From: Thermoproteota archaeon | GTDB taxonomy: Archaea > Thermoproteota > Thermoprotei > Gearchaeales > Gearchaeaceae | Direction: 5' to 3' | Length of the DNA: 64,000 nt | Assembly: GCA_032249235.1 (NCBI GenBank) | Contig: JAVVGF010000001.1 | Coordinates: 192,001 to 256,000 of the forward strand | Program-made: the position numbers and the translations under genes | Notes under the pieces: generated by a model | The model's database searches: none | What the model saw: only the letters and a program-made list of their open reading frames with translations | Told to the model about the DNA's origin: nothing | Shown: piece by piece, positions 1 through 64,000 of the stretch | How positions within the stretch are numbered: position 1 is the stretch's first letter | Layout: each line of letters starts with the position of its first letter

Positions 1-1511
1 GAGGAGTTAAGTATTTATCAAGGGGAGCCTTCAATCCAATCGGAGGCCTTCAAGATGTATATTCAGTATTCATTTATTATGCAATTTCAGATCCTGGAAT
101 ATGGAGAGATCCTCATAGCGGTGATGTAATACCATGGAGAGAGAATTTCAATGTTATTGCTGCATCTACTACACCTTCAATTGATGTTCCAGCAGATGCA
201 ATAAAGTGGGATCCAATTAATCACAAATGGGTAACTGTAGGTTCAGGTCTAAAAGCTAAATCTGTAGTACAATACAACTTTACATTCGGAAACTGGCATG
301 ATGGCTCTCCTAATAATATCTATGACATATTATATGGATTCTACTTCCTATGGGAATGGTCAAATCAGGCTAATGCTACTGATCAAAGATATAGCTCAAC
401 ATATGCAAGTTCTGTTGGTCCAACTTTACAATCATTGATTGCAATTAAGCCTAGCGCTGATGGTAATAGCATAACTATCTATCTTAATTATTGGCATTTC
501 GATAAAGGAGAAATAGCTGCATTTCTCGATCCTTGGGTTACAACTCCTTGGCAATTATTGTATGCAATGGAACAAATGTACATAAAGAAGCAAGGTTCAT
601 GGTATCAATCAGAAGCTAATGCTAGAGGTACAGTATGGTTGGACCCGATAGCTGCTTCACAAGCTGCAGTAATAAGAAGCTGGTTGGCTCAATTTAACAG
701 TACAAATAGCATTCCAGATGCTTTGACTTCAGGTTGGTCAGTAACAGGACTTCCACAGATAACTCTTGATGAAGCTAAGACAAGGTATACAGCTTCGATC
801 AAATTCATCGATACCTATGGTCATGCTCTTATATCCAACGGCTTATTCATTTTAACTCAATACATACCTAATAATCAAGCAGTGCTTCAAGCTAATAGGG
901 CCGATCCTCTAGATCCTGCTAAGTGGAAAGCATTCACTGTAGAAAAGCTTGCAAGCATTGATAACATATCTTATACTGCACCTCCTAATGTTATACCTAA
1001 AGGTCAAGATTTCGTAGCAAATGTTCAAATATCGATCTCAAATGTAGGACCTGCTACATCTGATCAAATCAGGAATAGATATTGGGTATATGATACAAGC
1101 GGAAACTTACTCTTCAGTGGTAATTTAACTTATACAGGTACACCTGGATCATTTAAGATTCAATTCCCAACGAATAATTTAGAAACAGGTGTGCACAGCC
1201 TAAAGATATATGTAGGTTCAATCTACGCCTTAATACCTGATATTAAGCAAGTATCCTTTATTGTAGGTCCTTCAATAACTACACAAACAACAACTACAAC
1301 AACTACAACTACAACTACACCTGGAGGAGGTACTTCAATAACTCTTCCTTTCGTTAATACAACTACCACAACGACTACTACTTCACCACCTCAATCACCT
1401 ACACCAGCGCCACCGATAGACATTTTAACCATTACTATAATAGTACTTGCTATATTAGTTGTTGCAACTCTTGCAGTAATCTTCTTAAGAAGACCAGCAG
1501 CAAGAACTTAA
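1..1511 (+). CDS. Archaeal oligopeptide ABC transporter substrate-binding protein (family 5), 5'-truncated by window edge
   Basis: Frame is open from position 3 (GVKYLSRGAFNPIGG...FGNWHDGS), well upstream of the track's TTG at 435; WHDG motif, ISNG motif, Thr/Pro-rich linker, C-terminal TM anchor with basic tail; followed by two permeases. Confidence 0.85.
   Translation, partial: GVKYLSRGAFNPIGGLQDVYSVFIYYAISDPGIWRDPHSGDVIPWRENFNVIAASTTPSIDVPADAIKWDPINHKWVTVGSGLKAKSVVQYNFTFGNWHDGSPNNIYDILYGFYFLWEWSNQANATDQRYSSTYASSVGPTLQSLIAIKPSADGNSITIYLNYWHFDKGEIAAFLDPWVTTPWQLLYAMEQMYIKKQGSWYQSEANARGTVWLDPIAASQAAVIRSWLAQFNSTNSIPDALTSGWSVTGLPQITLDEAKTRYTASIKFIDTYGHALISNGLFILTQYIPNNQAVLQANRADPLDPAKWKAFTVEKLASIDNISYTAPPNVIPKGQDFVANVQISISNVGPATSDQIRNRYWVYDTSGNLLFSGNLTYTGTPGSFKIQFPTNNLETGVHSLKIYVGSIYALIPDIKQVSFIVGPSITTQTTTTTTTTTTTPGGGTSITLPFVNTTTTTTTTSPPQSPTPAPPIDILTITIIVLAILVVATLAVIFLRRPAART
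1278..1410 (+). repeat. Thr/Pro-rich low-complexity linker (ACA/ACT codon repeats)
   Basis: TTQTTTTTTTTTTTPGGG...TTTTTTTTSPPQSPTPAPP before the TM anchor, typical of archaeal surface proteins. Confidence 0.7.
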
Positions 1512-1551
1512 CTTAAATAAATATTTATATTTTTTTTATTATCTTTTCTTT

Positions 1552-2601
1552 ATGGGTTTATATTCGTATCTAGCTATAAGGACAATCAATGTATTCTTAG
1601 TTCTGGTAATAACTCTGGCATTGACTATAGGCTTGTTTTTCAATGCTTTCTATGATATAAGAGTTCAGTCAATAAGATATGAAGTAAATTCTATAATTTC
1701 AGATCTTTATAGGAGGGGTGTATGCCAAAGTAGTGATGTATGTGAAAAACTTAGACAAGATCTTATTGCTCAGAGAATGCATGCTGAAGGTCTTGATAAA
1801 CCATGGTATGAACAAATATGGGTTATGATGAGAGATATCTTGTCTTTTGATTTCGGACGAGCTCTTCATTTGAAAGCTGAAAATGGTGATAATCTTGTTT
1901 CCGTTATTATAGCTGAGAGAATACCTAGAACTGTGATGCTTTTGGGCACTGCAGTTTTAATAACTACTATATTAGGCTTAATATTAGGTCTTTATTCTGC
2001 GAATCGTCCACAAAGTATATTAGACAAAACCGTTATCGTTGCAGGATTGACCAGCAATGCTTTTGCTGCATGGTGGATAGGCTTATTACTTCAATTCATT
2101 TTTGCCTATAACTTAAAACTATTACCTGCACTAGGTATAGTAGATAATTATGCTACAACGAACCCCTTTGACAGATTCATCGACGTTTTAAGGCATTTAA
2201 TTCTTCCTTTAACATCTTTAGTTGTTGTATCCTTTGGAGGATGGGCTTTAGTAGTTAGAAATCTTTTAATAAGTACACTGGCTGAGGATTACATAACTGC
2301 AGCAAGAGCTAAGGGTGTTCCTGAAAGAAGACTTTTATTTGGACATGCACTTAAAAGTGCAGCTCCTCCAATAATAACAATAATCGCTCTTAGCGTTGCA
2401 GGAGTCTTCGGAGGTGCGATCATAACTGAAACTGTCTTTCAATGGAATGGGCTGGGAGTATTGATATTTGAAGCTATATCTCAATTAGATATGCCGATAA
2501 TACTTGCATTCTTCTACATTTCAACGATCTTAATTGTGCTCGCTAACTATGTTGCAGACTTGTTATATGGCATATTTGATCCTAGAGTAAAAGCTGGCTA
2601 A
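1552..2601 (+). CDS. dppB: Peptide ABC transporter permease (DppB/OppB family)
   Basis: Multi-TM; DYITAARAKG EAA loop; ETVFQWNGLG; C-terminal DPRV. Confidence 0.9.
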   Translation: MGLYSYLAIRTINVFLVLVITLALTIGLFFNAFYDIRVQSIRYEVNSIISDLYRRGVCQSSDVCEKLRQDLIAQRMHAEGLDKPWYEQIWVMMRDILSFDFGRALHLKAENGDNLVSVIIAERIPRTVMLLGTAVLITTILGLILGLYSANRPQSILDKTVIVAGLTSNAFAAWWIGLLLQFIFAYNLKLLPALGIVDNYATTNPFDRFIDVLRHLILPLTSLVVVSFGGWALVVRNLLISTLAEDYITAARAKGVPERRLLFGHALKSAAPPIITIIALSVAGVFGGAIITETVFQWNGLGVLIFEAISQLDMPIILAFFYISTILIVLANYVADLLYGIFDPRVKAG

Positions 2602-4028
2602 TGTCTCGCTTTTTAAGTAAAAGAGCGCCTCTGATAAAAGAATTCTTCAGCAGATCTTTTGGAGTTATCGGTGTTGCTCTTTTATTATTCTTCATAATTA
2701 TGAGTATATCTGCACCTATAGTTGCTCCTAACGCTGCCTATAATTGGGCGAATTTGGATGCATGGAGGGATAATCCAAGAGCTGTTCCACCTGTATGGTA
2801 TTTACAATTGATAAATGCACCCCTATTTCCCACAATTACACTCTTAGCATCTAATTATAATGCATCTGCATTATCTTCGAACTTATATCTATCAACAGCT
2901 ACTATTAACTTCAAGAATGACAATACAGGATTACCTACAGGTTTTGTTTTTTATATAACTTATGAATATTCATCTAATCTTTATACACTGATGAATATAA
3001 CTAGGCCGGATGGTAAGAGTATAATTCTTAATTTAAATAATGCAATTACTTTTCCAACCCCAACCAATACAACGCTTTATCAAGCAAGAGTTACAAGCGA
3101 TTCTTCAAGTTTGAGGGATGATTTCTATAATTGGTTAAAAGATAATAAGATTGATCTTTCTAGCATTCCTTCACCTTCTAATCTCGTAATTTCTCATTTA
3201 ATTTTTTCTAAGTTAAATCAAGAAATAATAAATCCTAAAACTGCTGAGCCTTTAAAAGGCGAATATAGCTTCCAAGTTTATGCAATATCAGGCTCGCCCA
3301 TTAAAATAAAGGAGTTCAAATTAATAATTCAAGGGAATGCATATGGCGTGATGGGTACAGATGGTTTGAAAAGAGATGAGTGGGCTGGCCTACTTTGGGG
3401 TGCACCGATTGCTTTATTGCTCGGAATATCTACATCCTTGATTTCGGTTGTTTTAGGTTTAGTTTATGGAACTGTTTCAGGATATTATGGAAGGAGAATA
3501 GATGAAATAATGATGAGAATCGTAGATGTTTTGATATCTATACCTGTATTGCCTATCCTCATTCTATTCCTAGTTTATTTTGGGCGCACTGCATCTATTT
3601 GGATTTTAATTTTCTTAATTTCTATTTTTGGATGGATGGGCATAGCAAGAGTTGCTAGAAGCAATACCCTACAAATAAAAGAGTTACCTTTCATTGAGTC
3701 TACTAGAGTTATGGGTGCAAGCAATATATGGATAATGTTCAGACATATTCTTCCACAAATGTTACCTTATGCATATGCAAATTTAGCTTTGGGTGTTCCA
3801 GCAGCGATATTAACTGAAGCAGGATTGAGCTTTCTAGGATTAGGAGATCCTACTTTGCCAACATGGGGCCAGCTGCTAAATCATGCTCAAGATACAGCAG
3901 CTGTCCAATTTGGTTATTGGTGGCTTTGGATTCCACCAGGCTTATTGATTGCAGGAATATCGATCGCTTTCGTATTCATAGGTCATGCATTAGATGAAGT
4001 ATTAAATCCAAGAATAAGAAGATTGTAA
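2601..4028 (+). CDS. dppC: Peptide ABC transporter permease (DppC/OppC family) with large extracytoplasmic insert
   Basis: GTDGLKRD, FIESTRVMGAS EAA loop, RHILP, EAGLSFLGLG, LNPR end; 1-nt overlap with dppB. Confidence 0.9.
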   Translation: MSRFLSKRAPLIKEFFSRSFGVIGVALLLFFIIMSISAPIVAPNAAYNWANLDAWRDNPRAVPPVWYLQLINAPLFPTITLLASNYNASALSSNLYLSTATINFKNDNTGLPTGFVFYITYEYSSNLYTLMNITRPDGKSIILNLNNAITFPTPTNTTLYQARVTSDSSSLRDDFYNWLKDNKIDLSSIPSPSNLVISHLIFSKLNQEIINPKTAEPLKGEYSFQVYAISGSPIKIKEFKLIIQGNAYGVMGTDGLKRDEWAGLLWGAPIALLLGISTSLISVVLGLVYGTVSGYYGRRIDEIMMRIVDVLISIPVLPILILFLVYFGRTASIWILIFLISIFGWMGIARVARSNTLQIKELPFIESTRVMGASNIWIMFRHILPQMLPYAYANLALGVPAAILTEAGLSFLGLGDPTLPTWGQLLNHAQDTAAVQFGYWWLWIPPGLLIAGISIAFVFIGHALDEVLNPRIRRL

Positions 4029-4031
4029 ATT

Positions 4032-4760
4032 TTAGGATATTAATTTTATGGATATTAATTCATATTTAATTTGTGTATTATCGGAATAAGTCAATATATA
4101 ATATACTAGAAAATCTTTTTCATTTATTTTAGTAACCCAAAACTCACTTTTATTTATATTATTTATTATATTTGTTGTACTATATTTATATATTGTTAAA
4201 TTGGTATAATAATACGATTTATTCTCTTTTCCATTAAAAGATATATTATTATTTAAATATTTTAATAAATCATCATTAAATCTTTCAAATGGAAAAATTA
4301 AAATTCGATCGATATAATTCCATAAATTTTGAGCATATTTACCTGTCACTTCTTGTTCGTCTCCTTTTTTTGCTTTTAATATTTGATATGAAGCTATATT
4401 AATCCAGAAAACATATATGTTTATCTCATTTGTAGAGTTCAAAAATATCTTTATTGTGTAAGCTAAAGTTCCATTTAAATTTTCTTTGCCAATGTATTGA
4501 TATATTATGTTAAAAAATAATGAAGAAGAGATAAAATAGCGATAGTTTATTATTTCAAAATACTCTACAAACTTTATTGCGCTTTGAATATCCAAAAAGT
4601 TTAATCTAATTGTCGGGTTAGAAGAAGTAGTTAACGTTGGAGTTGTAATAGTAGAGTTAGTATTGGGGTTGGAAGGAAAATTTCTGAAGGACAAGGTAGT
4701 TACAGATATAATAACAAAAAGAATAATAAGAGTTATGATTATTTTTGTTTTTCTCTTCAC
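4032..4760 (-). CDS. Membrane-anchored secreted protein, possible LolA/LppX-like beta-rich fold
   Basis: N-terminal basic + hydrophobic segment, Thr-rich linker, then YIGKENLNGTLAYTIK...FWINIASYQILK pattern; likely GTG start. Confidence 0.55.
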   Translation of the reverse strand: MKRKTKIIITLIILFVIISVTTLSFRNFPSNPNTNSTITTPTLTTSSNPTIRLNFLDIQSAIKFVEYFEIINYRYFISSSLFFNIIYQYIGKENLNGTLAYTIKIFLNSTNEINIYVFWINIASYQILKAKKGDEQEVTGKYAQNLWNYIDRILIFPFERFNDDLLKYLNNNISFNGKENKSYYYTNLTIYKYSTTNIINNINKSEFWVTKINEKDFLVYYILTYSDNTQIKYELISIKLIS

Positions 4761-4856
4761 ATGATTAACTCATTTTGTTTTTTAAAAATTTTTTCGTTGG
4801 TGTCTATAAAGAAATTACCGTAACATTTAATTCTATTGAGGATTAAAAATTCTATA

Positions 4857-5903
4857 ATGAAAATTGCTATAATAGGTGCAGGACCTGCAGGAGCTAATTG
4901 CGCTTATTGGGCTTCAAAAGAGGGTCATGAGGTAGTATTGTACGAGAAAAACACAGATTTTGCATTGAAGCCTTGCGGAGAAGGAGTATTTAAAGAAGCT
5001 TTTGAATATGTTCCAATAAAACCTGAAGAATCGAAGTGGTCTTTAAGCTATATTCATAGGGCTGAAGTTTATTATAAGAACAAATTATTACTCGAAACAG
5101 ATACCTCACCTTTTGATGGATATATTATTAACAAAAGGGCTTTCCTTAGAGAACTTGTAGAATATGCGATTGATGAAGGTGCTCGATTTCAAAAAGGGAG
5201 TTACTTTGTAGAAAAGGATGACTTTGATTTGATAATCGATGCAGGAGGCTACGTTTCAACTTTTGCAAGAAGAAAAGGTATTGTATATAATAATTATAAG
5301 CTAGCACCTGCTATACGCGGTTATGGGAAGTCATCTAAAATACGTGAAGATACCTTATACTTTGAAGTATATAATTTTGGTTATTCATGGATATTTCCTT
5401 ATGGCAAAGGATACTGCAACTTCGGAATAGGAGGACATACGAACAATAAATCGCTCATGCTCAATAATTTATATTCCTTTTTGAAATTATTCGATGTAGA
5501 AATAGTTTCTAAGATTGAAGGCGCTGCATTTCCATCAAATGGTCCTCTTAAGAAACTAACTTTAGGCAAAATTAGAGTTGCAGGTGACACAGCGGGTATG
5601 GTCATGCCTATAAGCGGTGAGGGAATAAGATTCGCCTTATATGCTGGTAAGATATGTTATAAAGAAAATTATGAAGAATTATTCAAACAAAAATACGGTA
5701 AAAAATTAGAAAACGGCAAAAAAATCTTAGACTTTTGGCTAAGTTTAAATGAAGAAGAACTTAAAATTTTAATAAAAGAAATGGATCCTTTGAAACTTAT
5801 CATGGCTTTTCTTGAAGGAGAAAAACCAAGTGTAATTGAAGGATTTAAGTTTTTGAAGAAACCTAACGTTATATTAAAAGCATTACAAAAAGTTTATATT
5901 TAA
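4857..5903 (+). CDS. Geranylgeranyl reductase family FAD-dependent oxidoreductase (paralog 1)
   Basis: GAGPAG, KPCGEG, YSWIFP, GDTAG...P.SGEGI; ATG at 4857 (MKIAIIG) preferred over track start 4836. Confidence 0.85.
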   Translation: MKIAIIGAGPAGANCAYWASKEGHEVVLYEKNTDFALKPCGEGVFKEAFEYVPIKPEESKWSLSYIHRAEVYYKNKLLLETDTSPFDGYIINKRAFLRELVEYAIDEGARFQKGSYFVEKDDFDLIIDAGGYVSTFARRKGIVYNNYKLAPAIRGYGKSSKIREDTLYFEVYNFGYSWIFPYGKGYCNFGIGGHTNNKSLMLNNLYSFLKLFDVEIVSKIEGAAFPSNGPLKKLTLGKIRVAGDTAGMVMPISGEGIRFALYAGKICYKENYEELFKQKYGKKLENGKKILDFWLSLNEEELKILIKEMDPLKLIMAFLEGEKPSVIEGFKFLKKPNVILKALQKVYI

Positions 5904-5911
5904 TATAAAAA

Positions 5912-6112
5912 TCAGCCTTCTTTAAACGGTTTTATTTTTGCGTCTCCTTCAAATCTCAGTGTTCCCAATTTTGCTTCGCCTAGATAAAGCGATACGGCAA
6001 GATTCAAATTAGCAGACCATCCTGTTCCTAACGCCATTTTTGCTACTTCTAATAAGAATGCAAATAGTGGGTTCAAAGTTAACTCGGCCAATGTTTGCTT
6101 TTCTTCACTCAT
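5912..6112 (-). CDS. Small hypothetical protein (66 aa), paralog of 6148-6321
   Basis: ATG start about 25 nt after an AAAGCTTTTAAATA BRE/TATA-like element; shares G-x-x-K-L-x-T-x4-G-x5-P with neighbour. Confidence 0.7.
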   Translation of the reverse strand: MSEEKQTLAELTLNPLFAFLLEVAKMALGTGWSANLNLAVSLYLGEAKLGTLRFEGDAKIKPFKEG

Positions 6113-6147
6113 TGACTAATAAGTCTTATATTTATTTAAAAGCTTTA

Positions 6148-6321
6148 CTATCCTTTCTTTGGAATGTATTCAATATTACCATTTATGACTACGGTGATCA
6201 ACTTTGTCTTGCCATAGTTTAAATCAATTTTAACATCTTTCATGCTTATTTCGAAATGTCTGTTCATTATTAGCATTATCAATTGCCTTATTACTTCCGC
6301 ATTGAATAGAATTTTCTCCAT
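6148..6321 (-). CDS. Small hypothetical protein (57 aa), absent from ORF track
   Basis: Manual translation MEKILFNAEVIRQLIMLIMNRHFEISMKDVKIDLNYGKTKLITVVINGNIEYIPKKG*; AAAGCTTTAAA TATA-like element about 25 nt upstream; similar to adjacent 66-aa ORF. Confidence 0.7.
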   Translation of the reverse strand: MEKILFNAEVIRQLIMLIMNRHFEISMKDVKIDLNYGKTKLITVVINGNIEYIPKKG

Positions 6322-6482
6322 AAGCAAAAATCTTTGTCATGTTTAAAGCTTTATCTATCTTTTTTCGTTTAATGTTTTATCATTTGTTTCCATACATGAT
6401 TCTTTGCTTAATCTTCAACTCAAGCTTTTTTTCTAACGTAATTACGGATAAGATTAATTTGTCTAAATTCATTTATTTGAAC

Positions 6483-7616
6483 GTGAATAAATGCATCATA
6501 ATAGGAGCTGGACCAGCAGGCTTAACCTTTGCATGGCATGCAGCAAGGAAAGGTTTGAATGTAACTGTATATGAGGGAAGAAAAGTTTTCGCAACGAAAC
6601 CTTGTGGCGAAGCGTTAGCTGGTGATTCATTAAGCGTACTTCCTTTTAAAATCGGTTATATGTACAAATGGATTTTATCGCCTATGCGTTTTGTCGAGCT
6701 CTATTACAACGGTAGGTATTATAGAACAATAAAATCTCCCTTCGGAGAAAACGGCTATATAATAAACAAAAGATTATTCCTTCAAGAGTTGGCGGACATT
6801 GTTGAAAAAGAAGGTGCTAAAATCGAAATGGGCAAGTTTTTTAAACCATCGCTAGATGACGCAGATTTGATAGTTGATGCGTCTGGCTATTTGACAGCTT
6901 CTCGTAATTATTTAAATTTAAGAGAATTATACAATAAAGAATACAGGAATATACCTGTTTTAAGAGATTATGCTGAATCAAATGGAATACTTAAGGAAGG
7001 TTATTTGCTCATCGATCTTTTAGATAGAGGATATTTCTGGATATTTCCTTATGGCAAAGATACTTATAATATTGGAATTGGAGGTCTATATAGCGGTGAA
7101 GAACTAAGAAAAATTTATGAAAAGAAAATTAATCAATTCGAACTTAAGTTAATAAAGAATACTAGACAGGGTGCAAGTGTATCTATAGGTGGAATTATAT
7201 CTAATCAAAGAATAGGTAAATATTATATTATTGGAGAAGCTGCGGGCTTCGTCATGCCAACAACAGGTGAAGGAATACGTTTTTCAATACTATCTGCATA
7301 TGAATATTTCAATAACAATAGCTTACTAAAGAACATTAGAAAAAGAATACAGTTCAATGCTAAACTTTTGAGACTGGCGATCGAATTGGATGATAAGCTA
7401 AAAAGCAAGCTAATTAGCCAAGCTCCTGAAGATTTGATCATGGTATTTTTAGGGGAAAAAAGTGTTTCTACTAATGATATTATAAAGTTCTTATCAGTCT
7501 TTTCAAGAAATCTTAGCACAAGTCTTCAAAGATCACTTTACTCTATTGTTCAATTTTTAATATCTAACAAAGTTGATACAAAAAAATATGTATTGAATTC
7601 TAATGTAAAACATTAA
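6483..7616 (+). CDS. Geranylgeranyl reductase family FAD-dependent oxidoreductase (paralog 2)
   Basis: GAGPAG, KPCGEA, YFWIFPYG, GEAAG...PTTGEGI; GTG at 6483 is the likely start (6339 extension has no homologous sequence in paralog 1). Confidence 0.85.
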   Translation: MNKCIIIGAGPAGLTFAWHAARKGLNVTVYEGRKVFATKPCGEALAGDSLSVLPFKIGYMYKWILSPMRFVELYYNGRYYRTIKSPFGENGYIINKRLFLQELADIVEKEGAKIEMGKFFKPSLDDADLIVDASGYLTASRNYLNLRELYNKEYRNIPVLRDYAESNGILKEGYLLIDLLDRGYFWIFPYGKDTYNIGIGGLYSGEELRKIYEKKINQFELKLIKNTRQGASVSIGGIISNQRIGKYYIIGEAAGFVMPTTGEGIRFSILSAYEYFNNNSLLKNIRKRIQFNAKLLRLAIELDDKLKSKLISQAPEDLIMVFLGEKSVSTNDIIKFLSVFSRNLSTSLQRSLYSIVQFLISNKVDTKKYVLNSNVKH

Positions 7617-7646
7617 TATTTTTATGTAGAGATTTCCTTAAGTTTT

Positions 7647-10600
7647 ATGATGAAATTTTTGTCGAAGAAAGTTATAGTAGTCGCTTTGCTAATTATCCTT
7701 ATCTTAGGAATTCTGCTTTATTTTCTGCCAGACATCGGCTATATGATATTCTTTAAGAATCCTTCAATAGCTTTAGTAGGCGTTGAAGGTAAAGGAGTAC
7801 AAGGAGATTTCGTATTGATGAGCGCATTGCTTAACGTTACAAACAATGCAGGGGTATCTGTAGTTTTAAAAGAAGCGAATGGCGAAGTATATTATAAGGG
7901 AGATAAATTTGGAACTTTCAATTATAAAGGTTCTCTTTTCATACCTTCTAACGGTCAAGTCTCTATTAATGTTACAGTATTATTAGATTCTAAATCTCCT
8001 ACTTTGAAACAGCTTATTCAAGATATTCTAAAGAATAATTCCTCTGATATATCTTACAAAGCAAGCTTATTAGTTACATCTTCATTCTTCTTCTTAAGCT
8101 TTAGTAAAGAAGTAGAAATAGCTGGCAAGTATATACTTTACTTGAAAGACTTTGTAAAAGTAATAGGATGGGAAATAAACGTCAAAAAGATAAATTTAAT
8201 CTCCTCAAATAATAATCCCTTATTAAATGTAACAGTTAATGCAAAGAATTTATCTAGTTTAGATATTCTTATTAAACAAGCTAATATAACTATTTTTTAT
8301 AAAAAAGAAGCTTTAGGACATTCGAAATTGAATAATCAAATAGCCATAAAAGCTAATGAAAGTAAGGAATTGAGTCTTATCTTAAATTTAACTAATATTA
8401 ACTTATTAAGAGATGCGATTAGGGATTTAATAAATAGCTATTCTATAAGTTTTGATTATATTGCAGATTTAAAGGTTTATTCTTATTATTATTATTTAGA
8501 AACAAATTATACAATTAAGGGAAAGCAAGAATATAAACTATCAGAAGTAGCAAATGATTTGAGACTTAACAAAATAATTATAAACCAAAATAGTATTTTA
8601 GCAGATATCTCCTATTTTAATAATTTAGGTGTTCAATTCTTTGTCAAGGATGTAAATGCAAATATCTACTTTAATAATTCACTGGTAGGCAAAATTAATG
8701 CAACTATAAATAAAGAGATCATACCTGCTACGGAAAATCGATTTCTTATTTCAGCTATTCCAATTGATTTATCTAGTTTAATAGGCTTTATTTTGGATAA
8801 TAAGACGGTTAGACTATCAGTACAGGCTGACATAAGAGTATCAATTTTTAACGAGACTTATTTAGCTCATCTGAGTCTTGAAAAATCTATAAGCTTAGAT
8901 TATACCTTAAAAGCTAGTATAAACAACGTTAGATATGTTGCAGCCAATATTTTGGAAGTCGATGCAAATTTAATTGCTACTACGAATCTTATAACAGGTA
9001 ACTTCACATTGAATAGTGCAAGTTTCAATGCATATTTGAATCAAACTTTTGTAGGAGATGGGATATTACAGAACCCTACAAAAATTTATCTGAATAAACC
9101 TTCTCAAATAAAAATAAGAGTTTATCTACATAAAGATATCATTCCAATATTAATAATAAAATTGTTAACAAATTCTTCTTTTGATTTAGTTCTTAAGAAT
9201 GCCATATTTCAAGTTAATTTTGCAAATAACACATATCCCGTCAAGCCTAGCAAAGATATAATTGTTTCTGCTCAACCTTTTACTTTAGATATCAACATTT
9301 ATAATCCATCTTTCATTGCCTTATCTACTACAACAGATAATAAAATAGGAATTAAGGCAAGTGTAGCGATAAACATTCCGAATGTTTATAACTTACCTAT
9401 TATTATAAAGTCAGCAAATGTCACTCTTGTTGAAGATGAATTTGGACAAATAGGATATCTCTACATAACGAACGATCAACTTATATATCCACAGTATAAT
9501 CTTGTTGGCGATTTCATAGCAAATATAGATAAATCTAAGCTTCAGTTATTGATCCAAAAAGCTATAAATAACAACGGCCTTAATGTTACCTTTAAAGATA
9601 TCGTTATAACAGTATCTATACTTGACAAGACAACTACAATAAAGTTGAGTAAAACATTTGCATTAAAAGTACCTACACCTTTAGTTCTCGAATCTAATCT
9701 AGGAATTAAAAAAGTATCAATAGGGCCTTCGCCTAAATCTTTCTTGATAGACACAGATTTCACTATAAATCTAAAAAGTATGTCTGTTTCCAATGTATAT
9801 ATTAGCGACGCTCGGGCTCAAATATACTTTAAGGATAAACAGATTGGCTACGCGTACATAACAATTAACAGAGTTGTTATCAACTTACCTTTCACTTATA
9901 GTGGTAAGGCTTTAATTAACATTACAGACGAAGGTGCAAGCATGTTAGCTATTGAAATTTTAAAGCAAAATCCTATTACAGTAAGCATTAAAAATATTCA
10001 AGTTAATCTCAAAATCACAGATATACCAATTTCTATAGCTTTACCATCAAACATTGTATTTCAATCAACAATCAAGCCAGATATTAATATACATGTAAGC
10101 GATTTTACTATTCGTTCACCTGGTAACGTTATAGATGCGTTTGCCCAACTTAATTCAACTCTTATTAAATTAAACGTTGACAGAATAGATTCTCTTTCTG
10201 CAAATATTATCGATGAAAATGGGAAGATTTTAGGTTATATTTTAGGTGTTTCCGTAGTTAACAATCCAAATTATATATTTCAAGGAATGATTGAATTGCA
10301 ACTAACGCAGCAAGGACTTGATTCATTAGCACCTAAGCTAATGAATAACAATACTTTAATTATTTTCGCTAAAAATATTGTTATAAATGCTTATATTAAT
10401 AATGTTAAAATTTATATAAATGATCCTAATATATATATTATAAAAATCTCAACAGATTTTCAATATAATTATACTTTTAATATTATTGATTTAAATGCTT
10501 ATCCTCCTGGTACTTTGTTTAAATTGAATATAACAATCGATTATCAAATAAAGAATGGTGTTAATACACCTTTTAGTGTTATTAAAGCAACAATGAAAAT

Positions 10601-11291
10601 ATATAATTTAACAGATTTCTATTTAGGGGATGCTATAGTAGATAAGCCTGTATATGTTAGCTCTTTGTCTGGAAGAATTAATTTCAATGCTTCCTTCTAT
10701 TTACGACCTGAAGGAGCTCCTTGGTTTGCATCAAACCTCGTTAATAACGGTACTGTTAGGATTAAGATTAGCGAAATCTACGCTACTGTGAAATTTTTCG
10801 ATTATAACGTAACTGTACCTATAAAAGGTTTAACATATACATACAAAACCAATCCTGTAACTATAAAAATTGAAAAAATAACGATAAAGAGTGTTAATCC
10901 CTTCGCAAACAGCGCAGTGGTAGAAGCAACTATTTTAGTGTATAATCCATTTAAGTTCCCAGTTACTATTACCTACATGTCTGGAAGCAATTATAGTATA
11001 ACTTTCCAAATTTTCGAATCTCAAAGAGAAGCTCATCCAGGTTATTATCTAGGATATGGCTGGTATTCTTCACAGACTTATGTTCCTGCTTTAAGTAATG
11101 TTACTTTATATCCTGTAACTGTTGTATTAACAGATGTTCTACATTTATTCCTTCCTCCTCACGGAACGCTAGTCCCTTTACATACAAGTATATATGTCGA
11201 TGCTCTGAATGGAAGAGCAGGAATAAAACTATATGATCTTTACTTTACTTTTAAGTTTGAAAAGAGAGAAATATACGTGACTTATCCTTAA
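7647..11291 (+). CDS. Giant membrane-anchored protein with about 9 tandem LEA_2/WHy-like repeats
   Basis: N-terminal TM; about 130-aa repeating units (N-x-x-x-hydrophobic strand, Y..G hairpin, amphipathic helix, two strands); last unit has YNPFKFPVTI. Confidence 0.7.
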   Translation: MMKFLSKKVIVVALLIILILGILLYFLPDIGYMIFFKNPSIALVGVEGKGVQGDFVLMSALLNVTNNAGVSVVLKEANGEVYYKGDKFGTFNYKGSLFIPSNGQVSINVTVLLDSKSPTLKQLIQDILKNNSSDISYKASLLVTSSFFFLSFSKEVEIAGKYILYLKDFVKVIGWEINVKKINLISSNNNPLLNVTVNAKNLSSLDILIKQANITIFYKKEALGHSKLNNQIAIKANESKELSLILNLTNINLLRDAIRDLINSYSISFDYIADLKVYSYYYYLETNYTIKGKQEYKLSEVANDLRLNKIIINQNSILADISYFNNLGVQFFVKDVNANIYFNNSLVGKINATINKEIIPATENRFLISAIPIDLSSLIGFILDNKTVRLSVQADIRVSIFNETYLAHLSLEKSISLDYTLKASINNVRYVAANILEVDANLIATTNLITGNFTLNSASFNAYLNQTFVGDGILQNPTKIYLNKPSQIKIRVYLHKDIIPILIIKLLTNSSFDLVLKNAIFQVNFANNTYPVKPSKDIIVSAQPFTLDINIYNPSFIALSTTTDNKIGIKASVAINIPNVYNLPIIIKSANVTLVEDEFGQIGYLYITNDQLIYPQYNLVGDFIANIDKSKLQLLIQKAINNNGLNVTFKDIVITVSILDKTTTIKLSKTFALKVPTPLVLESNLGIKKVSIGPSPKSFLIDTDFTINLKSMSVSNVYISDARAQIYFKDKQIGYAYITINRVVINLPFTYSGKALINITDEGASMLAIEILKQNPITVSIKNIQVNLKITDIPISIALPSNIVFQSTIKPDINIHVSDFTIRSPGNVIDAFAQLNSTLIKLNVDRIDSLSANIIDENGKILGYILGVSVVNNPNYIFQGMIELQLTQQGLDSLAPKLMNNNTLIIFAKNIVINAYINNVKIYINDPNIYIIKISTDFQYNYTFNIIDLNAYPPGTLFKLNITIDYQIKNGVNTPFSVIKATMKIYNLTDFYLGDAIVDKPVYVSSLSGRINFNASFYLRPEGAPWFASNLVNNGTVRIKISEIYATVKFFDYNVTVPIKGLTYTYKTNPVTIKIEKITIKSVNPFANSAVVEATILVYNPFKFPVTITYMSGSNYSITFQIFESQREAHPGYYLGYGWYSSQTYVPALSNVTLYPVTVVLTDVLHLFLPPHGTLVPLHTSIYVDALNGRAGIKLYDLYFTFKFEKREIYVTYP

Positions 11292-13192
11292 GATATTGAT
11301 TGTTTTTTGTTTTTTGAGCGTGTAATTATTAATCCTATTAAGAACATGATAATCGCTATCAATCCTAAAGCTGGAATCCATTCATAGATTAGAAATAACT
11401 CTTTATAGCTCGTTTTTGAAGGAACTTTTACTGGTATTATGTTTGAGAAATTGCTCTCGCCATACTCGTTGAAAGCTGTTATAGCATAGTAATATTGAAC
11501 ATCTTTGGAAGCTGAAGTGTCGATATAGGAATAAATGTTGCCTTCAGTTGTTGCGATTTTTTTCAATGAGTTTGGACTTTCTCCTCTATAAATATTATAT
11601 CCTAAAACAGGAATGTAGAATGGGTTATTATCTATCCAACTCAGTGAGGGATAGCCTGAAACGCTAGCAATTAAGCTAGGAGCTTGAGGAGGTTGTGGAT
11701 TTATTCCAGTATTTATCTTTATAGTTAAAGAAGAAACCAAGTTGAAATTATTCGAAGCTGAAACTTCTAAGCTTATATTATACAGACCGTTAGGGAGGTT
11801 ATTCAAATAGAAAGTGGCTATCAGGCCATTTCTATTTTCAAAACCGATCAATGCAGTATAAGCTTTTGGATATTTAGTTACAGGTGCAATTGTAATTTTG
11901 AAAAATTTCAAATATGTTGAATTGTTCGCTGCTATAACTGCTACTGTACCATACAAATCAAAAGCAGTAACGTTTGATTTAGAAGTATATTGAATTTTAT
12001 CTATTGAGGAAAAGTATGCGCTTGCATTATTGAATACAATAATATTGTTTAAATCTGAAATCGAGGAATCAACTGCGATAATTTTTGCATTATTTCTAAG
12101 TATTACTTTATCTACAATTGAACTCTTATTTAACATTAATTTCGAATTGCCTTTTGCATAAATTAATCCAATCAACCTTACATTGTATGCTTTTAATCCA
12201 ACATTATCATCAATATATATATCTATATTAGAAGAGTTTGCTAAATACACATCTTTAATTTTACTAAAATAAAGTCTCCATTTTTTAATCTCCGTATTTA
12301 TTAAATTAATGAATGTTTCATTTGATAATATAAAATTTTTCTTTAAAAAATATCCTGTACTTAAATTTGTAATTTTACTATTAATATCAAATATAGATAT
12401 AATGAGATTTACAGAATCATAAATAGTATAATTTCCTTTATTTAATAGTAATATTTCAGAATTTAATTCAGGAGGATTTATATAACTGTTGAATACTTCT
12501 ATTCTATTATTCTGGAAATATTGTGGTTTTAAGAGAGTAGAATTCCAATATTTAAAATAACCATGAGGGATTTGGATAGATACGGAATTTCCAAAATTAA
12601 TTGCCAAACTTATTGAGAACGTTGAAGAGTTTATGAACGCATTTATGCCTTGATCATAAAGAATCAAATCAAATCCTGAAGAACTTCTAATGGATAAGTT
12701 AGAGGAAGAAAGAGGAGTGATTCTAATTTTTCCATAGAATGCAACTAAAGAAGAGTTCAAAGAACTTTCATTTAAAACCATTTCAAAATTATTCGATGAA
12801 ATACTTGAATTTGTTAGTATGATTTCAGATTTGTTAAATGACTTAAATTGTATTCCATAATCTACATTTAATTTTGTATTATTTAAAATTAAAGAAGATT
12901 TATATAGTGTAATGTTATTTTTAAAGTTTATCTCAGAATTATTTATAACTATTTTTGAATTATTATTAGCTTGTACCATTCCACTTATAGTTATATTCGA
13001 GGAATTATTTATAATTAGTTGTGCATTGTTTTTTAAATATATATCACATATATAAAGACCATTTGTATTTATAGTATATTGCTGTGAATCAAGATTTATA
13101 TTTTCGCAAGAAGGTGCCTTGACGATTTGACTTGAATTGAAAATATTCAAAGCGAGCAAGATGAGTATTAAGTAAGCCTTTTTATCCTCCAT
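11288..13192 (-). CDS. Cell-surface protein: signal peptide, beta-helix-like repeats, FN3 domain, C-terminal TM anchor
   Basis: Repeating NNSK-I-I-NS-I units; FN3 signature LSW...GYNIYRG...YIDTS...YYYAITAFNEYGES; TM + basic tail. Confidence 0.7.
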   Translation of the reverse strand: MEDKKAYLILILLALNIFNSSQIVKAPSCENINLDSQQYTINTNGLYICDIYLKNNAQLIINNSSNITISGMVQANNNSKIVINNSEINFKNNITLYKSSLILNNTKLNVDYGIQFKSFNKSEIILTNSSISSNNFEMVLNESSLNSSLVAFYGKIRITPLSSSNLSIRSSSGFDLILYDQGINAFINSSTFSISLAINFGNSVSIQIPHGYFKYWNSTLLKPQYFQNNRIEVFNSYINPPELNSEILLLNKGNYTIYDSVNLIISIFDINSKITNLSTGYFLKKNFILSNETFINLINTEIKKWRLYFSKIKDVYLANSSNIDIYIDDNVGLKAYNVRLIGLIYAKGNSKLMLNKSSIVDKVILRNNAKIIAVDSSISDLNNIIVFNNASAYFSSIDKIQYTSKSNVTAFDLYGTVAVIAANNSTYLKFFKITIAPVTKYPKAYTALIGFENRNGLIATFYLNNLPNGLYNISLEVSASNNFNLVSSLTIKINTGINPQPPQAPSLIASVSGYPSLSWIDNNPFYIPVLGYNIYRGESPNSLKKIATTEGNIYSYIDTSASKDVQYYYAITAFNEYGESNFSNIIPVKVPSKTSYKELFLIYEWIPALGLIAIIMFLIGLIITRSKNKKQSIS

Positions 13193-13299
13193 CTAATCTT
13201 TAATGAGGATTTGTTATTTAAAGATATTTATTAAGATTCGATATCCTTTCATTCGTAATTACAATAAAGAATATAATCGAATGAAACATCTTAATATTA

Positions 13300-14571
13300 G
13301 TGAATTACGAAGTAATAGTAATTGGTGGAGGCCCTGCAGGGGCATATAGTGCAGCTCTTCTATCCAAATATGGTTATAATGTTTTGCTGATAGAAGCAGG
13401 GTCTTATAAAAGATACAAAGTATGTTCTGGTGGCACTCCTCTTCGCTCAGTTGAACTTCTTTCAAAATTGGGCGATCCTTCAAAAATTGTTGAGAGAGAG
13501 ATTAAAGGTGTGAATATATTTATAGAGAACAAAGAAGTTATTTCAACTTATAAAGAAAAACCGATTGGATATAGCTATTATAGAAGCGAACTAGATCAAT
13601 GGATAAGAGATAGAGCTTCAGATCTGGGTTCAGTTGTATATCATGAAACAATTGCTAAAAAGATTAAAATAGAAAGAGATTTCGTTTATGTTAAGTGTTA
13701 TCAAAAAGGGTTAGCTATTGATTTTAAAGGTAAACTTTTGATAGGTGCTTTTGGAATCAAGCCTGATTTATTGTTACAATTAGGCATAAAACCCACAGAA
13801 TATCTCATATCTGTTCAGAGCGAGTTTAAAGGTGATACTCAACATATGGAAGAAGAAATAAGATCCTCTTTTAATTTTCTTATCCATCCTGAATTCTCAA
13901 CATTTAGCTATGGTTGGATATTCCCAAAAAGCGAAGGTCTATCGATAGGTATAACGGATCGTATGGAAGGAAATATTGTATTAGAGAGATTTAAAAAAAT
14001 GTTATCTCAGCATCCTTTGGTTAAGGAGAAAATAAAAAACATGAAAATAATGCCAGTTAACGGTAAAGATGTTTTAGCTCACTTGAATCCAAATCGTCCT
14101 CTAAAAAGGACTTTTGGAAGAAGATTTGTTTTAGTAGGAGACGCAGCTGGCTTTGCAGATCCTATAACTTGGGAAGGGATATATTTTGCATTGAAGAGCG
14201 GTGAAATAGCTGCGAATGCTTTTTCAAAATTGCTTGAAAAAGGAAATATCAATGATAATTCTACTTCGCTCTACGAAAAGATGTGGAAAAGAGATTTCGG
14301 TAAAGTTTTTGAGATTGAATGGGCTGTTAAGCAACTCTTATGGGGAAAAGATCTAACCAATAAATGGCTCACTATAGCGAAATTTTTCAAGAGTAAAGAA
14401 GAAAGATATAACTTATTGAAAGAAGAACTTGCTCTGAGCATGTCGATAGCACCAGTTATAAAAAAGATGTCTACAATAGAGAAATTAAATATCGGCTTTA
14501 AATTAAAAGGTTATAAACTCTTAAGAAAACCCATTAATTTTGTTTATGTTTTCAAAACTTTGTTTTCGTAA
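13300..14571 (+). CDS. Geranylgeranyl reductase family FAD-dependent oxidoreductase (paralog 3)
   Basis: GGGPAG, KVCSGG, R.ELD.W, YGWIFPK, VGDAAGFADPITWEGIYFA. Confidence 0.88.
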   Translation: MNYEVIVIGGGPAGAYSAALLSKYGYNVLLIEAGSYKRYKVCSGGTPLRSVELLSKLGDPSKIVEREIKGVNIFIENKEVISTYKEKPIGYSYYRSELDQWIRDRASDLGSVVYHETIAKKIKIERDFVYVKCYQKGLAIDFKGKLLIGAFGIKPDLLLQLGIKPTEYLISVQSEFKGDTQHMEEEIRSSFNFLIHPEFSTFSYGWIFPKSEGLSIGITDRMEGNIVLERFKKMLSQHPLVKEKIKNMKIMPVNGKDVLAHLNPNRPLKRTFGRRFVLVGDAAGFADPITWEGIYFALKSGEIAANAFSKLLEKGNINDNSTSLYEKMWKRDFGKVFEIEWAVKQLLWGKDLTNKWLTIAKFFKSKEERYNLLKEELALSMSIAPVIKKMSTIEKLNIGFKLKGYKLLRKPINFVYVFKTLFS

Positions 14572-14574
14572 AAG

Positions 14575-17500
14575 TTAAGATAGAATGGCGCATGTTTGTG
14601 GTACAGGTATCTTAGGTGTTACAAAATTTGTAAGAAAGGTTACATCATAAACTGTAGTAGTAGTAGAACCTTTGGCATAAACCATTAAGCCTGTAATGCA
14701 TGCCTTAACTTGTAATGGGAATAGACTTATAATTGAATAAGATAGATTCGAATAAAGAGGATTAACGTTTGTTATAGTAACAGTTACACCTTGTATAGTT
14801 ACAGATTGATTAGGCCCAAGTGTTATTGTTTGGGATATGATGGCTCTACCTAAAAAGGCTCCAGATGAATGGTATACGTCGACTTTAATGTTTGAAAGTG
14901 TCACAGTAAAGTTGTATGGATTTTTAAATGTAACATCTGCTTGAACAGTGACTGATCTAACCACTACAGAGGTACCAGATAATCCCCAATCAATATTTCG
15001 AACTACGATGTTAGATATAGAAACTGATAAATTGGGGCCAGTTATTGGAAGATCTACATCAACGAATGGAATGTCTCCTTCTATATCATAAATACTAACA
15101 TGCATTGTAATATTGCTCAATCTAACAATAACTAGTCCACTTGAAAGTAGATTTTGACCGAAATAGGCGAAACCTTCTTTATTCAGTGATACGGAAGCTT
15201 TAATATTTAAGGAAGCAAACTTTCCTGTAAATGTTCCTTGTGTTATAAGCTCACCTGAACCTATTGCTTTCCAGGAATTCATATAATTAGCCATAACGAT
15301 GAATTTTGCATTCTTGAAGTTTACGGGCGCATTTATACCTTGCTTAAGTGTTACATTAAGCAAGCCTTCTCCAATTATATTAATTCCTTGGCTTGATGGA
15401 TATACTGAAAAGCCTTTGAGTGTGGCGTTTGTTTCTATTTCTATCAAAGAACTTACTCTTAAGAATACGGTTCTAAATAAGAATATATTCACTTCTTTAC
15501 CTCCTAAATTAGCTACAACATTCACATCTGAACCATATAGCAAGGTATCTGCTCCTTTAATTAACGGTCCAATATAAGTTAAAGGATTTTGTGATACAAA
15601 GTTAATTAAAAACTTTCCGTTTAATAAGGAACCATTGACATTTGAATATACACTTAACAGTGATCCGTTTGCGAAATAAGTAAAGGTGTTGCCATCATTG
15701 AGTTTAAATTTTAACGATAATATGTTAACTGGAATTTGGTAGTTTGGCGAATATAATTGCGCCTCAACTTCTGCTTTTTTACCAGGATAGAAGTTGAATT
15801 GCGATATCTTAATTATTAATCTAGGAAAAAGTTCGGCTTTTATAGTATATGATGCTATGTAAAGTTTTAAAGGAAGACTAAATAACTTGAGATATACCGT
15901 TATATTCTTTACAGTTAAGTTTAGAAAGTCATTTTGTAAAGCCTGTTGAGCGATCCATCTCAATCCTTCTTCCGTTATTGTAACATTCGCATTTGCTACA
16001 AATGTTTTACTTCCGCTACCTACGAGTATAACAATAGGTATTACGTTTTCATATTGTCTAGGTTGAAGGGTTGCATTTTTGGCTATAAGCACTGAGCCAT
16101 CAGAAGAATAAACATCATATGTGACTTGATAAATGTATAGCTGAATAGGAAAATCAGATTTTAAATCTATAGTAACATTTAAAGTTATTTTGAAAATACC
16201 CAATGAAGGTGCTGTAATAAAGCCTGCATAAACTCTTACTCCAACCAATCCAAGCGGTGTAACTTCTATATCTTGAGATACTCTTAGATTGACAGGCAAA
16301 TACGTATTGCCAACTTTTAGCGTAGCGTTCATACTTTTTATATAAAATTTAACCTTTCCTTGAGTTGCAAATAGACTGAAGATCTTACTAGTAGATGGAT
16401 CATTGACATTAAGCAATATTGAGACGTTGCTATATGTCTCATCACTCAAAAGAAGACTGCTCGATTTGATCTTAAGAGTTGAATTTGTTTGAGGTTCGTA
16501 TATCACAAAGGATGGATTGAGCAAGGAAAGATTCAGCTTACTGACGTTAGGTGCTTTTACGAGGAATTTCAGAGTAACATTCAAGTTATTGTTGTCTGGG
16601 GATACTTGAATGTTTGTAACTTTTATTTCGAAATTAATGCCTAGACTTTGATAATCAACGGGTATACTTATCCTTCTATCTGAATGTATCATTATATCTT
16701 TATTGAAAATTTCAATTGTTCCATTAACATTGAGAATATCTAGCGTAATTGATTGTCCGCTGAAAAATAGGCTAATCAATGATGGAAGGCTTTCTTTATT
16801 TAGATCAAGAATGAGCGTAATGTTATTTAATTTTTCACCCATGACATCAATATTTGAAAGGTAACCAATGCCTAATCTTTCGTTACCTGAATATACTGTG
16901 AATAATAATTGCTTTATCTTGAAAAATAAATCAAAATTATCGGATAAAGAAAATGTAACATTCGAATTAATCAATAATTTCGTCTCTTCTAAAAATTTTA
17001 TGTTATTAACTTTAGCCTGCATGTCAAAATCAAAATTGATATTTTTATTGATTGTTGCGTTAAATGAGGCTTGTATATCACCGAAAAGCAAAGCTACTTC
17101 TCCCTTCCAAGTTAGAACAATTGTTTTATTGTTCACTAAATCATTTATAGCTCCGCTTATTCCATCAGTTTCTATATATGCATTGACAATGAGCCTATTA
17201 TAATCATGAGGCCTTAATTCTATTGGTCCAGAATAATTTAAGGAACCTATATTTTTATTATTGTAATAAATGTTTCCTTTCATTGAAGTTAACGTTATTC
17301 CAAGATTAGTAGGATTATTAAGAATAATTATTGCTTTTGCATCGTTGTTCTTAGGTATAATTATTTTATCAACAGATACAAAAGATTGGATACTTTCCAA
17401 TTCAAACTTAGCTTTTTCCTTAGGAATATGTAAATTGATAGTTAAGAAGCTAAATACTGGAACAGCTACTTTTATGTCTCCTTCATAATAGAAAGAACTG

Positions 17501-17871
17501 TTACCATTTGTTAGCAGCTCACTTAATAATCTATTGAACGCACTTCCTGTAATAACCTTTAGCGTTACATTTAATGGTGTAGGTTTGCCTGCAGGTATTT
17601 CTATTTCTCCTACCTTTATCTCACCTATTATTCCTTCTTCATTAAATATTATGATATCTCCTTCTTTTACATTAGCTGATATTGAGGCTTGGTTAATTAA
17701 TTTTACAGATATTTCTATACTATTAGGACCTGTCTGTTTGACAATGTATATTGAATCTATTTTTGGTGGAACATATAGGAAAATCGGCAATAAATATACC
17801 GTTAAGGAACCAAGAAGAATTAAGATTAATGACATAATTGCGAGCTTTTTATAAAGCGTTTTCATTATCAT
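14575..17871 (-). CDS. Giant membrane-anchored protein with about 8 tandem LEA_2/WHy-like repeats
   Basis: N-terminal TM; NNPTNLGITLTSMKGNIYYNNKNIG and KNPYNFTVTLSNIKVDVYHSSGAFLG LEA_2-type motifs; unit-by-unit similarity to 7647-11291. Confidence 0.7.
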   Translation of the reverse strand: MIMKTLYKKLAIMSLILILLGSLTVYLLPIFLYVPPKIDSIYIVKQTGPNSIEISVKLINQASISANVKEGDIIIFNEEGIIGEIKVGEIEIPAGKPTPLNVTLKVITGSAFNRLLSELLTNGNSSFYYEGDIKVAVPVFSFLTINLHIPKEKAKFELESIQSFVSVDKIIIPKNNDAKAIIILNNPTNLGITLTSMKGNIYYNNKNIGSLNYSGPIELRPHDYNRLIVNAYIETDGISGAINDLVNNKTIVLTWKGEVALLFGDIQASFNATINKNINFDFDMQAKVNNIKFLEETKLLINSNVTFSLSDNFDLFFKIKQLLFTVYSGNERLGIGYLSNIDVMGEKLNNITLILDLNKESLPSLISLFFSGQSITLDILNVNGTIEIFNKDIMIHSDRRISIPVDYQSLGINFEIKVTNIQVSPDNNNLNVTLKFLVKAPNVSKLNLSLLNPSFVIYEPQTNSTLKIKSSSLLLSDETYSNVSILLNVNDPSTSKIFSLFATQGKVKFYIKSMNATLKVGNTYLPVNLRVSQDIEVTPLGLVGVRVYAGFITAPSLGIFKITLNVTIDLKSDFPIQLYIYQVTYDVYSSDGSVLIAKNATLQPRQYENVIPIVILVGSGSKTFVANANVTITEEGLRWIAQQALQNDFLNLTVKNITVYLKLFSLPLKLYIASYTIKAELFPRLIIKISQFNFYPGKKAEVEAQLYSPNYQIPVNILSLKFKLNDGNTFTYFANGSLLSVYSNVNGSLLNGKFLINFVSQNPLTYIGPLIKGADTLLYGSDVNVVANLGGKEVNIFLFRTVFLRVSSLIEIETNATLKGFSVYPSSQGINIIGEGLLNVTLKQGINAPVNFKNAKFIVMANYMNSWKAIGSGELITQGTFTGKFASLNIKASVSLNKEGFAYFGQNLLSSGLVIVRLSNITMHVSIYDIEGDIPFVDVDLPITGPNLSVSISNIVVRNIDWGLSGTSVVVRSVTVQADVTFKNPYNFTVTLSNIKVDVYHSSGAFLGRAIISQTITLGPNQSVTIQGVTVTITNVNPLYSNLSYSIISLFPLQVKACITGLMVYAKGSTTTTVYDVTFLTNFVTPKIPVPQTCAILS

Positions 17872-17901
17872 TTAATTTAAAGACTATCTCTGTTTATAAA
17901 A

Positions 17902-20900
17902 CTAACGATACCGTACAGGTAAATTATTAACAGTATATTGAATTATAGTCTTTAAATTCCCCACCTTAATTGAAATCAATACTTGAATATCAACGTTCAT
18001 TTTTAGCGTGTCATTTTGAGAATTGTAATGTCTTAATACGTAAGAAACGGATACATCAGGTATGTTTATTTCTAAATCACTTATTATAGTTGATGAATTA
18101 GGTCCTAGTGTTATGTTGCTTAATTGCGTATTTCCTACAGGCTTACCATCCATTGAATCATATATATTTAAGATAGCCAAATCTAATTTGACGGTAAAAT
18201 TATAAGGATTTATTATTTTAATCGTAGATTTTGCTTTTATTTCGTTACCTGAAATATACATTACCTGAAATTCTAATATTTCAACTTGTACAGGCTTACT
18301 TTGGTAAGTAATCGTAAGATTTAATGGAAGGCTTGCTGTGTAATATTGATCCATCAAATTTACGATCACTATTATTTTATCGATGGTTACTTTTACTGTT
18401 TTGCCGTTTGCAATCAATGTAGCAATATAATCTAACCTAGGTCCGCTTAAAAGATTTAATTTTGCTGTTGCAATATAGGTATCCTTGCTTATTGGAATAA
18501 CTTCAGAAATGGTACCGTTTGCCACTTCAATTCTAAGCTCATCTTTAATAGTGAAACTAGCATTAACAAGCTTTGCATCTACAATGTTATTCGATATGGT
18601 GAGCCTAAATTTTACATATACAAAGTTATCGCTAATTGAAGGTGGAACATTTATATCTATTACGCTTACTTCAAAGCTCAAAGGCTTAATGTTTGGTATG
18701 ATTGTGATGAACACTGAACTTTCTGCAAATAAATCGTAATTTTCTCCTAATAGTGATATTGAGCCTTTAATGTTTTTACCAATAACAGTTGCGTTGTAAC
18801 CGAGAAGGATTTTAGCTAGATTAGTTTGGTTTTTATTCGTCAAAACTATCAAACCATTTCCTTTGAAAGAGGAATTAATATAAGATGCATTAGATAATTT
18901 AATATAACCTATTATGTTAGAAAATTCATCAGTTACATTTCCTTCAAAATTATTTACGCCAAACGGGACTTCAATTCCCTTTAGTTTCATATCAAATGAA
19001 AAACTTAATGTTTTGCCGTTTATTATATTAATATTGTTAAGATAAACCTGCAATAAAGGTAATAAAATTACATTTAAAGTTACATTTCTTATTAACAATA
19101 TAATACTAAATGTCCCAATTTTTACAGTTATATTTGCATCAAGTATAATTAAGTTTGTTTTTCCTTTTTCTAAAAAATCTTTGATCATCTTTCCAGTTAA
19201 ACTCTTTGATAATTTAACTACGCTAGTAGTGCTAAAGTTATATGATTGTTCATTAGATATGTATTGATTAATATCTTGTTTAAAATTTTCTAATACTTTA
19301 TCACCTTCGATTGTAAAAACATTCATGTAAACATTAACAAGGAAAAATTTTTCCACTTTTAATTTTGATTTTAGAGATATATTGAGATCAAGTTTGTATG
19401 AGCTATCAAAAGAACGTATGTTAATTAGATAAGCGTTTGCTTCAAGAATATCTAAAGGAGATATCTTTAGTAAAATATTCAAATTGGTTTGCTTTGAGAT
19501 CGTTTTGCCATATACATTTACTTTTAAATATCCTCCTTGGATTTGCAGTAAAAGCGAACCATTTTTTGCGAAATCTTGAATGAGAGGTTTAACATTAGGA
19601 TCGTTTACTCCCAAAGTTACTGTAGTAAAGAAATTAGATGAATTGGATAGATCAATCGGGCCATTTATTTTTTGATCGAACACCAGCTTCCCATTGTTGA
19701 AATTTAACTTAAACACTGCCTCGTCGATAGTCATTGGTATACCAGTAACGTTTAAAGAGAGAAAACTGAAATTGAAGCCAATAATGAGAGTATCTTTATT
19801 TTGATCATACATAATCGAATATGGTTTTACTCCTATAATGAAGCGGGCATAGCCCCAATCTAGATTTATTGAATACTTTCCTAATTTTAAATTAACTATA
19901 TCAGTTCCAAATGCTAATTTGGGCTGTTCAACAAAATTAAGAGATAGTTTAACAGTGGAATTTTTTAAAAATTCATCTACGAATAAATAAAAGTTATCTA
20001 TTATGGGTAATATTACTATTTTACTATATACAATACCATTTGATGCGCTCGAATCTGTTATTCTGAAGTCCGCTATATAAGTTTCATTCAAAATCACTTT
20101 ACCACTTCCACCTGCTAGGTTTATTCCATTTAATGGTAAAGATGCTATTTTGCTACTTAAATACCCTGTAATCTCTAATCTCTCTGGATATTTAAAATAC
20201 TTTATCGAATTTATAGTAAAATTAGAAAATGTTGGTATTTCAATATTTCTTGATAATGAAATATTTAATGGAATCAATATTGTTCCAAATTTAATTTTTG
20301 CATTTATAATTGAATTCATCAAAGGATTAGAAAAAATTATGTTACCTAAATTATTTATATAACTAGTAGAATTGTAAAATAAATTTATTATAAAATTTTG
20401 ATTAGCCTCAACTTCATAAGATTTATTAGAATAAAAGTGTATTATATCATTATTGTATATTTTTAAAACTCCACTTATATCTTGAATTATAAAGCTTGAG
20501 TTTAAGGGATTTTCGATAATTACATTGATTGTGTTTTTATCTATGCTCACTGATTTTATTGTATTATTTAACGAATATTGGTAAAGGAATGTCGAACCTT
20601 TTATTGTTGTTGGGATTTCAAAAAATAAAAATTTTGTATTTACATTACCTTCATAGCTGACTTCAATGTTTCCTTTAGAGAAAAGTCCATTCAAGACGCT
20701 ACTGAAATATTTGATATCTTCTTTATCTACGAAGGCACTTAACTTGATTGAGTTTTCACCTGAATTTATATCTAATGGGTTATTTATGGTAATTGTAGCA
20801 AATTTATTATTCTCATACAGTATGTTAATATGTCCTTTATTAATACTGATTGCTTGGAAATTATTTATGATAACTAATGACGCATCAATTACTAAATTGT

Positions 20901-21039
20901 CCCCCAATTGCTTTATTCCTAAAACTTTTACACTTTTTATTGAAGGCTGAAATATAAACATCGGAAATATTAGAAAGACGGAAACTATAATTACTGCAAT
21001 TAAAACTAGGGCAATTAATTTTCTCTTTCCTATACGCAT
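17902..21039 (-). CDS. Giant membrane-anchored protein with about 8 tandem LEA_2/WHy-like repeats
   Basis: Probable start MRIGKRKLIALV at 21039; N-terminal TM; ENPLNSSF and INPYNFTVKLD...ITLGPNSS motifs shared with neighbour. Confidence 0.7.
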   Translation of the reverse strand: MRIGKRKLIALVLIAVIIVSVFLIFPMFIFQPSIKSVKVLGIKQLGDNLVIDASLVIINNFQAISINKGHINILYENNKFATITINNPLDINSGENSIKLSAFVDKEDIKYFSSVLNGLFSKGNIEVSYEGNVNTKFLFFEIPTTIKGSTFLYQYSLNNTIKSVSIDKNTINVIIENPLNSSFIIQDISGVLKIYNNDIIHFYSNKSYEVEANQNFIINLFYNSTSYINNLGNIIFSNPLMNSIINAKIKFGTILIPLNISLSRNIEIPTFSNFTINSIKYFKYPERLEITGYLSSKIASLPLNGINLAGGSGKVILNETYIADFRITDSSASNGIVYSKIVILPIIDNFYLFVDEFLKNSTVKLSLNFVEQPKLAFGTDIVNLKLGKYSINLDWGYARFIIGVKPYSIMYDQNKDTLIIGFNFSFLSLNVTGIPMTIDEAVFKLNFNNGKLVFDQKINGPIDLSNSSNFFTTVTLGVNDPNVKPLIQDFAKNGSLLLQIQGGYLKVNVYGKTISKQTNLNILLKISPLDILEANAYLINIRSFDSSYKLDLNISLKSKLKVEKFFLVNVYMNVFTIEGDKVLENFKQDINQYISNEQSYNFSTTSVVKLSKSLTGKMIKDFLEKGKTNLIILDANITVKIGTFSIILLIRNVTLNVILLPLLQVYLNNINIINGKTLSFSFDMKLKGIEVPFGVNNFEGNVTDEFSNIIGYIKLSNASYINSSFKGNGLIVLTNKNQTNLAKILLGYNATVIGKNIKGSISLLGENYDLFAESSVFITIIPNIKPLSFEVSVIDINVPPSISDNFVYVKFRLTISNNIVDAKLVNASFTIKDELRIEVANGTISEVIPISKDTYIATAKLNLLSGPRLDYIATLIANGKTVKVTIDKIIVIVNLMDQYYTASLPLNLTITYQSKPVQVEILEFQVMYISGNEIKAKSTIKIINPYNFTVKLDLAILNIYDSMDGKPVGNTQLSNITLGPNSSTIISDLEINIPDVSVSYVLRHYNSQNDTLKMNVDIQVLISIKVGNLKTIIQYTVNNLPVRYR

Positions 21040-21193
21040 CAATATTTTATTAGTTTCTTTCTTAAAAAGTATTGAGAATAAATTTTGAAATATCAAAGGG
21101 TGGTTATTTTTCTCGATTTGCCTTTCTTTAATACTATGGTAATACCCATAGTTTATGTATTAATTTTTTAAAGATGTCTGCGAAAGTGTTACT

Positions 21194-23911
21194 ATGAGAA
21201 GAATACTTCTTTCAATACTGATTTGTGGATTAATACTGGGGGGCTTATTCAATATTCAATCCTCTTACGCAAATGGCCAATATCAATCTTCAAGCTCAGG
21301 CGGTCAATGGGTTAGTCGCTATAATTCGCCTTATAATAATCCCTATTCTGAAAAACTCTATAGTTCCATTGCAGATAATTCATCTATCTCACTTTCGAAT
21401 CTAGGTGATCCTAATGGAGAAATCGCTTCTAAAGCATTAATATACAACAATATCGCGTACTTCGTAACCAAATCTGTAAGTATTTACTCTTTAGATCTTT
21501 CAAGCTATAACTATAAATCTATGAATCTGTCATTATCAAATAATATACTAAGCTCTACTCCTGCTCTTGTCGGTGAAAATTGTAATACTATCGCTGCAAT
21601 AGATGGATTGTCTTTTGTTAATTTTATAAGATTTGGGCCGGGCTTGAGTATTTCATTGCTAAGAAAATATGGACCTTTGAATATTTATTCAAATCCTGTA
21701 ACGCCTAGCAATTCTAATTTTTTCATAACGAGCAATTCTTCTCCTTCAGGTTATATCTATGTTTTTGGTTGTGATGGAACTATTAACAATATATATATGT
21801 TATCACCTTATGAGCAACCTGAAAAAGGAGTTGCGGTTAAATCTAATACAATATACGTACTCACAAATTTTGGCTCTGTAAAAGCTATTGGTAATGTGAA
21901 CTGGAACGCCCAACTCGGATTGAAGTTTACACAAGAACCAGTTATCTATAACGATCGGATTTTCGTAAGAGGTGTAATGTATGAAGATGGTTCCGAAATG
22001 ATAGTAGCGTTGAATTCAACTAACGGCTCAACTATATGGTCTTTAAGAATTCCAGCAACCATACTAAGTCCGATGGTAATATTTCAAGATAGAATTTATT
22101 TCATAACCGAAGGACCTTATATCTACAGCCTTAATGCTTCAAATGGTGCTGTTCTAAAAACAAAGAAGCTTCAATCTATTTCTTTTACTGGTATTTCGCC
22201 AGATATGATAGCGATTTCAAGCGAATTGGTCTTCACAGGTATTTACAATGGCAAATTTTCGCTCGTTTATTATGATGTTATTGATGATTTGATCAATTAT
22301 GATTATTTGAATGCTAACTTAGGTAAACCAATAGGGATTAGTTTAGGTAATGGTAAAATTATTGTTACTTTTCAAAAAGGAATTGAACAATTACCCATAA
22401 AAGCTAAAGCTTCACTAAAAATCTATGTTGAACCCGCTTCATATAACTATAGCGTAAATATTAATGGAACAAGCTATATTATACAACCAAACAATACATT
22501 CATACTTTACCTCTTCCTCAAAAGACCTTCTTCTCTTAATTTAGAAATTAAAAATAAGATTATAATAAACGATCAGAAATATCTCGGATTTTATAGATGG
22601 GAAAACGTTTCACAAAGCAATTTCAATAAATCAACAGTTTACATTAATCAATGGGATTCAATTGTAGTTAAAGCTTATTATAGATATTATCTTTTAACAA
22701 ACTTAAATTTGGATTATAAAATCATAAGTAGTCAGCAAATCAACGTAACGCCTAAAATAAATATAGTTGAATACAATTCGACGAAAGTCTCACTTTTCCT
22801 TCCACAAAATACGACATCTAACTTCACTATTTATGCACAACCCGTAGTTGTGATTAACAAGACTTCAAGTCTTGTGTTTCAAAAATGGAGTGATGGAGAT
22901 AAAAATTACATAAGAAAGATTTATGTGCAGGCAGGTTCGACTGTTTATTTCACAGCACTATACTCATTATCTAATAACTATACGCTAACTTTAATAGTGA
23001 ATCCATCAAATTATGCTTCTAAAATTTTACAAAGTTTATCAACAAATTTGAATAATGTTACTTCTATGGTTTGGATAGTCCCTCCAAATACAAATGTGAC
23101 TTTTGAAATCAAGCAAACTATAATATCTTTAAATAGTACAGCTAGATTAGCATTTGCCTATTGGTCAGGCGATATTTCTTCTAACGACACTAAAATTACA
23201 TTTTCAGTATCTCATACCAACTTTACTATAGTATTAAATTTCCAATTACAAAAATTATTCATAGTAAAGCTAATTAATATAACATATTATAATAATCAAA
23301 TAATTAATAATGGTACTTCAACAATCTTAAGTAAGTGGTATTCTAGTTCAAATTATAATTACACTTTGAAAATTAATAAAATAATTTATTTAAATAAATA
23401 TGAAAGATTATTAATTTCTAATTATACAATAAACACTATTAATTCAAAAACTAATGAGACATCTAATTATATTATTTCTACGATAACTTTGAGTAGTGGA
23501 ACTACACTTATCAAAGTGGTATATGTTTTGCAAAAATACACACAGCTTCTAATTATTTTCAATGATCCAGAAGTTAAATATATATTTATAAATGGAACTA
23601 AAGAAGATATAATAAAAAACAATAATACTTATCTAGTAAATAAAACTATGTGGACTTCGAATAGCATAAAATTCTATATTGAGGCAGTTGAAAAGGTAAA
23701 ATTAAGCGATTATGAGTATATTGTTTTTAAATCTTTTAATAATACATCCTCTTCTTCGATCTCTGTGAATTTAAATCCGGGTGATAAAGTTACTTTGTAT
23801 GCTCAGTATCAAAGAGAAAATGTACTAGCTCTTTCGAGTAGCATCTTGGTAATATTGATATTGGTCATAGGTATAATGGTTATTGCCATTCTAATAAGAT
23901 GGTTGATGTAA
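21194..23911 (+). CDS. Surface protein with PQQ/BamB-like beta-propeller, InlB-B-like repeats and C-terminal TM anchor
   Basis: Signal peptide; PVIYNDRIFV...ALNSTNGSTIW, YSLNASNGAVL blades; F.KWSDG / FAYWSGD repeat motifs; C-terminal TM. Confidence 0.7.
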   Translation: MRRILLSILICGLILGGLFNIQSSYANGQYQSSSSGGQWVSRYNSPYNNPYSEKLYSSIADNSSISLSNLGDPNGEIASKALIYNNIAYFVTKSVSIYSLDLSSYNYKSMNLSLSNNILSSTPALVGENCNTIAAIDGLSFVNFIRFGPGLSISLLRKYGPLNIYSNPVTPSNSNFFITSNSSPSGYIYVFGCDGTINNIYMLSPYEQPEKGVAVKSNTIYVLTNFGSVKAIGNVNWNAQLGLKFTQEPVIYNDRIFVRGVMYEDGSEMIVALNSTNGSTIWSLRIPATILSPMVIFQDRIYFITEGPYIYSLNASNGAVLKTKKLQSISFTGISPDMIAISSELVFTGIYNGKFSLVYYDVIDDLINYDYLNANLGKPIGISLGNGKIIVTFQKGIEQLPIKAKASLKIYVEPASYNYSVNINGTSYIIQPNNTFILYLFLKRPSSLNLEIKNKIIINDQKYLGFYRWENVSQSNFNKSTVYINQWDSIVVKAYYRYYLLTNLNLDYKIISSQQINVTPKINIVEYNSTKVSLFLPQNTTSNFTIYAQPVVVINKTSSLVFQKWSDGDKNYIRKIYVQAGSTVYFTALYSLSNNYTLTLIVNPSNYASKILQSLSTNLNNVTSMVWIVPPNTNVTFEIKQTIISLNSTARLAFAYWSGDISSNDTKITFSVSHTNFTIVLNFQLQKLFIVKLINITYYNNQIINNGTSTILSKWYSSSNYNYTLKINKIIYLNKYERLLISNYTINTINSKTNETSNYIISTITLSSGTTLIKVVYVLQKYTQLLIIFNDPEVKYIFINGTKEDIIKNNNTYLVNKTMWTSNSIKFYIEAVEKVKLSDYEYIVFKSFNNTSSSSISVNLNPGDKVTLYAQYQRENVLALSSSILVILILVIGIMVIAILIRWLM

Positions 23912-24001
23912 TTTATGAGAATTTGGTATTGAAAGCTATTTAATAAAGATTATTGTTAAGTTCTCCAAAAGATTTAAATCGATAAAATCAAATGAGGTCA
24001 T

Positions 24002-24715
24002 ATGAATAAAAAATTTTTAGCCATTTTACTAGCTTTAATAATCATTAGCTTACAGCCAAATTTCGTAAGTGCTGAGAAGCAACAGGGAAAGCTAACGGCT
24101 AATTTTATGGAAAGCCGCAGTTTTGCTATAGGAACGATATCTTTGGGTATTAACTATGAAATAAATTACAATGTTGATTATAAAGCAGAAGTAGCAAAAG
24201 GTGATACTAACGATATCAATTTATCTCTCTATGGAGGTGTAGCTAATTTAACTTTTGGTTTTCAAAATCAAACATTAAACTATAATAGAACAATGAAGCT
24301 AGGCGAACAGGTTGCATTCAACGTTGGTCCTTTAAGATTGAATATTCTTCTAAAGGCTGAAGCACCAATAAATATATTAGGTAGCGCTAGTAGTCAATCT
24401 TCAATGGTGACTTTTGAAAATGAAGGACAGCAAACAATTAAAGTTAAAGTTAGCGATTCTGCTAATGTTGGGGATCTCATTAAAATCAGCTTACCGTTTT
24501 CTCTCAGAATCTTCATGGCTATTACTGCTCCGATAAGCATTTCTTTCTTTGAGTTAGGTAAGGTAAATCTGTTTCCAGAATTATCATTACAATTCAAAGT
24601 TACAAGTAGTTGGTTTGAGAGCAACTTTTATCTTATATTAGCTCTTGTAATTGCAGTGATTATCATGGCAGCTTTAGCTATTTTATTTATCATGAGAAGA
24701 AGAAAGAAGACATGA
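24002..24715 (+). CDS. Secreted beta-rich protein with C-terminal TM anchor
   Basis: Signal peptide (VSA), C-terminal hydrophobic helix + RRRKK. Confidence 0.7.
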   Translation: MNKKFLAILLALIIISLQPNFVSAEKQQGKLTANFMESRSFAIGTISLGINYEINYNVDYKAEVAKGDTNDINLSLYGGVANLTFGFQNQTLNYNRTMKLGEQVAFNVGPLRLNILLKAEAPINILGSASSQSSMVTFENEGQQTIKVKVSDSANVGDLIKISLPFSLRIFMAITAPISISFFELGKVNLFPELSLQFKVTSSWFESNFYLILALVIAVIIMAALAILFIMRRRKKT

Positions 24716-24966
24716 AAGCTATCTTATTTGGCATTTTGTTTTGTTTCGTGGGCTCTATAATGTTTGTCTATGCGGTTTACAATATCTTATTAACAATTTA
24801 CAATTACCATGTTATAATTCCTACATCTATTACAGAATTCATAAACTATTATTTTGGTGAAACTTTTGTAAGTATTAACGATATTTTATTTCTAGGTGTT
24901 TTTGGAGCAATAGGTGCCATACTATTTTACTTCGGTCTATTTATTGTCTATCTCTTTAAAAAATAA
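24712..24966 (+). CDS. Small two-TM membrane protein
   Basis: Two hydrophobic segments; ATGA overlap with upstream gene. Confidence 0.65.
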   Translation: MKAILFGILFCFVGSIMFVYAVYNILLTIYNYHVIIPTSITEFINYYFGETFVSINDILFLGVFGAIGAILFYFGLFIVYLFKK

Positions 24967-24983
24967 AAGAATGAAATTTTAGT

Positions 24984-25262
24984 ATGACTATGGAAGAGAT
25001 TAATAGAAGCAGAAAATTTGGATATGTATGTATTATTCTTGGTCTAGGCTTAATAATTCTTTCTGCAGGATTAGCCTTAAGAGAATACTTCTTTTATAGA
25101 GCAACCATAGGCGAGGTCTCGAGCGTCCCTTCCATATTAGGTTTCCTTGCTACCGAATTGCTTGTTTTAATAGTGAAAGTTGCATTTTTAGGTATTGTAA
25201 TTGCAGGTAGCTCTATATTACTAAGATATGGATTAGAGCTAATAAAGGAAGTTAAAAAATGA
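24984..25262 (+). CDS. Small two-TM membrane protein
   Basis: Two hydrophobic segments; tight operon spacing. Confidence 0.65.
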   Translation: MTMEEINRSRKFGYVCIILGLGLIILSAGLALREYFFYRATIGEVSSVPSILGFLATELLVLIVKVAFLGIVIAGSSILLRYGLELIKEVKK

Positions 25263-25645
25263 CGCTTAGACATGAAGTATTGATTTCCATTTTATCTGTT
25301 TTCATAATATTTTTATTATTCAGTCCTCTTACTCTTTTTTTACAAGACTTAGCGAAAGGGCACATATATTTTAAGTTTCAACATAAAGGTAATGAGATAT
25401 TATTAATCCTTGTTAATGAAGGTAACAGTTATCTTAGCGATATAACTTATAATGCAACTGCTCAAGATATATACAATAATTTATACACAAAGACTGGCAA
25501 AATTGATTCTTTCAAAAAAGGTGATAATATAACTATTAAAATACCTTTAAAAATACCAAATGCGATAATAATAAAAGTTGATTTGAAAATATCTGCAAAA
25601 ATTAATGGACTTTATAGATTTGATTTTGAAGTAAAAAGAGAATGA
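25259..25645 (+). CDS. Membrane-anchored single beta-sandwich (LEA_2/Ig-like) protein
   Basis: N-terminal TM then LVNEGNSYLSDI...KIDSFKKGDNITIKIP; ATGA overlaps on both sides. Confidence 0.55.
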   Translation: MTLRHEVLISILSVFIIFLLFSPLTLFLQDLAKGHIYFKFQHKGNEILLILVNEGNSYLSDITYNATAQDIYNNLYTKTGKIDSFKKGDNITIKIPLKIPNAIIIKVDLKISAKINGLYRFDFEVKRE

Positions 25646-26127
25646 GCAAGGCCACTGACATAATTAAGGCTTATCTTATTATAACCCTTATTGAAGGCAT
25701 ATTGAGAACTATAATGATATACATTGTTCTTATAATCTTACCTGCTGTTATTCTCGTACGGCCTGTAGTTATAACTAAAACTTTCATAGACATAATGATT
25801 ATTTGCATCGCAGCTTCAGCATTTAGAATTTACGTTATTTCTCCTATACTTATAACACTTGCTTATTTTTACAGTTTCTTAGTTTCTGCAAATACATTGG
25901 ATTTCGGATACTTAAGTTATAATTGGGAAGTATATACTTTTCAAATATCCTTCTTTCTAGACATGTCGCCTTTAGTTTTTGCTCTATTTGCCACGATAGT
26001 CATTCCTATGAGTATTTCTGCATTTTATTCTTATTATATTACACAAGCAACAGGAAGTATAAGAAGGCCTCCAGTACCTCTTACAGGGGCTACTATAAGG
26101 GATATAATTCTTGAAATATTACGTTAA
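25642..26127 (+). CDS. Integral membrane protein (about 4 TM)
   Basis: Mostly hydrophobic; ATGA overlap. Confidence 0.65.
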   Translation: MSKATDIIKAYLIITLIEGILRTIMIYIVLIILPAVILVRPVVITKTFIDIMIICIAASAFRIYVISPILITLAYFYSFLVSANTLDFGYLSYNWEVYTFQISFFLDMSPLVFALFATIVIPMSISAFYSYYITQATGSIRRPPVPLTGATIRDIILEILR

Positions 26128-26167
26128 ACACTTAAATATAAATTAAAGGTTTTACAATAAATTTTCA

Positions 26168-27754
26168 GTGAGCTGGGAGATTATTCTCTCAGCTGATCGC
26201 GGATCATTTACAGATTATAATGGCTCTAGCGTGCTGGGGTATGTTGCATGTATGCCTTCTCGCCTTGTACCTAGATTTTTTATGGATAAGTTCTTTACGC
26301 CTCCTATTAAAAGCGATGAAAGTGGAAGAGCTCTTTATGCTCCCTATGCTTTGAGGAAAATCGAAGCTACACTTGTCAATAAAGGTTTTAAAGAAGTAGC
26401 TGTCGTTTCTCCTGAAAGATTAAAAGATGTAGTAAGTAAAAAGACAAAAATTTTGGGATTGAGTGTTCATGATCCGTTAGGTATTGATCCTGTAAGCACG
26501 AAGTTATGCATGATATTTGGAGGAGGACCTAGCTGGACTGCAGTATTTTTTGAAGAAGTTGGTAACCTTGTTAATGAATTGAAAAAGAAATATAACTTCA
26601 AAGTTATAGTTGGAGGGCCTGCTGCTTGGGAATTAATAAAAGAAAGACCTAATTGGATTGATGTATTATTCATTGGAGAAGCTGAACACTCTTTGCCAGA
26701 AGTAGTCGAAAACCTATTAAATGGTAAAGAAGCACCTAAAATAGTATATGGGAAGGATGCTAAAATAGATGAAATACCTCCTATAATCAATCCTGCAAGG
26801 CTTGGAGAAGTACAAATAACAAGAGGTTGTCCTAGAGGATGTGCATTTTGTAGCATAACACCTGAAACTTTCAGATCAATTCCTTTAGAAATTATAAAAA
26901 AAGAAGTAGAAATTAATTTGAAGGGAGGTTGGAATAGAGTTGAATTCATAACAGACGATCTAATGCTCTATGGTTCTAACAAGCTTAGAGTTAACCACGA
27001 TGCAATAACAAAGCTGTATAGCGAAGTAATGAAAATGAAAGTCGATGGTATTTGGTTCCCACATATTTCAGCACCTCCTGTGAAAGAAAGTCCTAGAACT
27101 ATTAAAGCAATCTCTGAAACAGCTCATTATAGCTTCGATAGGGCAGATGCTCCAGTTGTAGGTCTTGAAACAGGAAGTGAAAGAATATTTGTTAAGTACA
27201 TGCGTGCTAAATCTTTTCCCTACGAGCCAAGAGAATGGAGAGATGTCATCATAGATGCTACTTCAATAATGAACGATAATTATATATTTCCTTGTTATAC
27301 GATGACAATAGGATATTTTGATGAAACAGAGGAAGATGTAGAGTATAGCATTAGATTAGTCCAAGACATTATAGATCATCAATTCATTGCTTGGATATTT
27401 CCCTTGCCTGTAATACCGATGGCAACGAGTAGAATAAATAAAAATCCATTTCCTACTTTAAAGAGAATGCCTAAAAATTATTGGGATCTTTTATATATTT
27501 CTTGGTCTTACAATTTAAAAATTACAAGGAAATTAATACCAACCTTAACAGGAGGTATTAGAAATAAGATCATAAATAAGATAACAAATTTAATGATAGA
27601 CAAGATCTTTAATAATATCGAATGGATATTTTATCAGTTAAAAGAGACTAAGGGTCTCAGTTCTCTTAATTATAGTAGCTTAAACCTTAATAACATAATA
27701 GGAATATTAAGGTCGATTACTTGGTTATTTAAGCTAAGTTTTAAACCGTTATGA
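26168..27754 (+). CDS. grsB: Radical SAM enzyme with B12-binding-like N domain; GDGT ring synthase (GrsA/GrsB family, most like GrsB)
   Basis: CPRGCAFC motif, VIVGGP, APYALRKIEA, HDPLG; N-terminus WEIILSADRGSFTDY..SSVLGYVACMP recalled as typical of Sulfolobales Grs proteins (not search-verified). Confidence 0.65.
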   Translation: MSWEIILSADRGSFTDYNGSSVLGYVACMPSRLVPRFFMDKFFTPPIKSDESGRALYAPYALRKIEATLVNKGFKEVAVVSPERLKDVVSKKTKILGLSVHDPLGIDPVSTKLCMIFGGGPSWTAVFFEEVGNLVNELKKKYNFKVIVGGPAAWELIKERPNWIDVLFIGEAEHSLPEVVENLLNGKEAPKIVYGKDAKIDEIPPIINPARLGEVQITRGCPRGCAFCSITPETFRSIPLEIIKKEVEINLKGGWNRVEFITDDLMLYGSNKLRVNHDAITKLYSEVMKMKVDGIWFPHISAPPVKESPRTIKAISETAHYSFDRADAPVVGLETGSERIFVKYMRAKSFPYEPREWRDVIIDATSIMNDNYIFPCYTMTIGYFDETEEDVEYSIRLVQDIIDHQFIAWIFPLPVIPMATSRINKNPFPTLKRMPKNYWDLLYISWSYNLKITRKLIPTLTGGIRNKIINKITNLMIDKIFNNIEWIFYQLKETKGLSSLNYSSLNLNNIIGILRSITWLFKLSFKPL

Positions 27755-27832
27755 TATAAATGAATTTATATTCCGATCATTTAATAATAAAATATTAGCA
27801 TAATGTTTTAGTAAAAATAATTCTAAAAAGAT

Positions 27833-28609
27833 CTAATTTAAAAAAGGAATTCTTTTTAGGTAATTTATAATTAATCCTTCCGTCTCTTCAATGTTTATCG
27901 GTTGATCAAACTTGATCTTCCAATCTAATACAAGATTAGAAAATAAATCTTTCTCGATTGTTAAACTTGCTTCGTTTCCCTCATCGATAAAAGAGATAAC
28001 GTTCCTAAGCAATTTTTGCAAAGCAGGGTTGAAATCAAAAATGCTGAGCTTCATTTTAATACAATTCAATTCAATATAACCGTTATTTAAAATACACTCA
28101 TCGAATATTTCATCATATCTGTCGAAAGAAAATAATATTGCTCTTATGTTCATTTCATAGATTTTGTTATCAGCATTTTTTCTTAAAATAACTTTGGCAA
28201 CATCTGAATTGTTCCCGGTGACAGATAAAAACACTTCTTTTTCTCCTACATTACTGACATTTATTTTTAAGTTTTCAATATCCTTAAGTCTTCTATAACT
28301 TTGAAGCGTTATTTCATCAATAACATTAATAAAATAGCTTACTTCTAAATGCTTCTTCAATATTGCTATTGAATTTTTTGATTCTGTTCCTTCAGTTAAA
28401 ATTTTTCCTTCATAAGCTTCGATTTTTTCTCTTATATAACTCCAATCAACATCCTCAAAAAAATCGCAAACAATTACACAATAATAACCTTTTCTATTTT
28501 TCTTGTGGATTATTTTAGAAAGCAATATAGCTTTGGGTTTTTCTTCATAATAGAATGAAAAAGCATTTTCTCTTTTAAGAAACTTTGCGATAACGAAATT
28601 ATAGACCAT
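27833..28609 (-). CDS. Hypothetical protein, divergent from cstA operon
   Basis: 258-aa ORF with ATG start; no recognised motif. Confidence 0.6.
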   Translation of the reverse strand: MVYNFVIAKFLKRENAFSFYYEEKPKAILLSKIIHKKNRKGYYCVIVCDFFEDVDWSYIREKIEAYEGKILTEGTESKNSIAILKKHLEVSYFINVIDEITLQSYRRLKDIENLKINVSNVGEKEVFLSVTGNNSDVAKVILRKNADNKIYEMNIRAILFSFDRYDEIFDECILNNGYIELNCIKMKLSIFDFNPALQKLLRNVISFIDEGNEASLTIEKDLFSNLVLDWKIKFDQPINIEETEGLIINYLKRIPFLN

Positions 28610-28819
28610 GTATTTTTATAAGCTGACACAAATATAGGAGTAATGCAAATAGAGAAGCTATCGTAGAATAATTTAAGGATCGGTTGATTGAGAGAAAGTC
28701 TTATATATTAAGTGATTTTAAAAGGAGAGTTTATATCATAAATAATGTTAAATTTATTTAAATTAAGGAGATAGAAAAGTTATAAAAGGATACGCTAATG
28801 CTCTAATTTTATTTTTCAT

Positions 28820-28863
28820 AATGTTTAAATATTAGTAAAATATCTTAGAAAATAGGTGAAATT
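28820..28863 (+). promoter_or_regulatory. Putative TATA box and GGTGA ribosome-binding site of cstA operon
   Basis: TTTAAATA near 28824 and AGGTGA 4 nt before the ATG at 28864. Confidence 0.45.
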
Positions 28864-30624
28864 ATGGTGGATTTTTTAAGCACACCTGCACCTTATATAG
28901 CATTAGGACTTGTAATATACCTAATAGCATATCTTGTATATTCTAAATATATAGATAAAGGAGTATGGAACACAGATCCTAATAGACCAACTCCTGCAAA
29001 ATTATATACAGACGGTGTTGAATATTTCCCAGTAAGCAAATATGTGCTCTATGGATACCAATTTAAGAGCGTCGCAGCATTAGGACCAATAGTAGGCCCG
29101 ATAGTCGCAGTATCCTTCTATGGCTGGCTACCAGCACTAATATGGTTGATAGTAGGTAACTTTTTCATAGGCTGGGTTCAAGATTATAGCGCAATGATGA
29201 TGTCGGTAAGAAATGATGGAAGATCGATGGGACCTATTACATACAACTTGATGGGTGAAAGAGTTCGAAAAATATTACTTGTGTACATTATGATTTACTT
29301 AATTATAATAACTGCAGTATTTGCTTGGGTTATCGTAGATATAATGAATAGGATCGTAGGAACATTTATACCTATCATATTCATTCTCTTCATGGGTGCA
29401 TTATTTGGACAATTAGTATTTAGAATGAAAATCGATATTCTAATAGCAACTATAATTGCTATAGCAGTAGTCTTTCTAGGAATAGTTCTCGTTGGCGTAT
29501 TTCCTCAAATACAAGTTCCACCTGTTAATTTCCTAGATCCTGGACTTGGCAAAACTACTACTTGGCCAGGTAGTTGGACTGTATTATTCTGGCTTTTCAT
29601 ACTAGCTATAATTTATTACATCGCTGCGATTACACCTATGCCAAGATTCCTTCTACCCACAATATTCGTAGGCTTCTTGCCAGCAATCATTGCTCTTATA
29701 TTGGTTATAATAGCTGCTTTATTTACTCCTTTAACTGGAATTACAATAAGCCAACCTGCTGTTAAGAATTTGTGGATTACTGATCCAAATCAATTCCAAA
29801 CAGGTCCTTTATGGCCAATTTTATTCGTAACAATTGCATGCGGTGCAATATCTGGCTGGCATAGTCTAGTATCAAGCGGCTTAACATCAAAGCAATTAGA
29901 ATTCGAGACTGATGCTAGACCTGTTGGTGGAGGAGCGATGATAACTGAAGGAATTGTAGGCTTATCTTCTGTTGCATCTGTAATAATTCTCGGTACTTTT
30001 GCTGCGACTGCAGTTACATATGCTCAAGGAGCAGGAAAGCTTACTAGTTCACTAACAGGTATTGGTTTATAAGGAATGACTTTATTCTATTCTGTTTTCG
30101 TAGTAGTGATGGGAATGATAACTTCAATGTTGTTTGTAAGAGTATGGAGGAATGTTTCGGCAGAATTATTTGAGAAAAGTATTCTAGGAAATAAGCATGT
30201 AGCTACAATTGTGATGTTGTTAATAATGATATTCCTAGCATTTACAGGAAGCTGGACTAACTTGTGGATATACTTTGGAGGCACTAATCAATTACTTGCA
30301 GGTTTAGCATTGCTCCTTGTTGCTGTATATCTAGCAAGCGTTAAAAGACCGACAATCTATGTTTTCATACCTGGCATCTTCATGGCTATAACAACTGTTG
30401 CAGCATTAATATGGGAAACTTATGTTTATTCCTATTTCTTGATAAATAATAAAGCGTTAGGACCACAAGCTAATGTTGCAAAAGTATTTGGCCAAGGGGT
30501 TGTTCAAGTTTCGAATGGTTTTTCAGCTATTTTAGGTGCCGTTCTTGCTGTATTAGGAGCAATAATGACATACTACTTAATAAGAGGATATATAAAATAC
30601 AGAAAAGAAGCAGTTAAAACATAA
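28864..30624 (+). pseudogene. cstA: Carbon starvation protein A (CstA) family transporter interrupted by one in-frame TAA (30070-30072)
   Basis: TPA...DGVEY.P, F.SVAALGPIVGP, GWLPA..W...G, WP.LF.TIACGAISGWHSL, LW.YFGGTNQLLAGLALL; track ORFs 28864-30072 and 30076-30624 share one frame (586 aa joined). Confidence 0.8.
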
Positions 30625-30675
30625 TATAAATTATATTTTTTTATAGTTTGGAATTTATTTTTTATGTGAGTTATC

Positions 30676-30945
30676 ATGCCAAAGGAGAAAAAAGATAGCC
30701 CTTTTAAAGCGTTGAAGGATACGCTTATGGGATTTATGATACATAGCCAAGTTACTTCCATGCTGAAAATGAAAACATATACGGAATATTTATTCATGAT
30801 AATGACGATGGGAGATATGCTTGGAATGCCATTGTTGCCTCCGTATTACTCATTAAGATTATTGCCTTACATGGTACCAAACATTAAGTCTTGGAAATTA
30901 AGAATGCTAAGAGATAGAGATGTTACAGATATAGTTGTAGGATGA
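30676..30945 (+). CDS. Small CstA/ArsA-associated protein (cory-CC-star-like), copy 1
   Basis: FMIMTMGDMLGMP...YYSLRLLPY; lies between cstA and ArsA-family gene; ATGA overlap. Confidence 0.65.
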   Translation: MPKEKKDSPFKALKDTLMGFMIHSQVTSMLKMKTYTEYLFMIMTMGDMLGMPLLPPYYSLRLLPYMVPNIKSWKLRMLRDRDVTDIVVG

Positions 30946-31961
30946 AAATAGGTATAAAATATCTTTTTGAAAAGAAACCTTCAATAAAAGTAGTTATATT
31001 TGCAGGAAAAGGAGGATTAGGTAAAACTACATGCAGTGCAGCTTTATCTTATCAAATCGCATTCAATTTGAAGAAAAAAGTTCTCTGCTTCTCAACCGAT
31101 CCTCAAGCTTCATTAAGTGATATTTTTGAAAGAGATTTGTTTGGTAAAGGAGAAATATCTTTGGCTGAAAATTTATTTGTTCTTGAAATAGATGCTGATA
31201 AAAGGATTAAGGATTACGTTGAAGAAACGAGAAAGAAAATAAAAGAAATGTACAAAATTGATGAAATACCTAAAGAAGTTGAGGATTATATTGAATCTGC
31301 AGCTGCAGAACCTGCGATGTATGAATCAGCAGTATATGATGCTATGCTAGAAGTTGTCACACAAGCTAAATATGATTATTACATATTTGATATGCCTCCT
31401 TTTGGTCATGGAATTAGGATGGTCGCGATGGCTGATCTATTGAGCAAATGGGTTGATAAGATAACAGAAGCTAGGAGACAAGCATTTGAATATGAGGCAG
31501 CGGCTGCAGCAATGAAAAGACAAAAAATTACAGAAAGAGAAGACATGATGTTAAAGGAGCTTGAAGACATAAGAAATAGAATTGTCAGTTTTAGAAATTT
31601 AGTTATTGATCCAAATGGGACAGCTTTCATTATGGTATTGATTCCAGAGAAAATGGCTATTCTTGATACAGAAAGAGCAATAAAAATGTTTGAGAATCTT
31701 GATCTGCGTGTTGGAGGTATAGTAGTTAATCAAGTCTATCCTCCTTGGATCATGGATGACCCTAAAGCTTCTGAATACTTGAAAAGAAAAGTAGCTTCCC
31801 AAAAGCCCTTGTTAAAAGAAATTGCTGACAAATTTGGAGATATGATAGTTGGCTTAATTCCAATGTATAATAAAGAACCAAAAGGTTTAGAAATGTTGAG
31901 CAAAGTAGCACAAGAACTTTGGGAATCAAGTTTTACGATTGAAAATCTAATAGGAAAATGA
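30942..31961 (+). CDS. ArsA/Get3(TRC40) family ATPase, copy 1
   Basis: GKGGLGKT P-loop, STDPQAS, LEIDA, DMPPFGH, PEKMAILDTER, VVNQV. Confidence 0.9.
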   Translation: MKIGIKYLFEKKPSIKVVIFAGKGGLGKTTCSAALSYQIAFNLKKKVLCFSTDPQASLSDIFERDLFGKGEISLAENLFVLEIDADKRIKDYVEETRKKIKEMYKIDEIPKEVEDYIESAAAEPAMYESAVYDAMLEVVTQAKYDYYIFDMPPFGHGIRMVAMADLLSKWVDKITEARRQAFEYEAAAAAMKRQKITEREDMMLKELEDIRNRIVSFRNLVIDPNGTAFIMVLIPEKMAILDTERAIKMFENLDLRVGGIVVNQVYPPWIMDDPKASEYLKRKVASQKPLLKEIADKFGDMIVGLIPMYNKEPKGLEMLSKVAQELWESSFTIENLIGK

Positions 31962-32935
31962 GCATAGAAGAGAAGCTAAAATCTAAGTATATATTTGTTG
32001 GCGGAAAAGGCGGTGTTGGCAAAACAGTAATAGCTTCTGCTATTGCTTTAAGATTTGCTGAACAAAACAAGAAAACTTTGATAGCTAGCTTTAATCCAGT
32101 TCATTCTTTATCAACAGTTTTCCAGCAAGATTTGAGCGGAGGAAAAATAAAGCAGATTAATGGAATAAATAACTTATATGCTCTTGAAGTAGAGATCGAT
32201 GATGCAGTTGAGAAATACAAAGAGCAAATATCAAATCTTTTAAGAGAATTTTTGAAATGGGCAGAAATACCTGTTGATCCTAAACCTTTCATAGATATAG
32301 CAACGACGAATCCAGCTTTCCAAGAAGCTGCTAGCTTTGATAAAATGATGGATATCATATTACTTGAAGGAGAAAACTATGACAAAATAGTTTTTGATAC
32401 TGCAGCTGTTGCAAATGCAATTAGATTGATAGGATTATCAAAAATATATGGCTTGTGGTTATCAAGAGTTATAAAATCGAGAGAAGAAACTCTTTCTTTA
32501 AGAAAGCAATTAAGCTGGAGGAAGGATAAAGTAGAAGAAGAAATAAAAAAAGATCCTGTATTGCTTAATCTACTAAATCTATATAACAAATACAACAAAG
32601 TAAGAACAATTATAACTGATGCCTCTAAGACAAGTTTTGTATTCGTTACAATCCCTACTGTATTGTCAATATCTGTAGTTAAAAGATTTATGGAAATGGT
32701 GAAATCTTATGAAATTCCTTCAAGCGGAGTCATAGTTAATATGCTAATCCCTGAAGAGGAAGTAAATAAAGATCAAACAGGCTTTTTAAAATCGAAGCTA
32801 GATGAACAAAAAATTAATTTAGAGTTAATTAGCAAATACTTTAAGGATCAAATTTTAGGTTATATCCATCTGCGACCAAACGATGTTATAGGCTTGAATG
32901 ATTTGAGGGAAGTAGTTAATGAACTCGAGAAATAA
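31958..32935 (+). CDS. ArsA/Get3(TRC40) family ATPase, copy 2 (catalytic Asp replaced by Asn)
   Basis: GGKGGVGKT, SFNPVHS (vs STDPAHS), DTAAVAN (vs DTAPTGH), IVNML. Confidence 0.88.
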   Translation: MSIEEKLKSKYIFVGGKGGVGKTVIASAIALRFAEQNKKTLIASFNPVHSLSTVFQQDLSGGKIKQINGINNLYALEVEIDDAVEKYKEQISNLLREFLKWAEIPVDPKPFIDIATTNPAFQEAASFDKMMDIILLEGENYDKIVFDTAAVANAIRLIGLSKIYGLWLSRVIKSREETLSLRKQLSWRKDKVEEEIKKDPVLLNLLNLYNKYNKVRTIITDASKTSFVFVTIPTVLSISVVKRFMEMVKSYEIPSSGVIVNMLIPEEEVNKDQTGFLKSKLDEQKINLELISKYFKDQILGYIHLRPNDVIGLNDLREVVNELEK

Positions 32936-33209
32936 ATTTAAGAAAAAGATTAAGTCTTTAATACCTGACACACAAGCAATAAAAGATTTCCTTTTCGGAT
33001 TAACTACCTTTGAAATGTATAGAGAAACAATAAAAATTGCAAAAGCATATGAAAATTTAATTTATATGTTAATGATAGGTGAATTTTTAGGTATACCTTT
33101 CTTCTCAAATTATTACACATTAAGATTATTGCCATATTTATTAAATGGATTATATGATTTTCGTAAGAATGTAGTAAGAGAAAGAGATATATTTGAAGAA
33201 ATTGCATAA
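32919..33209 (+). CDS. Small CstA/ArsA-associated protein (cory-CC-star-like), copy 2
   Basis: YMLMIGEFLGIP...YYTLRLLPY...RERD, paralogous to 30676-30945. Confidence 0.65.
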   Translation: MNSRNKFKKKIKSLIPDTQAIKDFLFGLTTFEMYRETIKIAKAYENLIYMLMIGEFLGIPFFSNYYTLRLLPYLLNGLYDFRKNVVRERDIFEEIA

Positions 33210-33210
33210 T

Positions 33211-33720
33211 ATGACTTACATTGAAGAACCTCTTAAAGTAGCATTAGCAGTAGGTAATGCATTGATAGGAGTCTATAATTTCATCGTCATTTCAATACCC
33301 CAAAGTTGGAGAATAATAAACATGCCCATGTCATCAGACGTGTTCTCTTCGATTTCACAAGGTAATGTAAAGTGGGTAAGAGATGGAGAAGTCGAGCATT
33401 TCATCAACGCTCCACTAGGGAGGATTGCATTGAGAATAAAAATATGGCCTGGTATGAAATCTGTCGATAAAATAAAGGATTACAGAAAACAATTCAGTGA
33501 AGGTAATGTAAAAATAGGAGGTCATGATGGTATTTTCTATAAGTTTAAAAGAAAATATTTGCTGATAGGGGAAAGAAACGTATTAGCTATTTTAGCTTAT
33601 TGTCCTATTACTCAAAGAACTTTGCAAATAGAATTTATAGGAGGAGAGGAATGGGTTGATGAGGTGCTGAATACATTGAACGAAAGTCAATGCCATATAA
33701 ATGAAGGAAGTAAAAATTGA
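33211..33720 (+). CDS. Hypothetical protein of cstA operon
   Basis: ATG 1 nt after upstream stop; YCPITQRT and QCH Cys/His motifs. Confidence 0.65.
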   Translation: MTYIEEPLKVALAVGNALIGVYNFIVISIPQSWRIINMPMSSDVFSSISQGNVKWVRDGEVEHFINAPLGRIALRIKIWPGMKSVDKIKDYRKQFSEGNVKIGGHDGIFYKFKRKYLLIGERNVLAILAYCPITQRTLQIEFIGGEEWVDEVLNTLNESQCHINEGSKN

Positions 33721-34087
33721 AATAATAACATTAGATCCGATAATGTTAGGTCATTGTGAACATTGCGAGATAGTTTGGCAGACCTTTAGATTTGATCATA
33801 AAAAGATTCAACTTCAAGAATATCCTATTGAGATACTCGAGTTATCGAGCAGAATTACTCAATTCATCAATATAATTACAAAAGAAATACCTGCAAAAGT
33901 TTTCATCATAGAAGCTATGACATTGAGAGGTTTATTTAAAATGATAAGATATGGTAGCGGAAAGTTGCCCTTGATAATAGTGAATGGTAGAAAGATTTCT
34001 CAGGGGAAATTAGAAGATCCTTATGAATTAGCTGAGAAGACGCTTAAAATTATAAAAGATGCTGGAATCGTTGAAGCTAAGCTCTAA
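33701..34087 (+). CDS. Thioredoxin/glutaredoxin-like fold protein
   Basis: HCEHC CxxC near N-terminus; LPLIIVNG cis-Pro strand. Confidence 0.6.
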   Translation: MKEVKIEIITLDPIMLGHCEHCEIVWQTFRFDHKKIQLQEYPIEILELSSRITQFINIITKEIPAKVFIIEAMTLRGLFKMIRYGSGKLPLIIVNGRKISQGKLEDPYELAEKTLKIIKDAGIVEAKL

Positions 34088-34421
34088 TTAATTTCCAACC
34101 TTTTTCAATACAAATTTTTTCTATAAAATTAACGCATTCACGTAACAAAGCTTTTTCTCTGCCAAAAATATCCAATCTAGCTATGCCTGTTCTACCCCCA
34201 ACAACGGTTATAATTAAATTGCATTTATTCTCGCTAAGAAAATCTACAATAATTGAGCATGCCATGTCCGAATTTTGCAAAAAAGAATATTTTTCAAATA
34301 TCAAAACAAAAACATCACCTTTTTCGCTAACGTAATTAAAAGAATAAGGAAATTCTTTTCTAAATATATCGATAATACTTTTTATTTCAAATCCTTCAAT
34401 TATAAAGTTTAAGGTTCTCAC
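34077..34421 (-). CDS. Hypothetical protein (DUF6054-like)
   Basis: FEKYS...S.I...GG..G..FG.E pattern. Confidence 0.5.
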   Translation of the reverse strand: MRTLNFIIEGFEIKSIIDIFRKEFPYSFNYVSEKGDVFVLIFEKYSFLQNSDMACSIIVDFLSENKCNLIITVVGGRTGIARLDIFGREKALLRECVNFIEKICIEKGWKLIRA

Positions 34422-34452
34422 TATAATATAATAATAAAAAATTTAAAAAATT

Positions 34453-34896
34453 CTATACTGGCTGATTAATTTTAATCGCTTTCGTTGGACAAGCAATCTC
34501 ACATGCTAAACAGAATATGCAGTTGCTCTCTCTTATAGGAAAGGCTTTATCAGTTCTATATTTATCCCATAATTCTTTATCTTCAGGCTTATTAGGATCG
34601 ATAATCCTATCGTTACCTGTTCCTGCTTTTCCAGGATTCAAAAACCACTCAAAAACATTTACAGGACAAACATCCATGCATACGCCGTCTGCAATACAAG
34701 CTTCAAAATCTACCATGACAATAGTTCCATAAATACCTAATTGGGTTGGATATGGCTTTCCTTCTGCATCATATCTTTGAATGCCTCCTGCCCTTATTTT
34801 TATTCCCATGTATTCACCAGTAATTGGATACTCATCAGGTTTATTCAATACTTCAGGATCGATTGGTTTAGGCTTATAATCAACAGGTCTAGTCAT
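34453..34896 (-). CDS. zfx: Dicluster [3Fe-4S]/[4Fe-4S] ferredoxin, Zfx family (Thermoplasma-type long form)
   Basis: CIADGVCMDVCP and CIFCLACEIACP; N-terminal extension KPKPID...YP.TG...LGI.GT.V.VD. Confidence 0.85.
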   Translation of the reverse strand: MTRPVDYKPKPIDPEVLNKPDEYPITGEYMGIKIRAGGIQRYDAEGKPYPTQLGIYGTIVMVDFEACIADGVCMDVCPVNVFEWFLNPGKAGTGNDRIIDPNKPEDKELWDKYRTDKAFPIRESNCIFCLACEIACPTKAIKINQPV

Positions 34897-35021
34897 TGAG
34901 CAAATTTGAAAATTCCTTAATATAAATATTCACCGAAAATATTCGGCAAGACATTTTAGGGAAACTGCAGAAGCTAAAATAAACTAAGGTTTACCTTTTT
35001 ATAAAAGTTTATCGAATCTTT

Positions 35022-36122
35022 CTAATCGATTACCGGATCGGGCCAATAATCATCTAGAACCTTAACTTCTCCATTTTCATCTATCGCAACATTACTTTCC
35101 AATCTAACTCCAAACTTGTTAGGCAAGTAAATTCCTGGCTCAATAGTAAAGACCATTCCTCTTTGAAGTCGCTTGCGATATGCTTGTGAAATATATGGCT
35201 CTTCATGAACTTCTAGCCCTAAGCCATGACCTGTCCTATGAACAAAGAAGTTTCCATAACCTTTAGCAACGATCGTCGATCTTGCAATATAATCAATGTT
35301 ATTTGCAAATTCTCCTTCTTTAATAGCTTGTATAGCTTTATCATGAGCTTCCTTGACTATATTATAAATTTCAATGAATTCATCGCCTGCAATTTTAAAG
35401 GCATAGGTCCTAGTTAGATCGCCGAAATAACCATTATAAGTTGCAGAAATGTCTATAACAATAACATCTCCTTTTCTAATTCTCCTATCAGAATGAGTCC
35501 AATGAGGTATTGCAGAATGTTCTCCTGCTTGAACTAAAATATCTCTAGGTATAGCATTATTTCTCAATAATTCGCTGGATATTATTGAAGCAATCTCATT
35601 TTCACTCAAATTTTCTATCATTTCTTCCTCGCATTTTTTATATGCTTTTTCAATTGCTTTAACAGCTTCTTTAATATTCTCGATTTCTTCTTTGTTCTTA
35701 ATCAATCTAAGCTCATGCAATATTTCATCTATCGTGATAAAGTCAAAATCATCGAAAATCCTTCTCAAGTATAAGTAGTATTTCATGGGCATTTTTTCTT
35801 CAAAAGCTACTTTTTTTACTTTTGTAATCTTAATTGATTTCAAGAAATTTAATGGATCTTCATTGTCACTATAAGCAAAATATTTGATACCCATATCTTT
35901 AACCTTCAGTTCATCCAATTTTGGAAGAATTATACCAAATTCAAAAGTTTCAGGAATCAAATAAAACATGCAAAATCTTTCATAGGTTTCTATATCAATA
36001 CCTAGAACATATCTTAAGTTGGGTCCTGGGATTAAGAAAGCGATATCTACCTCTTTGCTTTCTAATCTTTTCGCTATTTCTTCTATTCTTTTAATGTACA
36101 TAATAATAGATTCTCTAAGCAT
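35022..36122 (-). CDS. pepQ: Xaa-Pro dipeptidase/aminopeptidase (M24B)
   Basis: Creatinase N domain; PH, D.TRT, HRTGHGLGLEVHEEP, TIEPGIY, GVRLE. Confidence 0.88.
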   Translation of the reverse strand: MLRESIIMYIKRIEEIAKRLESKEVDIAFLIPGPNLRYVLGIDIETYERFCMFYLIPETFEFGIILPKLDELKVKDMGIKYFAYSDNEDPLNFLKSIKITKVKKVAFEEKMPMKYYLYLRRIFDDFDFITIDEILHELRLIKNKEEIENIKEAVKAIEKAYKKCEEEMIENLSENEIASIISSELLRNNAIPRDILVQAGEHSAIPHWTHSDRRIRKGDVIVIDISATYNGYFGDLTRTYAFKIAGDEFIEIYNIVKEAHDKAIQAIKEGEFANNIDYIARSTIVAKGYGNFFVHRTGHGLGLEVHEEPYISQAYRKRLQRGMVFTIEPGIYLPNKFGVRLESNVAIDENGEVKVLDDYWPDPVID

Positions 36123-36263
36123 TTATGAAAATTTTCTTTTTTTAATACGAATAACAAATTTCAAGAAGATGAAAAGTCATAAAATAATTTACTTAAATTC
36201 ATTATAATTTTTCCAAATCATTAAAAATAAATAGATAATTTCTTTAATTTTAATGATGAAACT

Positions 36264-37367
36264 ATGAAGATTATTGTCTTAGGAGGAGCTGGCGATATGG
36301 GTAGCAATATTGTAAAATTTTTAAATGAGAGTAAAGAAATAGAAGAAGTACATATTGGAGATATAAATAAAGAAAAAGGAGAAAAATTAGCAAAAGAATT
36401 AGGAGAGAAATGCAAATATGTTAAAGTTAATGCAAGAAAGTATGATGAATTAGTAGAAACTTTAAAAAGATACGATTTAGTTGCGAGTGCACTAGGTCCT
36501 TTTTACGAATTCGGACCACTAGTAGCGAAAGCTGCTATAGATGCAAGAGTAAGCTTATTTGATATCTGTGACGATTTCGATGCTGCTGAAAAGATTTTGG
36601 AATATAATGAAGAAGCAAAAAAACAAGCTATTACAATAATTACAGGAATAGGCTGGACGCCAGGATTGAGCAATTTACTTGCAAAGTATGCTTATGAAAA
36701 ATTAGAAGGTGCTGAAAAAATAAGAATATTTTGGGTAGGATCGGCTGCAGATAGCAAAGGATTAGCTGTAATAATGCATTTGCTTTATGCTATTACAGGT
36801 GAAGTTCCTATGTTCAAAAATAAGGAAAAAGTATTTGTAGATGCTGGAAGTGGAAGGGAAGAAGTAGAATATCCTGAACCTATAAAGAAAGCATTCGCTT
36901 ATTATACAGGTCATCCTGAACCTGTTACGCTACCTAAGTTCCTTGAAGGAGTAGAAGAAGTAGAAATAAAAGGCGGGCTAATTCCTGATTGGCAAAATAA
37001 ATTAGGCAAATTCTTCGTAAAAATTCATTTAACCAATACTGCATCAAGGAGAAGGAGGCTTTCAAAATTCCTTCATAGCATAGAAGATGTTTTCAGATCG
37101 GGAGGTATTGAATGTAGTGCAGCAAGAGTTGATGTTTACAAGCAAAACGAAAAGATTACCTTAGCAGTTGCTGACAGAATGGGTAAATTGACTGCTATGC
37201 CTATTGCAGTAGCTTGCGAGCTATATGCAAGAGATAAAATAAATGAAAAAGGATGCTTTGCACCAGAAGGTATTTTGAATGCAAAAGAGGCTTTGAAGAC
37301 TATTAGTTCGAAAGGAATTAAAATTTTTGAATATAAAGAAGGATGGAAAGAATTGATATTTGATTAA
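36264..37367 (+). CDS. Saccharopine dehydrogenase-like NAD(P)-dependent oxidoreductase
   Basis: GGAGDMG, GPFY, DICDD, GIGWTPGLSN, HPEP.TLP. Confidence 0.85.
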   Translation: MKIIVLGGAGDMGSNIVKFLNESKEIEEVHIGDINKEKGEKLAKELGEKCKYVKVNARKYDELVETLKRYDLVASALGPFYEFGPLVAKAAIDARVSLFDICDDFDAAEKILEYNEEAKKQAITIITGIGWTPGLSNLLAKYAYEKLEGAEKIRIFWVGSAADSKGLAVIMHLLYAITGEVPMFKNKEKVFVDAGSGREEVEYPEPIKKAFAYYTGHPEPVTLPKFLEGVEEVEIKGGLIPDWQNKLGKFFVKIHLTNTASRRRRLSKFLHSIEDVFRSGGIECSAARVDVYKQNEKITLAVADRMGKLTAMPIAVACELYARDKINEKGCFAPEGILNAKEALKTISSKGIKIFEYKEGWKELIFD

Positions 37368-37370
37368 CGA

Positions 37371-39032
37371 ATGAAAAGATTCGCAACAATATCAATCATA
37401 ATAAGTCTTTTGTTGTTCTTTGTTATATTAGCATTCAGTTCACAGGACTACGCTTATAGCTTTGATTTACCGATGAAATTCAGTTTTAATTCGCATGAAG
37501 CTTACTTACTAGGAAAGAAATTTGCCAAGGATTTTCCCTATAAGTATTCAGGCTCTGAAGATTTAAAAAATGCAGCAAAATGGCTTGAAGAAAACTTGAA
37601 ATCATGGAATTATACTGTTGTAAGACAAGAATTTAAGGTTAGATTAGGTAATGAAGTAAATCTTATAAATATTATAGCTCTCAAGAAAGGGAAATCAGAT
37701 AAGCAAATACTAATCTTGACGAATATTGATCAAGCACCAACAGCTTACGAATCAGCTTATACTTCTGCTGCAGTAGGAACAATTTTGTCGCTTGCTCATA
37801 CTTTGGCTAATGAAACATTAAACAAAACTTTGGTCTTTGCTTTTGTAGACGGTGAAGAATGGGGCATGATAGGAGCTGCATATTTAGCTCAAAATTATCC
37901 TTTCGGAAAATTACCTGAAGTTGCACTAGTTCCTGAATATGTAGATGTCGGTAAAGCTGTTGCTATAGCCGTAGATCCTATAGGTCAATTTTCAGGATAT
38001 TCTCCGTTATGGTTAAGAGAGTTAATTAAAGCTTGCACAAAATCAATAAATTTAGAATTTTATCAACCATTTGGCTTTGAAGAATATGCTCGAAGAGCAG
38101 TGTTGATTTCATTTACAGATCAAGGTCCACTTTTAAGATACGGTATTCAAGCTGTTCAATATTCAACTGTAGGAGACAATCCTGAGCTTGGAAGACAGGT
38201 TTATCACACTACACAAGATGTTTATGAATTAGTGAATGAACAGGCAATAGATGCTTATGGAAAGGTTACTGAATGTGCTTTTAGAGCAATCGATAACATG
38301 AATGATTTTCCTCATGAATCAAGCTATTACTTACTTATTAATGATTCTAAAGTAGTCAAATTTCCATCATTAACTCTAGCACAAATAATATTGTTCTTTC
38401 CTTTATTTTTTGTCTCAGTGTATTTTGAAAGATTAAAAATTGATAAGAAAGCTATTATACTTTTTATATTAATCTTTTTATCTTTTCTTCTATCATATGC
38501 TTTTGCAAAAATTTTTCCATTTATTAATATAATGCCTTATTACGAATTGTATCCGCCGCCTCCAAGACATCCTTTGTTATACCAGCCAAACTATTTAGCC
38601 ATGGGACTTTGGTTTGTTATAACAATTGCTTTACTATATGCATTTTATTTTGTTTATCTTAGATTTAAAATTGAAAAAGATAAAATGATAACTACAGCTC
38701 ATGTTTTGCTCTCTATCATTTCAATTATTTATTTAATATACAATCCCTTCGGAGCTACTTTATTACTATTACCTGCAGCTTATCTTTGGTTATTCATATC
38801 TCCAAAAAAGAGCCATAGAATTTTTAATTTACTCCTCATAATTTTTGCTGGAATAATGATTTATCTCTTAATTTATGTTTACTCTCAGAGAATATATCTA
38901 GATTTATGGTCAATGTTATGGTATCTTTTCATGGGTGTTGTATATAATCTCTTTACTTTACCAAGTCTTCTTATTTATATGTCTACGCTGAGCGTTGCGA
39001 TTATGTTAACATACCTATCAATTAAAAGATGA
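37371..39032 (+). CDS. M28-like peptidase domain fused to C-terminal multi-TM domain (degenerate metal site)
   Basis: NIIA.KKG, DGEEWGMIGA, TD..P, YHTTQD; HxD replaced by NID and GAxDN by SAYTS. Confidence 0.75.
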   Translation: MKRFATISIIISLLLFFVILAFSSQDYAYSFDLPMKFSFNSHEAYLLGKKFAKDFPYKYSGSEDLKNAAKWLEENLKSWNYTVVRQEFKVRLGNEVNLINIIALKKGKSDKQILILTNIDQAPTAYESAYTSAAVGTILSLAHTLANETLNKTLVFAFVDGEEWGMIGAAYLAQNYPFGKLPEVALVPEYVDVGKAVAIAVDPIGQFSGYSPLWLRELIKACTKSINLEFYQPFGFEEYARRAVLISFTDQGPLLRYGIQAVQYSTVGDNPELGRQVYHTTQDVYELVNEQAIDAYGKVTECAFRAIDNMNDFPHESSYYLLINDSKVVKFPSLTLAQIILFFPLFFVSVYFERLKIDKKAIILFILIFLSFLLSYAFAKIFPFINIMPYYELYPPPPRHPLLYQPNYLAMGLWFVITIALLYAFYFVYLRFKIEKDKMITTAHVLLSIISIIYLIYNPFGATLLLLPAAYLWLFISPKKSHRIFNLLLIIFAGIMIYLLIYVYSQRIYLDLWSMLWYLFMGVVYNLFTLPSLLIYMSTLSVAIMLTYLSIKR

Positions 39033-41206
39033 TGAAAATGCCAAAGATAAAGGCAGAAAGCGGTAAGCGTTGCATAAGGATAACGATTAATGAATACAAA
39101 CCAATTGTAGAATTTAATTTCATTTCAGCAGAACCAAAACCTAGTTTTGAAATTCAAGGTAATGAATTGTTTGCTTTGTTTGGAGATCAACAAGTAAAGA
39201 TTAAGATATCTGAAGATAAAGACAAAATTCTCATAACAAAGAAGATAGGGATTAAAGAATTCATTCTAGGTTTCGGGGAAAAAGCATTACCGCTAAATAA
39301 AAGAAGAAGCAGACTTGTTTTTTGGAATTATGATAATTATAGTTATTCATGGTATAGCGATCCATTGTATATTTCAGTTCCTTTCGGAATATTCGTGAAC
39401 GATAATAAAGCTATCGGTATATTTCTTAATACGCCTGCTTTCTGTATCGCAGATTTAGGCTTGAAGGAATATGATGAAGCAACCTTTGAAATCTATGATC
39501 AAGGTCTTGAACTTTACTTGATTTTCGGTCCTAAGATAGAAGACGTTCTTAAAACTTATTTCGAAATAACTGGAAAACCTTTTTTGCCTCCAAGCTGGGC
39601 TTTAGGATATCAAATTTCAAGATATAGTTATTTTCCACAAGAATATGTTATTGAAATAGCAAAGGAATTTCTTAAAGAAGTTTCCTTGTATGCTATATAT
39701 CTTGATATAGACTATATGAAGGATTATAAAATCTTCACTTGGAACGAAAATCGCTTTCCAAATCCCAAAGAAATGATAAGCAAGCTACATGAATTAGGAA
39801 TTAAAGTCATAACAATTATAGATCCATACATAAAAGTTGAAGAAGATTATGAAATGTACGAAGAAGCAAGGAAGTTTTCTGTAATGAATAAAAACAAAGA
39901 AGCTTATATTGTAAAAGGTTGGCCAGGTGCATGTATTATTCCAGACTTTTTCAATAAGGAAACTAGAGAATGGTGGGCTAAAAAGATTAAGGAATTCGTA
40001 GAGAATTATTCTATCGACGGCATATGGCTTGATATGAATGAACCATCTGTATTCAATGAGATAAAAAGCATTCTTGAAATTTTCAAAAATGACATCGATA
40101 AAGAATATCTCATTTCAAGAATAAATGAAATTGTTTTCTTAAACAAGCCTTTAAAACCTAGCATTAGGATAATCAACTTTAAACCAGAACATTTCTATGA
40201 TAGATCTCTTGACCCTAATGCTTTGCATCGCTTAGATGACGGTAGAGTAATTGAACATAGATTTGTAAGAAATGCTTATCCTTATTTTCAAGCAAAGGCA
40301 ACTTTTGAAGCGTTAAAATCATTTCTTGAAAGACCATTCATATTATCTAGATCAGGATATGCAGGAATTCAAAAATATGCTGCTGTATGGACAGGCGATG
40401 TCCCATCCACTTGGGAAGATTTAAGGCTAACGATAGCGATGTTATTGAACTTATCAATTTCAGGATTAACTTTTTGTGGCTCAGATATAGGAGGCTTTGT
40501 AGGAAGAACTGATTATGAATTAATAGCTAGATGGCATCAAGCATGTGCTTTCATGCCTTTATTCAGATTACATAAAGATAAAGGAGCAAGCGAAGCTGAA
40601 ATTTATAACTTGCCTTCAAAATATAGAAAAATGATTAAAGAAGCCATAGAATTGAGATACAAATTTTTACCTTATCTTTGGCATCTTTGTATAAAAGCAC
40701 ATATTGAAGGTGAACCAATAATAAGACCTTTATGTTATGATTTTCAAGAAGAGGAATGCTTTTATATAGAAGACGAATATCTCATCGGTCCATCTTTATT
40801 ATTTGCTCCAATAATTGAAAAAGGAAGAGAAGAAAGAGAAGTATATTTGCCTAAAGATGAATGGTTTGATTTCTGGAATAGAAATACAATTCAAGGGGGT
40901 AAATACGTTATAATCAAAGCAAGTATGCCTTTATTCATTAGAAAGAACTCTGCTATTCCTATTCAAAAAGGCTTTTTGATTTTCGGTGAAGGGGAATGGG
41001 ATATATATTATGGAGAAGATTGCAAAAAAGCAAAAGTCATTTTTAAAAACAATATTTTAGAATTATATTCAGAAATGGATATTAATGAAATAATTATACT
41101 CGGTAAAAAACTTTACTCTAAAGAAGTAAAAACTTTAGTAGATAACTTAGGAACCAAGATAATTCTAGAAAATAAATTAAATAATATTGAATTATTTAAT
41201 TTTTAA
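39029..41206 (+). CDS. malA: Alpha-glucosidase, GH31
   Basis: LDIDYM, GIWLDMNEPS nucleophile motif, WTGD, GSDIGGF. Confidence 0.9.
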   Translation: MMKMPKIKAESGKRCIRITINEYKPIVEFNFISAEPKPSFEIQGNELFALFGDQQVKIKISEDKDKILITKKIGIKEFILGFGEKALPLNKRRSRLVFWNYDNYSYSWYSDPLYISVPFGIFVNDNKAIGIFLNTPAFCIADLGLKEYDEATFEIYDQGLELYLIFGPKIEDVLKTYFEITGKPFLPPSWALGYQISRYSYFPQEYVIEIAKEFLKEVSLYAIYLDIDYMKDYKIFTWNENRFPNPKEMISKLHELGIKVITIIDPYIKVEEDYEMYEEARKFSVMNKNKEAYIVKGWPGACIIPDFFNKETREWWAKKIKEFVENYSIDGIWLDMNEPSVFNEIKSILEIFKNDIDKEYLISRINEIVFLNKPLKPSIRIINFKPEHFYDRSLDPNALHRLDDGRVIEHRFVRNAYPYFQAKATFEALKSFLERPFILSRSGYAGIQKYAAVWTGDVPSTWEDLRLTIAMLLNLSISGLTFCGSDIGGFVGRTDYELIARWHQACAFMPLFRLHKDKGASEAEIYNLPSKYRKMIKEAIELRYKFLPYLWHLCIKAHIEGEPIIRPLCYDFQEEECFYIEDEYLIGPSLLFAPIIEKGREEREVYLPKDEWFDFWNRNTIQGGKYVIIKASMPLFIRKNSAIPIQKGFLIFGEGEWDIYYGEDCKKAKVIFKNNILELYSEMDINEIIILGKKLYSKEVKTLVDNLGTKIILENKLNNIELFNF

Positions 41207-41253
41207 TTTTAATCATGCTTAAAATTTATAAGTAAAAATAAGAATTATTATTC

Positions 41254-43755
41254 ATGGCTTTTAAGAGAAAAATCCCAAGCATTATTATTTTGGCAATTTG
41301 CTTGGTTTTAATCTTTCTCATAGCTACGACGCCTTTACTTAATACTTTAATGTCTTTGCTGAACCCAGTAAATGGCATTTATAGCTCTGCAAATCCTTCA
41401 ATTCAAAACCAATATTTACTCAAAGGACTTAATGGAGAGGTTAAAATTATTGTTGATTCTAGAGGAGTTCCTCATATCTATGCTAATAATGATAATGATC
41501 TATTTTTTGCAATAGGATTCATGCATGCAAAAGATAGATTATGGCAGATGGATATTCAAAGAAGAGCTGCTGAAGGAAGACTTGCAGAGATCATAGGCAA
41601 AAGCGCATTGAAAAATGATATCGCCATGAGAACGATAGGTTTATGGAGAGCTGCAATAATAACTGCAAACTACATAAAAGAAAATTATCCTCAATATTGG
41701 GAATTATATCAAGCTTATGCTAATGGGGTTAATGCATATATCGATATAGCTGTAAAGAACAATAATTTACCTTTAATGTTTAGATTGCTCAATTATAAGC
41801 CAGATTATTGGAATGTTGTTGATTCAATTGCTTTTGCTAAGCTTATGTCATGGTCTTTGACAAATTTCTATGAACCATTGAAGTTTTCGTTAGTCGCAGC
41901 TAAGCTTGGAAGCAAGGAAGCTTTAAAAATTTATCCTATATTTCCTCATTTCCAAGAAAACGTTACAGTAATTCCAGGAAATGGAACAATTGAAGGTAAC
42001 AAAATTAATGTAGATCCAAATTATTTGCTAAGCTTAGATTGGTATTCAGAATGGGCTACAGGATTGAACTTTTCAGATCCTAATTTCTCTAATAAGTTAA
42101 TAGAAGCTATTAACGATGCACTTAATTTCTTAGGCGAAGATCCTGAATATTTAGGTAGCAATGATTGGGCTGTATCAGCAAGCAAATCAGCAAATAGCTA
42201 TGCAATGCTTGCAGATGATCCTCATTTAGGATTACAAATTCCTTCTTTATGGTATGAAGTGGATCTTCACAGCAACGATATAAATTGTTATGGAGTAACG
42301 CTTGCTGGCATACCTCCTATTATTATAGGCTTCAATAACAAAATAGCTTGGGGTTTAACGAATACACAAATGAGTGTTATGGATTTTTATGTTGAGAAAA
42401 TCAATCCTCAAGATCCAAGCTTGTATTATTATAACGGTTCTTGGCATAAAATTCAAACAATTAGAGAAACGATCAATGTAAAAGATGATAAACCCTATGA
42501 GCTTCTTGTAAATACTACAATTCACGGTCCTATAATTACGAGTAAAAGTTTGACGATAACTGCAAAATGGGTTGGAATGAATGTAACTCTTGAAGCAATA
42601 GCGATTATAGATGTGATGAAAGCAAACAATCTATCTGAATTCTTCAACGCTCTTAAACATTGGGATGTACCTTCTCAAAACTTCATGTATGCTGATGTTT
42701 ATGGCAATATCGCAGTAATCGAGCCTGGCAAGTTTCCATTGAGATTGGTAAAGCTACCTAATAATCAATCAGTATACGTTCTAGGATCGAGAAGCGTACT
42801 TAATGGAACTGGCGGTTATGAATGGTCAAAATTTATTCCATTCGAGCTTTTGCCTCATAGCATAAATCCTGAGCAAGGATATCTTGCTGCTCCGAATCAA
42901 ATGAGCGTTAATAAATACTATCCATTTTTCATATTAGGTGGATGGTGGGATCCTGGTTCACGAGCTCATAGAATAAATATTATATTGAATAAAACAAAAG
43001 TAAGCCTTGAAGATATGATGGAAGGTCAAAGAGATGTATTTCAATGGGATGCTTATTCTTATTTTTCTTTGATAATAAAATCAATGAACATGTATCCTTC
43101 AAGTGATCCAGATGTCCAAAAAGCATTGAATTTATTGAAGAATTGGAATTTCACGATGAAAAAGAATATGGAAGCTCCTTCAGTATGGTGGTTCTGGGTA
43201 GCAAGCTTTTACAACATGACTTTCATTAAAAAATTCAAAGAACTAGGAATAGAAAGAGCTAAACTTCCATACTTAGAGAACATACTTTATTTAGCCCTGA
43301 ATGAACCAAATAGTACTTGGTTTAATGGAAACTTCTATTTGACTGCTTCACAAGCATTGATCAATGCTGCAAAATATTTGAAAAATAAATATGGCGATGA
43401 CTGGAGATGGGGAAAAATTCATAAAGTTTATTTCGAACATCTTTCAGGTCTTGAAGCATTGAGCTTAGGACCTTACGAGGAAGATGGTGGTGATGACACT
43501 CTCATGGCTGCAGGAATGCCACTTTTTGGAGGTTTCGTAACGCATGGACCTAGTTGGAGAATGATTGTCGTAATGAGCCAAAAACCTCAAGGATATGGAG
43601 TATATCCAGGAGGACAAAGTGAAAATCCAGTAAGCAATCATTATGGAGATTTCGTTGACTACTGGCTTAGCTATAGATATTATAAGCTAAACTTAGCTAA
43701 TAATCCTTCAGAAGTCACAGATGCTGTGTTAACAATTACTTTATCACCTACATAA
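41254..43755 (+). CDS. Penicillin acylase family Ntn-hydrolase (S45), N-terminally anchored
   Basis: D.RGVPHIYA, DRLWQMD..RR, GSNDW nucleophile, DPHL, PGGQSENP.S.HY.D. Confidence 0.9.
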   Translation: MAFKRKIPSIIILAICLVLIFLIATTPLLNTLMSLLNPVNGIYSSANPSIQNQYLLKGLNGEVKIIVDSRGVPHIYANNDNDLFFAIGFMHAKDRLWQMDIQRRAAEGRLAEIIGKSALKNDIAMRTIGLWRAAIITANYIKENYPQYWELYQAYANGVNAYIDIAVKNNNLPLMFRLLNYKPDYWNVVDSIAFAKLMSWSLTNFYEPLKFSLVAAKLGSKEALKIYPIFPHFQENVTVIPGNGTIEGNKINVDPNYLLSLDWYSEWATGLNFSDPNFSNKLIEAINDALNFLGEDPEYLGSNDWAVSASKSANSYAMLADDPHLGLQIPSLWYEVDLHSNDINCYGVTLAGIPPIIIGFNNKIAWGLTNTQMSVMDFYVEKINPQDPSLYYYNGSWHKIQTIRETINVKDDKPYELLVNTTIHGPIITSKSLTITAKWVGMNVTLEAIAIIDVMKANNLSEFFNALKHWDVPSQNFMYADVYGNIAVIEPGKFPLRLVKLPNNQSVYVLGSRSVLNGTGGYEWSKFIPFELLPHSINPEQGYLAAPNQMSVNKYYPFFILGGWWDPGSRAHRINIILNKTKVSLEDMMEGQRDVFQWDAYSYFSLIIKSMNMYPSSDPDVQKALNLLKNWNFTMKKNMEAPSVWWFWVASFYNMTFIKKFKELGIERAKLPYLENILYLALNEPNSTWFNGNFYLTASQALINAAKYLKNKYGDDWRWGKIHKVYFEHLSGLEALSLGPYEEDGGDDTLMAAGMPLFGGFVTHGPSWRMIVVMSQKPQGYGVYPGGQSENPVSNHYGDFVDYWLSYRYYKLNLANNPSEVTDAVLTITLSPT

Positions 43756-43758
43756 AAA

Positions 43759-44112
43759 ATGAGGTTAAAATTCTTGCTAGTAATAATTGTGATCGCTGTT
43801 ATATATTATGCGTTAATGTTATTGCTAAAAGATTGGAGAACAGTAATAATTGCTGGCTTGATTGGGGGTGCTCTATATAATGAAAGATTGAAATCTTTTT
43901 TAGCTGGCCTTATAGGATCATTTATCGCTTGGTTTGTTTTGATGATTCCTATTCTTTTCAACGAAGCAAATCAAAAGCTTTTGATTATATTTTCATCTAT
44001 AGCAGATTTTCCTCTTGAAATTATACTAGCGCTAATTTTTCTTCTACCTACTGTTCTTGGAGGACTTTCAAGTTTAATAGCATCAACTATAAGAAGAATT
44101 CTGGAAAAGTAA
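43759..44112 (+). CDS. Small integral membrane protein
   Basis: About 4 hydrophobic helices; 3 nt downstream of acylase. Confidence 0.65.
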   Translation: MRLKFLLVIIVIAVIYYALMLLLKDWRTVIIAGLIGGALYNERLKSFLAGLIGSFIAWFVLMIPILFNEANQKLLIIFSSIADFPLEIILALIFLLPTVLGGLSSLIASTIRRILEK

Positions 44113-45657
44113 TTATTCGAATCCTGCATAAATTTTTCCCATTTTAGCTTTATATGCAGGTATTCCAATAGCTACAACCATTATATTTTGCATATCCTTT
44201 GAATAAGGGCTAAAGAAATCGATTATATCATCATCATAGAATGTAAGACCTGTTGCTCCTATATTTAAAGAATATGCAGCTAGATAAATTCTGCCTGCTC
44301 TTATTCCTGCTTCGTAATTACATAATCTATATCCTCTATTTCCAAATTTTTGTAATGCTCTGTTTAAGTTGCTCATTAAGAATATAACTACAGAAGCATC
44401 GCCTCCTAATTCTTGCTCAAGACAAAGATATTGAGAAACATTTCTAAATTTGCCTTTTTTAAGGAATTCAAGCTGAAGCGTGCTTTTGTTGAAATGATAA
44501 GCTCCGCTTTCTAAACTTTCAACTTCATTAACTATTAAGAAATATTCTATCAAAGAATCTTTTGAAGTAGCTAAAAAGTCTGCATTTAATTCGCTTATTG
44601 TCTTGATTAAAATTGTTGACAACGAAGAAAATGGAATTGGTTTCCTTGAGAACTTTCTAGTAGAACCTCTTCTAAGAATTACTTTCCATAATTCATCGCT
44701 TTCATCTTGAGTTTTAGTCAGATGTATTCTAGTAACTTCAAAATTTAGAGAACCAAACAAATCTTTAGCTGAATTCTTCCATTCAAGCAACTCTTCATCT
44801 GTGAATAAGCTAGATGCTTCATGAATTTGATAAATCTCTTTATATTCAATTTCTTTTTTAGATAAAGGTCTAACTTTGAATTCTTTTTCGTTAATGCTTG
44901 TTTCGTAATTTTCTGAGATATAAGTTTCAGGCCCTATAGAAATTATCGATAACGCACATTCTTTTCTTCCATCTATAGCTAATAGTTTATTTAAAGGTTG
45001 ATCTTTAAAACCCATTATAACTTTTGTATCAAGTCCTTCTGCATTTGCTACAGCTAACAAATTTGCTGTCATAGCTCCTGAATCCCAATACCAATGCCTA
45101 TATGACCTTTTTCTATATTTCCAAACATTCCTCCATCCGATAGAAGTTAAGATTATAGATAAAGGGACTTTTTTAATCCTTTCTTCTAAAGCTATTTTGC
45201 TAAGTATTTCTCGATAGTCACCTAATCTAAGAACATCTAAGCTAAAGCTATAAGGATCGAAATGGTATAGACCTGCTTTGATTCCTTCTAAGTTACAGCA
45301 AACTAAATAGAGCTCAGTTGAATATAGGGCTCCAGTTGCAGGTGCTACTCTGAAATAATACTTTATTAAACCTTCATCAAAAACACGTGATATTCCTGCA
45401 GTGAAATACAATAATTCAGCAATCTCGTTTATAGTTAGTTCTTTAGATTTATCAATCTTTGATGAGAGTGCTTCTAATGCTTTCAAATTTGGTTTTGGAA
45501 AAGCCTTAGGGAGTTTAATTTTCTCGACGTTTTCATATACTTTAAAAGGATAAGGAAAATTATCCCAATCAAGATAGTATCTATCTGTCCTTACGCTTAA
45601 ATAAGAGTGTTTGGTTAAATTATGAAAATTCAGTGCTACGTTGTAGTCTTTGTTCAT
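44113..45657 (-). CDS. SagB/ThcOx-like two-domain nitroreductase-family flavoprotein
   Basis: RVAPATGALY..ELY, KY..RSYRH..WDSG; second domain RRGSTRKFS...RGYR...YEAG...GATGLTFYDD. Confidence 0.85.
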   Translation of the reverse strand: MNKDYNVALNFHNLTKHSYLSVRTDRYYLDWDNFPYPFKVYENVEKIKLPKAFPKPNLKALEALSSKIDKSKELTINEIAELLYFTAGISRVFDEGLIKYYFRVAPATGALYSTELYLVCCNLEGIKAGLYHFDPYSFSLDVLRLGDYREILSKIALEERIKKVPLSIILTSIGWRNVWKYRKRSYRHWYWDSGAMTANLLAVANAEGLDTKVIMGFKDQPLNKLLAIDGRKECALSIISIGPETYISENYETSINEKEFKVRPLSKKEIEYKEIYQIHEASSLFTDEELLEWKNSAKDLFGSLNFEVTRIHLTKTQDESDELWKVILRRGSTRKFSRKPIPFSSLSTILIKTISELNADFLATSKDSLIEYFLIVNEVESLESGAYHFNKSTLQLEFLKKGKFRNVSQYLCLEQELGGDASVVIFLMSNLNRALQKFGNRGYRLCNYEAGIRAGRIYLAAYSLNIGATGLTFYDDDIIDFFSPYSKDMQNIMVVAIGIPAYKAKMGKIYAGFE

Positions 45658-45867
45658 AACATAATATTCCTTTTTAGAGATTTATACTGAACAAGTTACT
45701 CTTCAAGAACCTTTTAGCCTTCTCTGCATATAGCCCTTTAAAAAATTAACCATTTTGGCTAAAATAATTAAGCAAATATTAAAAAATTGAAGTAGTAATT
45801 TTTCATAAATTTTAAATGAGCTAATCGCCTATTTAAAAATTTTGATAAATTTAGGATTTTATGCTGT

Positions 45868-47601
45868 TTAAGAAGTTCCTATAACGCCTATTTTGAAAGC
45901 GTTAAATATCTTATAAATTACATAGATAAATATTAGGAAAAATGTTATAAGGAGAACTATTATCGATACATGAAAGATGTTTAGACCAAATATATTGATT
46001 AAATTAACAAATTTCTCTCTTAATACAAAATAAAATTGTAGCACCGTTAAAGAAAAAATAAATAATATTATCAGAACAGATAAAGTAAAAAGTGGTATTC
46101 TTATAGCTATATGTCTTTTTCTTGTCGAAGCTCTAAAAATATTCAAGAAAAGTCTTTTTAATATTTGATATATTTCAAATAACATTACCGCATAAAGAGC
46201 TAATAAAGAGCTTATTAAAACAATTAAAACAAATTGATTATATATTAATTCTGTCTTAATAAAATAATCAAGAAAATAAGCATAAGATATTGATATTGTA
46301 AAGAAAAATGATACTATAATTAACAAATCCCGAATTTGTTCTCTTATTAAAATAAAAGTTTTGGTACTTTTTTCATAAGATTGAGAAATCATTCTTGAAA
46401 TATAATTCTCAATATTCACTCTAATATTTGTAGGAAATAAGTTCACTAATAACCTAGCAATTTTATCTCTTTTGCTTGTTAAAATGGATGCAAGTATAGA
46501 GGATATGACCATTACTGAAACTGCAATTACAAGCATTTCAGGCCCTGCTATGCCATAGTTTAATGCTAATGCTGTAATTATAACTGCAAACTCGCTTAGA
46601 GCAAGCATATATAAGCTTAATTTGAAAGCCTTTTCCAATTCAAAACCACTTATCCAAATAGCAAATGAAAAAGCTAGGAATTTCATCGAAACTAATAACA
46701 GACTCAAAGCAATACCTATTAAAACTAAGTTTAAATCAACGTTAACAGGAAAACGAAGACCTATCGAAGCAAAGAATATAAAAGCAAATATCTCTCTAAC
46801 CCATTTGGCTTTTTCTAGAAAATATTCTGCAGATTTCGATTCTGAAAAAACTATTCCGCCTATAAAAGCTCCCAAAACTGGAGATAATCCAATATAACTT
46901 GCAAACCATGAGAACAATAAGGCTAAAGCTATTCCTGAAAGAAGTACGAGTTCTTCTCCGTACTTGTATATTGCATTTAGTAATCTTTTTAAAAATACAA
47001 CTCCTAAACCAATGAGGCCTATGAAAAGAAAAATCAACTTAAAAAGATCTGTTAGTATCAAAGAAATTGAAAAGTTGCTCGATGTTATAAACGATAAGAA
47101 AACAGCAATACCTAATATTGCTATGAGATCTTCAAAAGTTGCAATTCCTATTGCAGTCTTATATTCTCTTTCTTTATACTCTTGTTTTAAATTACTTTCC
47201 TCGAAAAGCTTAAAAGCCATACTAGTGCTCGTGTTAACTGCAAAAAGTATTAAGAAGATTGTAAATAGCCATCCTAGATTAAATATTAATCCAGCTAGGT
47301 AAGCTAGGAAAATTATTACTAATAATTCAGTGAGGGCTATCAATCCTATTCTTAAACCTTCACTTCTCAGAAAACTTAACCGCATAGTTATGCCTATTTC
47401 AAATGTAATGAGTAATATTCCCATTTCAGCCATGAAGCCAATTAGAGTAGAAGCAGGATTGACTAGCTGAGTTAGAGGACCTAAGATAAGCCCTATTAAA
47501 ATATAAGCAGTAACCAAAGGCAATTTCAGATATCTAAAAAGATAACCTAAAATAACTGTTAAACCTGTTAAAAGACCGATTTGAAGCAAGAAATCAGCCA
47601 C
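45868..47601 (-). CDS. Cation:proton antiporter (CPA2/KefB-like)
   Basis: P.V.AYILIG.ILGP, E.GILL.TF.IG, TST, FED, LGAF..G, FF.SIG, SEFA. Confidence 0.85.
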   Translation of the reverse strand: MADFLLQIGLLTGLTVILGYLFRYLKLPLVTAYILIGLILGPLTQLVNPASTLIGFMAEMGILLITFEIGITMRLSFLRSEGLRIGLIALTELLVIIFLAYLAGLIFNLGWLFTIFLILFAVNTSTSMAFKLFEESNLKQEYKEREYKTAIGIATFEDLIAILGIAVFLSFITSSNFSISLILTDLFKLIFLFIGLIGLGVVFLKRLLNAIYKYGEELVLLSGIALALLFSWFASYIGLSPVLGAFIGGIVFSESKSAEYFLEKAKWVREIFAFIFFASIGLRFPVNVDLNLVLIGIALSLLLVSMKFLAFSFAIWISGFELEKAFKLSLYMLALSEFAVIITALALNYGIAGPEMLVIAVSVMVISSILASILTSKRDKIARLLVNLFPTNIRVNIENYISRMISQSYEKSTKTFILIREQIRDLLIIVSFFFTISISYAYFLDYFIKTELIYNQFVLIVLISSLLALYAVMLFEIYQILKRLFLNIFRASTRKRHIAIRIPLFTLSVLIILFIFSLTVLQFYFVLREKFVNLINIFGLNIFHVSIIVLLITFFLIFIYVIYKIFNAFKIGVIGTS

Positions 47602-47655
47602 GTTTCTAATATGAATGAAAACTTAAATAAGCATTGACATTCTTATAAACTTGAA

Positions 47656-47755
47656 GGGGCCGTCGTTTAGCCTGGGCGAAGATGCCGGCTTGGGGAGCCA
47701 ACTAGGTTTGGGCCTAGAGCGCTGGTGATCCGGGGTTCAAATCCCCGCGGCCCCA
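47656..47755 (+). tRNA. tRNA-Pro(GGG) with 24-nt intron at 37/38 (47696-47719)
   Basis: Acceptor GGGGCCG/CGGCCCC, anticodon stem CCGGC/GCTGG, T arm CGGGG-TTCAAAT-CCCCG; BHB motif; CCA not encoded; TTAAATA box upstream. Confidence 0.93.
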
Positions 47756-47813
47756 TAAATTATAGGTTTTGCATAGTTCAATTTATAAAACTCGAAATTT
47801 CATAAAGTAATAA

Positions 47814-48653
47814 GTGGCAGAATCACAATCATCGCTCATCGCAATATTGCCGGCATTAATTTGGGCTATTGTTCCACTTATATATAAAGAATTTCTAGCA
47901 AAGAATTCAGCGATTAAAATAAATTTTTACCGCATGCTATATGCTTCATTAGCTCTTTCTATACCTTTCATTTTATTTGGATATAATGAAGGAATAATCT
48001 TTGGAATTCTAAGCGGAATTTTAACACTTTCAATAGGTGATTCCTTCTATTTGCTTGCAATAAGGAAAATAGGCGCATCGATAGCTGCACCAATAGCTTA
48101 TACTTATGTATTCTTTTCACAATTTGCAGCTTTGTCTTTAGGAGAAAAAATATCTTTAAATTACTTCATCAGTTCAATCTTAATAATAGTAGGAGTATTT
48201 CTCCTATCTAAAGCTGAGAAAAGTGAAGTAAGATTTTTAGGAATCTTAATAGCTTTATCAGCATCACTATTCTGGACATTAGGACAATCTATGATAAAGT
48301 TGGCTACAATCCAAAATATGAATTCTTTATCTATAGCATTCGCTAGAACTTCTGCAGCATGCATAATCCTTGGTATTGCATCTTATATAAACGAGAGAAG
48401 ATTAAGTTTGAATGTTGGAGTGAAAAAGAATTTAATCTTGGCAATAGCTTCGATATCTGATTTAGCAATTGGTTCATCATTATTCATTCTTTCAATAGCT
48501 CTTGCAGGATTGGGAATAACGATAATAGTTACTTCATTATCTCCTTTGATAACTCAATTGATAGCTAAGATGAGCGGTAAAGAAAATCCTCGAGCTAAAG
48601 ATATCTTTGGAGGTTTGCTTATTGTTGCAGGTGTACTTATAAGTTTGATATAA
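47814..48653 (+). CDS. EamA/DMT family transporter
   Basis: 10 TM in two repeats; GD.FY..AI.KIGAS.A.P, LGE; SP...KE. Confidence 0.85.
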   Translation: MAESQSSLIAILPALIWAIVPLIYKEFLAKNSAIKINFYRMLYASLALSIPFILFGYNEGIIFGILSGILTLSIGDSFYLLAIRKIGASIAAPIAYTYVFFSQFAALSLGEKISLNYFISSILIIVGVFLLSKAEKSEVRFLGILIALSASLFWTLGQSMIKLATIQNMNSLSIAFARTSAACIILGIASYINERRLSLNVGVKKNLILAIASISDLAIGSSLFILSIALAGLGITIIVTSLSPLITQLIAKMSGKENPRAKDIFGGLLIVAGVLISLI

Positions 48654-48765
48654 TTCCCTAACTTAATCAGCGTCTAATTACGAAAACCCTACATGTTATA
48701 CTATATGTGTGCTAAAATAATTGAAAACATGTTTCTTTCATATTCTAAAAAGGTATAAATAACGT

Positions 48766-49101
48766 ATGGCTGAGCATTTAAAGCGCAACTTAAAGAAATA
48801 TAATGGAGGGAAATATAATTTGCAACGCTCCATTTGGAACAAACTCTGCGATTATCTTTTAAATACACCCTCTTTCAGTTTAGGTGATTTCGAAAAACTC
48901 ATGATGTTTTAAGATTATTAGATGAAATTGCAAGTTTTGCAAAAAATGAAGGCCTTAAAAAAAAGAAGAACCTCCTATTTTGGAATTTATAAATCAAGCA
49001 TACATAGTTTCTAGATATTTGCTATTCAGTTGTGAAAAATAAATCTTGAAAAAGCATATAATATTGTTAAAAGGATATCGAATGAGCTCAGTATATTATA
49101 A
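48766..49101 (+). pseudogene. HEPN domain protein, frameshifted
   Basis: Fragments across frames: ATLHLEQTLRLSFKYTLF / GDFEKTHDVLRLLDEI / EFINQAYIVSRYL. Confidence 0.75.
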
Positions 49102-49430
49102 CTGATGAAAGAAGAACAAGCAAATCCTAAAGCAAGCTAGAGATTTTGTTAAAGAAATTAAGAAATTTTGCTTAAAAGAAATTGATCAAAATCGCAAATA
49201 TTGCTTTTTTAGTTCCATAGCTAGAGGTGAATATAAGTTAGATAGTGACATGGATGCTTTGATAATGACTAATAAAGCTAAATCTGCATGAGATAAAACG
49301 ATCGTAGCTACAAAAATTCACGAAATTACTAGGATTCAGCGATACAATCGAGCTACATGTAGTAACGCCTTAAGAACACAAAAATTGTATCAGAAATTTA
49401 TTGATAAATGCGAAGAATTTTTAGAATCTT
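49082..49430 (+). pseudogene. Minimal nucleotidyltransferase (MNT), with stops and frameshifts
   Basis: FFSSIARGEYKLDSDMDALI (GS..DxD-like motif) and IELHVVTP fragments; internal TGA/TAA. Confidence 0.75.
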
Positions 49431-49449
49431 TAAATAATATTTATTAAAA

Positions 49450-50586
49450 TTAGATTATCTTTTCTGGGTTTTCTAAGATTTCTTTAATTCTATTGAGGAA
49501 TTTTGCCGGTGTGACTCCATCAAATGCTCTATGATCCCAACCAAGTATCAATTTTAAAAAAGGTAAGTTAACAATTGAATTTTCTTTCATAACAAGCTTA
49601 TAATAAATTGAGCCTACACCCAATATAGCTGTTTGAGGAAAATTTATAATCGGCATGAATTCTTGTACATCATACATTCCTAAATTAGTTATCGTGAAGG
49701 TTGCGTCAGACATATCTTCAAGAGTTAATCTCTTCTCTTTTGCTTTAATAATGAGTTCATTCCTATTTTTACTTATTTCAAATATATCTTTCTTATCAGC
49801 ATTTTTAATGACTGGTACAACTAGACCGTAATCAGTACCTATTGCTAATCCTATATTTATATCACTTAAAATTTTCAAATCCTCATCTAATAAATAAGAA
49901 TTAAACATAGGATATTCTTTAAGAGCAATAGCCGTTGCTTTTATTATTACATCAGTATATGTTATATCGTTTTTTTCTTCTAATTTCTTTTTAAATTCAA
50001 TTAATTTCTCTGCATTAACTTCTACTACATAATGAACATGAGGTATTTTTTGCCAACTCTCAAACATTCTTTTAGCCATCCTTTTTCTTATAATCTCTTT
50101 AAAATCTACGACGAATCTTTCTCTTGAACTTATATATCTAAGAACATCTTCTTCGGTTATTATTCCGTCAGGCCCGGTACCTTTAATTTCTGCTAAATTT
50201 ACTCCTTTTTCTAATGCTAGTCTTCTAGCCTTAGGCGTTGCTCTTATTCTAATGCTTGATTCTGTTGGCTGAACTGGAATGCCTCTTTGTTCAGATTTTT
50301 CCTCCTTTTTAATTTGAGACTCCACAATATGTTCTTCAATAATTTCACTTTTCTCCCCTATCATTGCCAGAGGCGCTCCAACTTTAACATTGTCTCCTTC
50401 TTTAGCTATTTTGTTAAGTAAATATCCGCTAGCAGGAGATTGAATCTCGACAACTGCTTTTTCAGTTTCGATGAGCAGAATGGTTTCGCCTTCTTTCACC
50501 TCTTCACCCACATTCTTTAACCATTTTAGAACCGTTGCTTCTTCCATTGTAAGACCAAGTTTAGGAAGCTTAACGACGGTTACCAT
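49450..50586 (-). CDS. 2-oxoacid dehydrogenase E2 (dihydrolipoamide acyltransferase)
   Basis: Lipoyl domain ETEKA, E3-binding ATP.ARRLA...GTGPDG.I, catalytic DHRAFDG. Confidence 0.92.
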   Translation of the reverse strand: MVTVVKLPKLGLTMEEATVLKWLKNVGEEVKEGETILLIETEKAVVEIQSPASGYLLNKIAKEGDNVKVGAPLAMIGEKSEIIEEHIVESQIKKEEKSEQRGIPVQPTESSIRIRATPKARRLALEKGVNLAEIKGTGPDGIITEEDVLRYISSRERFVVDFKEIIRKRMAKRMFESWQKIPHVHYVVEVNAEKLIEFKKKLEEKNDITYTDVIIKATAIALKEYPMFNSYLLDEDLKILSDINIGLAIGTDYGLVVPVIKNADKKDIFEISKNRNELIIKAKEKRLTLEDMSDATFTITNLGMYDVQEFMPIINFPQTAILGVGSIYYKLVMKENSIVNLPFLKLILGWDHRAFDGVTPAKFLNRIKEILENPEKII

Positions 50587-50589
50587 TCG

Positions 50590-51768
50590 TTAAAAGGAGC
50601 GAGGTAATCCAAGCACGTGAGTTCCAATGTAATGAAGTATCATTTCACGGGAAACAGGAGCCATCAATCCTAATCTGCTATCTCTCCATAATCTTTCAAC
50701 AGTCATTTCTTCGCTAAATCCTAATCCTCCATGAACTTGTATTGCTATATCTGTTGCTTTATGTCCTGCTTTAGCAGCAAAGTATAAGGCTGAATTGGAA
50801 GCTTCGCCTATCTTTCTTAAATCCTTACTTTCATCGTAAATTTTTGCAGCTCTATATACCATAAGTCTTGCAGCATCCAATTCGATCTTTGCTTCAGCTA
50901 ATGCAAACTGAATAGCTTGATTACTTCCTATTGGTCTATCGAAAGATATCCTTTCTTTTGCATATTTCACACTTCTTTCTAATGCTTGAAAACCTACTCC
51001 CACTTCCATAGCAGCTGTTATTATTCTTTCTAAGTCCAGCAAATCTAATAATATATAAAAGCCTTCCCCAACATTTCCTACTCTATATTCATCAGGAACA
51101 ACAACATTATCTAAAAAGACTTCAAATGAACTTAAACATCTCATACTGAGCTTTTTTATCTTTTTAGTCCTAATCCCTTTGGCATTCGTTGGAACTAAAA
51201 ATAGAGTAAGCCCCTGATGCCTTTTTTGCACTTTTTCTATGGGAGTTGTTCTTGTTACTGTTAGCATGTATTCAGCCATATGAAAACCAGTAATCCACAT
51301 TTTACTTCCATTTATTATCCATTCATCTCCTTCCCTTACAGCAGTTGTCTTTATTGCAGGAGTATCAAGACCCGCGACAGGTTCTGTTAATCCTATTGAA
51401 ACAATCATTCCTTTTACTAATTTAGGTAATAATTCATCTTTTTGTTTTTTTGTTCCATATTTAACTAAAGCTTCAGAACCAAAGCATGGTCCTAGATTAT
51501 AAAGATTACCTGCCGAATATCCACATAATCTAGAAATCGTCTCGACTACTAGCACAGTTTGAGTAGCACCAAGTCCAGCACCGCCATATTCTACAGGTAC
51601 ATTTATTCCTGCCCATCCATGCCTTGCAAGTTCATTCCAAAATTCTATCGGGAATTCTTCTTTTTGATCTTTTTCTCTCCAATAAGCATCATCGAATTTC
51701 CTACATATTTCCTCAACAGCACTAATAATCAATTTCTCCTCTTCGTTCAATTCTAAAGTTATATCCAT
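50590..51768 (-). CDS. Acyl-CoA dehydrogenase
   Basis: GLTEP.AG.D, NGSKMWIT, F.RPIG.NQAIQ, QVHGGLG. Confidence 0.92.
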   Translation of the reverse strand: MDITLELNEEEKLIISAVEEICRKFDDAYWREKDQKEEFPIEFWNELARHGWAGINVPVEYGGAGLGATQTVLVVETISRLCGYSAGNLYNLGPCFGSEALVKYGTKKQKDELLPKLVKGMIVSIGLTEPVAGLDTPAIKTTAVREGDEWIINGSKMWITGFHMAEYMLTVTRTTPIEKVQKRHQGLTLFLVPTNAKGIRTKKIKKLSMRCLSSFEVFLDNVVVPDEYRVGNVGEGFYILLDLLDLERIITAAMEVGVGFQALERSVKYAKERISFDRPIGSNQAIQFALAEAKIELDAARLMVYRAAKIYDESKDLRKIGEASNSALYFAAKAGHKATDIAIQVHGGLGFSEEMTVERLWRDSRLGLMAPVSREMILHYIGTHVLGLPRSF

Positions 51769-51798
51769 ATTCTCTTTTTAAGCTTGAAAACTTAAATC

Positions 51799-52764
51799 TT
51801 ATAATACTGAACGGATAGCTTTTTCTATAGTTTCTTTTGATGGTAAGACTTCTAATCCTAATTTGCCTGACGGTATTGGTAAATCTAATGAGCCCACTAT
51901 TTTAAAGGCCTCTAAATCGTAAAAGCAATTCTCCATTATTTTTGCAAGTATTCCTGCTTGTGTGTTATAGCTAACAGGTGTTTCGTCCACTATTACTACT
52001 CTTCCAGTCTTTTTCACACTAGAGGCGATCGTTTCTATATCTAATGGATTTAAAGTTCTTGGATTTATAATTTCAACCTCGATTCCTTCTTTTGATAATT
52101 TTTCTGCGATTTCTAAACTATATTTAAGCATAAGTTGTGTTGCTATAACAGTTATATCTTCACCTTTCCTAACAATTTCAGCCTTTCCTAAAGGTAAGAT
52201 ATAATCTTCATCAGGCACTTCTCCTTTATCTCTATACAATGCTAAATGTTCACAAAAAATAACAGGCCTATCATCTCTTATAGCAGCCTTTAGAAGACCC
52301 TTGGCATCATAAGGAGTTGAGGCGCAAACTACAACGAGACCAGGTATACTACAAAATATTCCATGTACAAAATTAGAATGTTGAGGGCCGGCCCCAAAAT
52401 GCCCAGCTCCTTCTAGAATTCTAATGGTAATGGGTAGTTTTATCTGCGCATTTGAAATTAATGGTAATTTAGCTGCTTGATTTATTAGTTGATCCATCGC
52501 TAAATAAGAAAAATTACTAAACATGATCTCTACAACAGGTCTTCCACCTGCTGCTGCGACACCAATGGCTAGCCCCACAAATCCTGCCTCATTTATTGGT
52601 GCATCTCGAACTCTGTCTCCAAATTTTTTCTTCAAATCCTTAGTCGCCAAAAATGGACCTCCAGGTTCCCCCACATCAACACCTATAATGAAAACTTTTT
52701 CGTCTCTTTCTAATTCTTCTTCTAACGCTTTGTTTATTGCCTGTCTATAGTTTAGAATCGTCAT
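51799..52764 (-). CDS. 2-oxoacid/acetoin dehydrogenase E1 beta subunit
   Basis: D.PINE.GF.G, RPVVEIMF, QHS, DAKGLL, PRTLNPLD. Confidence 0.9.
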   Translation of the reverse strand: MTILNYRQAINKALEEELERDEKVFIIGVDVGEPGGPFLATKDLKKKFGDRVRDAPINEAGFVGLAIGVAAAGGRPVVEIMFSNFSYLAMDQLINQAAKLPLISNAQIKLPITIRILEGAGHFGAGPQHSNFVHGIFCSIPGLVVVCASTPYDAKGLLKAAIRDDRPVIFCEHLALYRDKGEVPDEDYILPLGKAEIVRKGEDITVIATQLMLKYSLEIAEKLSKEGIEVEIINPRTLNPLDIETIASSVKKTGRVVIVDETPVSYNTQAGILAKIMENCFYDLEAFKIVGSLDLPIPSGKLGLEVLPSKETIEKAIRSVL

Positions 52765-53756
52765 GTTTTATAGAAATATACTTTTCTTGCAATATTCAAC
52801 AAATCTTCTAACGTTGGAGCTTGGCTTTGTTTGGCGAACTCGATTGCTTCATTTATTTGTAATTGTACATCTTTTTTTATTTTATTTATTTCTTCAATAT
52901 CCAAATAACCTTCTTCGATAAGACGATTTATAAATAAATCTATTGGGTCTTTTGTTTTCCATCTTTCAATCTCTTCTTTACTTCTATAATATTGCGGATC
53001 GCCTTCGTAATGTCCTACAAATCTATAAGTATTTGCAACTATGAGATATGGCCCTTTATCTTGTCTAGCATGTTTTACTGCTTCTTTAACAGCCTCTCTG
53101 ACCTCAATTACATCCATACCATCAATTGTTTTGCTCGGAATGCCAAAGGGTACTGCGCGTAAAGATAAATCTGTAACAGGATGATGCACGCTTATAGGTG
53201 TCATTTCAGCATATTGATTATTTTCACAAATGAATATTACAGGTAATTTCCATAATGCAGCCATGTTCATTGCTTCATGGAAAATTCCTGTAGCTAAAGC
53301 TCCATCACCCAAAAAATTTAGACATACCCTATTTTTCTTATCGAAATATTTCAAATAGTACGCTATGCCTACTGCTATTGGAGCGCCTCCGCCAACAATC
53401 GCACTACTTCCGAAGTTATATACTGTCATATCGTGCAAATGAAGCGATCCTCCGAATCCTCCATTTATTCCTGTCTTTTTACATAAAATTTCTGCTAAGA
53501 CTCTCTTAGGATCAGATCCTTTAGCTAACGTATGAATATGTCCTCTATATGTAATAACTATATAGTCATCTTGATTTATTGCGGAAATTGCACCTACAGC
53601 TACCGCTTCGTGACCTATACCTAAATGAGTCCAGCCAAAAATTGCTCCTTCTTTAAATAATTTAGCTACAGCATTTTCGAATTCTCTACATAAAATCATT
53701 TTAGCTAGCAAAGTTCTTGCTTCATCTTTTGTCAGAAATTCTTTAATTTTAGTCAT
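52761..53756 (-). CDS. 2-oxoacid/acetoin dehydrogenase E1 alpha subunit (TPP)
   Basis: H..IGHEA, YRGH, GDGA...FHEAMN...CENNQYA, TYRF.GH..GD. Confidence 0.92.
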   Translation of the reverse strand: MTKIKEFLTKDEARTLLAKMILCREFENAVAKLFKEGAIFGWTHLGIGHEAVAVGAISAINQDDYIVITYRGHIHTLAKGSDPKRVLAEILCKKTGINGGFGGSLHLHDMTVYNFGSSAIVGGGAPIAVGIAYYLKYFDKKNRVCLNFLGDGALATGIFHEAMNMAALWKLPVIFICENNQYAEMTPISVHHPVTDLSLRAVPFGIPSKTIDGMDVIEVREAVKEAVKHARQDKGPYLIVANTYRFVGHYEGDPQYYRSKEEIERWKTKDPIDLFINRLIEEGYLDIEEINKIKKDVQLQINEAIEFAKQSQAPTLEDLLNIARKVYFYKT

Positions 53757-53757
53757 A

Positions 53758-54534
53758 TTATGAAAATTTAGGTTTCCTTTTTTCTATAAACGCTCTCATT
53801 CCTTCTTCTTTATCAGGTGTACCGAAGAGAAAATTAACAATGGCTTTTTCAAGTAATAAAGCGGTCTTTAAATCCGCTTCTCTTGCTGTATTAATTTGAT
53901 TTTTAGCCATCCATAAAGCTAACTTAGGTTTTTCTATTAATTCGCTAGCCAATTTTCTCGCCTCATCCATCAACTTTTCATGAGGAACGACTTTATTAAC
54001 CAAACCAATTCTTTCAGCTTCATGTGCATCGATTATCCTTCCAGTCATTATGAGTTCTTTGGCTTTTAAGAATCCAATTTGTCTGATTAGCCTTTGTATT
54101 CCTCCCATACCAGGCAATATGCCAAGATTAATTTCTGGTTGTCCAAACTTAGCTTTCTCTGATGCAATTACAAAATCACAACATAGACATAGTTCATTTC
54201 CTCCTCCTAGAGCATAGCCATTCACTGCTGCTATAACTGGCTTCTTGTTATATTCAATACTATTTTCTAATTTTTCCAACGCTTCTTGGAACTGTCTCAT
54301 TTCAATTATTGAGTATTTGTAAAAATCTTTGATATTTCCTCCTGAACAAAAAACATTATCTAAAGAACTTGTCAATATTATACACCCTATTTCTTTATTT
54401 TCGCTGGCTTCGTTTAATAATGAAGATAATTCTTGTACAACTTCCAATGATAAAGCATTTCTTGTTTTCTCATCTTGAAGAGAGATTATTAATATTTTAT
54501 CCTCTCTTGTTGTTTTTATTTTAGGATGTTCCAT
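53758..54534 (-). CDS. Enoyl-CoA hydratase/isomerase (crotonase)
   Basis: FCSGG, AAVNGYALGGGNE, FGQPEINLGILPG. Confidence 0.92.
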   Translation of the reverse strand: MEHPKIKTTREDKILIISLQDEKTRNALSLEVVQELSSLLNEASENKEIGCIILTSSLDNVFCSGGNIKDFYKYSIIEMRQFQEALEKLENSIEYNKKPVIAAVNGYALGGGNELCLCCDFVIASEKAKFGQPEINLGILPGMGGIQRLIRQIGFLKAKELIMTGRIIDAHEAERIGLVNKVVPHEKLMDEARKLASELIEKPKLALWMAKNQINTAREADLKTALLLEKAIVNFLFGTPDKEEGMRAFIEKRKPKFS

Positions 54535-55001
54535 ACTATAAATAAGAAAGTTTGCTTTAAATTCTCTAGTTGTCTCGTTATTAGAATGAAGATTACAAGA
54601 TTTAAAAAGTCTCGCGATCTATAGTTCAAGAATAACCTCTTAAATAAGCTTCGATTGACATGGAGTTAATTTTTTAAGATAATCATGACCCCTAACTTAA
54701 TCAAGGACACTCAAGCTTTATTCGATAATAAAATGAGAAAGCATAGCAATTCACAAATTAACCATGAAAATAATAGGAGATAACTGCTCATCGTCAGAGA
54801 AAGCCAGATTTAAAAAGCAAATAAAAATAAGCAAAATTTTTCAAACTTTATATAATTCTATTTTATAATATAACTTTAAATATTAATATTGAAAATACTT
54901 TAAATTTTTAAACAATCATTTAGATATTAAATGAGCAATCAGCACGTGTGCATTAAGTGATAATTAGTAAAAAATAAATATACTATTGCAATATAAATAT
55001 T

Positions 55002-55412
55002 ATGAGTCTGCAAAAAGAAGAATTAGACGAGAGAAGAAAAGCGCTGAAAGAGCGATTTATTAAGGAAAGAGGATATTGGTCAGATGAATTATGGGGAGAG
55101 ATACTAAAACTTGATCCAGATTTCTTTGAAGCATATTTAAATTTCTCTGCTGTTCCATGGAGAAAAGGTGTTTTGCCTCCAAAAATAAAAGAATTAATAT
55201 ATATTGCAATAGATGCATCAACTACGCATCTTTATGCACCTGGACTAAGACAACATATAAGAAATGCATTAAAGTATGGTGCAACTGTGGAAGAAATAAT
55301 GGAAGTATTCGAATTGGTAAGCGTTTTAGGTATTCATACCTGCACAATGGGCGTTCCTATATTGATGGAAGAAGTAAAAAAAATGAAAGAAAGTTCAGCA
55401 AAGACAGATTAA
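55002..55412 (+). CDS. Carboxymuconolactone decarboxylase (CMD/AhpD) family protein
   Basis: L.PK.KELIYIAID, H.RNAL..GAT.EEI.E; no CxxC. Confidence 0.8.
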   Translation: MSLQKEELDERRKALKERFIKERGYWSDELWGEILKLDPDFFEAYLNFSAVPWRKGVLPPKIKELIYIAIDASTTHLYAPGLRQHIRNALKYGATVEEIMEVFELVSVLGIHTCTMGVPILMEEVKKMKESSAKTD

Positions 55413-55678
55413 ATAAATTTTTACATATTTCATAACTTAATAAGTTAATATTATTTTTTATTTTAATTTTGATGTATTATAACTTTTAATAATTGAAATT
55501 ATGACATTATAAGTAGAAAAATAGAAAGAATGATTTATTCTAATATGAAAATTGTACTCTTCAAGATAATGAACATTCTTCGCCTAATAATTAATATACT
55601 TTAACTATAGGATATTATAATCATATTAATAATAAGATATTTTAAACAGATCAAAAAAATAATTAATTTTAAAAAAGA

Positions 55679-56998
55679 TTACTTTTTAATTATTCTAGGA
55701 ATTGTTCTAGAATAGTCCCATCCTTTGGTTTCAGGTAGCCATAACCAACCAACTAAGCTTGCTATCGCTGAAGCTACCACAATATAAGAAACAGACCATA
55801 GTACACTTTTTGTCCATAGCAAAATAGCGGTACTTATAAATGGGATAAATCCACCTATCACTCCTACCCCTATTTGGTAAGCGATATTAAATGCTGATAC
55901 TCTCACGTTAGCAGGTACAAGTTCGGCGAAAGTTACACTAACACTAGAATATGTCACTAATGAAAGTGCGAGAGGTATCAAAGTAACAATTGTTAAAACA
56001 AATACATCTTTTGTTATCGTAAAGAATGAATATAACGGTAATAACAAGATTGCATATACTAAGTAACCCCATCTGATAAATGGTCTCCTACCATACTTAT
56101 CTATAAAGTAACCTGTTATGGGCATAATTACAATACATATTGCGTACATAATCATGAAAGATATCGTAGTGATCGTTAAAGGAATTTTTGCGACACTTAA
56201 CCAGAATGTTGTATAAGCAGTTATACTCGCTGTATAGTAAACATATGCTTGGCCTGCCATAACTATTAGAATCAGCAACATTTCTTTCCAGACTCTCCTG
56301 AAAGCAACTACAATAGGAGAATCCAACACATCACCTTTTTCACTATATTTTTTAAAAATAGGCGTTTCGGCTACATATAATCTCATAAATAAACCTAACA
56401 CTACTAAGGCTGCGCCTAAGTAAAAAGGATATCTCCATCCATAACTAGCTACAGCTTCGGGACTAAGTAAAATTGAATTTATATATAAAGTAAGAACTGC
56501 CAGTAAAGGTCCAATCGCCCATGCAGTTTGAAGTATACTATTATAGAAAGCTCTACGTTCTGTAGGCACATGCTCTTGTAAAAACACAGTAGCAGAACCA
56601 AATTCTCCGCCCAGAGAAATGCCTTGTAACATTCTAAGTAACACTAACAAGATTGTCGCTAATATCCCGATTTGGGAATATGTAGGTAATAAACCTATTC
56701 CAAGCGATGCAACACCCATTATTGATAAGGTGATAATAAAAGCGATTTTTCTTCCTATTTTATCAGCTACATGAGCAAAAATAAAAGCTCCTACAGGTCT
56801 CATTGCAAATCCCACTCCGAAAACTAATAATGCTTGTAAAGTTGCAACCAAAGGATCTACCGTTGGAGGAAATAATAACTTCCCTATTATGGTTGCAACA
56901 TATCCATAAACTAAGAAATCGTATATTTCAATGATCATTCCTATGCTTGAAGCCCCTATTACCAGACCTAATCTTTCTCCAGATTTACTTTCACCCAT
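55679..56998 (-). CDS. MFS transporter, metabolite:H+ symporter (MHS) family
   Basis: E.YDF..YG, RPVGA..F...ADKIGRK, R.LQG.SLGGE.G, PET; probable start MGESK at 56998. Confidence 0.9.
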   Translation of the reverse strand: MGESKSGERLGLVIGASSIGMIIEIYDFLVYGYVATIIGKLLFPPTVDPLVATLQALLVFGVGFAMRPVGAFIFAHVADKIGRKIAFIITLSIMGVASLGIGLLPTYSQIGILATILLVLLRMLQGISLGGEFGSATVFLQEHVPTERRAFYNSILQTAWAIGPLLAVLTLYINSILLSPEAVASYGWRYPFYLGAALVVLGLFMRLYVAETPIFKKYSEKGDVLDSPIVVAFRRVWKEMLLILIVMAGQAYVYYTASITAYTTFWLSVAKIPLTITTISFMIMYAICIVIMPITGYFIDKYGRRPFIRWGYLVYAILLLPLYSFFTITKDVFVLTIVTLIPLALSLVTYSSVSVTFAELVPANVRVSAFNIAYQIGVGVIGGFIPFISTAILLWTKSVLWSVSYIVVASAIASLVGWLWLPETKGWDYSRTIPRIIKK

Positions 56999-57359
56999 AT
57001 TTAAACATTTTCGTATGACAATATAAATCTTCTTTATTATCATCTTTTTAAAAATTTATTTTATTAGCATCATCATAAAAAAAATTGAAATAAATTATAT
57101 ATTAAGAAAAACTATAATATGTAAGATTAATAGTTTCAGGTATTAGCTTTATAATATATGGAATATCGATGAAATAATTAAAAAAAGTAATATGGTTTGC
57201 TAATAATTTTGTGAGAAATATCTACGATACATGAAAAAAATGATAACTTAGTTAACAATGCTTAATACTACGCACTACTTACCATTAGTTATGTAATGGT
57301 ATAATTCATTGCTTTTGTTTAAACTTAAGATTACATTCACGATTTTTCCAGCTTCTTTC

Positions 57360-58535
57360 TCAAAAAGCATTTCGTAATATTTGTAAGAGTTGATCTATAT
57401 TAGTAATAGGCTTAGGATTTCCTAAAATTATAAAATCCTCTAATGCATATTTTGCAATTAATTCCAAATCGCTTTCTTTAACACTCACCTCACGCAACCT
57501 TTGAGGTAAGCCTAATTCTTTTATTAGATTTTGAATAGCTTTTTTTACAGTATAAGTTGTGATGCCCATAGCATTTGCTATCAAGGACAATCTGGCCATA
57601 ATTACAGATAGGTTGAATTCTATAACATGCGGAAGCACGATAGTACTAGCTATCCCATGTGGAATATTAAATAATGCTCCAATTTGATGACGAAGAGCAG
57701 CAACAGCCCCTACCAAAACGTTAGTAAAGCCGGAAAACGTCATCCGCATAGCAAACTGGAGCTTCTCACGTACGTTTAAATTAAGAGGTTCCTTTACAGA
57801 ACGAGGAAGATCATGATAAAAAATTTTAATTGCCTCTAGACATAATGTAGCAGTAAAGGGTTGGTGATTGGGAGAACATACCATTTCTATGGCATCGCTA
57901 AATGTTTTCATTCCTGTTGATGCCCATAGAATTGGTGGTGTAGCTGTTGTCATTTCAGGATCAAGAAATATAACTTTGGGAGTAACCCCATTGTCGATGT
58001 AAAGATCCTTACTCCTCCTTGCTTCATCGGTTATTCCTATGATATTTGTAAATTCAGCACCAGATAGAGTAGTAGAGATAGTAACAATGGGAATCTTTTG
58101 TTTTTTTAGTGTAGGAACTTCTAGTTTGTTTGGAGGAACGAATCTTACCCTTAAGCGATCCAATTCTTCTCCTTCAGCAATAACCAATGCTATCCCTTTG
58201 GCGGTATCGATACAGCTTCCTCCTCCGAATGCTACTAATGAATCAGCTTTTAGTTGTCTACACATTCTTGCCCCTTCTAATACACATCTTCTTGGAACAT
58301 GTTGGATCGTGCCTTCGTAAGACCCAACATACAAATCTCCTAATATATTTTTAATTCGATCATATAATGCTGTTTTAATAAGTGAATGGGTCGTTATAAC
58401 AACTACTCTTGTAGCACCTAATTCTTCAAGCTCCGCTTTTAGTCTAGTTACAGTTCCTGGTCCGAAAATAACTTTTTTGAAAGGTAAGAAATTAAACTCT
58501 CCGATATAATTTTCTTTCATTCTTTCTCCATGCAT
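57360..58535 (-). CDS. Iron-containing alcohol dehydrogenase / maleylacetate reductase-like protein
   Basis: FGPG, GGGS.ID.AK, TTLSGAE, DPE.T, PHG; metal ligands partly substituted. Confidence 0.82.
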   Translation of the reverse strand: MHGERMKENYIGEFNFLPFKKVIFGPGTVTRLKAELEELGATRVVVITTHSLIKTALYDRIKNILGDLYVGSYEGTIQHVPRRCVLEGARMCRQLKADSLVAFGGGSCIDTAKGIALVIAEGEELDRLRVRFVPPNKLEVPTLKKQKIPIVTISTTLSGAEFTNIIGITDEARRSKDLYIDNGVTPKVIFLDPEMTTATPPILWASTGMKTFSDAIEMVCSPNHQPFTATLCLEAIKIFYHDLPRSVKEPLNLNVREKLQFAMRMTFSGFTNVLVGAVAALRHQIGALFNIPHGIASTIVLPHVIEFNLSVIMARLSLIANAMGITTYTVKKAIQNLIKELGLPQRLREVSVKESDLELIAKYALEDFIILGNPKPITNIDQLLQILRNAF

Positions 58536-58625
58536 ATTTAATTTTCATATTTTTTTAAAGCTTTGATGTAAAATAATGAAAAACTCATCTTGGGTGAAGT
58601 ATATATGATTATTAACTTAGATAGT

Positions 58626-60302
58626 TTAGGCTGTTTTATTAATTAATATATCTTTATATTTTTCTCTTAAAACTTTTTTATCAATTTTACCTACACTTGT
58701 TTTAGGAATTTCTTCTACAATTATTATTCGATCAGGCAATTGCCATTTTGCAAATTTACCAGTAGACTTAAGGAAATCAATTATTTCTTGTTCAGTTATC
58801 TTTCCTTTATATTCAGATTTTGGCACGACTAAGACTACTGGTCTTTCTTGCCAAACAGGATGCGGCACACCTACTGCAGCAGCCTCGCTTATTTTATAGT
58901 ATTCCATAACTGTATTTTCCAAATCTATTGAAGAAATCCATTCGCCACCGCTTTTAATTAAATCTTTAAATCTATCCACTACTTTTATATATCCTTCTTC
59001 ATCGATAAATACAGCATCACCTGTTCTAAGCCATCCATTTTTCACTGTTTCTTGCGTTTTCTTAGGATCTTTATAATACTCTTTTGTAACATAAGGTCCA
59101 CGAATAACTAATTCCCCAACAGATTTTGAATCCCAAGGAAGCTCCTTAAATTCTTCGTTTACAACTTTAACTTCAAACATAGGACTAATTGGTATACCTT
59201 GTTTTAATTTTATTTTCCATTTTTCTTCCTCAGATAGGTTCAAGTATTCCTTGAACAATGACAATGTTGCAACCCCATTTTGTTCAGTCATACCCCAGGC
59301 ATGAGCAATTTCTACCCCGTATTTCTCTTTAAATTCTTTCAGTAAACTAATTGGAGGTTCACTTCCTCCCGTTATTCCTCTCAGAAAACTCAAGTCCGGT
59401 TTTTTATCAAATGTATTTAAGTATCTCAAAAGCATAAGCCATACAGTAGGTACGCCGTAAGTCAGTGTAACTCTATGCTCCAATATAAGTTTTAATAGAT
59501 GTTCTGGTTTAGGATTGGGACCTGGGAAAATCAATTTTGCTCCAACTAAAGGACCTGAAAATGGAAACATCCAACTATGAACATGAAACATAGGACCTGT
59601 AAGCAATATTACATCTTTAGATGTGATATGAGTAGCTAAAGCCCAATCAAATGCATGAAGAAACAATGCTCTATGAGAAGTAAGAACGCCTTTAGGCAAT
59701 CCAGTAGTTCCTGTAGTATAACACATAACAGCTGCAGACTTTTCATCAACAACAGGTAATTCAATAGGAGAAGCTGAAGCTACTAAATCTTCATAGTAAT
59801 AGACAGGATGGAGTTTAGTTGATACTTTTTCATCACTCATTATAACATAAGCTTTTACCTTGATTTCAGAAGCAATTTGCTCAGCTAAAGGAATTAAAGT
59901 TTCGTCAACGAATAAAACCTTGTCTTCTGCATGATTTATTATATATACAAGTTCAGGAAGAGAAAGTCTAATATTTAATTGATGTAAAATAGCTCCTATT
60001 CCAGGTACAGCGTAATATAACTCAAAATATCTATAAGTATTCCAACTCAATACGGCAACTCTATCACCAGGTAAAATATCTAAATTATGAATAAGCGAAT
60101 TTGCGATCTTACGTATTCTTTCATAACACTCTTCATAGGTATATTCAAATAATGTTTCATTAGCTTTTCTAGATATGATTTTTTGTTTTTTATGTATTTT
60201 AGCGGCATAAGAAATTATAGAATGCAGATTTAATTGGTAATCATCCATCATAGTAGAAGGTATGCCAATTATAGGTTCAGCAATAGTAATTTCTTTTGAC
60301 AT
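58626..60302 (-). CDS. Long/medium-chain acyl-CoA ligase (FadD/AlkK/DmdB-like)
   Basis: YTTGTTGLPKG, WGMTE, GWLRTGD, DR.KDLIKSGGEWISS, PKTSVGK. Confidence 0.92.
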   Translation of the reverse strand: MSKEITIAEPIIGIPSTMMDDYQLNLHSIISYAAKIHKKQKIISRKANETLFEYTYEECYERIRKIANSLIHNLDILPGDRVAVLSWNTYRYFELYYAVPGIGAILHQLNIRLSLPELVYIINHAEDKVLFVDETLIPLAEQIASEIKVKAYVIMSDEKVSTKLHPVYYYEDLVASASPIELPVVDEKSAAVMCYTTGTTGLPKGVLTSHRALFLHAFDWALATHITSKDVILLTGPMFHVHSWMFPFSGPLVGAKLIFPGPNPKPEHLLKLILEHRVTLTYGVPTVWLMLLRYLNTFDKKPDLSFLRGITGGSEPPISLLKEFKEKYGVEIAHAWGMTEQNGVATLSLFKEYLNLSEEEKWKIKLKQGIPISPMFEVKVVNEEFKELPWDSKSVGELVIRGPYVTKEYYKDPKKTQETVKNGWLRTGDAVFIDEEGYIKVVDRFKDLIKSGGEWISSIDLENTVMEYYKISEAAAVGVPHPVWQERPVVLVVPKSEYKGKITEQEIIDFLKSTGKFAKWQLPDRIIIVEEIPKTSVGKIDKKVLREKYKDILINKTA

Positions 60303-60418
60303 GGTTCACCTATTTCATATTATAAAAACTTTTTATATTAGTTTTTCGAAACATACAAATCTTGATAATGAAATTACAAATTAGTAATATCGAGTTTAAA
60401 TTATTTTTAGACATAATT

Positions 60419-61813
60419 CTAGCTAGATAATATTCCGTCGACCAATTTGATCGCTTCACTAAAATCATAGTTTCTTTCAAGCTCTAATTTACTAGCTTCG
60501 ATAGATCCTTCTGCATGAGCCATTAGAGTAAGCATATAACCTACTAGATTGCTTGCCGCCAATTCCTTAACGAATTTTATAATTTTAATTCTTTCTTCCC
60601 CATCTATAGCACCTTTTAAGTATTTTTTGAAAATTTCTTTATTATCACTCTGTAAATCTTCTTCAGAAGGAAGAGTAGCTATTATTCCTCCTCCTATGTC
60701 TATTAGCGCTTTAACAGCTTCTGGAAACTTTGAGTTTGAATATAGCTTTGCAATATTCGTAAAGATAGGATTTGGTATAGCTATTTCTTCATCTAAAATT
60801 GGTTTTAAAGCAGCCGATAATGCTCCCATTCTCATTATTTCTTTGCACATTATGATCTCAAGTATGTCCTCTCTTACATGTTTCTCTTTTAGTATCCCAT
60901 TAGCTTCAGCCATTTTTATAGCAGCACCAAGATAAAGATTCAGAGTTGCAGCCCTGTAAGATATGGCGGTAAATCTATGAAAAGTAGCGAATAATACTGC
61001 AAGCTGTCCTGCGAAATCAAATTCTCTGAAAAGAAATACCCTCTCCCATGGCACAAAGACTTCATCAAAAACAGTTAATGTTTCAACTTCATAATCTTTT
61101 CTTGACAAAATCGCTGAAGAATTACCTTCTAACTCATCAACAGGCCTGGTATAAAGCTTTACTCCTTCTGCATTTACAGGTATCGCGAAAGAAATAGCAT
61201 AATCTCTATCTGCTTCTCTCATGGCTCTTGTAGGTAAAACAATTATTTCATTGGCTGCTATTGACTGCGTCGTGTGTGCTTTAGCTCCTCTCACAATTAT
61301 GCCATCGCTTTTTACATCAACAACTCTTAGATAAAGATCTGGATCTACTTGCTCTGAAGGCCTCTTAGATCTATCACCTTTAACATCTGTTTGGGCAAGC
61401 GCAATGGTTAAATCTTCTTTAACAACTTTTTGATAATATTTTTCAACTCTTTTATAATAATCTGTACCATATTTCCTATCAAGCTTCTTCGTGGTTATCA
61501 TTAAAGCAGACAGCGCATCGCTACCTATTGCTTGCGAAATATTAAAAATACCATTGCAATACATTGTAGAATCGTAAATTAATTCATGCCTTTCCAATAA
61601 ATCATATGTATTTCTTGGTATTTTGAAAAATTTACTAATTCTCCCGTATTTATTATCTTCATATAATCTATCTGCATAATCAAAAATCTTAGCTGCATGG
61701 TGTACAGCTATTTTTAACACTGGATGTTCGACCACGTTTTCAACTAATTTTCCTCTGTAATACACTTTTCTGCCGTCTACCAATGAATTAAGAAACTCTT
61801 CTTTGGACTTCAT
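60419..61813 (-). CDS. 4-hydroxybutyryl-CoA dehydratase / HpaB family protein, crenarchaeal type-2 (lacks Fe-S cysteines)
   Basis: AQTDVKGDRSKRP, G.IVRGAKAH.T, F..VFVPWERVF; CxxxC replaced by NISQA. Confidence 0.8.
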   Translation of the reverse strand: MKSKEEFLNSLVDGRKVYYRGKLVENVVEHPVLKIAVHHAAKIFDYADRLYEDNKYGRISKFFKIPRNTYDLLERHELIYDSTMYCNGIFNISQAIGSDALSALMITTKKLDRKYGTDYYKRVEKYYQKVVKEDLTIALAQTDVKGDRSKRPSEQVDPDLYLRVVDVKSDGIIVRGAKAHTTQSIAANEIIVLPTRAMREADRDYAISFAIPVNAEGVKLYTRPVDELEGNSSAILSRKDYEVETLTVFDEVFVPWERVFLFREFDFAGQLAVLFATFHRFTAISYRAATLNLYLGAAIKMAEANGILKEKHVREDILEIIMCKEIMRMGALSAALKPILDEEIAIPNPIFTNIAKLYSNSKFPEAVKALIDIGGGIIATLPSEEDLQSDNKEIFKKYLKGAIDGEERIKIIKFVKELAASNLVGYMLTLMAHAEGSIEASKLELERNYDFSEAIKLVDGILSS

Positions 61814-61910
61814 ATCATAAATTTAAATTAAAATATTTAAATTTAATGTTAGGAGGAGATTTATAGAGAGAATTGGAAAAGTAGATATGATAATAAATAA
61901 TAAATAGTAT

Positions 61911-62702
61911 ATGAAACAAATTCCTTCATTCAAATACTTAATTTTCAAACCAGAAAGAGATGGAAGAGTTGCATGGATAATTTTAAATAGACCAGAAAAG
62001 TTAAATGCATTAAATAGTTTAGCATGGAGAGAACTTAGGGAGGCGTTAAATTTAGCTAATCTTGATGAAAATGTCCAAGTCATTGTACTTACTGGAAGCG
62101 GTCGTGCATTTTGTGCCGGCGATGATATATCTGAGTTAGCCTCTTTACAAGATATTAATACTGCATGGAATCTATTTGTTAACGAGATACGCTTAACTTT
62201 TGAACAATTATCCAATATGAGCAAGCCATTAATCGCTGCAGTTAATGGTTATGCTTATGGTGGAGGTTGTGAGTTACTACTTTATTGTGACATTGTTATA
62301 GCTTCTGAAGAAGCAAAATTCGCACAACCAGAAATAAGGCTTGGAGCTTGGCCTCCAATCGCTGCATCCTTGGGACCATTTATATATGGATTAAGAAAAG
62401 CTGCTTATGCATTATTAACTGGTGAAGCCATCGATGCTAAAGAAGCAGAGAGAATAGGTCTTATTACAAAGGCTGTACCATCACAAAAATTATATGATGA
62501 AGTTAACCAGATATTAGATAAAATTTTATCAATGCCTCAAATAGCTATTCGCGTTATAAAACTCTCTTTAATGCAACATTTAAAGAGGTTTGATCCTGGA
62601 GTTCTCTGTAAGGATTTAGTACTACTTTCTCAAACTGAAGACTTTAAGGAAGGAGTCAGAGCTTTCCTCGAAAAAAGAACACCAAGATTTAAAGGAAAAT
62701 AA
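61911..62702 (+). CDS. Enoyl-CoA hydratase/isomerase (crotonase)
   Basis: LNRPEKLNAL, AFCAGDD, AAVNGYAYGGGCE, FAQPE. Confidence 0.9.
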   Translation: MKQIPSFKYLIFKPERDGRVAWIILNRPEKLNALNSLAWRELREALNLANLDENVQVIVLTGSGRAFCAGDDISELASLQDINTAWNLFVNEIRLTFEQLSNMSKPLIAAVNGYAYGGGCELLLYCDIVIASEEAKFAQPEIRLGAWPPIAASLGPFIYGLRKAAYALLTGEAIDAKEAERIGLITKAVPSQKLYDEVNQILDKILSMPQIAIRVIKLSLMQHLKRFDPGVLCKDLVLLSQTEDFKEGVRAFLEKRTPRFKGK

Positions 62703-62798
62703 AATATTATTCTTTTTTAAACTTTTTTAATTTAGGCTAGGTATAAATTTGCACAAATAAAAATCTTTACTTTATTTTCTTCAACTGCTTTTAATAAT

Positions 62799-64000
62799 TT
62801 AGAAACCCTGTAGATTTGTATATATATTTCTTAATTCTCTTCTCTTTATCTTTCCAGATTCTGTATGGGGCAACTCCTCAATAAAGAATATTTTTCGAGG
62901 ATAGAGATGTTTGCCAAGCCTGTTTCTTACGAATTCTCGAATATCTTTGGCTAGTTCTTCAGATGGCTCATAACCTGGAGCCAATTTTACAAATGCAGCA
63001 ATCGCTTGCCCTCTTAGCTCATCTGGAATTCCTATTACCGCAGCCTCCACAATAGCTTTATGTTGTATTAGAATGCTTTCAATTTCAAAAGGCCCTATTC
63101 TAATACCTGCAGACTTTATTACATCATCAGCTCTTCCGATAAACCAAAAATACCCATCTTCGTCAATTTTTGCTAAATCTCCAGTTCTTATCCAACCATT
63201 ATATATTATAGACTTTGTTGCATCTTCTCTTTTCCAATATCCTTTGAAATAAGTCATTTCATTAATTTTTACAATAATCTCTCCACTAGCATTTCTATAT
63301 TTTATTTCATTATTTTCTGTTAGCACAGCTATTTCGAAGCCTGGAATTGGTCTTCCTATCGAACCAACTTTCCATTCCATATCTAAAGCATGAAATGTGC
63401 ATAAATTCATGCCCGTTTCTGTTACACCATAATGGTCGTAAAGTCTTACATTAAACGTATCCTTGAACCAATTTATGACTGCAGGATTAAGCGGTTCACC
63501 TGCACTGCATGCACGCCTTAATACTAAGTTGTATGCTAAAATTTGATCTTTTAAAGCCATTAAACCTCGGTATGCTGTGGGAGTAGATGCAATGTTCGTT
63601 ATTCTGAATTTTTCCATAAGCTCCAGCCATTTCTTCGGATCATACCTTCCTTGATATACAAGAATTGTTTTACCAAGACTTAATGGCACAAAGCCAGTTG
63701 TTACCAAACCGTACATCCATCCAGGATCAGCAGTGCAGAAGAAGACATCGTCATCTTCTAACTTAACAGCATATATTACATAAGGCTGAATAGCTGCAAA
63801 AACCTTATTTGATAACATTGCTCCCTTCGGTTTGCCTGTTGTACCACTTGTATATTGTATAATGCAGACATCATCAAGTTGCATCTTTAAAGGTTCAAAT
63901 TTATCAGATTCTCTTCTTAAAACATCTTCTAAAATAACATCGTTTCTTTTAATTTTTTCTCCTTCAACATCTGATTTTACTATGACATACTTTAGTGTCG
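62799..64000 (-). CDS. Acyl-CoA synthetase (acetyl-CoA synthetase-like), 5'-truncated by window edge
   Basis: YTSGTTGKPKG, SAGEPLNP, YG.TETG, GRADDVIKSAG.RIGPFE.ES; frame stays open from 63884 to window end. Confidence 0.9.
   Translation of the reverse strand, partial: TLKYVIVKSDVEGEKIKRNDVILEDVLRRESDKFEPLKMQLDDVCIIQYTSGTTGKPKGAMLSNKVFAAIQPYVIYAVKLEDDDVFFCTADPGWMYGLVTTGFVPLSLGKTILVYQGRYDPKKWLELMEKFRITNIASTPTAYRGLMALKDQILAYNLVLRRACSAGEPLNPAVINWFKDTFNVRLYDHYGVTETGMNLCTFHALDMEWKVGSIGRPIPGFEIAVLTENNEIKYRNASGEIIVKINEMTYFKGYWKREDATKSIIYNGWIRTGDLAKIDEDGYFWFIGRADDVIKSAGIRIGPFEIESILIQHKAIVEAAVIGIPDELRGQAIAAFVKLAPGYEPSEELAKDIREFVRNRLGKHLYPRKIFFIEELPHTESGKIKRRELRNIYTNLQGF

Follow-up and report, generated by a model that had tools for sequence, protein, structure and literature searches.

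Surface-protein and GGR-family genes gathered in an apparently young, lineage-specific cluster of a Thermoproteota archaeon

Gene content of the locus

The window, by which we mean the whole analysed stretch of 64,000 nucleotides from a hot-spring Thermoproteota archaeon, carries between positions 4032 and 27754 an array of genes for flavoproteins and large surface proteins, followed by small membrane-protein genes and one for a radical SAM enzyme. We refer to the window's own genome as G000, with contigs C1 to C6, and to the other genomes compared as G001 to G045. The ORFs named in an earlier note on this DNA are all present at their positions:

4032..4760, minus strand: orphan protein of 242 aa, hydrophobic near the N-terminus, at the left edge of the cluster
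4836..5903, plus strand: GGR1, accessory GGR-family flavoprotein (TIGR02032, 129.7 bits)
6339..7616, plus strand: GGR2, accessory GGR-family flavoprotein (TIGR02032, 121.5 bits)
7647..11291, plus strand: giantA, 1214 aa, with 9 LEA_2-like repeats behind an N-terminal membrane anchor
11288..13192, minus strand: 634 aa sequon-rich surface protein, signal-like at the N-terminus and membrane-anchored at the C-terminus (by hydropathy)
13300..14571, plus strand: GGR3, GGR-family flavoprotein (TIGR02032, 173.4 bits)
14575..17871, minus strand: giantB, 1098 aa, with 8 LEA_2-like repeats behind an N-terminal anchor
17902..21096, minus strand: giantC, 1064 aa, paralogue of giantB in tandem, 7 repeats detected
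21194..23911, plus strand: 905 aa surface protein with a signal segment, a PQQ-like beta-propeller, a beta-rich region and a C-terminal anchor
24002..26127, plus strand: five small membrane-protein genes, forming a block with GrsB that is older than the cluster
26168..27754, plus strand: orthologue of GrsB (GDGT ring synthase B), radical SAM enzyme, 66% identical to Q4JC22

Matches to TIGR02032 confirmed the three GGR-family flavoproteins that had been proposed, with only GGR3 scoring above the cut-off of 158.8 bits and none of GGR1, GGR2 and GGR3 reaching an equivalog cut-off. The GxGxxG and YxWxFP motifs are readable in GGR1. The alignments of relatives to GGR2 start at residues 33-51, and its true start is probably located ~45 codons downstream of 6339. 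A better match to the family lies outside the locus in the same genome (C1:54230, TIGR02032 222.7 bits).

The three giants, each beginning with a hydrophobic anchor, are mutually paralogous and collinear (21-23% identity; pairwise BLASTP E = 2e-30, 3e-8 and 3e-8, giantC against giantB being collinear at E = 3e-8). BLASTP, repeat detection and the LEA_2 match thus agree with the earlier description of three paralogous, N-terminally anchored repeat proteins of 1064-1214 aa, and GGR2 indeed lies directly upstream of giantA on the same strand, ending at 7616 where giantA starts at 7647. The detected tandem repeats are ~120 aa long, and their seed overlaps the match to Pfam LEA_2 (PF03168), the sole family found in a Pfam scan of the giants (giantA 34.3 and giantB 58.1 bits, cut-off 25.4). 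In the AF2 model of giantB (pLDDT 79), beta-sandwich domains with one helix each follow one another in a chain. Its Foldseek matches were only generic multi-Ig and macroglobulin-domain proteins, and no lipid-transfer protein was among the best 50 (TM 0.09-0.16). Known LEA_2/WHy-domain proteins of plants and bacteria are described as small, with one or two domains and a link to stress tolerance. GiantA and giantB belong to the same Pfam domain family, whereas the giants carry 7-9 detected tandem domains on a membrane anchor. Full-length relatives are few: of 1.84 billion, 22 representatives have E values no higher than 1e-30.

The beta-propeller of the 905 aa protein, also noticed earlier, is supported by a match to PF13360 (PQQ_2; 33.3 bits, cut-off 27.6), while the 634 aa protein matched no family in Pfam or NCBIfam. 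The giants, the 634 aa protein and the propeller carry 26-32 sequons each (giantA 31, the 634 aa protein 26, the propeller 32) and make up five of the top seven ORFs by count; in sequon density, the 634 aa protein ranks second of 1146 ORFs. An AglB gene is present in the genome on contig C4, not on the contig of the cluster, in which no glycosylation genes were found. The set resembles archaeal N-glycosylated surface and S-layer proteins in being membrane-anchored and sequon-rich, with AglB in the genome, but differs from S-layer proteins in that no lattice-forming S-layer family was matched. Three more large sequon-rich ORFs lie just upstream of the cluster (G000:C1:180048-190158).

Overall, the earlier observation of the locus content was confirmed in part, as two of its labels could not be confirmed. 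The protein at 4032-4760 had been called LolA-like, yet it matched no Pfam or NCBIfam family, a language-model search pointed only weakly to DUF3108 (score 0.88), and its single-sequence model (pLDDT 41.5) is too low to use. It carries 7 N-X-S/T sequons and has no counterpart in the five relatives searched. As for the "two tiny half-repeat proteins", the products of 25259-25645 and 24002-24715, which may differ from the ORFs that were meant, were unrelated to the profile of the giants by hhalign (probability 0.1 and 0.3%).

The Grs-like radical SAM enzyme was identified more precisely. Across its full length it shares 66% identity with Q4JC22 of Sulfolobus acidocaldarius (saci_0240), named as GrsB in the excerpted text of PMC13747702; the CX3CX2C motif is readable, and the same activity can be predicted. 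A 31% paralogue elsewhere in G000 could be GrsA. Among five relatives, the GrsB orthologue is present only in G001, where the order of the five small membrane-protein genes and GrsB is conserved (G001:C3); among 201 genomes of the phylum, only its own contained a match to the ORF at 25642-26127. GrsB and the giants are distributed apart, with G001 having GrsB without giants and G002, G005 and G007 having giants without a GrsB orthologue. By gene order and distribution, the GrsB gene and its five small membrane-protein neighbours make up an older, separate block that abuts the cluster and has a distribution of its own.

Assembly of the cluster from dispersed genes

The cluster is real, and purifying selection acts on its genes. 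A metagenome contig (L032; 80-90% amino acid identity) has the same gene order from the propeller through giantA, and the junctions between 2500 and 22499 are bridged by contigs of sequencing runs from other studies. Between G000 and L032, dN/dS was 0.06-0.16 for six cluster genes at dS of 0.6-1.0. GGR2 and giantA are co-oriented, as are giantB and giantC; the directions of the other genes alternate, which excludes a single operon.

In G002, G005 and G007, the cluster genes occupy seven separate sites beside unrelated housekeeping genes. The relocated set comprises eight genes: GGR1, GGR2, giantA, the 634 aa gene, GGR3, the giantB-giantC pair and the propeller. GGR1 has orthologues at a different site in G001, G002 and G007, and the GGR2 orthologues of the same three genomes adjoin orthologues of genes on contig C5 of G000. 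Orthologues of giantA in G002, G005 and G007 likewise occupy a different site, empty in G000, and the same three genomes retain giantB and giantC as a tandem pair, with the ancestral giantB site, also empty in G000, between a Zn-ADH and a CBS gene. Homologues of the 634 aa protein and orthologues of the propeller are present in these three genomes as well, the latter at another site that is empty in G000, G001 and G004.

All seven ancestral sites in G000 are empty or contain decayed remnants. The flanking orthologues are adjacent at C1:473273|473711, C6:6993|7914, C2:29971|30391, C5:42311|42712 and C1:313955|315280, and the leftovers are a GGR1 pseudogene (C1:114456-115445) and a frameshifted remnant of the 634 aa gene (C2:64878-65590). 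Among 329 ORFs of the relatives with collinear flanks in G000, 276 were collinear, 31 had no match, 18 mapped into the cluster (eight genes) and 4 mapped elsewhere; since these loci were selected for carrying cluster homologues, the 4 serve as the background figure. A tree of six housekeeping proteins has the topology ((G000,G001),G002) with G005 and G007 outside, which indicates that the dispersed state is ancestral. The cluster starts exactly at the break of an ABC transporter operon that is intact in 4 of 4 relatives, fitting accretion at a rearrangement breakpoint. Because the relatives keep the genes dispersed and the old sites in G000 are empty or decayed, the cluster at 4032-23911 is, as comparative gene order indicates, young, lineage-specific and assembled by relocation. 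It does not represent a conserved lipid locus.

Co-distribution of GGR3 and the giants

Giants are present in 5 of 41 relatives (including G000), 3 of 401 genomes of a phylum sample and 1 of the 26 genomes around G045. GGR3 orthologues (at least 42% identity) occur in the same six genomes as the giants and in no others of the sets searched, namely G002, G005, G007, G011 and G045 besides G000; as related genomes do not count as independent, the pattern may reflect only ~4-5 separate gains or losses. Relatives of GGR3 at this level of identity make up only 7 clusters among 5.8 billion proteins. G045 belongs to another class and is the sole genome among the 26 around it with giants or GGR3, and G023 has a 37% relative of GGR3 and lacks giants. 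The nearest relative, G001 (95% complete), is without giants, propeller, GGR3 and the 634 aa protein, and its assembly spans two of the old sites, both of them empty; these surface proteins are thus not an essential wall.

The earlier note had expected giants to be linked to lipid enzymes in other genomes, which was not found: a GGR or Grs neighbour was present at 0 of 9 giant loci in G002, G005, G007 and G011, and GGR3 adjoined giants at none of these nine loci outside the G000 lineage. A Pfam scan of 10 neighbours found no lipid enzyme. The annotated neighbours are a RadB-like ATPase, CBS, SfsA, DUF4382, TrmB, Zn-ADH and DUF1464; of the remaining ones, one had only sub-threshold PqiA and YajC matches and two had no match. 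The GGR3 orthologue of G011 is followed after 24 bp, in the same orientation, by the gene for a secreted FG-GAP propeller protein of 844 aa that is anchored at its C-terminus and in which no homology to the window propeller was detectable.

A functional tie between GGR3 and the surface proteins is nevertheless supported by these comparisons, because GGR3 and the giants are co-distributed and because eight genes from seven sites have been gathered. The gathering of dispersed surface-protein and GGR genes into one cluster hints at joint function. This much of the earlier lipid-handling interpretation stands, whereas the ether-lipid transport pathway is unsupported.

Explanations for the clustering

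The best explanation overall, to which we would give about an even chance, is a relocated cell-envelope cluster encoding a glycoprotein coat with GGR3 as its partner enzyme. The giants, anchored in the membrane by their N-termini, would project rods of LEA_2-like beta-sandwich domains outside the cell and, together with the 634 aa protein and the propeller, form a coat or scaffold outside the membrane. GGR3 would be a dedicated polyprenyl reductase belonging with the coat proteins. The GGR paralogues might saturate a polyprenyl lipid used to make or hold the coat, the simplest candidate being the dolichol-type carrier of N-glycans; in the excerpted text of PMC10821996, a GGR deletion mutant of H. 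volcanii is described as unable to make saturated dolichol phosphates. The giants themselves would convey no lipids, and clustering would have been favoured by the joint use, inheritance and loss of the genes. Counting against this explanation are the 0 of 9 giant loci with an adjacent GGR3 outside the G000 lineage, the small number of separate events that may underlie the co-distribution, the place of AglB on another contig with no glycosylation gene found in the cluster, the alternating gene directions, the lack of detectable homology between the propellers of G011 and the window, GGR2 identities that contradict the species tree, the failure of all three GGRs to reach an equivalog cut-off, and the start of the cluster at the broken ABC operon.

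It is possible, though clearly less probable, that no biochemical coupling exists and that accessory genes accreted neutrally at the breakpoint, in a stretch where surface-protein genes were already numerous. GGR3 and the giants would then be part of an accessory pool lost together in streamlined relatives. The start of the cluster exactly at the broken ABC operon, the large sequon-rich ORFs just upstream, the alternating gene directions and the occurrence of GGR1 and GGR2 in G001, a genome without giants, are all consistent with such accretion. However, single-gene displacement is otherwise rare (4 of 311 examined ORFs not mapping into the cluster), the eight displaced genes all lie within 20 kb, and G000 and L032 have kept gene order and reading frames at the dS and dN/dS given above. 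The joint presence of GGR3 and giants in G045 also argues against it, and the distribution pattern is specific to GGR3, since none of the three remaining lipid enzymes in the region tracks the giants.

A transfer origin is improbable, albeit compatible with functional coupling. An unsampled near relative would have assembled the cluster, which then passed into the G000 lineage as one block, and the native dispersed copies were lost afterwards. The GGR1 pseudogene (61%) and the 634 aa remnant (34-40%) of G000 are no closer to the window copies than the G002 orthologues are. Moreover, the window GGR2 is 73% identical to the G002 copy and 62% to the G001 copy, contrary to the species tree, so a simple vertical history does not account for it; GGR1 is likewise closer to the G002 copy. 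On the other hand, fast pseudogene decay alone lowers identity, every window gene is closest to a same-genus counterpart, no integrase, transposase, flanking repeat or tRNA gene was found at the cluster borders, and the donor itself would still require relocation to assemble the cluster.

Least probable, and quite unlikely in our view, is a conduit or remodelling pathway, made up of the giants, the propeller and the small proteins, that moves ether lipids or other isoprenoids across the space between membrane and surface layer, with the GGRs and GrsB supplying or modifying the cargo. In its favour, isoprenoid chains are by family assignment the substrates of all four enzymes that can be recognised in the region, GGR3 is distributed like the giants, and 8-9 domains would be long enough to span such a space. 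Against it, the giantB model consists of beads of beta-sandwich domains without a lipid-transfer protein among its best 50 matches, LEA_2 is the sole Pfam family in the giants, neither GrsB nor the small membrane proteins travel with them, and the LolA-like label is unsupported.

The partner enzyme of the favoured glycoprotein coat can be compared with other archaeal GGR paralogues, for which saturation of polyterpenes such as quinones, polyprenols or dolichol is proposed in the excerpted text of Rao and Driessen (2024; PMC10821996). Like them, the window's genome has several paralogues beside one housekeeping lipid GGR, with GxGxxG and YxWxFP kept. Unlike the paralogues in that excerpt, whose discussed neighbours are ferredoxin genes, ETF genes or order-conserved proteins and not surface proteins, the three in the window lie among giant surface-protein genes, and GGR3 is co-distributed with them. 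A FixC-type paralogue of the family in G000 adjoins ETF genes.

Gene content and persistence of the cluster

The cluster (window positions 4032-23911) carries three GGR-family flavoproteins, termed GGR1 to GGR3, and three N-terminally anchored LEA_2-repeat proteins, termed giantA, giantB and giantC. It is followed at 24002-27754 by a block of small membrane-protein genes and a radical SAM gene. The ORF map and family scans gave the following genes:

4032-4760, minus strand: 242 aa orphan protein with an N-terminal hydrophobic segment
4836-5903: GGR1
6339-7616: GGR2
7647-11291: giantA, 1214 aa
11288-13192, minus strand: 634 aa protein
13300-14571: GGR3
14575-17871, minus strand: giantB, 1098 aa
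17902-21096, minus strand: giantC, 1064 aa
21194-23911: 905 aa protein with a PQQ-like propeller
24002-26127: five small membrane-protein genes
26168-27754: radical SAM gene (GrsB)

The gene inventory of the earlier note was largely confirmed by the same ORF map and scans, except for two labels. The 242 aa protein had been called LolA-like, but its single-sequence model (pLDDT 41.5) was unusable and the Atlas offered DUF3108 as a lead only (0.88). Small proteins considered as half-repeats of the giants matched them with an hhalign probability of just 0.1-0.3%.

A misassembly of the cluster was ruled out by contigs from the runs of other studies and by the gene order on a second metagenome contig. 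The latter, L032, comes from a related organism (80-90% amino acid identity) and has the order propeller, giantC, giantB, GGR3, 634 aa protein and giantA. The hot-spring run contigs of other studies bridge the junctions between 2500 and 22499. They lead from the permease through the 242 aa protein and GGR1 to GGR2, from there through giantA and the 634 aa protein as far as GGR3, and then through giantB and giantC to the propeller protein. The runs carrying the DNA of the window are labelled as hot-spring metagenomes. A scan of named genomes with a four-row alignment found one locus, in which the giantB-giantC pair stands in the same context, in the record 'Crenarchaeota archaeon SCGC AAA471-B05'. 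The NCBI taxonomy assigns this record to candidate division YNPFFA, and YNPFFA locus tags are used in text from a paper on the uncultivated NAG1 lineage.

The six genes common to the genome of the window (G000) and L032 have dN/dS values of 0.06-0.16 at dS of 0.6-1.0 and are thus under purifying selection. In one metatranscriptome run, RNA contigs lie on 27 of the 30 cluster bins, although such contigs are blind to expression level and co-transcription and might include DNA carry-over.

Ancestral positions of the cluster genes

Giants are present in five of 41 related genomes, namely G000 itself, G002, G005, G007 and G011. Every ORF of at least 70 aa in the loci of giant-bearing genomes was compared with the G000 proteome. 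The earlier note had proposed a candidate lipid-handling locus, whose structural proteins might form a pathway for ether lipids or other isoprenoids, but none of the nine giant loci of other genomes has a GGR or Grs neighbour. Pfam found no lipid enzyme among ten giant neighbours. Seven of them belong to unrelated families (RadB-like ATPase, CBS, SfsA, DUF4382, TrmB, Zn-ADH and DUF1464), one has sub-threshold matches only (PqiA, YajC), and two have no match. Operon-like conservation across lineages was not found among these genomes, the neighbourhood being common only to G000 and its close relative L032. G011 has its giant on one contig and its GGR3 orthologue on another.

The orthologue of each relocated gene occupies a fixed site of its own, common to G002, which belongs to the same genus, and to G005 and G007 from another genus. 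The corresponding sites in G000 are listed below.

Old sites of the relocated genes, with their flanking genes and present state in G000
giantB-giantC: between Zn-ADH (C1:473711) and a CBS gene (C1:473273); empty, flanks adjacent
giantA: between C6:7914 and C6:6993; empty, flanks adjacent
GGR3: between C2:30391 and C2:29971; empty, flanks adjacent
GGR2: between C5:42712 and C5:42311; empty, flanks adjacent
Propeller protein: between C1:313955 and C1:315280; empty, flanks adjacent
GGR1: between C1:112372 and C1:115476; frameshifted pseudogene, 61% identical to window GGR1
634 aa protein: between C2:65593 and C2:63878; three-frame remnant, C2:64878-65590

At the five empty sites, the flanking genes are 2 to 50 bases apart, measured from ORF ends. 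The GGR1 pseudogene (C1:114456-115445) has acquired frameshifts and stops, and GGR1 is intact at this site in the nearest relative, G001, as well as in G002 and G007. The remnant corresponds to the C-terminal 240 residues of the 634 aa homologue, which is intact at this site in G007 (632 aa). Among 329 ORFs of the relatives with flanks collinear in G000, 276 are themselves collinear, 31 have no match, 18 match the cluster (eight genes) and four match elsewhere; because these loci were picked for homologues of cluster genes, the 18 are there by design and the four represent the background.

In a tree built from six housekeeping proteins (2807 columns), the topology is ((G000,G001),G002), with G005 and G007 outside. 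Because the dispersed positions are shared across this tree, we infer that they are ancestral and that the cluster is the derived state.

The left border of the cluster is a synteny breakpoint, the cluster beginning 4 bases past the second permease gene of an Opp/Dpp-type ABC operon. All four relatives inspected (G001, G002, G005 and G007) have this operon in the order binding protein, permease, permease, ATPase and ATPase. In G000 it is split: one part (1552-4028) ends with the permeases at window 4028, and the ATPase genes are found at C2:90102-92153. The split is not a misassembly, as contigs of other runs bridge 4028-4032. The region is a young, selected cluster that arose by repeated relocation, and the distribution of one of its GGR paralogues links this enzyme to a new family of giant LEA_2 rods. 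A neutral accretion of genes at the breakpoint is a rival explanation, which we regard as conceivable but rather unlikely.

GGR1 and GGR2 of the window are 67% and 73% identical to their G002 counterparts versus 65% and 62% to those of G001, against the species tree, since the housekeeping proteins of G000 are nearer to G001 (78.9%) than to G002 (75.6%). This anomaly fits either a faster change of the G001 genes after loss of their partner genes or acquisition of the block by transfer, with a near relative as the source.

A mobile-element origin was rejected, as the borders carry no meaningful direct or inverted repeats and no transposase or integrase family was matched. ARAGORN called no tRNA genes in the window. 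Far from the cluster, Rfam gave a tRNA match of 40.3 bits at 47656-47755, which spans 100 bases and is absent from the ARAGORN calls; an archaeal tRNA with an intron is a possible explanation.

A gene cluster usually comes into view only in its finished form. Here, a single genus documents both the dispersed ancestral state and the assembled one, together with empty donor sites, a pseudogene and a gene remnant. This is a rare natural case in which it can be tested how clusters form, and why.

The giant surface proteins and GGR3

The giants are collinear paralogues with 21-23% identity, and tandem repeats of about 120 residues span their whole extramembrane part. An iterated profile seeded with the stretch called LEA_2 by Pfam counted nine repeats in giantA, eight in giantB and seven in giantC. 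GiantA (34.3 bits) and giantB (58.1 bits) passed the gathering cut-off of 25.4 for PF03168 (LEA_2/WHy). GiantC has no Pfam match, yet it is collinear with giantB and holds its seven copies of the LEA_2-seeded profile. The AlphaFold model of giantB (14-row alignment, pLDDT 79) has an N-terminal helix followed by beta-sandwich units with one helix each. A word-based protein search with giantB retrieved only two near-identical proteins, and relatives had to be sought with HMMs; an HMM search of 1.84 billion representatives gave 457 matches at E <=0.001 and only 22 at E <=1e-30. Full-length giants make up a small family, which belongs to a broader group of proteins that contain several LEA_2 domains.

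The giants, the 634 aa protein and the propeller protein have 26-32 N-X-S/T sequons each and occupy five of the first seven places when the ORFs of the genome are ranked by sequon number. The genome median is 0.37 sequons per 100 aa (1146 ORFs of at least 150 aa). Just upstream of the window, three further sequon-rich ORFs of 929, 1164 and 1049 aa (33, 22 and 20 sequons; G000:C1:180048-190158) adjoin an ABC binding-protein gene, and C1:180-216 kb is a long stretch of surface-protein genes. These three ORFs were not matched by tblastn with the giants.

GGR3 scores 173.4 bits against TIGR02032 (geranylgeranyl reductase family, GG-red-SF), above the curated cut-off of 158.8. GGR1 (129.7 bits) and GGR2 (121.5 bits) fall under this cut-off, with TIGR02032 still their top match (E = 1.7e-37 and 5.6e-35, respectively), as it also is for GGR3. 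In the family scan, no window GGR came near the cut-off of any lipid-GGR equivalog; for the digeranylgeranylglycerophospholipid reductase NF041080, GGR1 to GGR3 reached 77.3, 71.9 and 97.9 bits versus a cut-off of 580. A better candidate for the membrane-lipid GGR is found at G000:C1:54230-55381 (180.7 bits for NF041080, 222.7 bits for TIGR02032), and a FixC-type paralogue adjoins ETF genes elsewhere in G000. Because the equivalog cut-offs are far off and a better candidate exists in the same genome, we class the three window GGRs as accessory paralogues.

The translations of GGR1 to GGR3, read directly, contain the FAD-binding motif GxGxxG close to the N-terminus (GAGPAG or GGGPAG) and the motif YxWxFP (YSWIFP in GGR1, YFWIFP in GGR2 and YGWIFP in GGR3). 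The catalytic cysteine of the S. acidocaldarius GGR is Cys47; a cysteine about 35-40 residues past GxGxxG in GGR1 to GGR3 (PCGEG, PCGEA and VCSGG) is a candidate for its equivalent. GxGxxG and YxWxFP, the latter of the catalytic cavity, are among the GGR motifs listed in section 6 of PMC10821996. Nothing in relatives corresponds to the first ~45 codons of the GGR2 ORF, so that the gap between GGR1 and GGR2 (5904-6480) is probably about 570 bases long. It contains a minus-strand ORF of 66 aa (5912-6112) and one RNA-library contig with a depth of 31.

Orthologues of GGR3 (at least 42% identity) were searched for in 41 relatives, 401 phylum genomes, 12 genomes of the order and 26 genomes around G045, a member of another class. 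Beyond G000, they occur in these sets only in G002, G005, G007, G011 and G045. The giants have an identical distribution over the genomes searched. G045 is the only one of its 26 with GGR3 or giants, and G023 has a 37% relative of GGR3. The orthogroup is tiny: in a set of 5.8 billion proteins, seven clusters reach at least 42% identity. A 46% relative of GGR3, P0298, is encoded on a contig of 1.375 Mb. The nearest relative, G001 (95% complete), lacks the giants, the propeller protein, GGR3 and the 634 aa protein; its ADH/CBS and propeller sites are assembled and empty, as they are in G004. Because G001 retains GGR1, GGR2 and GrsB without giants, and G002, G005 and G007 have giants without a GrsB orthologue, GGR3 can be said to follow the giants in the genomes compared, whereas GGR1, GGR2 and GrsB do not. 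On contig C108 of G011 (6019-9983 of locus L048), the GGR3 orthologue (42%) is followed after 24 bases, in the same orientation, by the gene of an 844 aa secreted protein. The latter combines FG-GAP propeller, Ig-like, Big_7 and CARDB domains with a C-terminal anchor. It shares its architecture with the window propeller protein, but neither BLASTP nor hhalign detected homology between the two.

That GGR3 and the giants are functionally linked in some way is, in our view, about as likely as not. In our reading, the five surface proteins make up a glycoprotein coat or scaffold on the outer side of the membrane, for which GGR3, perhaps together with GGR1 and GGR2, would saturate a required polyprenyl lipid. 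From the 8-9 domains of a giant, we estimate that such a layer would be about 30-40 nm thick. The dolichol phosphate glycan carrier is the one established biochemical bridge from GGR-family enzymes to surface glycoproteins: a GGR deletion mutant of H. volcanii could not make saturated dolichol phosphates, and the dolichol phosphate of Sulfolobus is highly saturated, as described in PMC10821996. G000 has an AglB gene, unlinked to the cluster. Dolichol specifically is a tentative and rather improbable choice for the lipid linked to GGR3.

Equally tentative is the proposal that GGR3, the LEA_2 giants and the propeller protein constitute a previously unknown archaeal envelope system, in which a dedicated polyprenyl reductase would supply the saturated isoprenoid needed by the rods, and selection would have built the cluster from seven scattered loci. 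The isoprenoid of such a system could carry the glycans of the rods, be a lipid attached to them covalently or bound by them, or provide the matrix of an outer sheath associated with lipid, and the scars of relocation would still be visible at the old sites. That the giants and the proteins around them serve as a lipid conduit is very unlikely, as Pfam and NCBIfam scans found no AsmA/TamB-type or LolA-type lipid-transfer family in any protein of the region, and Foldseek with the giantB model against the PDB returned only generic multi-Ig or macroglobulin-domain proteins (TM 0.09-0.16) and no lipid-transfer fold. A reading as a conserved lipid-handling pathway is not supported, and no sign of lipid transport was found. 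Archaea have many GGR paralogues of unknown use; GGR3, restricted to genomes with one family of giant surface proteins, offers a concrete, testable lead to its own substrate and to a link between isoprenoid saturation and cell-surface building.

The GrsB block

The radical SAM protein encoded at 26168-27754 is 66% identical, at 100% coverage, to the protein cluster holding S. acidocaldarius Q4JC22, the product of the genetically characterised saci_0240, which is named as GrsB in PMC13747702. By this identity, we assign it as the orthologue of GrsB (GDGT ring synthase B). It contains CPRGCAFC, a radical SAM CX3CX2C motif, and matches PF04055 with 44.1 bits; against the B12-binding radical SAM family TIGR04013 it scores 94.9 bits (cut-off 251). 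GrsA may be represented by a paralogue at C1:387419, which is 31% identical.

G001 keeps GrsB and the small membrane-protein genes, yet it has no giants, whereas the giant-bearing G002, G005 and G007 have only a 33-39% paralogue of GrsB. Because of these differing distributions, GrsB and tetraether cyclisation, originally counted as part of the system, do not belong to it, and GrsB is a bystander. A role of the small membrane proteins as general GrsB partners was rejected: the protein at 25642-26127 was matched in one of 201 phylum genomes, its own, in a sample that does not include G001, where the block is conserved. The gene order of 24002-27754 and the following CstA region is unchanged in G001, and the block is older than the cluster. 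At window 28864-30624, a single in-frame TAA (30070-30072) splits CstA into ORFs of 402 and 182 aa, and in G001 CstA is one ORF of 564 aa.

Follow-up and report, generated by a model that had tools for sequence, protein, structure and literature searches.

A cstA-cstX gene cluster of a hot-spring archaeon with a paired Get3-like ATPase, predicted to have one working site, and an interrupted permease gene

In the genome of a hot-spring archaeon of the Thermoproteota, a window of 64,000 nucleotides contains a gene for a CstA-family permease followed by genes for two ATPases of the Get3/ArsA family and four small proteins. An earlier note, made from the sequence alone, described seven genes in a row, overlapping or abutting from position 30676 onward. 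All of its ORFs were found on the plus strand at the places it gave, and start and stop codons overlap from cstX1 through to P8, by 4, 4, 17, 17 and 20 nt. The gene of P7, the Cys/His protein of the note, was called at 33193..33720, but translation more probably begins at the ATG at 33211, where both the nearest relative and an Atlas record start; the cstX2/P7 junction is then a gap of 1 nt and not an overlap of 17 nt. The cluster belongs to the widespread cstA-cstX-arsA-homologue module described by Castillo and Saier. In their passages on CstA, these authors proposed in 2010 that CstA is energised by ArsA homologues, CstX being the linker, and reported as a finding the co-evolution of CstX and the ArsA homologues with CstA (PMC2963123). 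The idea of an ATPase-energised CstA is thus already known and not new; a literature search found no bench test of the module.

The cstA gene (28864-30624) is split by an in-frame TAA at 30070-30072 into a 402-aa piece (28864..30072; PF02554 301.9 bits, profile positions 6-362 of 560) and, in the same frame, a 182-aa piece (30076..30624; 44.1 bits, profile positions 459-560), both above the cut-off of 27 bits. The assignment to the CstA family in the earlier note holds, but the single ORF does not, the stop codon having been overlooked. GGA ATG follows the stop directly in the same frame, with the ATG 3 nt past it. At this codon the nearest relative (L003) reads ACA, within a single ORF of 564 aa, and the C-terminal piece aligns over its full length with the intact CstA proteins of seven relatives. 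Because two other hot-spring runs, X3 and X6, have C at 30070 and hence CAA, the TAA is a recent nonsense allele; because the 5224-base stretch equals the contig of run X3 in all other bases, it is very recent and the rest is undecayed. T at 30070 also occurs in the run that is possibly the source of this DNA (contig mean word depth 50.7). With a stop codon in the transporter gene the system may therefore not work in this strain.

The cluster is not an arsenic pump. ArsB and Acr3 were not found in the whole 91%-complete assembly, ArsD had no Pfam match at E<=1 anywhere in it, and no arsR family was matched among the 12 ORFs between 26168 and 34896. The absences reported in the earlier note hold at these scopes, and the searches for ArsB, Acr3 and ArsD turned up no arsenic partner for the ATPases; the note had named arsenite-stimulated ArsB partners as a finding that would speak against its proposal.

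The arrangement is conserved far above chance. In contigs taken from one genome per species, a CstX relative is encoded in 599 of 610 candidate stretches. A survey of gene order, set beforehand as a check, found CstA, CstX, ATP1 and ATP2 together in 72 of 80 related loci of archaea and bacteria (Thermoproteota, Caldarchaeales, Bathyarchaeia, Thermoplasmata, Chloroflexota, Bacillota, Thermodesulfobacteriota and others). CstA occurs in 75, ATP1 in 78 and ATP2 in 77 of the 80, every miss of a core gene lying at a contig end. A second CstX is present in 46/80 loci, P7 in 38/80 and P8 in 21/80 (phmmer), and all seven gene kinds in 13/80. The Thermoproteus and Symbiobacteriaceae loci have the layout of the Castillo and Saier clusters. 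Thirty-nine of the 80 loci carry an extra family of ~210 aa, of which 3/8 members match CCDC47 weakly (E 0.014-0.03); a profile search of the PDB did not confirm this likeness, and the family has no match in the present genome. CCDC47 is a subunit of the PAT complex. In a phylum sample, a Get3-family match is absent from 217/301 genomes and present in 39/39 CstX-bearing genomes, mostly exactly two; the 91%-complete assembly itself yielded no gene of the Get3/ArsA family besides ATP1 and ATP2.

ATP1 (30942..31961) and ATP2 (31958..32935) bear out the dual Get3/ArsA ATPases of the earlier note: they match ArsA_ATPase PF02374 at 236.7 and 208.4 bits and TIGR00345 at 226.4 and 212.2 bits (cut-off 135), with 27% identity to each other (E=4e-35). 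Among solved chains the nearest are those of archaeal Get3, 3ug6 (E=2.4e-54 and 3.4e-46) and 3zq6, and both ATPases align over their full length to Get3 of M. jannaschii. In the tree, ATP1 and ATP2 form two reciprocally monophyletic groups (66 + 66 rows, support 100) whose inner topologies mirror each other; they are ancient, mirror-evolving paralogues and closest to archaeal Get3. ATP1, the predicted catalytic subunit, shows no variation in 66/66 orthologues at its P-loop, at D53 (DPQAS motif) or at P153-x-G155-H156. In ATP2 the P-loop is likewise invariant, N46 (66/66) occupies the position that the Asp of TDPAH takes in ArsA1 and in Get3 of M. jannaschii, and DTAAVANA stands in place of DTAPTGHT. 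The catalytic Asp of yeast Get3 is D57, and D57N is described in passages of PMC12506534 as binding ATP without hydrolysis. Since ATP2 keeps its P-loop, has Asn for the catalytic Asp and has a degenerate switch II, it is predicted to hold ATP unsplit, and because of this Asn the pair is probably a motor with one working site. Neither ATPase has an invariant Cys, which rules out the metalloid site of ArsA; scores to TIGR04291 are 88.6 and 119.6 bits (cut-off 650). The nearest solved relatives are chaperones of the Get3 type and not energisers of pumps.

The small partner proteins, which the earlier note had taken as duplicated, are indeed paralogues: CstX1 (30676..30945, 89 aa), the CstX of Castillo and Saier, and CstX2 (32919..33209, 96 aa) share 32% identity (E=5e-16). 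CstX1 has 1054 homologues at E<=1e-3, its relatives bear the precomputed Pfam label PF25952, and both proteins match the cory-CC-star model NF041419 below its cut-off of 80 (36.8 and 32.1 bits). Mean column identity is 67% over both domains of life, with 18 residues of CstX1 invariant in 66 orthologues. Over 66 orthologues the most hydrophobic 19-residue stretch on the Kyte-Doolittle scale scores 1.49 in the median (range 1.10-1.68), so CstX is only borderline hydrophobic, and the core is proline-rich with Asp and Arg. Neither CstX of this locus ends in Cys. Natural CstX2-CstX1 fusion proteins exist (P0121-P0123); the fusion search found none of CstX to CstA or to an ATPase, which is weak evidence against a motor acting on CstA.

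A model of ATP1, ATP2 and CstX1, three of the five proteins whose joint modelling the earlier note had proposed as a check, places CstX1 on both ATPases with an ipSAE of 0.62 (0.60-0.62 in three runs) versus 0.02 for the best of three controls. The calibration, in which 116/157 solved complexes and 2/215 mismatched pairs reach the mark, is only roughly valid here as own alignments were supplied. Contacts agree between runs in at least 78%, and the pLDDT of CstX1 is modest (62-64). In the model, residues 24-67 of CstX1 contact ATP1 89-133 and 156-214 and ATP2 91-124 and 156-212; the predicted interface, between the conserved core of CstX and the helical subdomains of the two ATPases, holds 11 of the 18 invariant CstX1 residues together with the ATP1 invariants I100, Y116, L207 and I210. 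G19, H23, G46, P68, W73, D82 and D85 lie off the interface, including the C-terminal W..RERD.TD motif. The client groove of Get3 is lined by helices 4-9 (PMC6593721), and the model may lean on solved Get3-client complexes.

P7 and P8 (33701..34087) complete the cluster. P7 is modelled by AF2 (pLDDT 90.3, pTM 0.84) with a PsbP/Mog1-like fold: Foldseek matched PsbP 1v2b (E=1.1e-4, TM 0.46-0.52), and VIA gave Z 8.8-9.3 to BT_1490, SciW/EagT6, PsbP and Mog1. All 37 sequences compared share H111, C137, R142, C167 and H168, a His-Cys-Cys-His set plus Arg, and most members end in Cys-His. The fold class includes SciW and EagT6, Eag chaperones that hold transmembrane helices and were solved with transmembrane domains bound. 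The thioredoxin-like CxxC subunit of the earlier note, P8 with C19-x-x-C22, has an AF2 model (pLDDT 85.2) of thioredoxin fold; the top Foldseek matches listed are all thioredoxin-superfamily chains (E 2.4e-3 to 2.7e-2), with the ArsD chains 3mwh and 3kgk at ranks 5 and 15. The family profile matches the MTH895-type thioredoxin 1nho (E=0.017), and 8/23 members match Thioredoxin_3. C19 is invariant and C22 is not; judged by its fold, P8 may have a redox role.

Our main reading, to which we give a probability of roughly 45%, is that the module consists of a CstA permease and an obligate asymmetric Get3-like ATPase heterodimer that clamps CstX and drives or gates CstA. ATP1 retains all catalytic motifs and ATP2 would hold ATP without splitting it; the composite surface of their helical subdomains, where Get3 has its client groove, would clamp the proline-rich hydrophobic core of CstX, and the seven free invariant residues would dock on CstA. 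Through binding and hydrolysis of ATP at the single live site the clamp would alternately open and close, and CstA would thereby be driven or gated, much as ArsA acts on the secondary carrier ArsB. P7 and P8 would be lineage-variable accessories, probably for redox or metal sensing or for help in assembly. The earlier proposal that small adaptors couple a heterodimeric ATPase to CstA is supported in part, by the neighbourhood, the mirror evolution and the model of CstX1 on the two ATPases. The contact with CstA, ATP-driven or ATP-regulated transport and the P7/P8 roles are inferred, as is the mechanism itself, be it coupling, gating or biogenesis.

Get3 kinship, the P7 fold class and the ~210-aa family fit a role in biogenesis at least as well, and we consider it unlikely, though deserving of weight, that the Get3-like pair is a targeting or assembly chaperone specific to CstA which carries CstX or segments of CstA to the membrane, with P7 and elsewhere the ~210-aa membrane protein as co-chaperones. 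The model puts CstX1 at the client-holding site of Get3 (PMC6593721), the ATPases are closest to archaeal Get3, and P7 resembles SciW and EagT6 at Z 8.8-9.2. But CstX is only borderline hydrophobic, and its proline-rich core with Asp and Arg is unlike a tail anchor. Its 67% identity is more what one expects of a fixed subunit than of a client, and a partner locked for good in the ATP state would serve a stable clamp more readily than a cycle of release. The coupled translation points to equal stoichiometry, and the ~210-aa family was not found in this genome, its CCDC47 likeness unconfirmed. That the pair is simply the organism's Get3 for general tail-anchored targeting, beside cstA by descent and functionally unlinked, is very improbable: it fits the lack of other family members found in the assembly and the binding of tail-anchored proteins by archaeal Get3 homologues (PMC6593721), but the link to cstA spans both domains of life, and the phylum sample, with Get3 missing from most genomes and present in every CstX genome, therefore indicates an accessory and not a housekeeping factor.

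A hand-over of a metal, metalloid or thiol-reactive substrate of the ArsD-ArsA-ArsB type, in which P8 and P7 would supply the two ATPases with cargo that then moves through CstA, is improbable. The parts parallel the ars system, ArsD is among the fold matches of P8, and P7 has its invariant His-Cys-Cys-His set and usual Cys-His end; passages of 10.1101/2022.07.06.499078 give a Cys-Cys terminus for the small proteins encoded beside cstA in E. coli and a Cys-Sec terminus for a Campylobacter relative, and CstX is distantly related to the cory-CC-star family. Yet the ATPases lack the ArsA metalloid site, the genome lacks the arsenic partners searched for, the second Cys of P8 is unconserved, P7 and P8 are non-core parts and the CstX proteins here have no terminal Cys. 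As to the present strain, it is possible, if somewhat doubtful, that the module is out of use, cstA being a loss-of-function allele and the other genes heading to decay. The TAA, seen also in the possible source run, is joined by damage in relatives: ATP1 is fragmented in G099 and G250, and the second CstX has internal stops in G195 and G043, so the module is dispensable, an observation that also stands against a motor. Against disuse, no other decay is seen, a two-piece CstA could still be made from the ATG after the stop, and allele frequencies cannot be read from contigs.

The cluster shares CstA, a CstX of ~90 aa, single-domain ArsA homologues of ~330 aa and a lack of ars genes with those of Castillo and Saier (Int J Microbiol 2010:187373, PMC2963123), especially ArsA cluster 15 (Pyrobaculum aerophilum, Symbiobacterium thermophilum); P. 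aerophilum likewise has two adjacent ArsA homologues paired with two CstX paralogues. The CstA passages of that paper make no mention of an Asp-to-Asn dead site, of a Get3-like rather than ArsA-like character, or of PsbP-like Cys/His and thioredoxin-fold proteins as cst cluster parts. They describe CstX as a single-TMS protein, whereas its hydropathy is borderline here, and the family seen additionally in 39/80 loci is the probable counterpart of their CstY (~210 aa, one TMS). New beyond the 2010 proposal are the paralogy and Get3 kinship of the ATPases, the Asn site of ATP2, the CstX interface model and the P7/P8 folds.

With Get3/TRC40 (archaeal 3ug6, 3zq6) the ATPases share TIGR00345 scores above cut-off, a deviant Walker A and a partner modelled on the helical subdomains, but they would form an obligate heterodimer of ancient paralogues with one natural D57N equivalent, have no CxxC zinc clasp as they lack an invariant Cys, and are tied to a transporter gene and a dedicated small protein instead of many clients. 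In the E. coli pyruvate transport systems CstA-YbdD and BtsT-YjiX (DUF466), too, the gene of a CstA-family carrier is directly followed by that of a small protein, and YbdD is reported in passages of PMC5847655 as needed by CstA for pyruvate uptake; these systems are described there without an ArsA/Get3-type ATPase. CstX differs in lacking a terminal Cys-Cys, and none of the 20 members scanned matched Pfam DUF466 at E<=10. CstA of the cluster scores 162 bits, far below the equivalog cut-off of 1188. Mycobacterial BagA/BagB are likewise encoded by two adjoining genes for Get3-like ATPases and presumably act together; membership of that family is ruled out by 47.4 (NF053622) and 33.9 bits (NF053621) against cut-offs of 400 and 521. 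The ArsA-ArsD-ArsB pump likewise brings together a secondary carrier, a partner of thioredoxin fold and a two-site ATPase whose halves are unequal. It differs in that ArsA is fused (~580 aa) whereas the cluster has two separate ATPase genes without conserved metalloid cysteines, in a genome where the searches found no ArsB, Acr3 or ArsD; ArsA-ArsB is the precedent for an ATPase that turns a carrier into a pump.

The module extends from position 28864 to 34087 on the plus strand, with all its genes in the same direction. It opens with cstA (28864-30624), a gene of a carrier family that is widespread and serves pyruvate import in Escherichia coli, followed by the gene of a small protein of 89 aa, CstX1 (30676-30945, C-terminus ...VVG), those of two ATPases, ATP1 (30942-31961, 339 aa) and ATP2 (31958-32935, 325 aa), that of a second small protein of 96 aa, CstX2 (32919-33209, C-terminus ...EIA), and those of a Cys/His protein of 175 aa, P7 (33193-33720, with 33211 as the likelier start), and a CxxC protein of 128 aa, P8 (33701-34087). 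The ORF list contains every gene that an earlier note, drawn up from the sequence alone, had named here, and the gene overlaps described there from 30676 on amount to 4, 4, 17, 17 and 20 nt. ATP1 and ATP2 match ArsA_ATPase (PF02374) with 236.7 and 208.4 bits and are paralogues of each other (27% identity, E=4e-35); CstX1 and CstX2 are likewise paralogues (32% identity, E=5e-16). A gene for a CstA permease, a CstX of about 90 aa and single-domain ArsA homologues of about 330 aa without ars genes are the features of the cstA-cstX-arsA-homologue module, and all of them are found here. The absence of arsB, acr3 and arsD, which the earlier note had reported, holds beyond the locus: family searches across this 1.43-Mb, 91%-complete assembly detected no ArsB, Acr3 or ArsD. 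The same assembly carries a single copy of cstA, and no Get3/ArsA-family gene besides ATP1 and ATP2 was found in it.

Upstream of the module, on the plus strand at 24002-26127, lie five small, mostly hydrophobic ORFs in a row (237, 84, 92, 128 and 161 aa), four of which have overlapping start and stop codons. They are followed by a radical SAM protein of 528 aa (26168-27754; PF04055, 44.1 bits) and, on the minus strand, a 258-aa ORF (27833-28609) with no Pfam or NCBIfam match. Downstream, an ORF of 114 aa (34077-34421, minus strand) runs towards P8 and overlaps its end by 11 nt; this ORF has a weak match to DUF6054 (25.1 bits, cut-off 27) and is retained in only one of 80 related loci, that of the nearest relative, L003.

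In the available text of Castillo and Saier 2010 (PMC2963123), cstA is accompanied by an ArsA homologue in 26 cases, of which 24 include cstX; cstY is described in five archaea, and Pyrobaculum aerophilum is described as having two CstX paralogues and a pair of neighbouring ArsA homologues. The authors proposed that CstA draws its energy from the ATPase and that CstX links the two. No later bench work on the module was found in the literature searched, which comprised sources other than subscription journals. The locus described here is one more case of a module known in print from comparative genomics only. The dead-site asymmetry of the ATPases, the fold assignments of P7 and P8 and the way in which CstX is gripped in the model are computational results that go beyond the accessible part of the 2010 paper.

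CstX1 has 1054 homologues at E<=1e-3 in a large protein collection, and all 120 CstX1 homologues among the matches listed bear the precomputed Pfam label PF25952. In a scan of one genome per species 599 of 610 candidate stretches encode CstX; 80 loci were retained and their ORFs scored with the window's own proteins. CstA was found in 75 of these loci, each time beside a CstX relative, ATP1 in 78 and ATP2 in 77, and the four core genes (CstA, CstX, ATP1, ATP2) occur together in 72 of 80, every absence of a core gene falling at a contig end. The remaining genes are less constant: a second CstX occurs in 46/80 loci, P7 in 38/80, P8 in 21/80 (with a divergent P8-like ORF, judged by eye, in seven further loci) and all seven gene kinds in 13/80. 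The hosts are archaea (Thermoproteota, Caldarchaeales, Bathyarchaeia, Thermoplasmata) and bacteria (Chloroflexota, Bacillota of the Symbiobacteriaceae, Thermodesulfobacteriota, Gemmatimonadota and others). Gene order varies by lineage, for example CstX1-P8-CstX2-ATP1-ATP2-P7 in Anaerolineae, and this shuffling argues for a functional link.

Within the sample of the window's phylum CstX was detected in 39 of 301 genomes, representing 15 of 123 genera, and the module is therefore a patchy accessory. Most of the CstX-bearing genomes have two CstX matches about 2.2 kb apart. In six genomes (G118, G177, G253, G198, G229, G202) there is just one CstX match, more divergent than the others (E 6.5e-6 to 7e-10), which by coordinates adjoins a Get3-family match in every case; five of them have one Get3-family match, and G253 has an additional weak one some 300 kb away. 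These six genomes may hold a one-ATPase form of the module. Signs of decay are also seen in the phylum sample: in G099 and G250 ATP1 is split into two or three parts, and in G195 and G043 a stop lies within the second CstX. Haloferax volcanii, a genetically tractable archaeon used as control genome, has matches to the cory-CC-star/CstX model (below cut-off) and to TIGR00345 and may be a carrier of the module. As Thermococcus kodakarensis is also listed by Castillo and Saier 2010 (PMC2963123, available part), the question of what the ATPase does is directly testable in tractable organisms.

The ATPases score above the cut-off of 135 bits for the TRC40/GET3/ArsA family TIGR00345 (ATP1 226.4 bits, ATP2 212.2 bits). 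Among solved structures archaeal Get3 comes closest to them, with 3ug6 (E=2.4e-54 and 3.4e-46) and 3zq6. The ArsA equivalog TIGR04291 yielded 88.6 and 119.6 bits against a cut-off of 650, and two separate single-domain genes stand in place of the fused two-domain architecture of ArsA. For the BagA and BagB equivalogs (NF053622, NF053621) the best scores were 47.4 against 400 and 33.9 against 521. In alignments of 66 orthologues each of ATP1 and ATP2 the deviant Walker A motif GKGGxGKT is invariant. ATP1 retains the P-loop, D53 in a DPQAS motif and the switch II residues P153-x-G155-H156, and ATP2 retains the P-loop together with N46 in an NPVH motif, which is invariant in 66/66 sequences, and has DTAAVANA at the position of Get3 DTAPTGHT. 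When aligned by HMMER with ArsA1 and Methanocaldococcus jannaschii Get3, N46 falls at the Asp of their TDPAH motif. A strictly defined Get3 has the catalytic switch I Asp in every subunit; here ATP1 has it (D53) and ATP2 has N46. In yeast Get3, following the accessible part of PMC12506534, D57 is catalytic and the D57N protein binds ATP without hydrolysis and holds the closed state, the equivalence of yeast D57 with the TDPAH Asp and N46 being one of numbering linked by motif.

A tree of 132 sequences separates ATP1 from ATP2 with a support of 100 and with mirrored inner branching, from which it follows that the duplication is older than the spread of the module and that the pair evolved together. 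ArsA has a conserved triad of metalloid-binding cysteines. The ATPases of the module differ from it here, as no Cys is invariant in the 66 ATP1 or the 66 ATP2 sequences, so both the metalloid site of ArsA and the CxxC clasp of Get3, which in the strict definition binds zinc at the dimer interface, are absent. According to the available text of PMC6593721 the clasp is also missing from some archaeal Get3 homologues.

CstX1 orthologues have a mean column identity of 67% and 18 invariant residues, among them G46, D47, G50, P52, P55, P56, Y57 and Y58 as well as L60, L63, P64, P68, W73, D82 and D85. Hydropathy is borderline for a membrane helix (best 19-residue window: median 1.49, range 1.10-1.68). 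The complex of ATP1, ATP2 and CstX1 was predicted with alignments of 63-66 rows per chain in three runs, together with three controls. The ipSAE values were 0.60, 0.62 and 0.62, with 0.02 for the best of the three controls; contact agreement between runs was at least 78% and partner pLDDT at least 62. The ipSAE mark passed by the model is attained by 116 of 157 solved complexes and by 2 of 215 mismatched pairs, counts that are only roughly valid here because the alignments were custom-made and the model had three chains. Solved complexes of Get3 with clients exist, and part of the score may therefore be memory.

The modelled contacts join CstX1 24-67 to ATP1 89-133 and 156-214 and to ATP2 91-124 and 156-212, that is, to segments between switch I and switch II and just past switch II. 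The client groove of Get3 is lined by helices 4-6 and 7-9 (PMC6593721, accessible part), to which the contact segments were assigned from their order in the sequence and without superposition. Of the 18 CstX1 invariants, eleven lie within the modelled interface; G19, H23, G46, P68, W73, D82 and D85 lie outside it and, as far as the model goes, would be free for another partner. The model score supports the binding of CstX1 by the ATPase pair, as a prediction and not as a demonstration. Three natural fusions (P0121, P0122, P0123; 180-213 aa) combine a CstX2-like and a CstX1-like half in one protein, which is consistent with two CstX proteins going with the two ATPases. Among longer proteins, of which four of six matches were fetched, three are such CstX-CstX tandems and one has a long low-complexity N-terminus, and in this small set, which makes for weak evidence, none joins CstX to another part of the module.

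CstX1 and CstX2 score 36.8 and 32.1 bits with the cory-CC-star model NF041419 (cut-off 80). Going by the name of that family, a C-terminal Cys-Cys is one of its features, whereas the two proteins here end in other residues and are distant relatives only. A relation to DUF466 (YbdD/YjiX) was looked for and not found, with no Pfam match to it in 20 CstX sequences at E<=10. In E. coli YbdD is required for CstA-dependent pyruvate uptake (PMC5847655, available part); CstX shows no sequence relation to the YbdD family.

P7 has no Pfam or NCBIfam match, and its family profile finds nothing in the PDB at E<=10. In the alignment of 37 members H111, C137, R142, C167 and H168 are invariant, and most members terminate exactly at Cys-His; the four ligand-like His and Cys residues may cluster in space. 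The AF2 model (pLDDT 90.3, pTM 0.84) is mostly beta. Foldseek returned 13 matches at E<=1e-3, PsbP first (1v2b, E=1.1e-4, TM 0.46-0.52), VIA-align gave Z 8.8-9.3 to BT_1490, SciW/EagT6, PsbP and Mog1 (114-136 residues, rmsd 3.6-4.4), and the Atlas search agrees with a PsbP/Mog1-like fold. The predicted structure accordingly places P7 in this fold as a fold class only, and in no sequence family. The N-terminus had been a candidate membrane helix (Kyte-Doolittle 1.92) but is not supported as such, the model having strands there at pLDDT 93-94.

The model of P8 (pLDDT 85.2) has a strand at 4-10 followed by a helix at 20-28, with C19-x-x-C22 at the helix start; P8 is thus predicted to have a thioredoxin fold with the CxxC at the start of helix 1. 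C19 is invariant, C22 is not. All Foldseek matches listed belong to the thioredoxin superfamily, none better than E=2.4e-3, and a profile search found the MTH895-type thioredoxin 1nho (E=0.017). ArsD stands at ranks 5 and 15 of the Foldseek matches; no PF06953 match was found at E<=1 in the whole genome, and membership of P8 in the ArsD metallochaperone family was dismissed, the likeness being at fold level only.

Of the 80 loci, 39 (L009, L012, L017 and L032 among them) encode a member of one more family, of about 210 aa, whose N-terminus bears a hydrophobic segment. The likely counterpart of this family in Castillo and Saier is CstY; no member was detected in the window's genome. Three of eight members have weak Pfam matches to CCDC47 (E 0.014-0.03), and a PDB profile search brought up no CCDC47 chain, so the family was not identified as CCDC47.

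The reading we favour, with a probability of roughly 45%, is a stable CstX-ATPase clamp that acts on CstA. ATP1 would be the single live ATP site and would cycle, and the locked site of ATP2 would keep the dimer together. The core of CstX would be seated in the ATPase groove, and those of its conserved residues that are left free, the C-terminal motif among them, would contact CstA. The ATPase cycle would then drive or gate the carrier, by analogy with ArsA and ArsB. The main rival, to our mind on the unlikely side, is a chaperone specific for the biogenesis of CstA. Three points speak for it: the ATPases are kin to Get3, the fold class of P7 is Eag-like, and the 210-aa family may be related to CCDC47. 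A hand-over of thiols or metals of the ArsD type fits the data more poorly and is judged improbable. General targeting of tail-anchored proteins is also a poorer fit, and we consider it very improbable.

Independently of how it works, the module may no longer be in use in this strain. The assignment of cstA to the CstA family in the earlier note stands (PF02554, 301.9 and 44.1 bits for the two pieces, cut-off 27). What that note overlooked is a TAA stop in frame at 30070-30072, after which the codons GGA and ATG follow without a change of frame; the ORF list therefore gives pieces of 402 and 182 aa. Against the equivalog NF011590 (pyruvate/proton symporter) CstA scored 162.1 bits, the cut-off being 1188, and no solved structure matched it by sequence at E<=0.01. 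It is a protein of the CstA family, to which the substrate of the equivalog cannot be transferred.

The stretch is nearly letter-identical in several hot-spring metagenome runs. At position 30070 the base is T in run X1, which may be the source (mean word depth 50.7). Run X3 has a 28-kb contig that differs from the window at one of 5224 bases, with C at 30070, and run X6 also has C, which gives CAA (Gln). Since X3 and X6 read C and X3 is otherwise identical over 5224 bases, the ancestral codon was CAA and the TAA is very recent. L003, the nearest species-level relative, has ACA at that codon and an intact CstA of 564 aa. The RNA run X10 yielded only short contigs of 90-95% likeness in 9 of 30 bins, plus one chimeric-looking contig. 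The latter, of 534 nt, joins the start of cstA (28867-28981) to the end of P8 (33874-34087) on opposite strands, with joints at 28981/33933 and 33874/33932, and is probably a chimera that arose in assembly. For this genome the practical consequence is more modest, a newly arisen nonsense allele of cstA in the strain.

Returning to the clamp, if the ATPase pair grips CstX and acts on CstA, the module would join ArsA-ArsB as a second instance in which an ATPase of the family acts on a secondary carrier. It would also offer Get3 research a simple prokaryotic system in which one site is naturally dead and the partner is defined. A more far-reaching and rather doubtful proposal is that of a Get3 machine dedicated to a transporter: an asymmetric heterodimer with one live and one permanently ATP-locked site, whose client groove would grip a dedicated pair of proline-rich small proteins instead of passing membrane proteins, and whose cyclic presentation of them to CstA would switch or power the carrier. 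If true, such a machine would stand, as a surviving intermediate form, between pump energisers of the ArsA type and transmembrane-helix chaperones of the Get3 type, and would suggest that the binding of a hydrophobic partner peptide in the groove is older than tail-anchor targeting.
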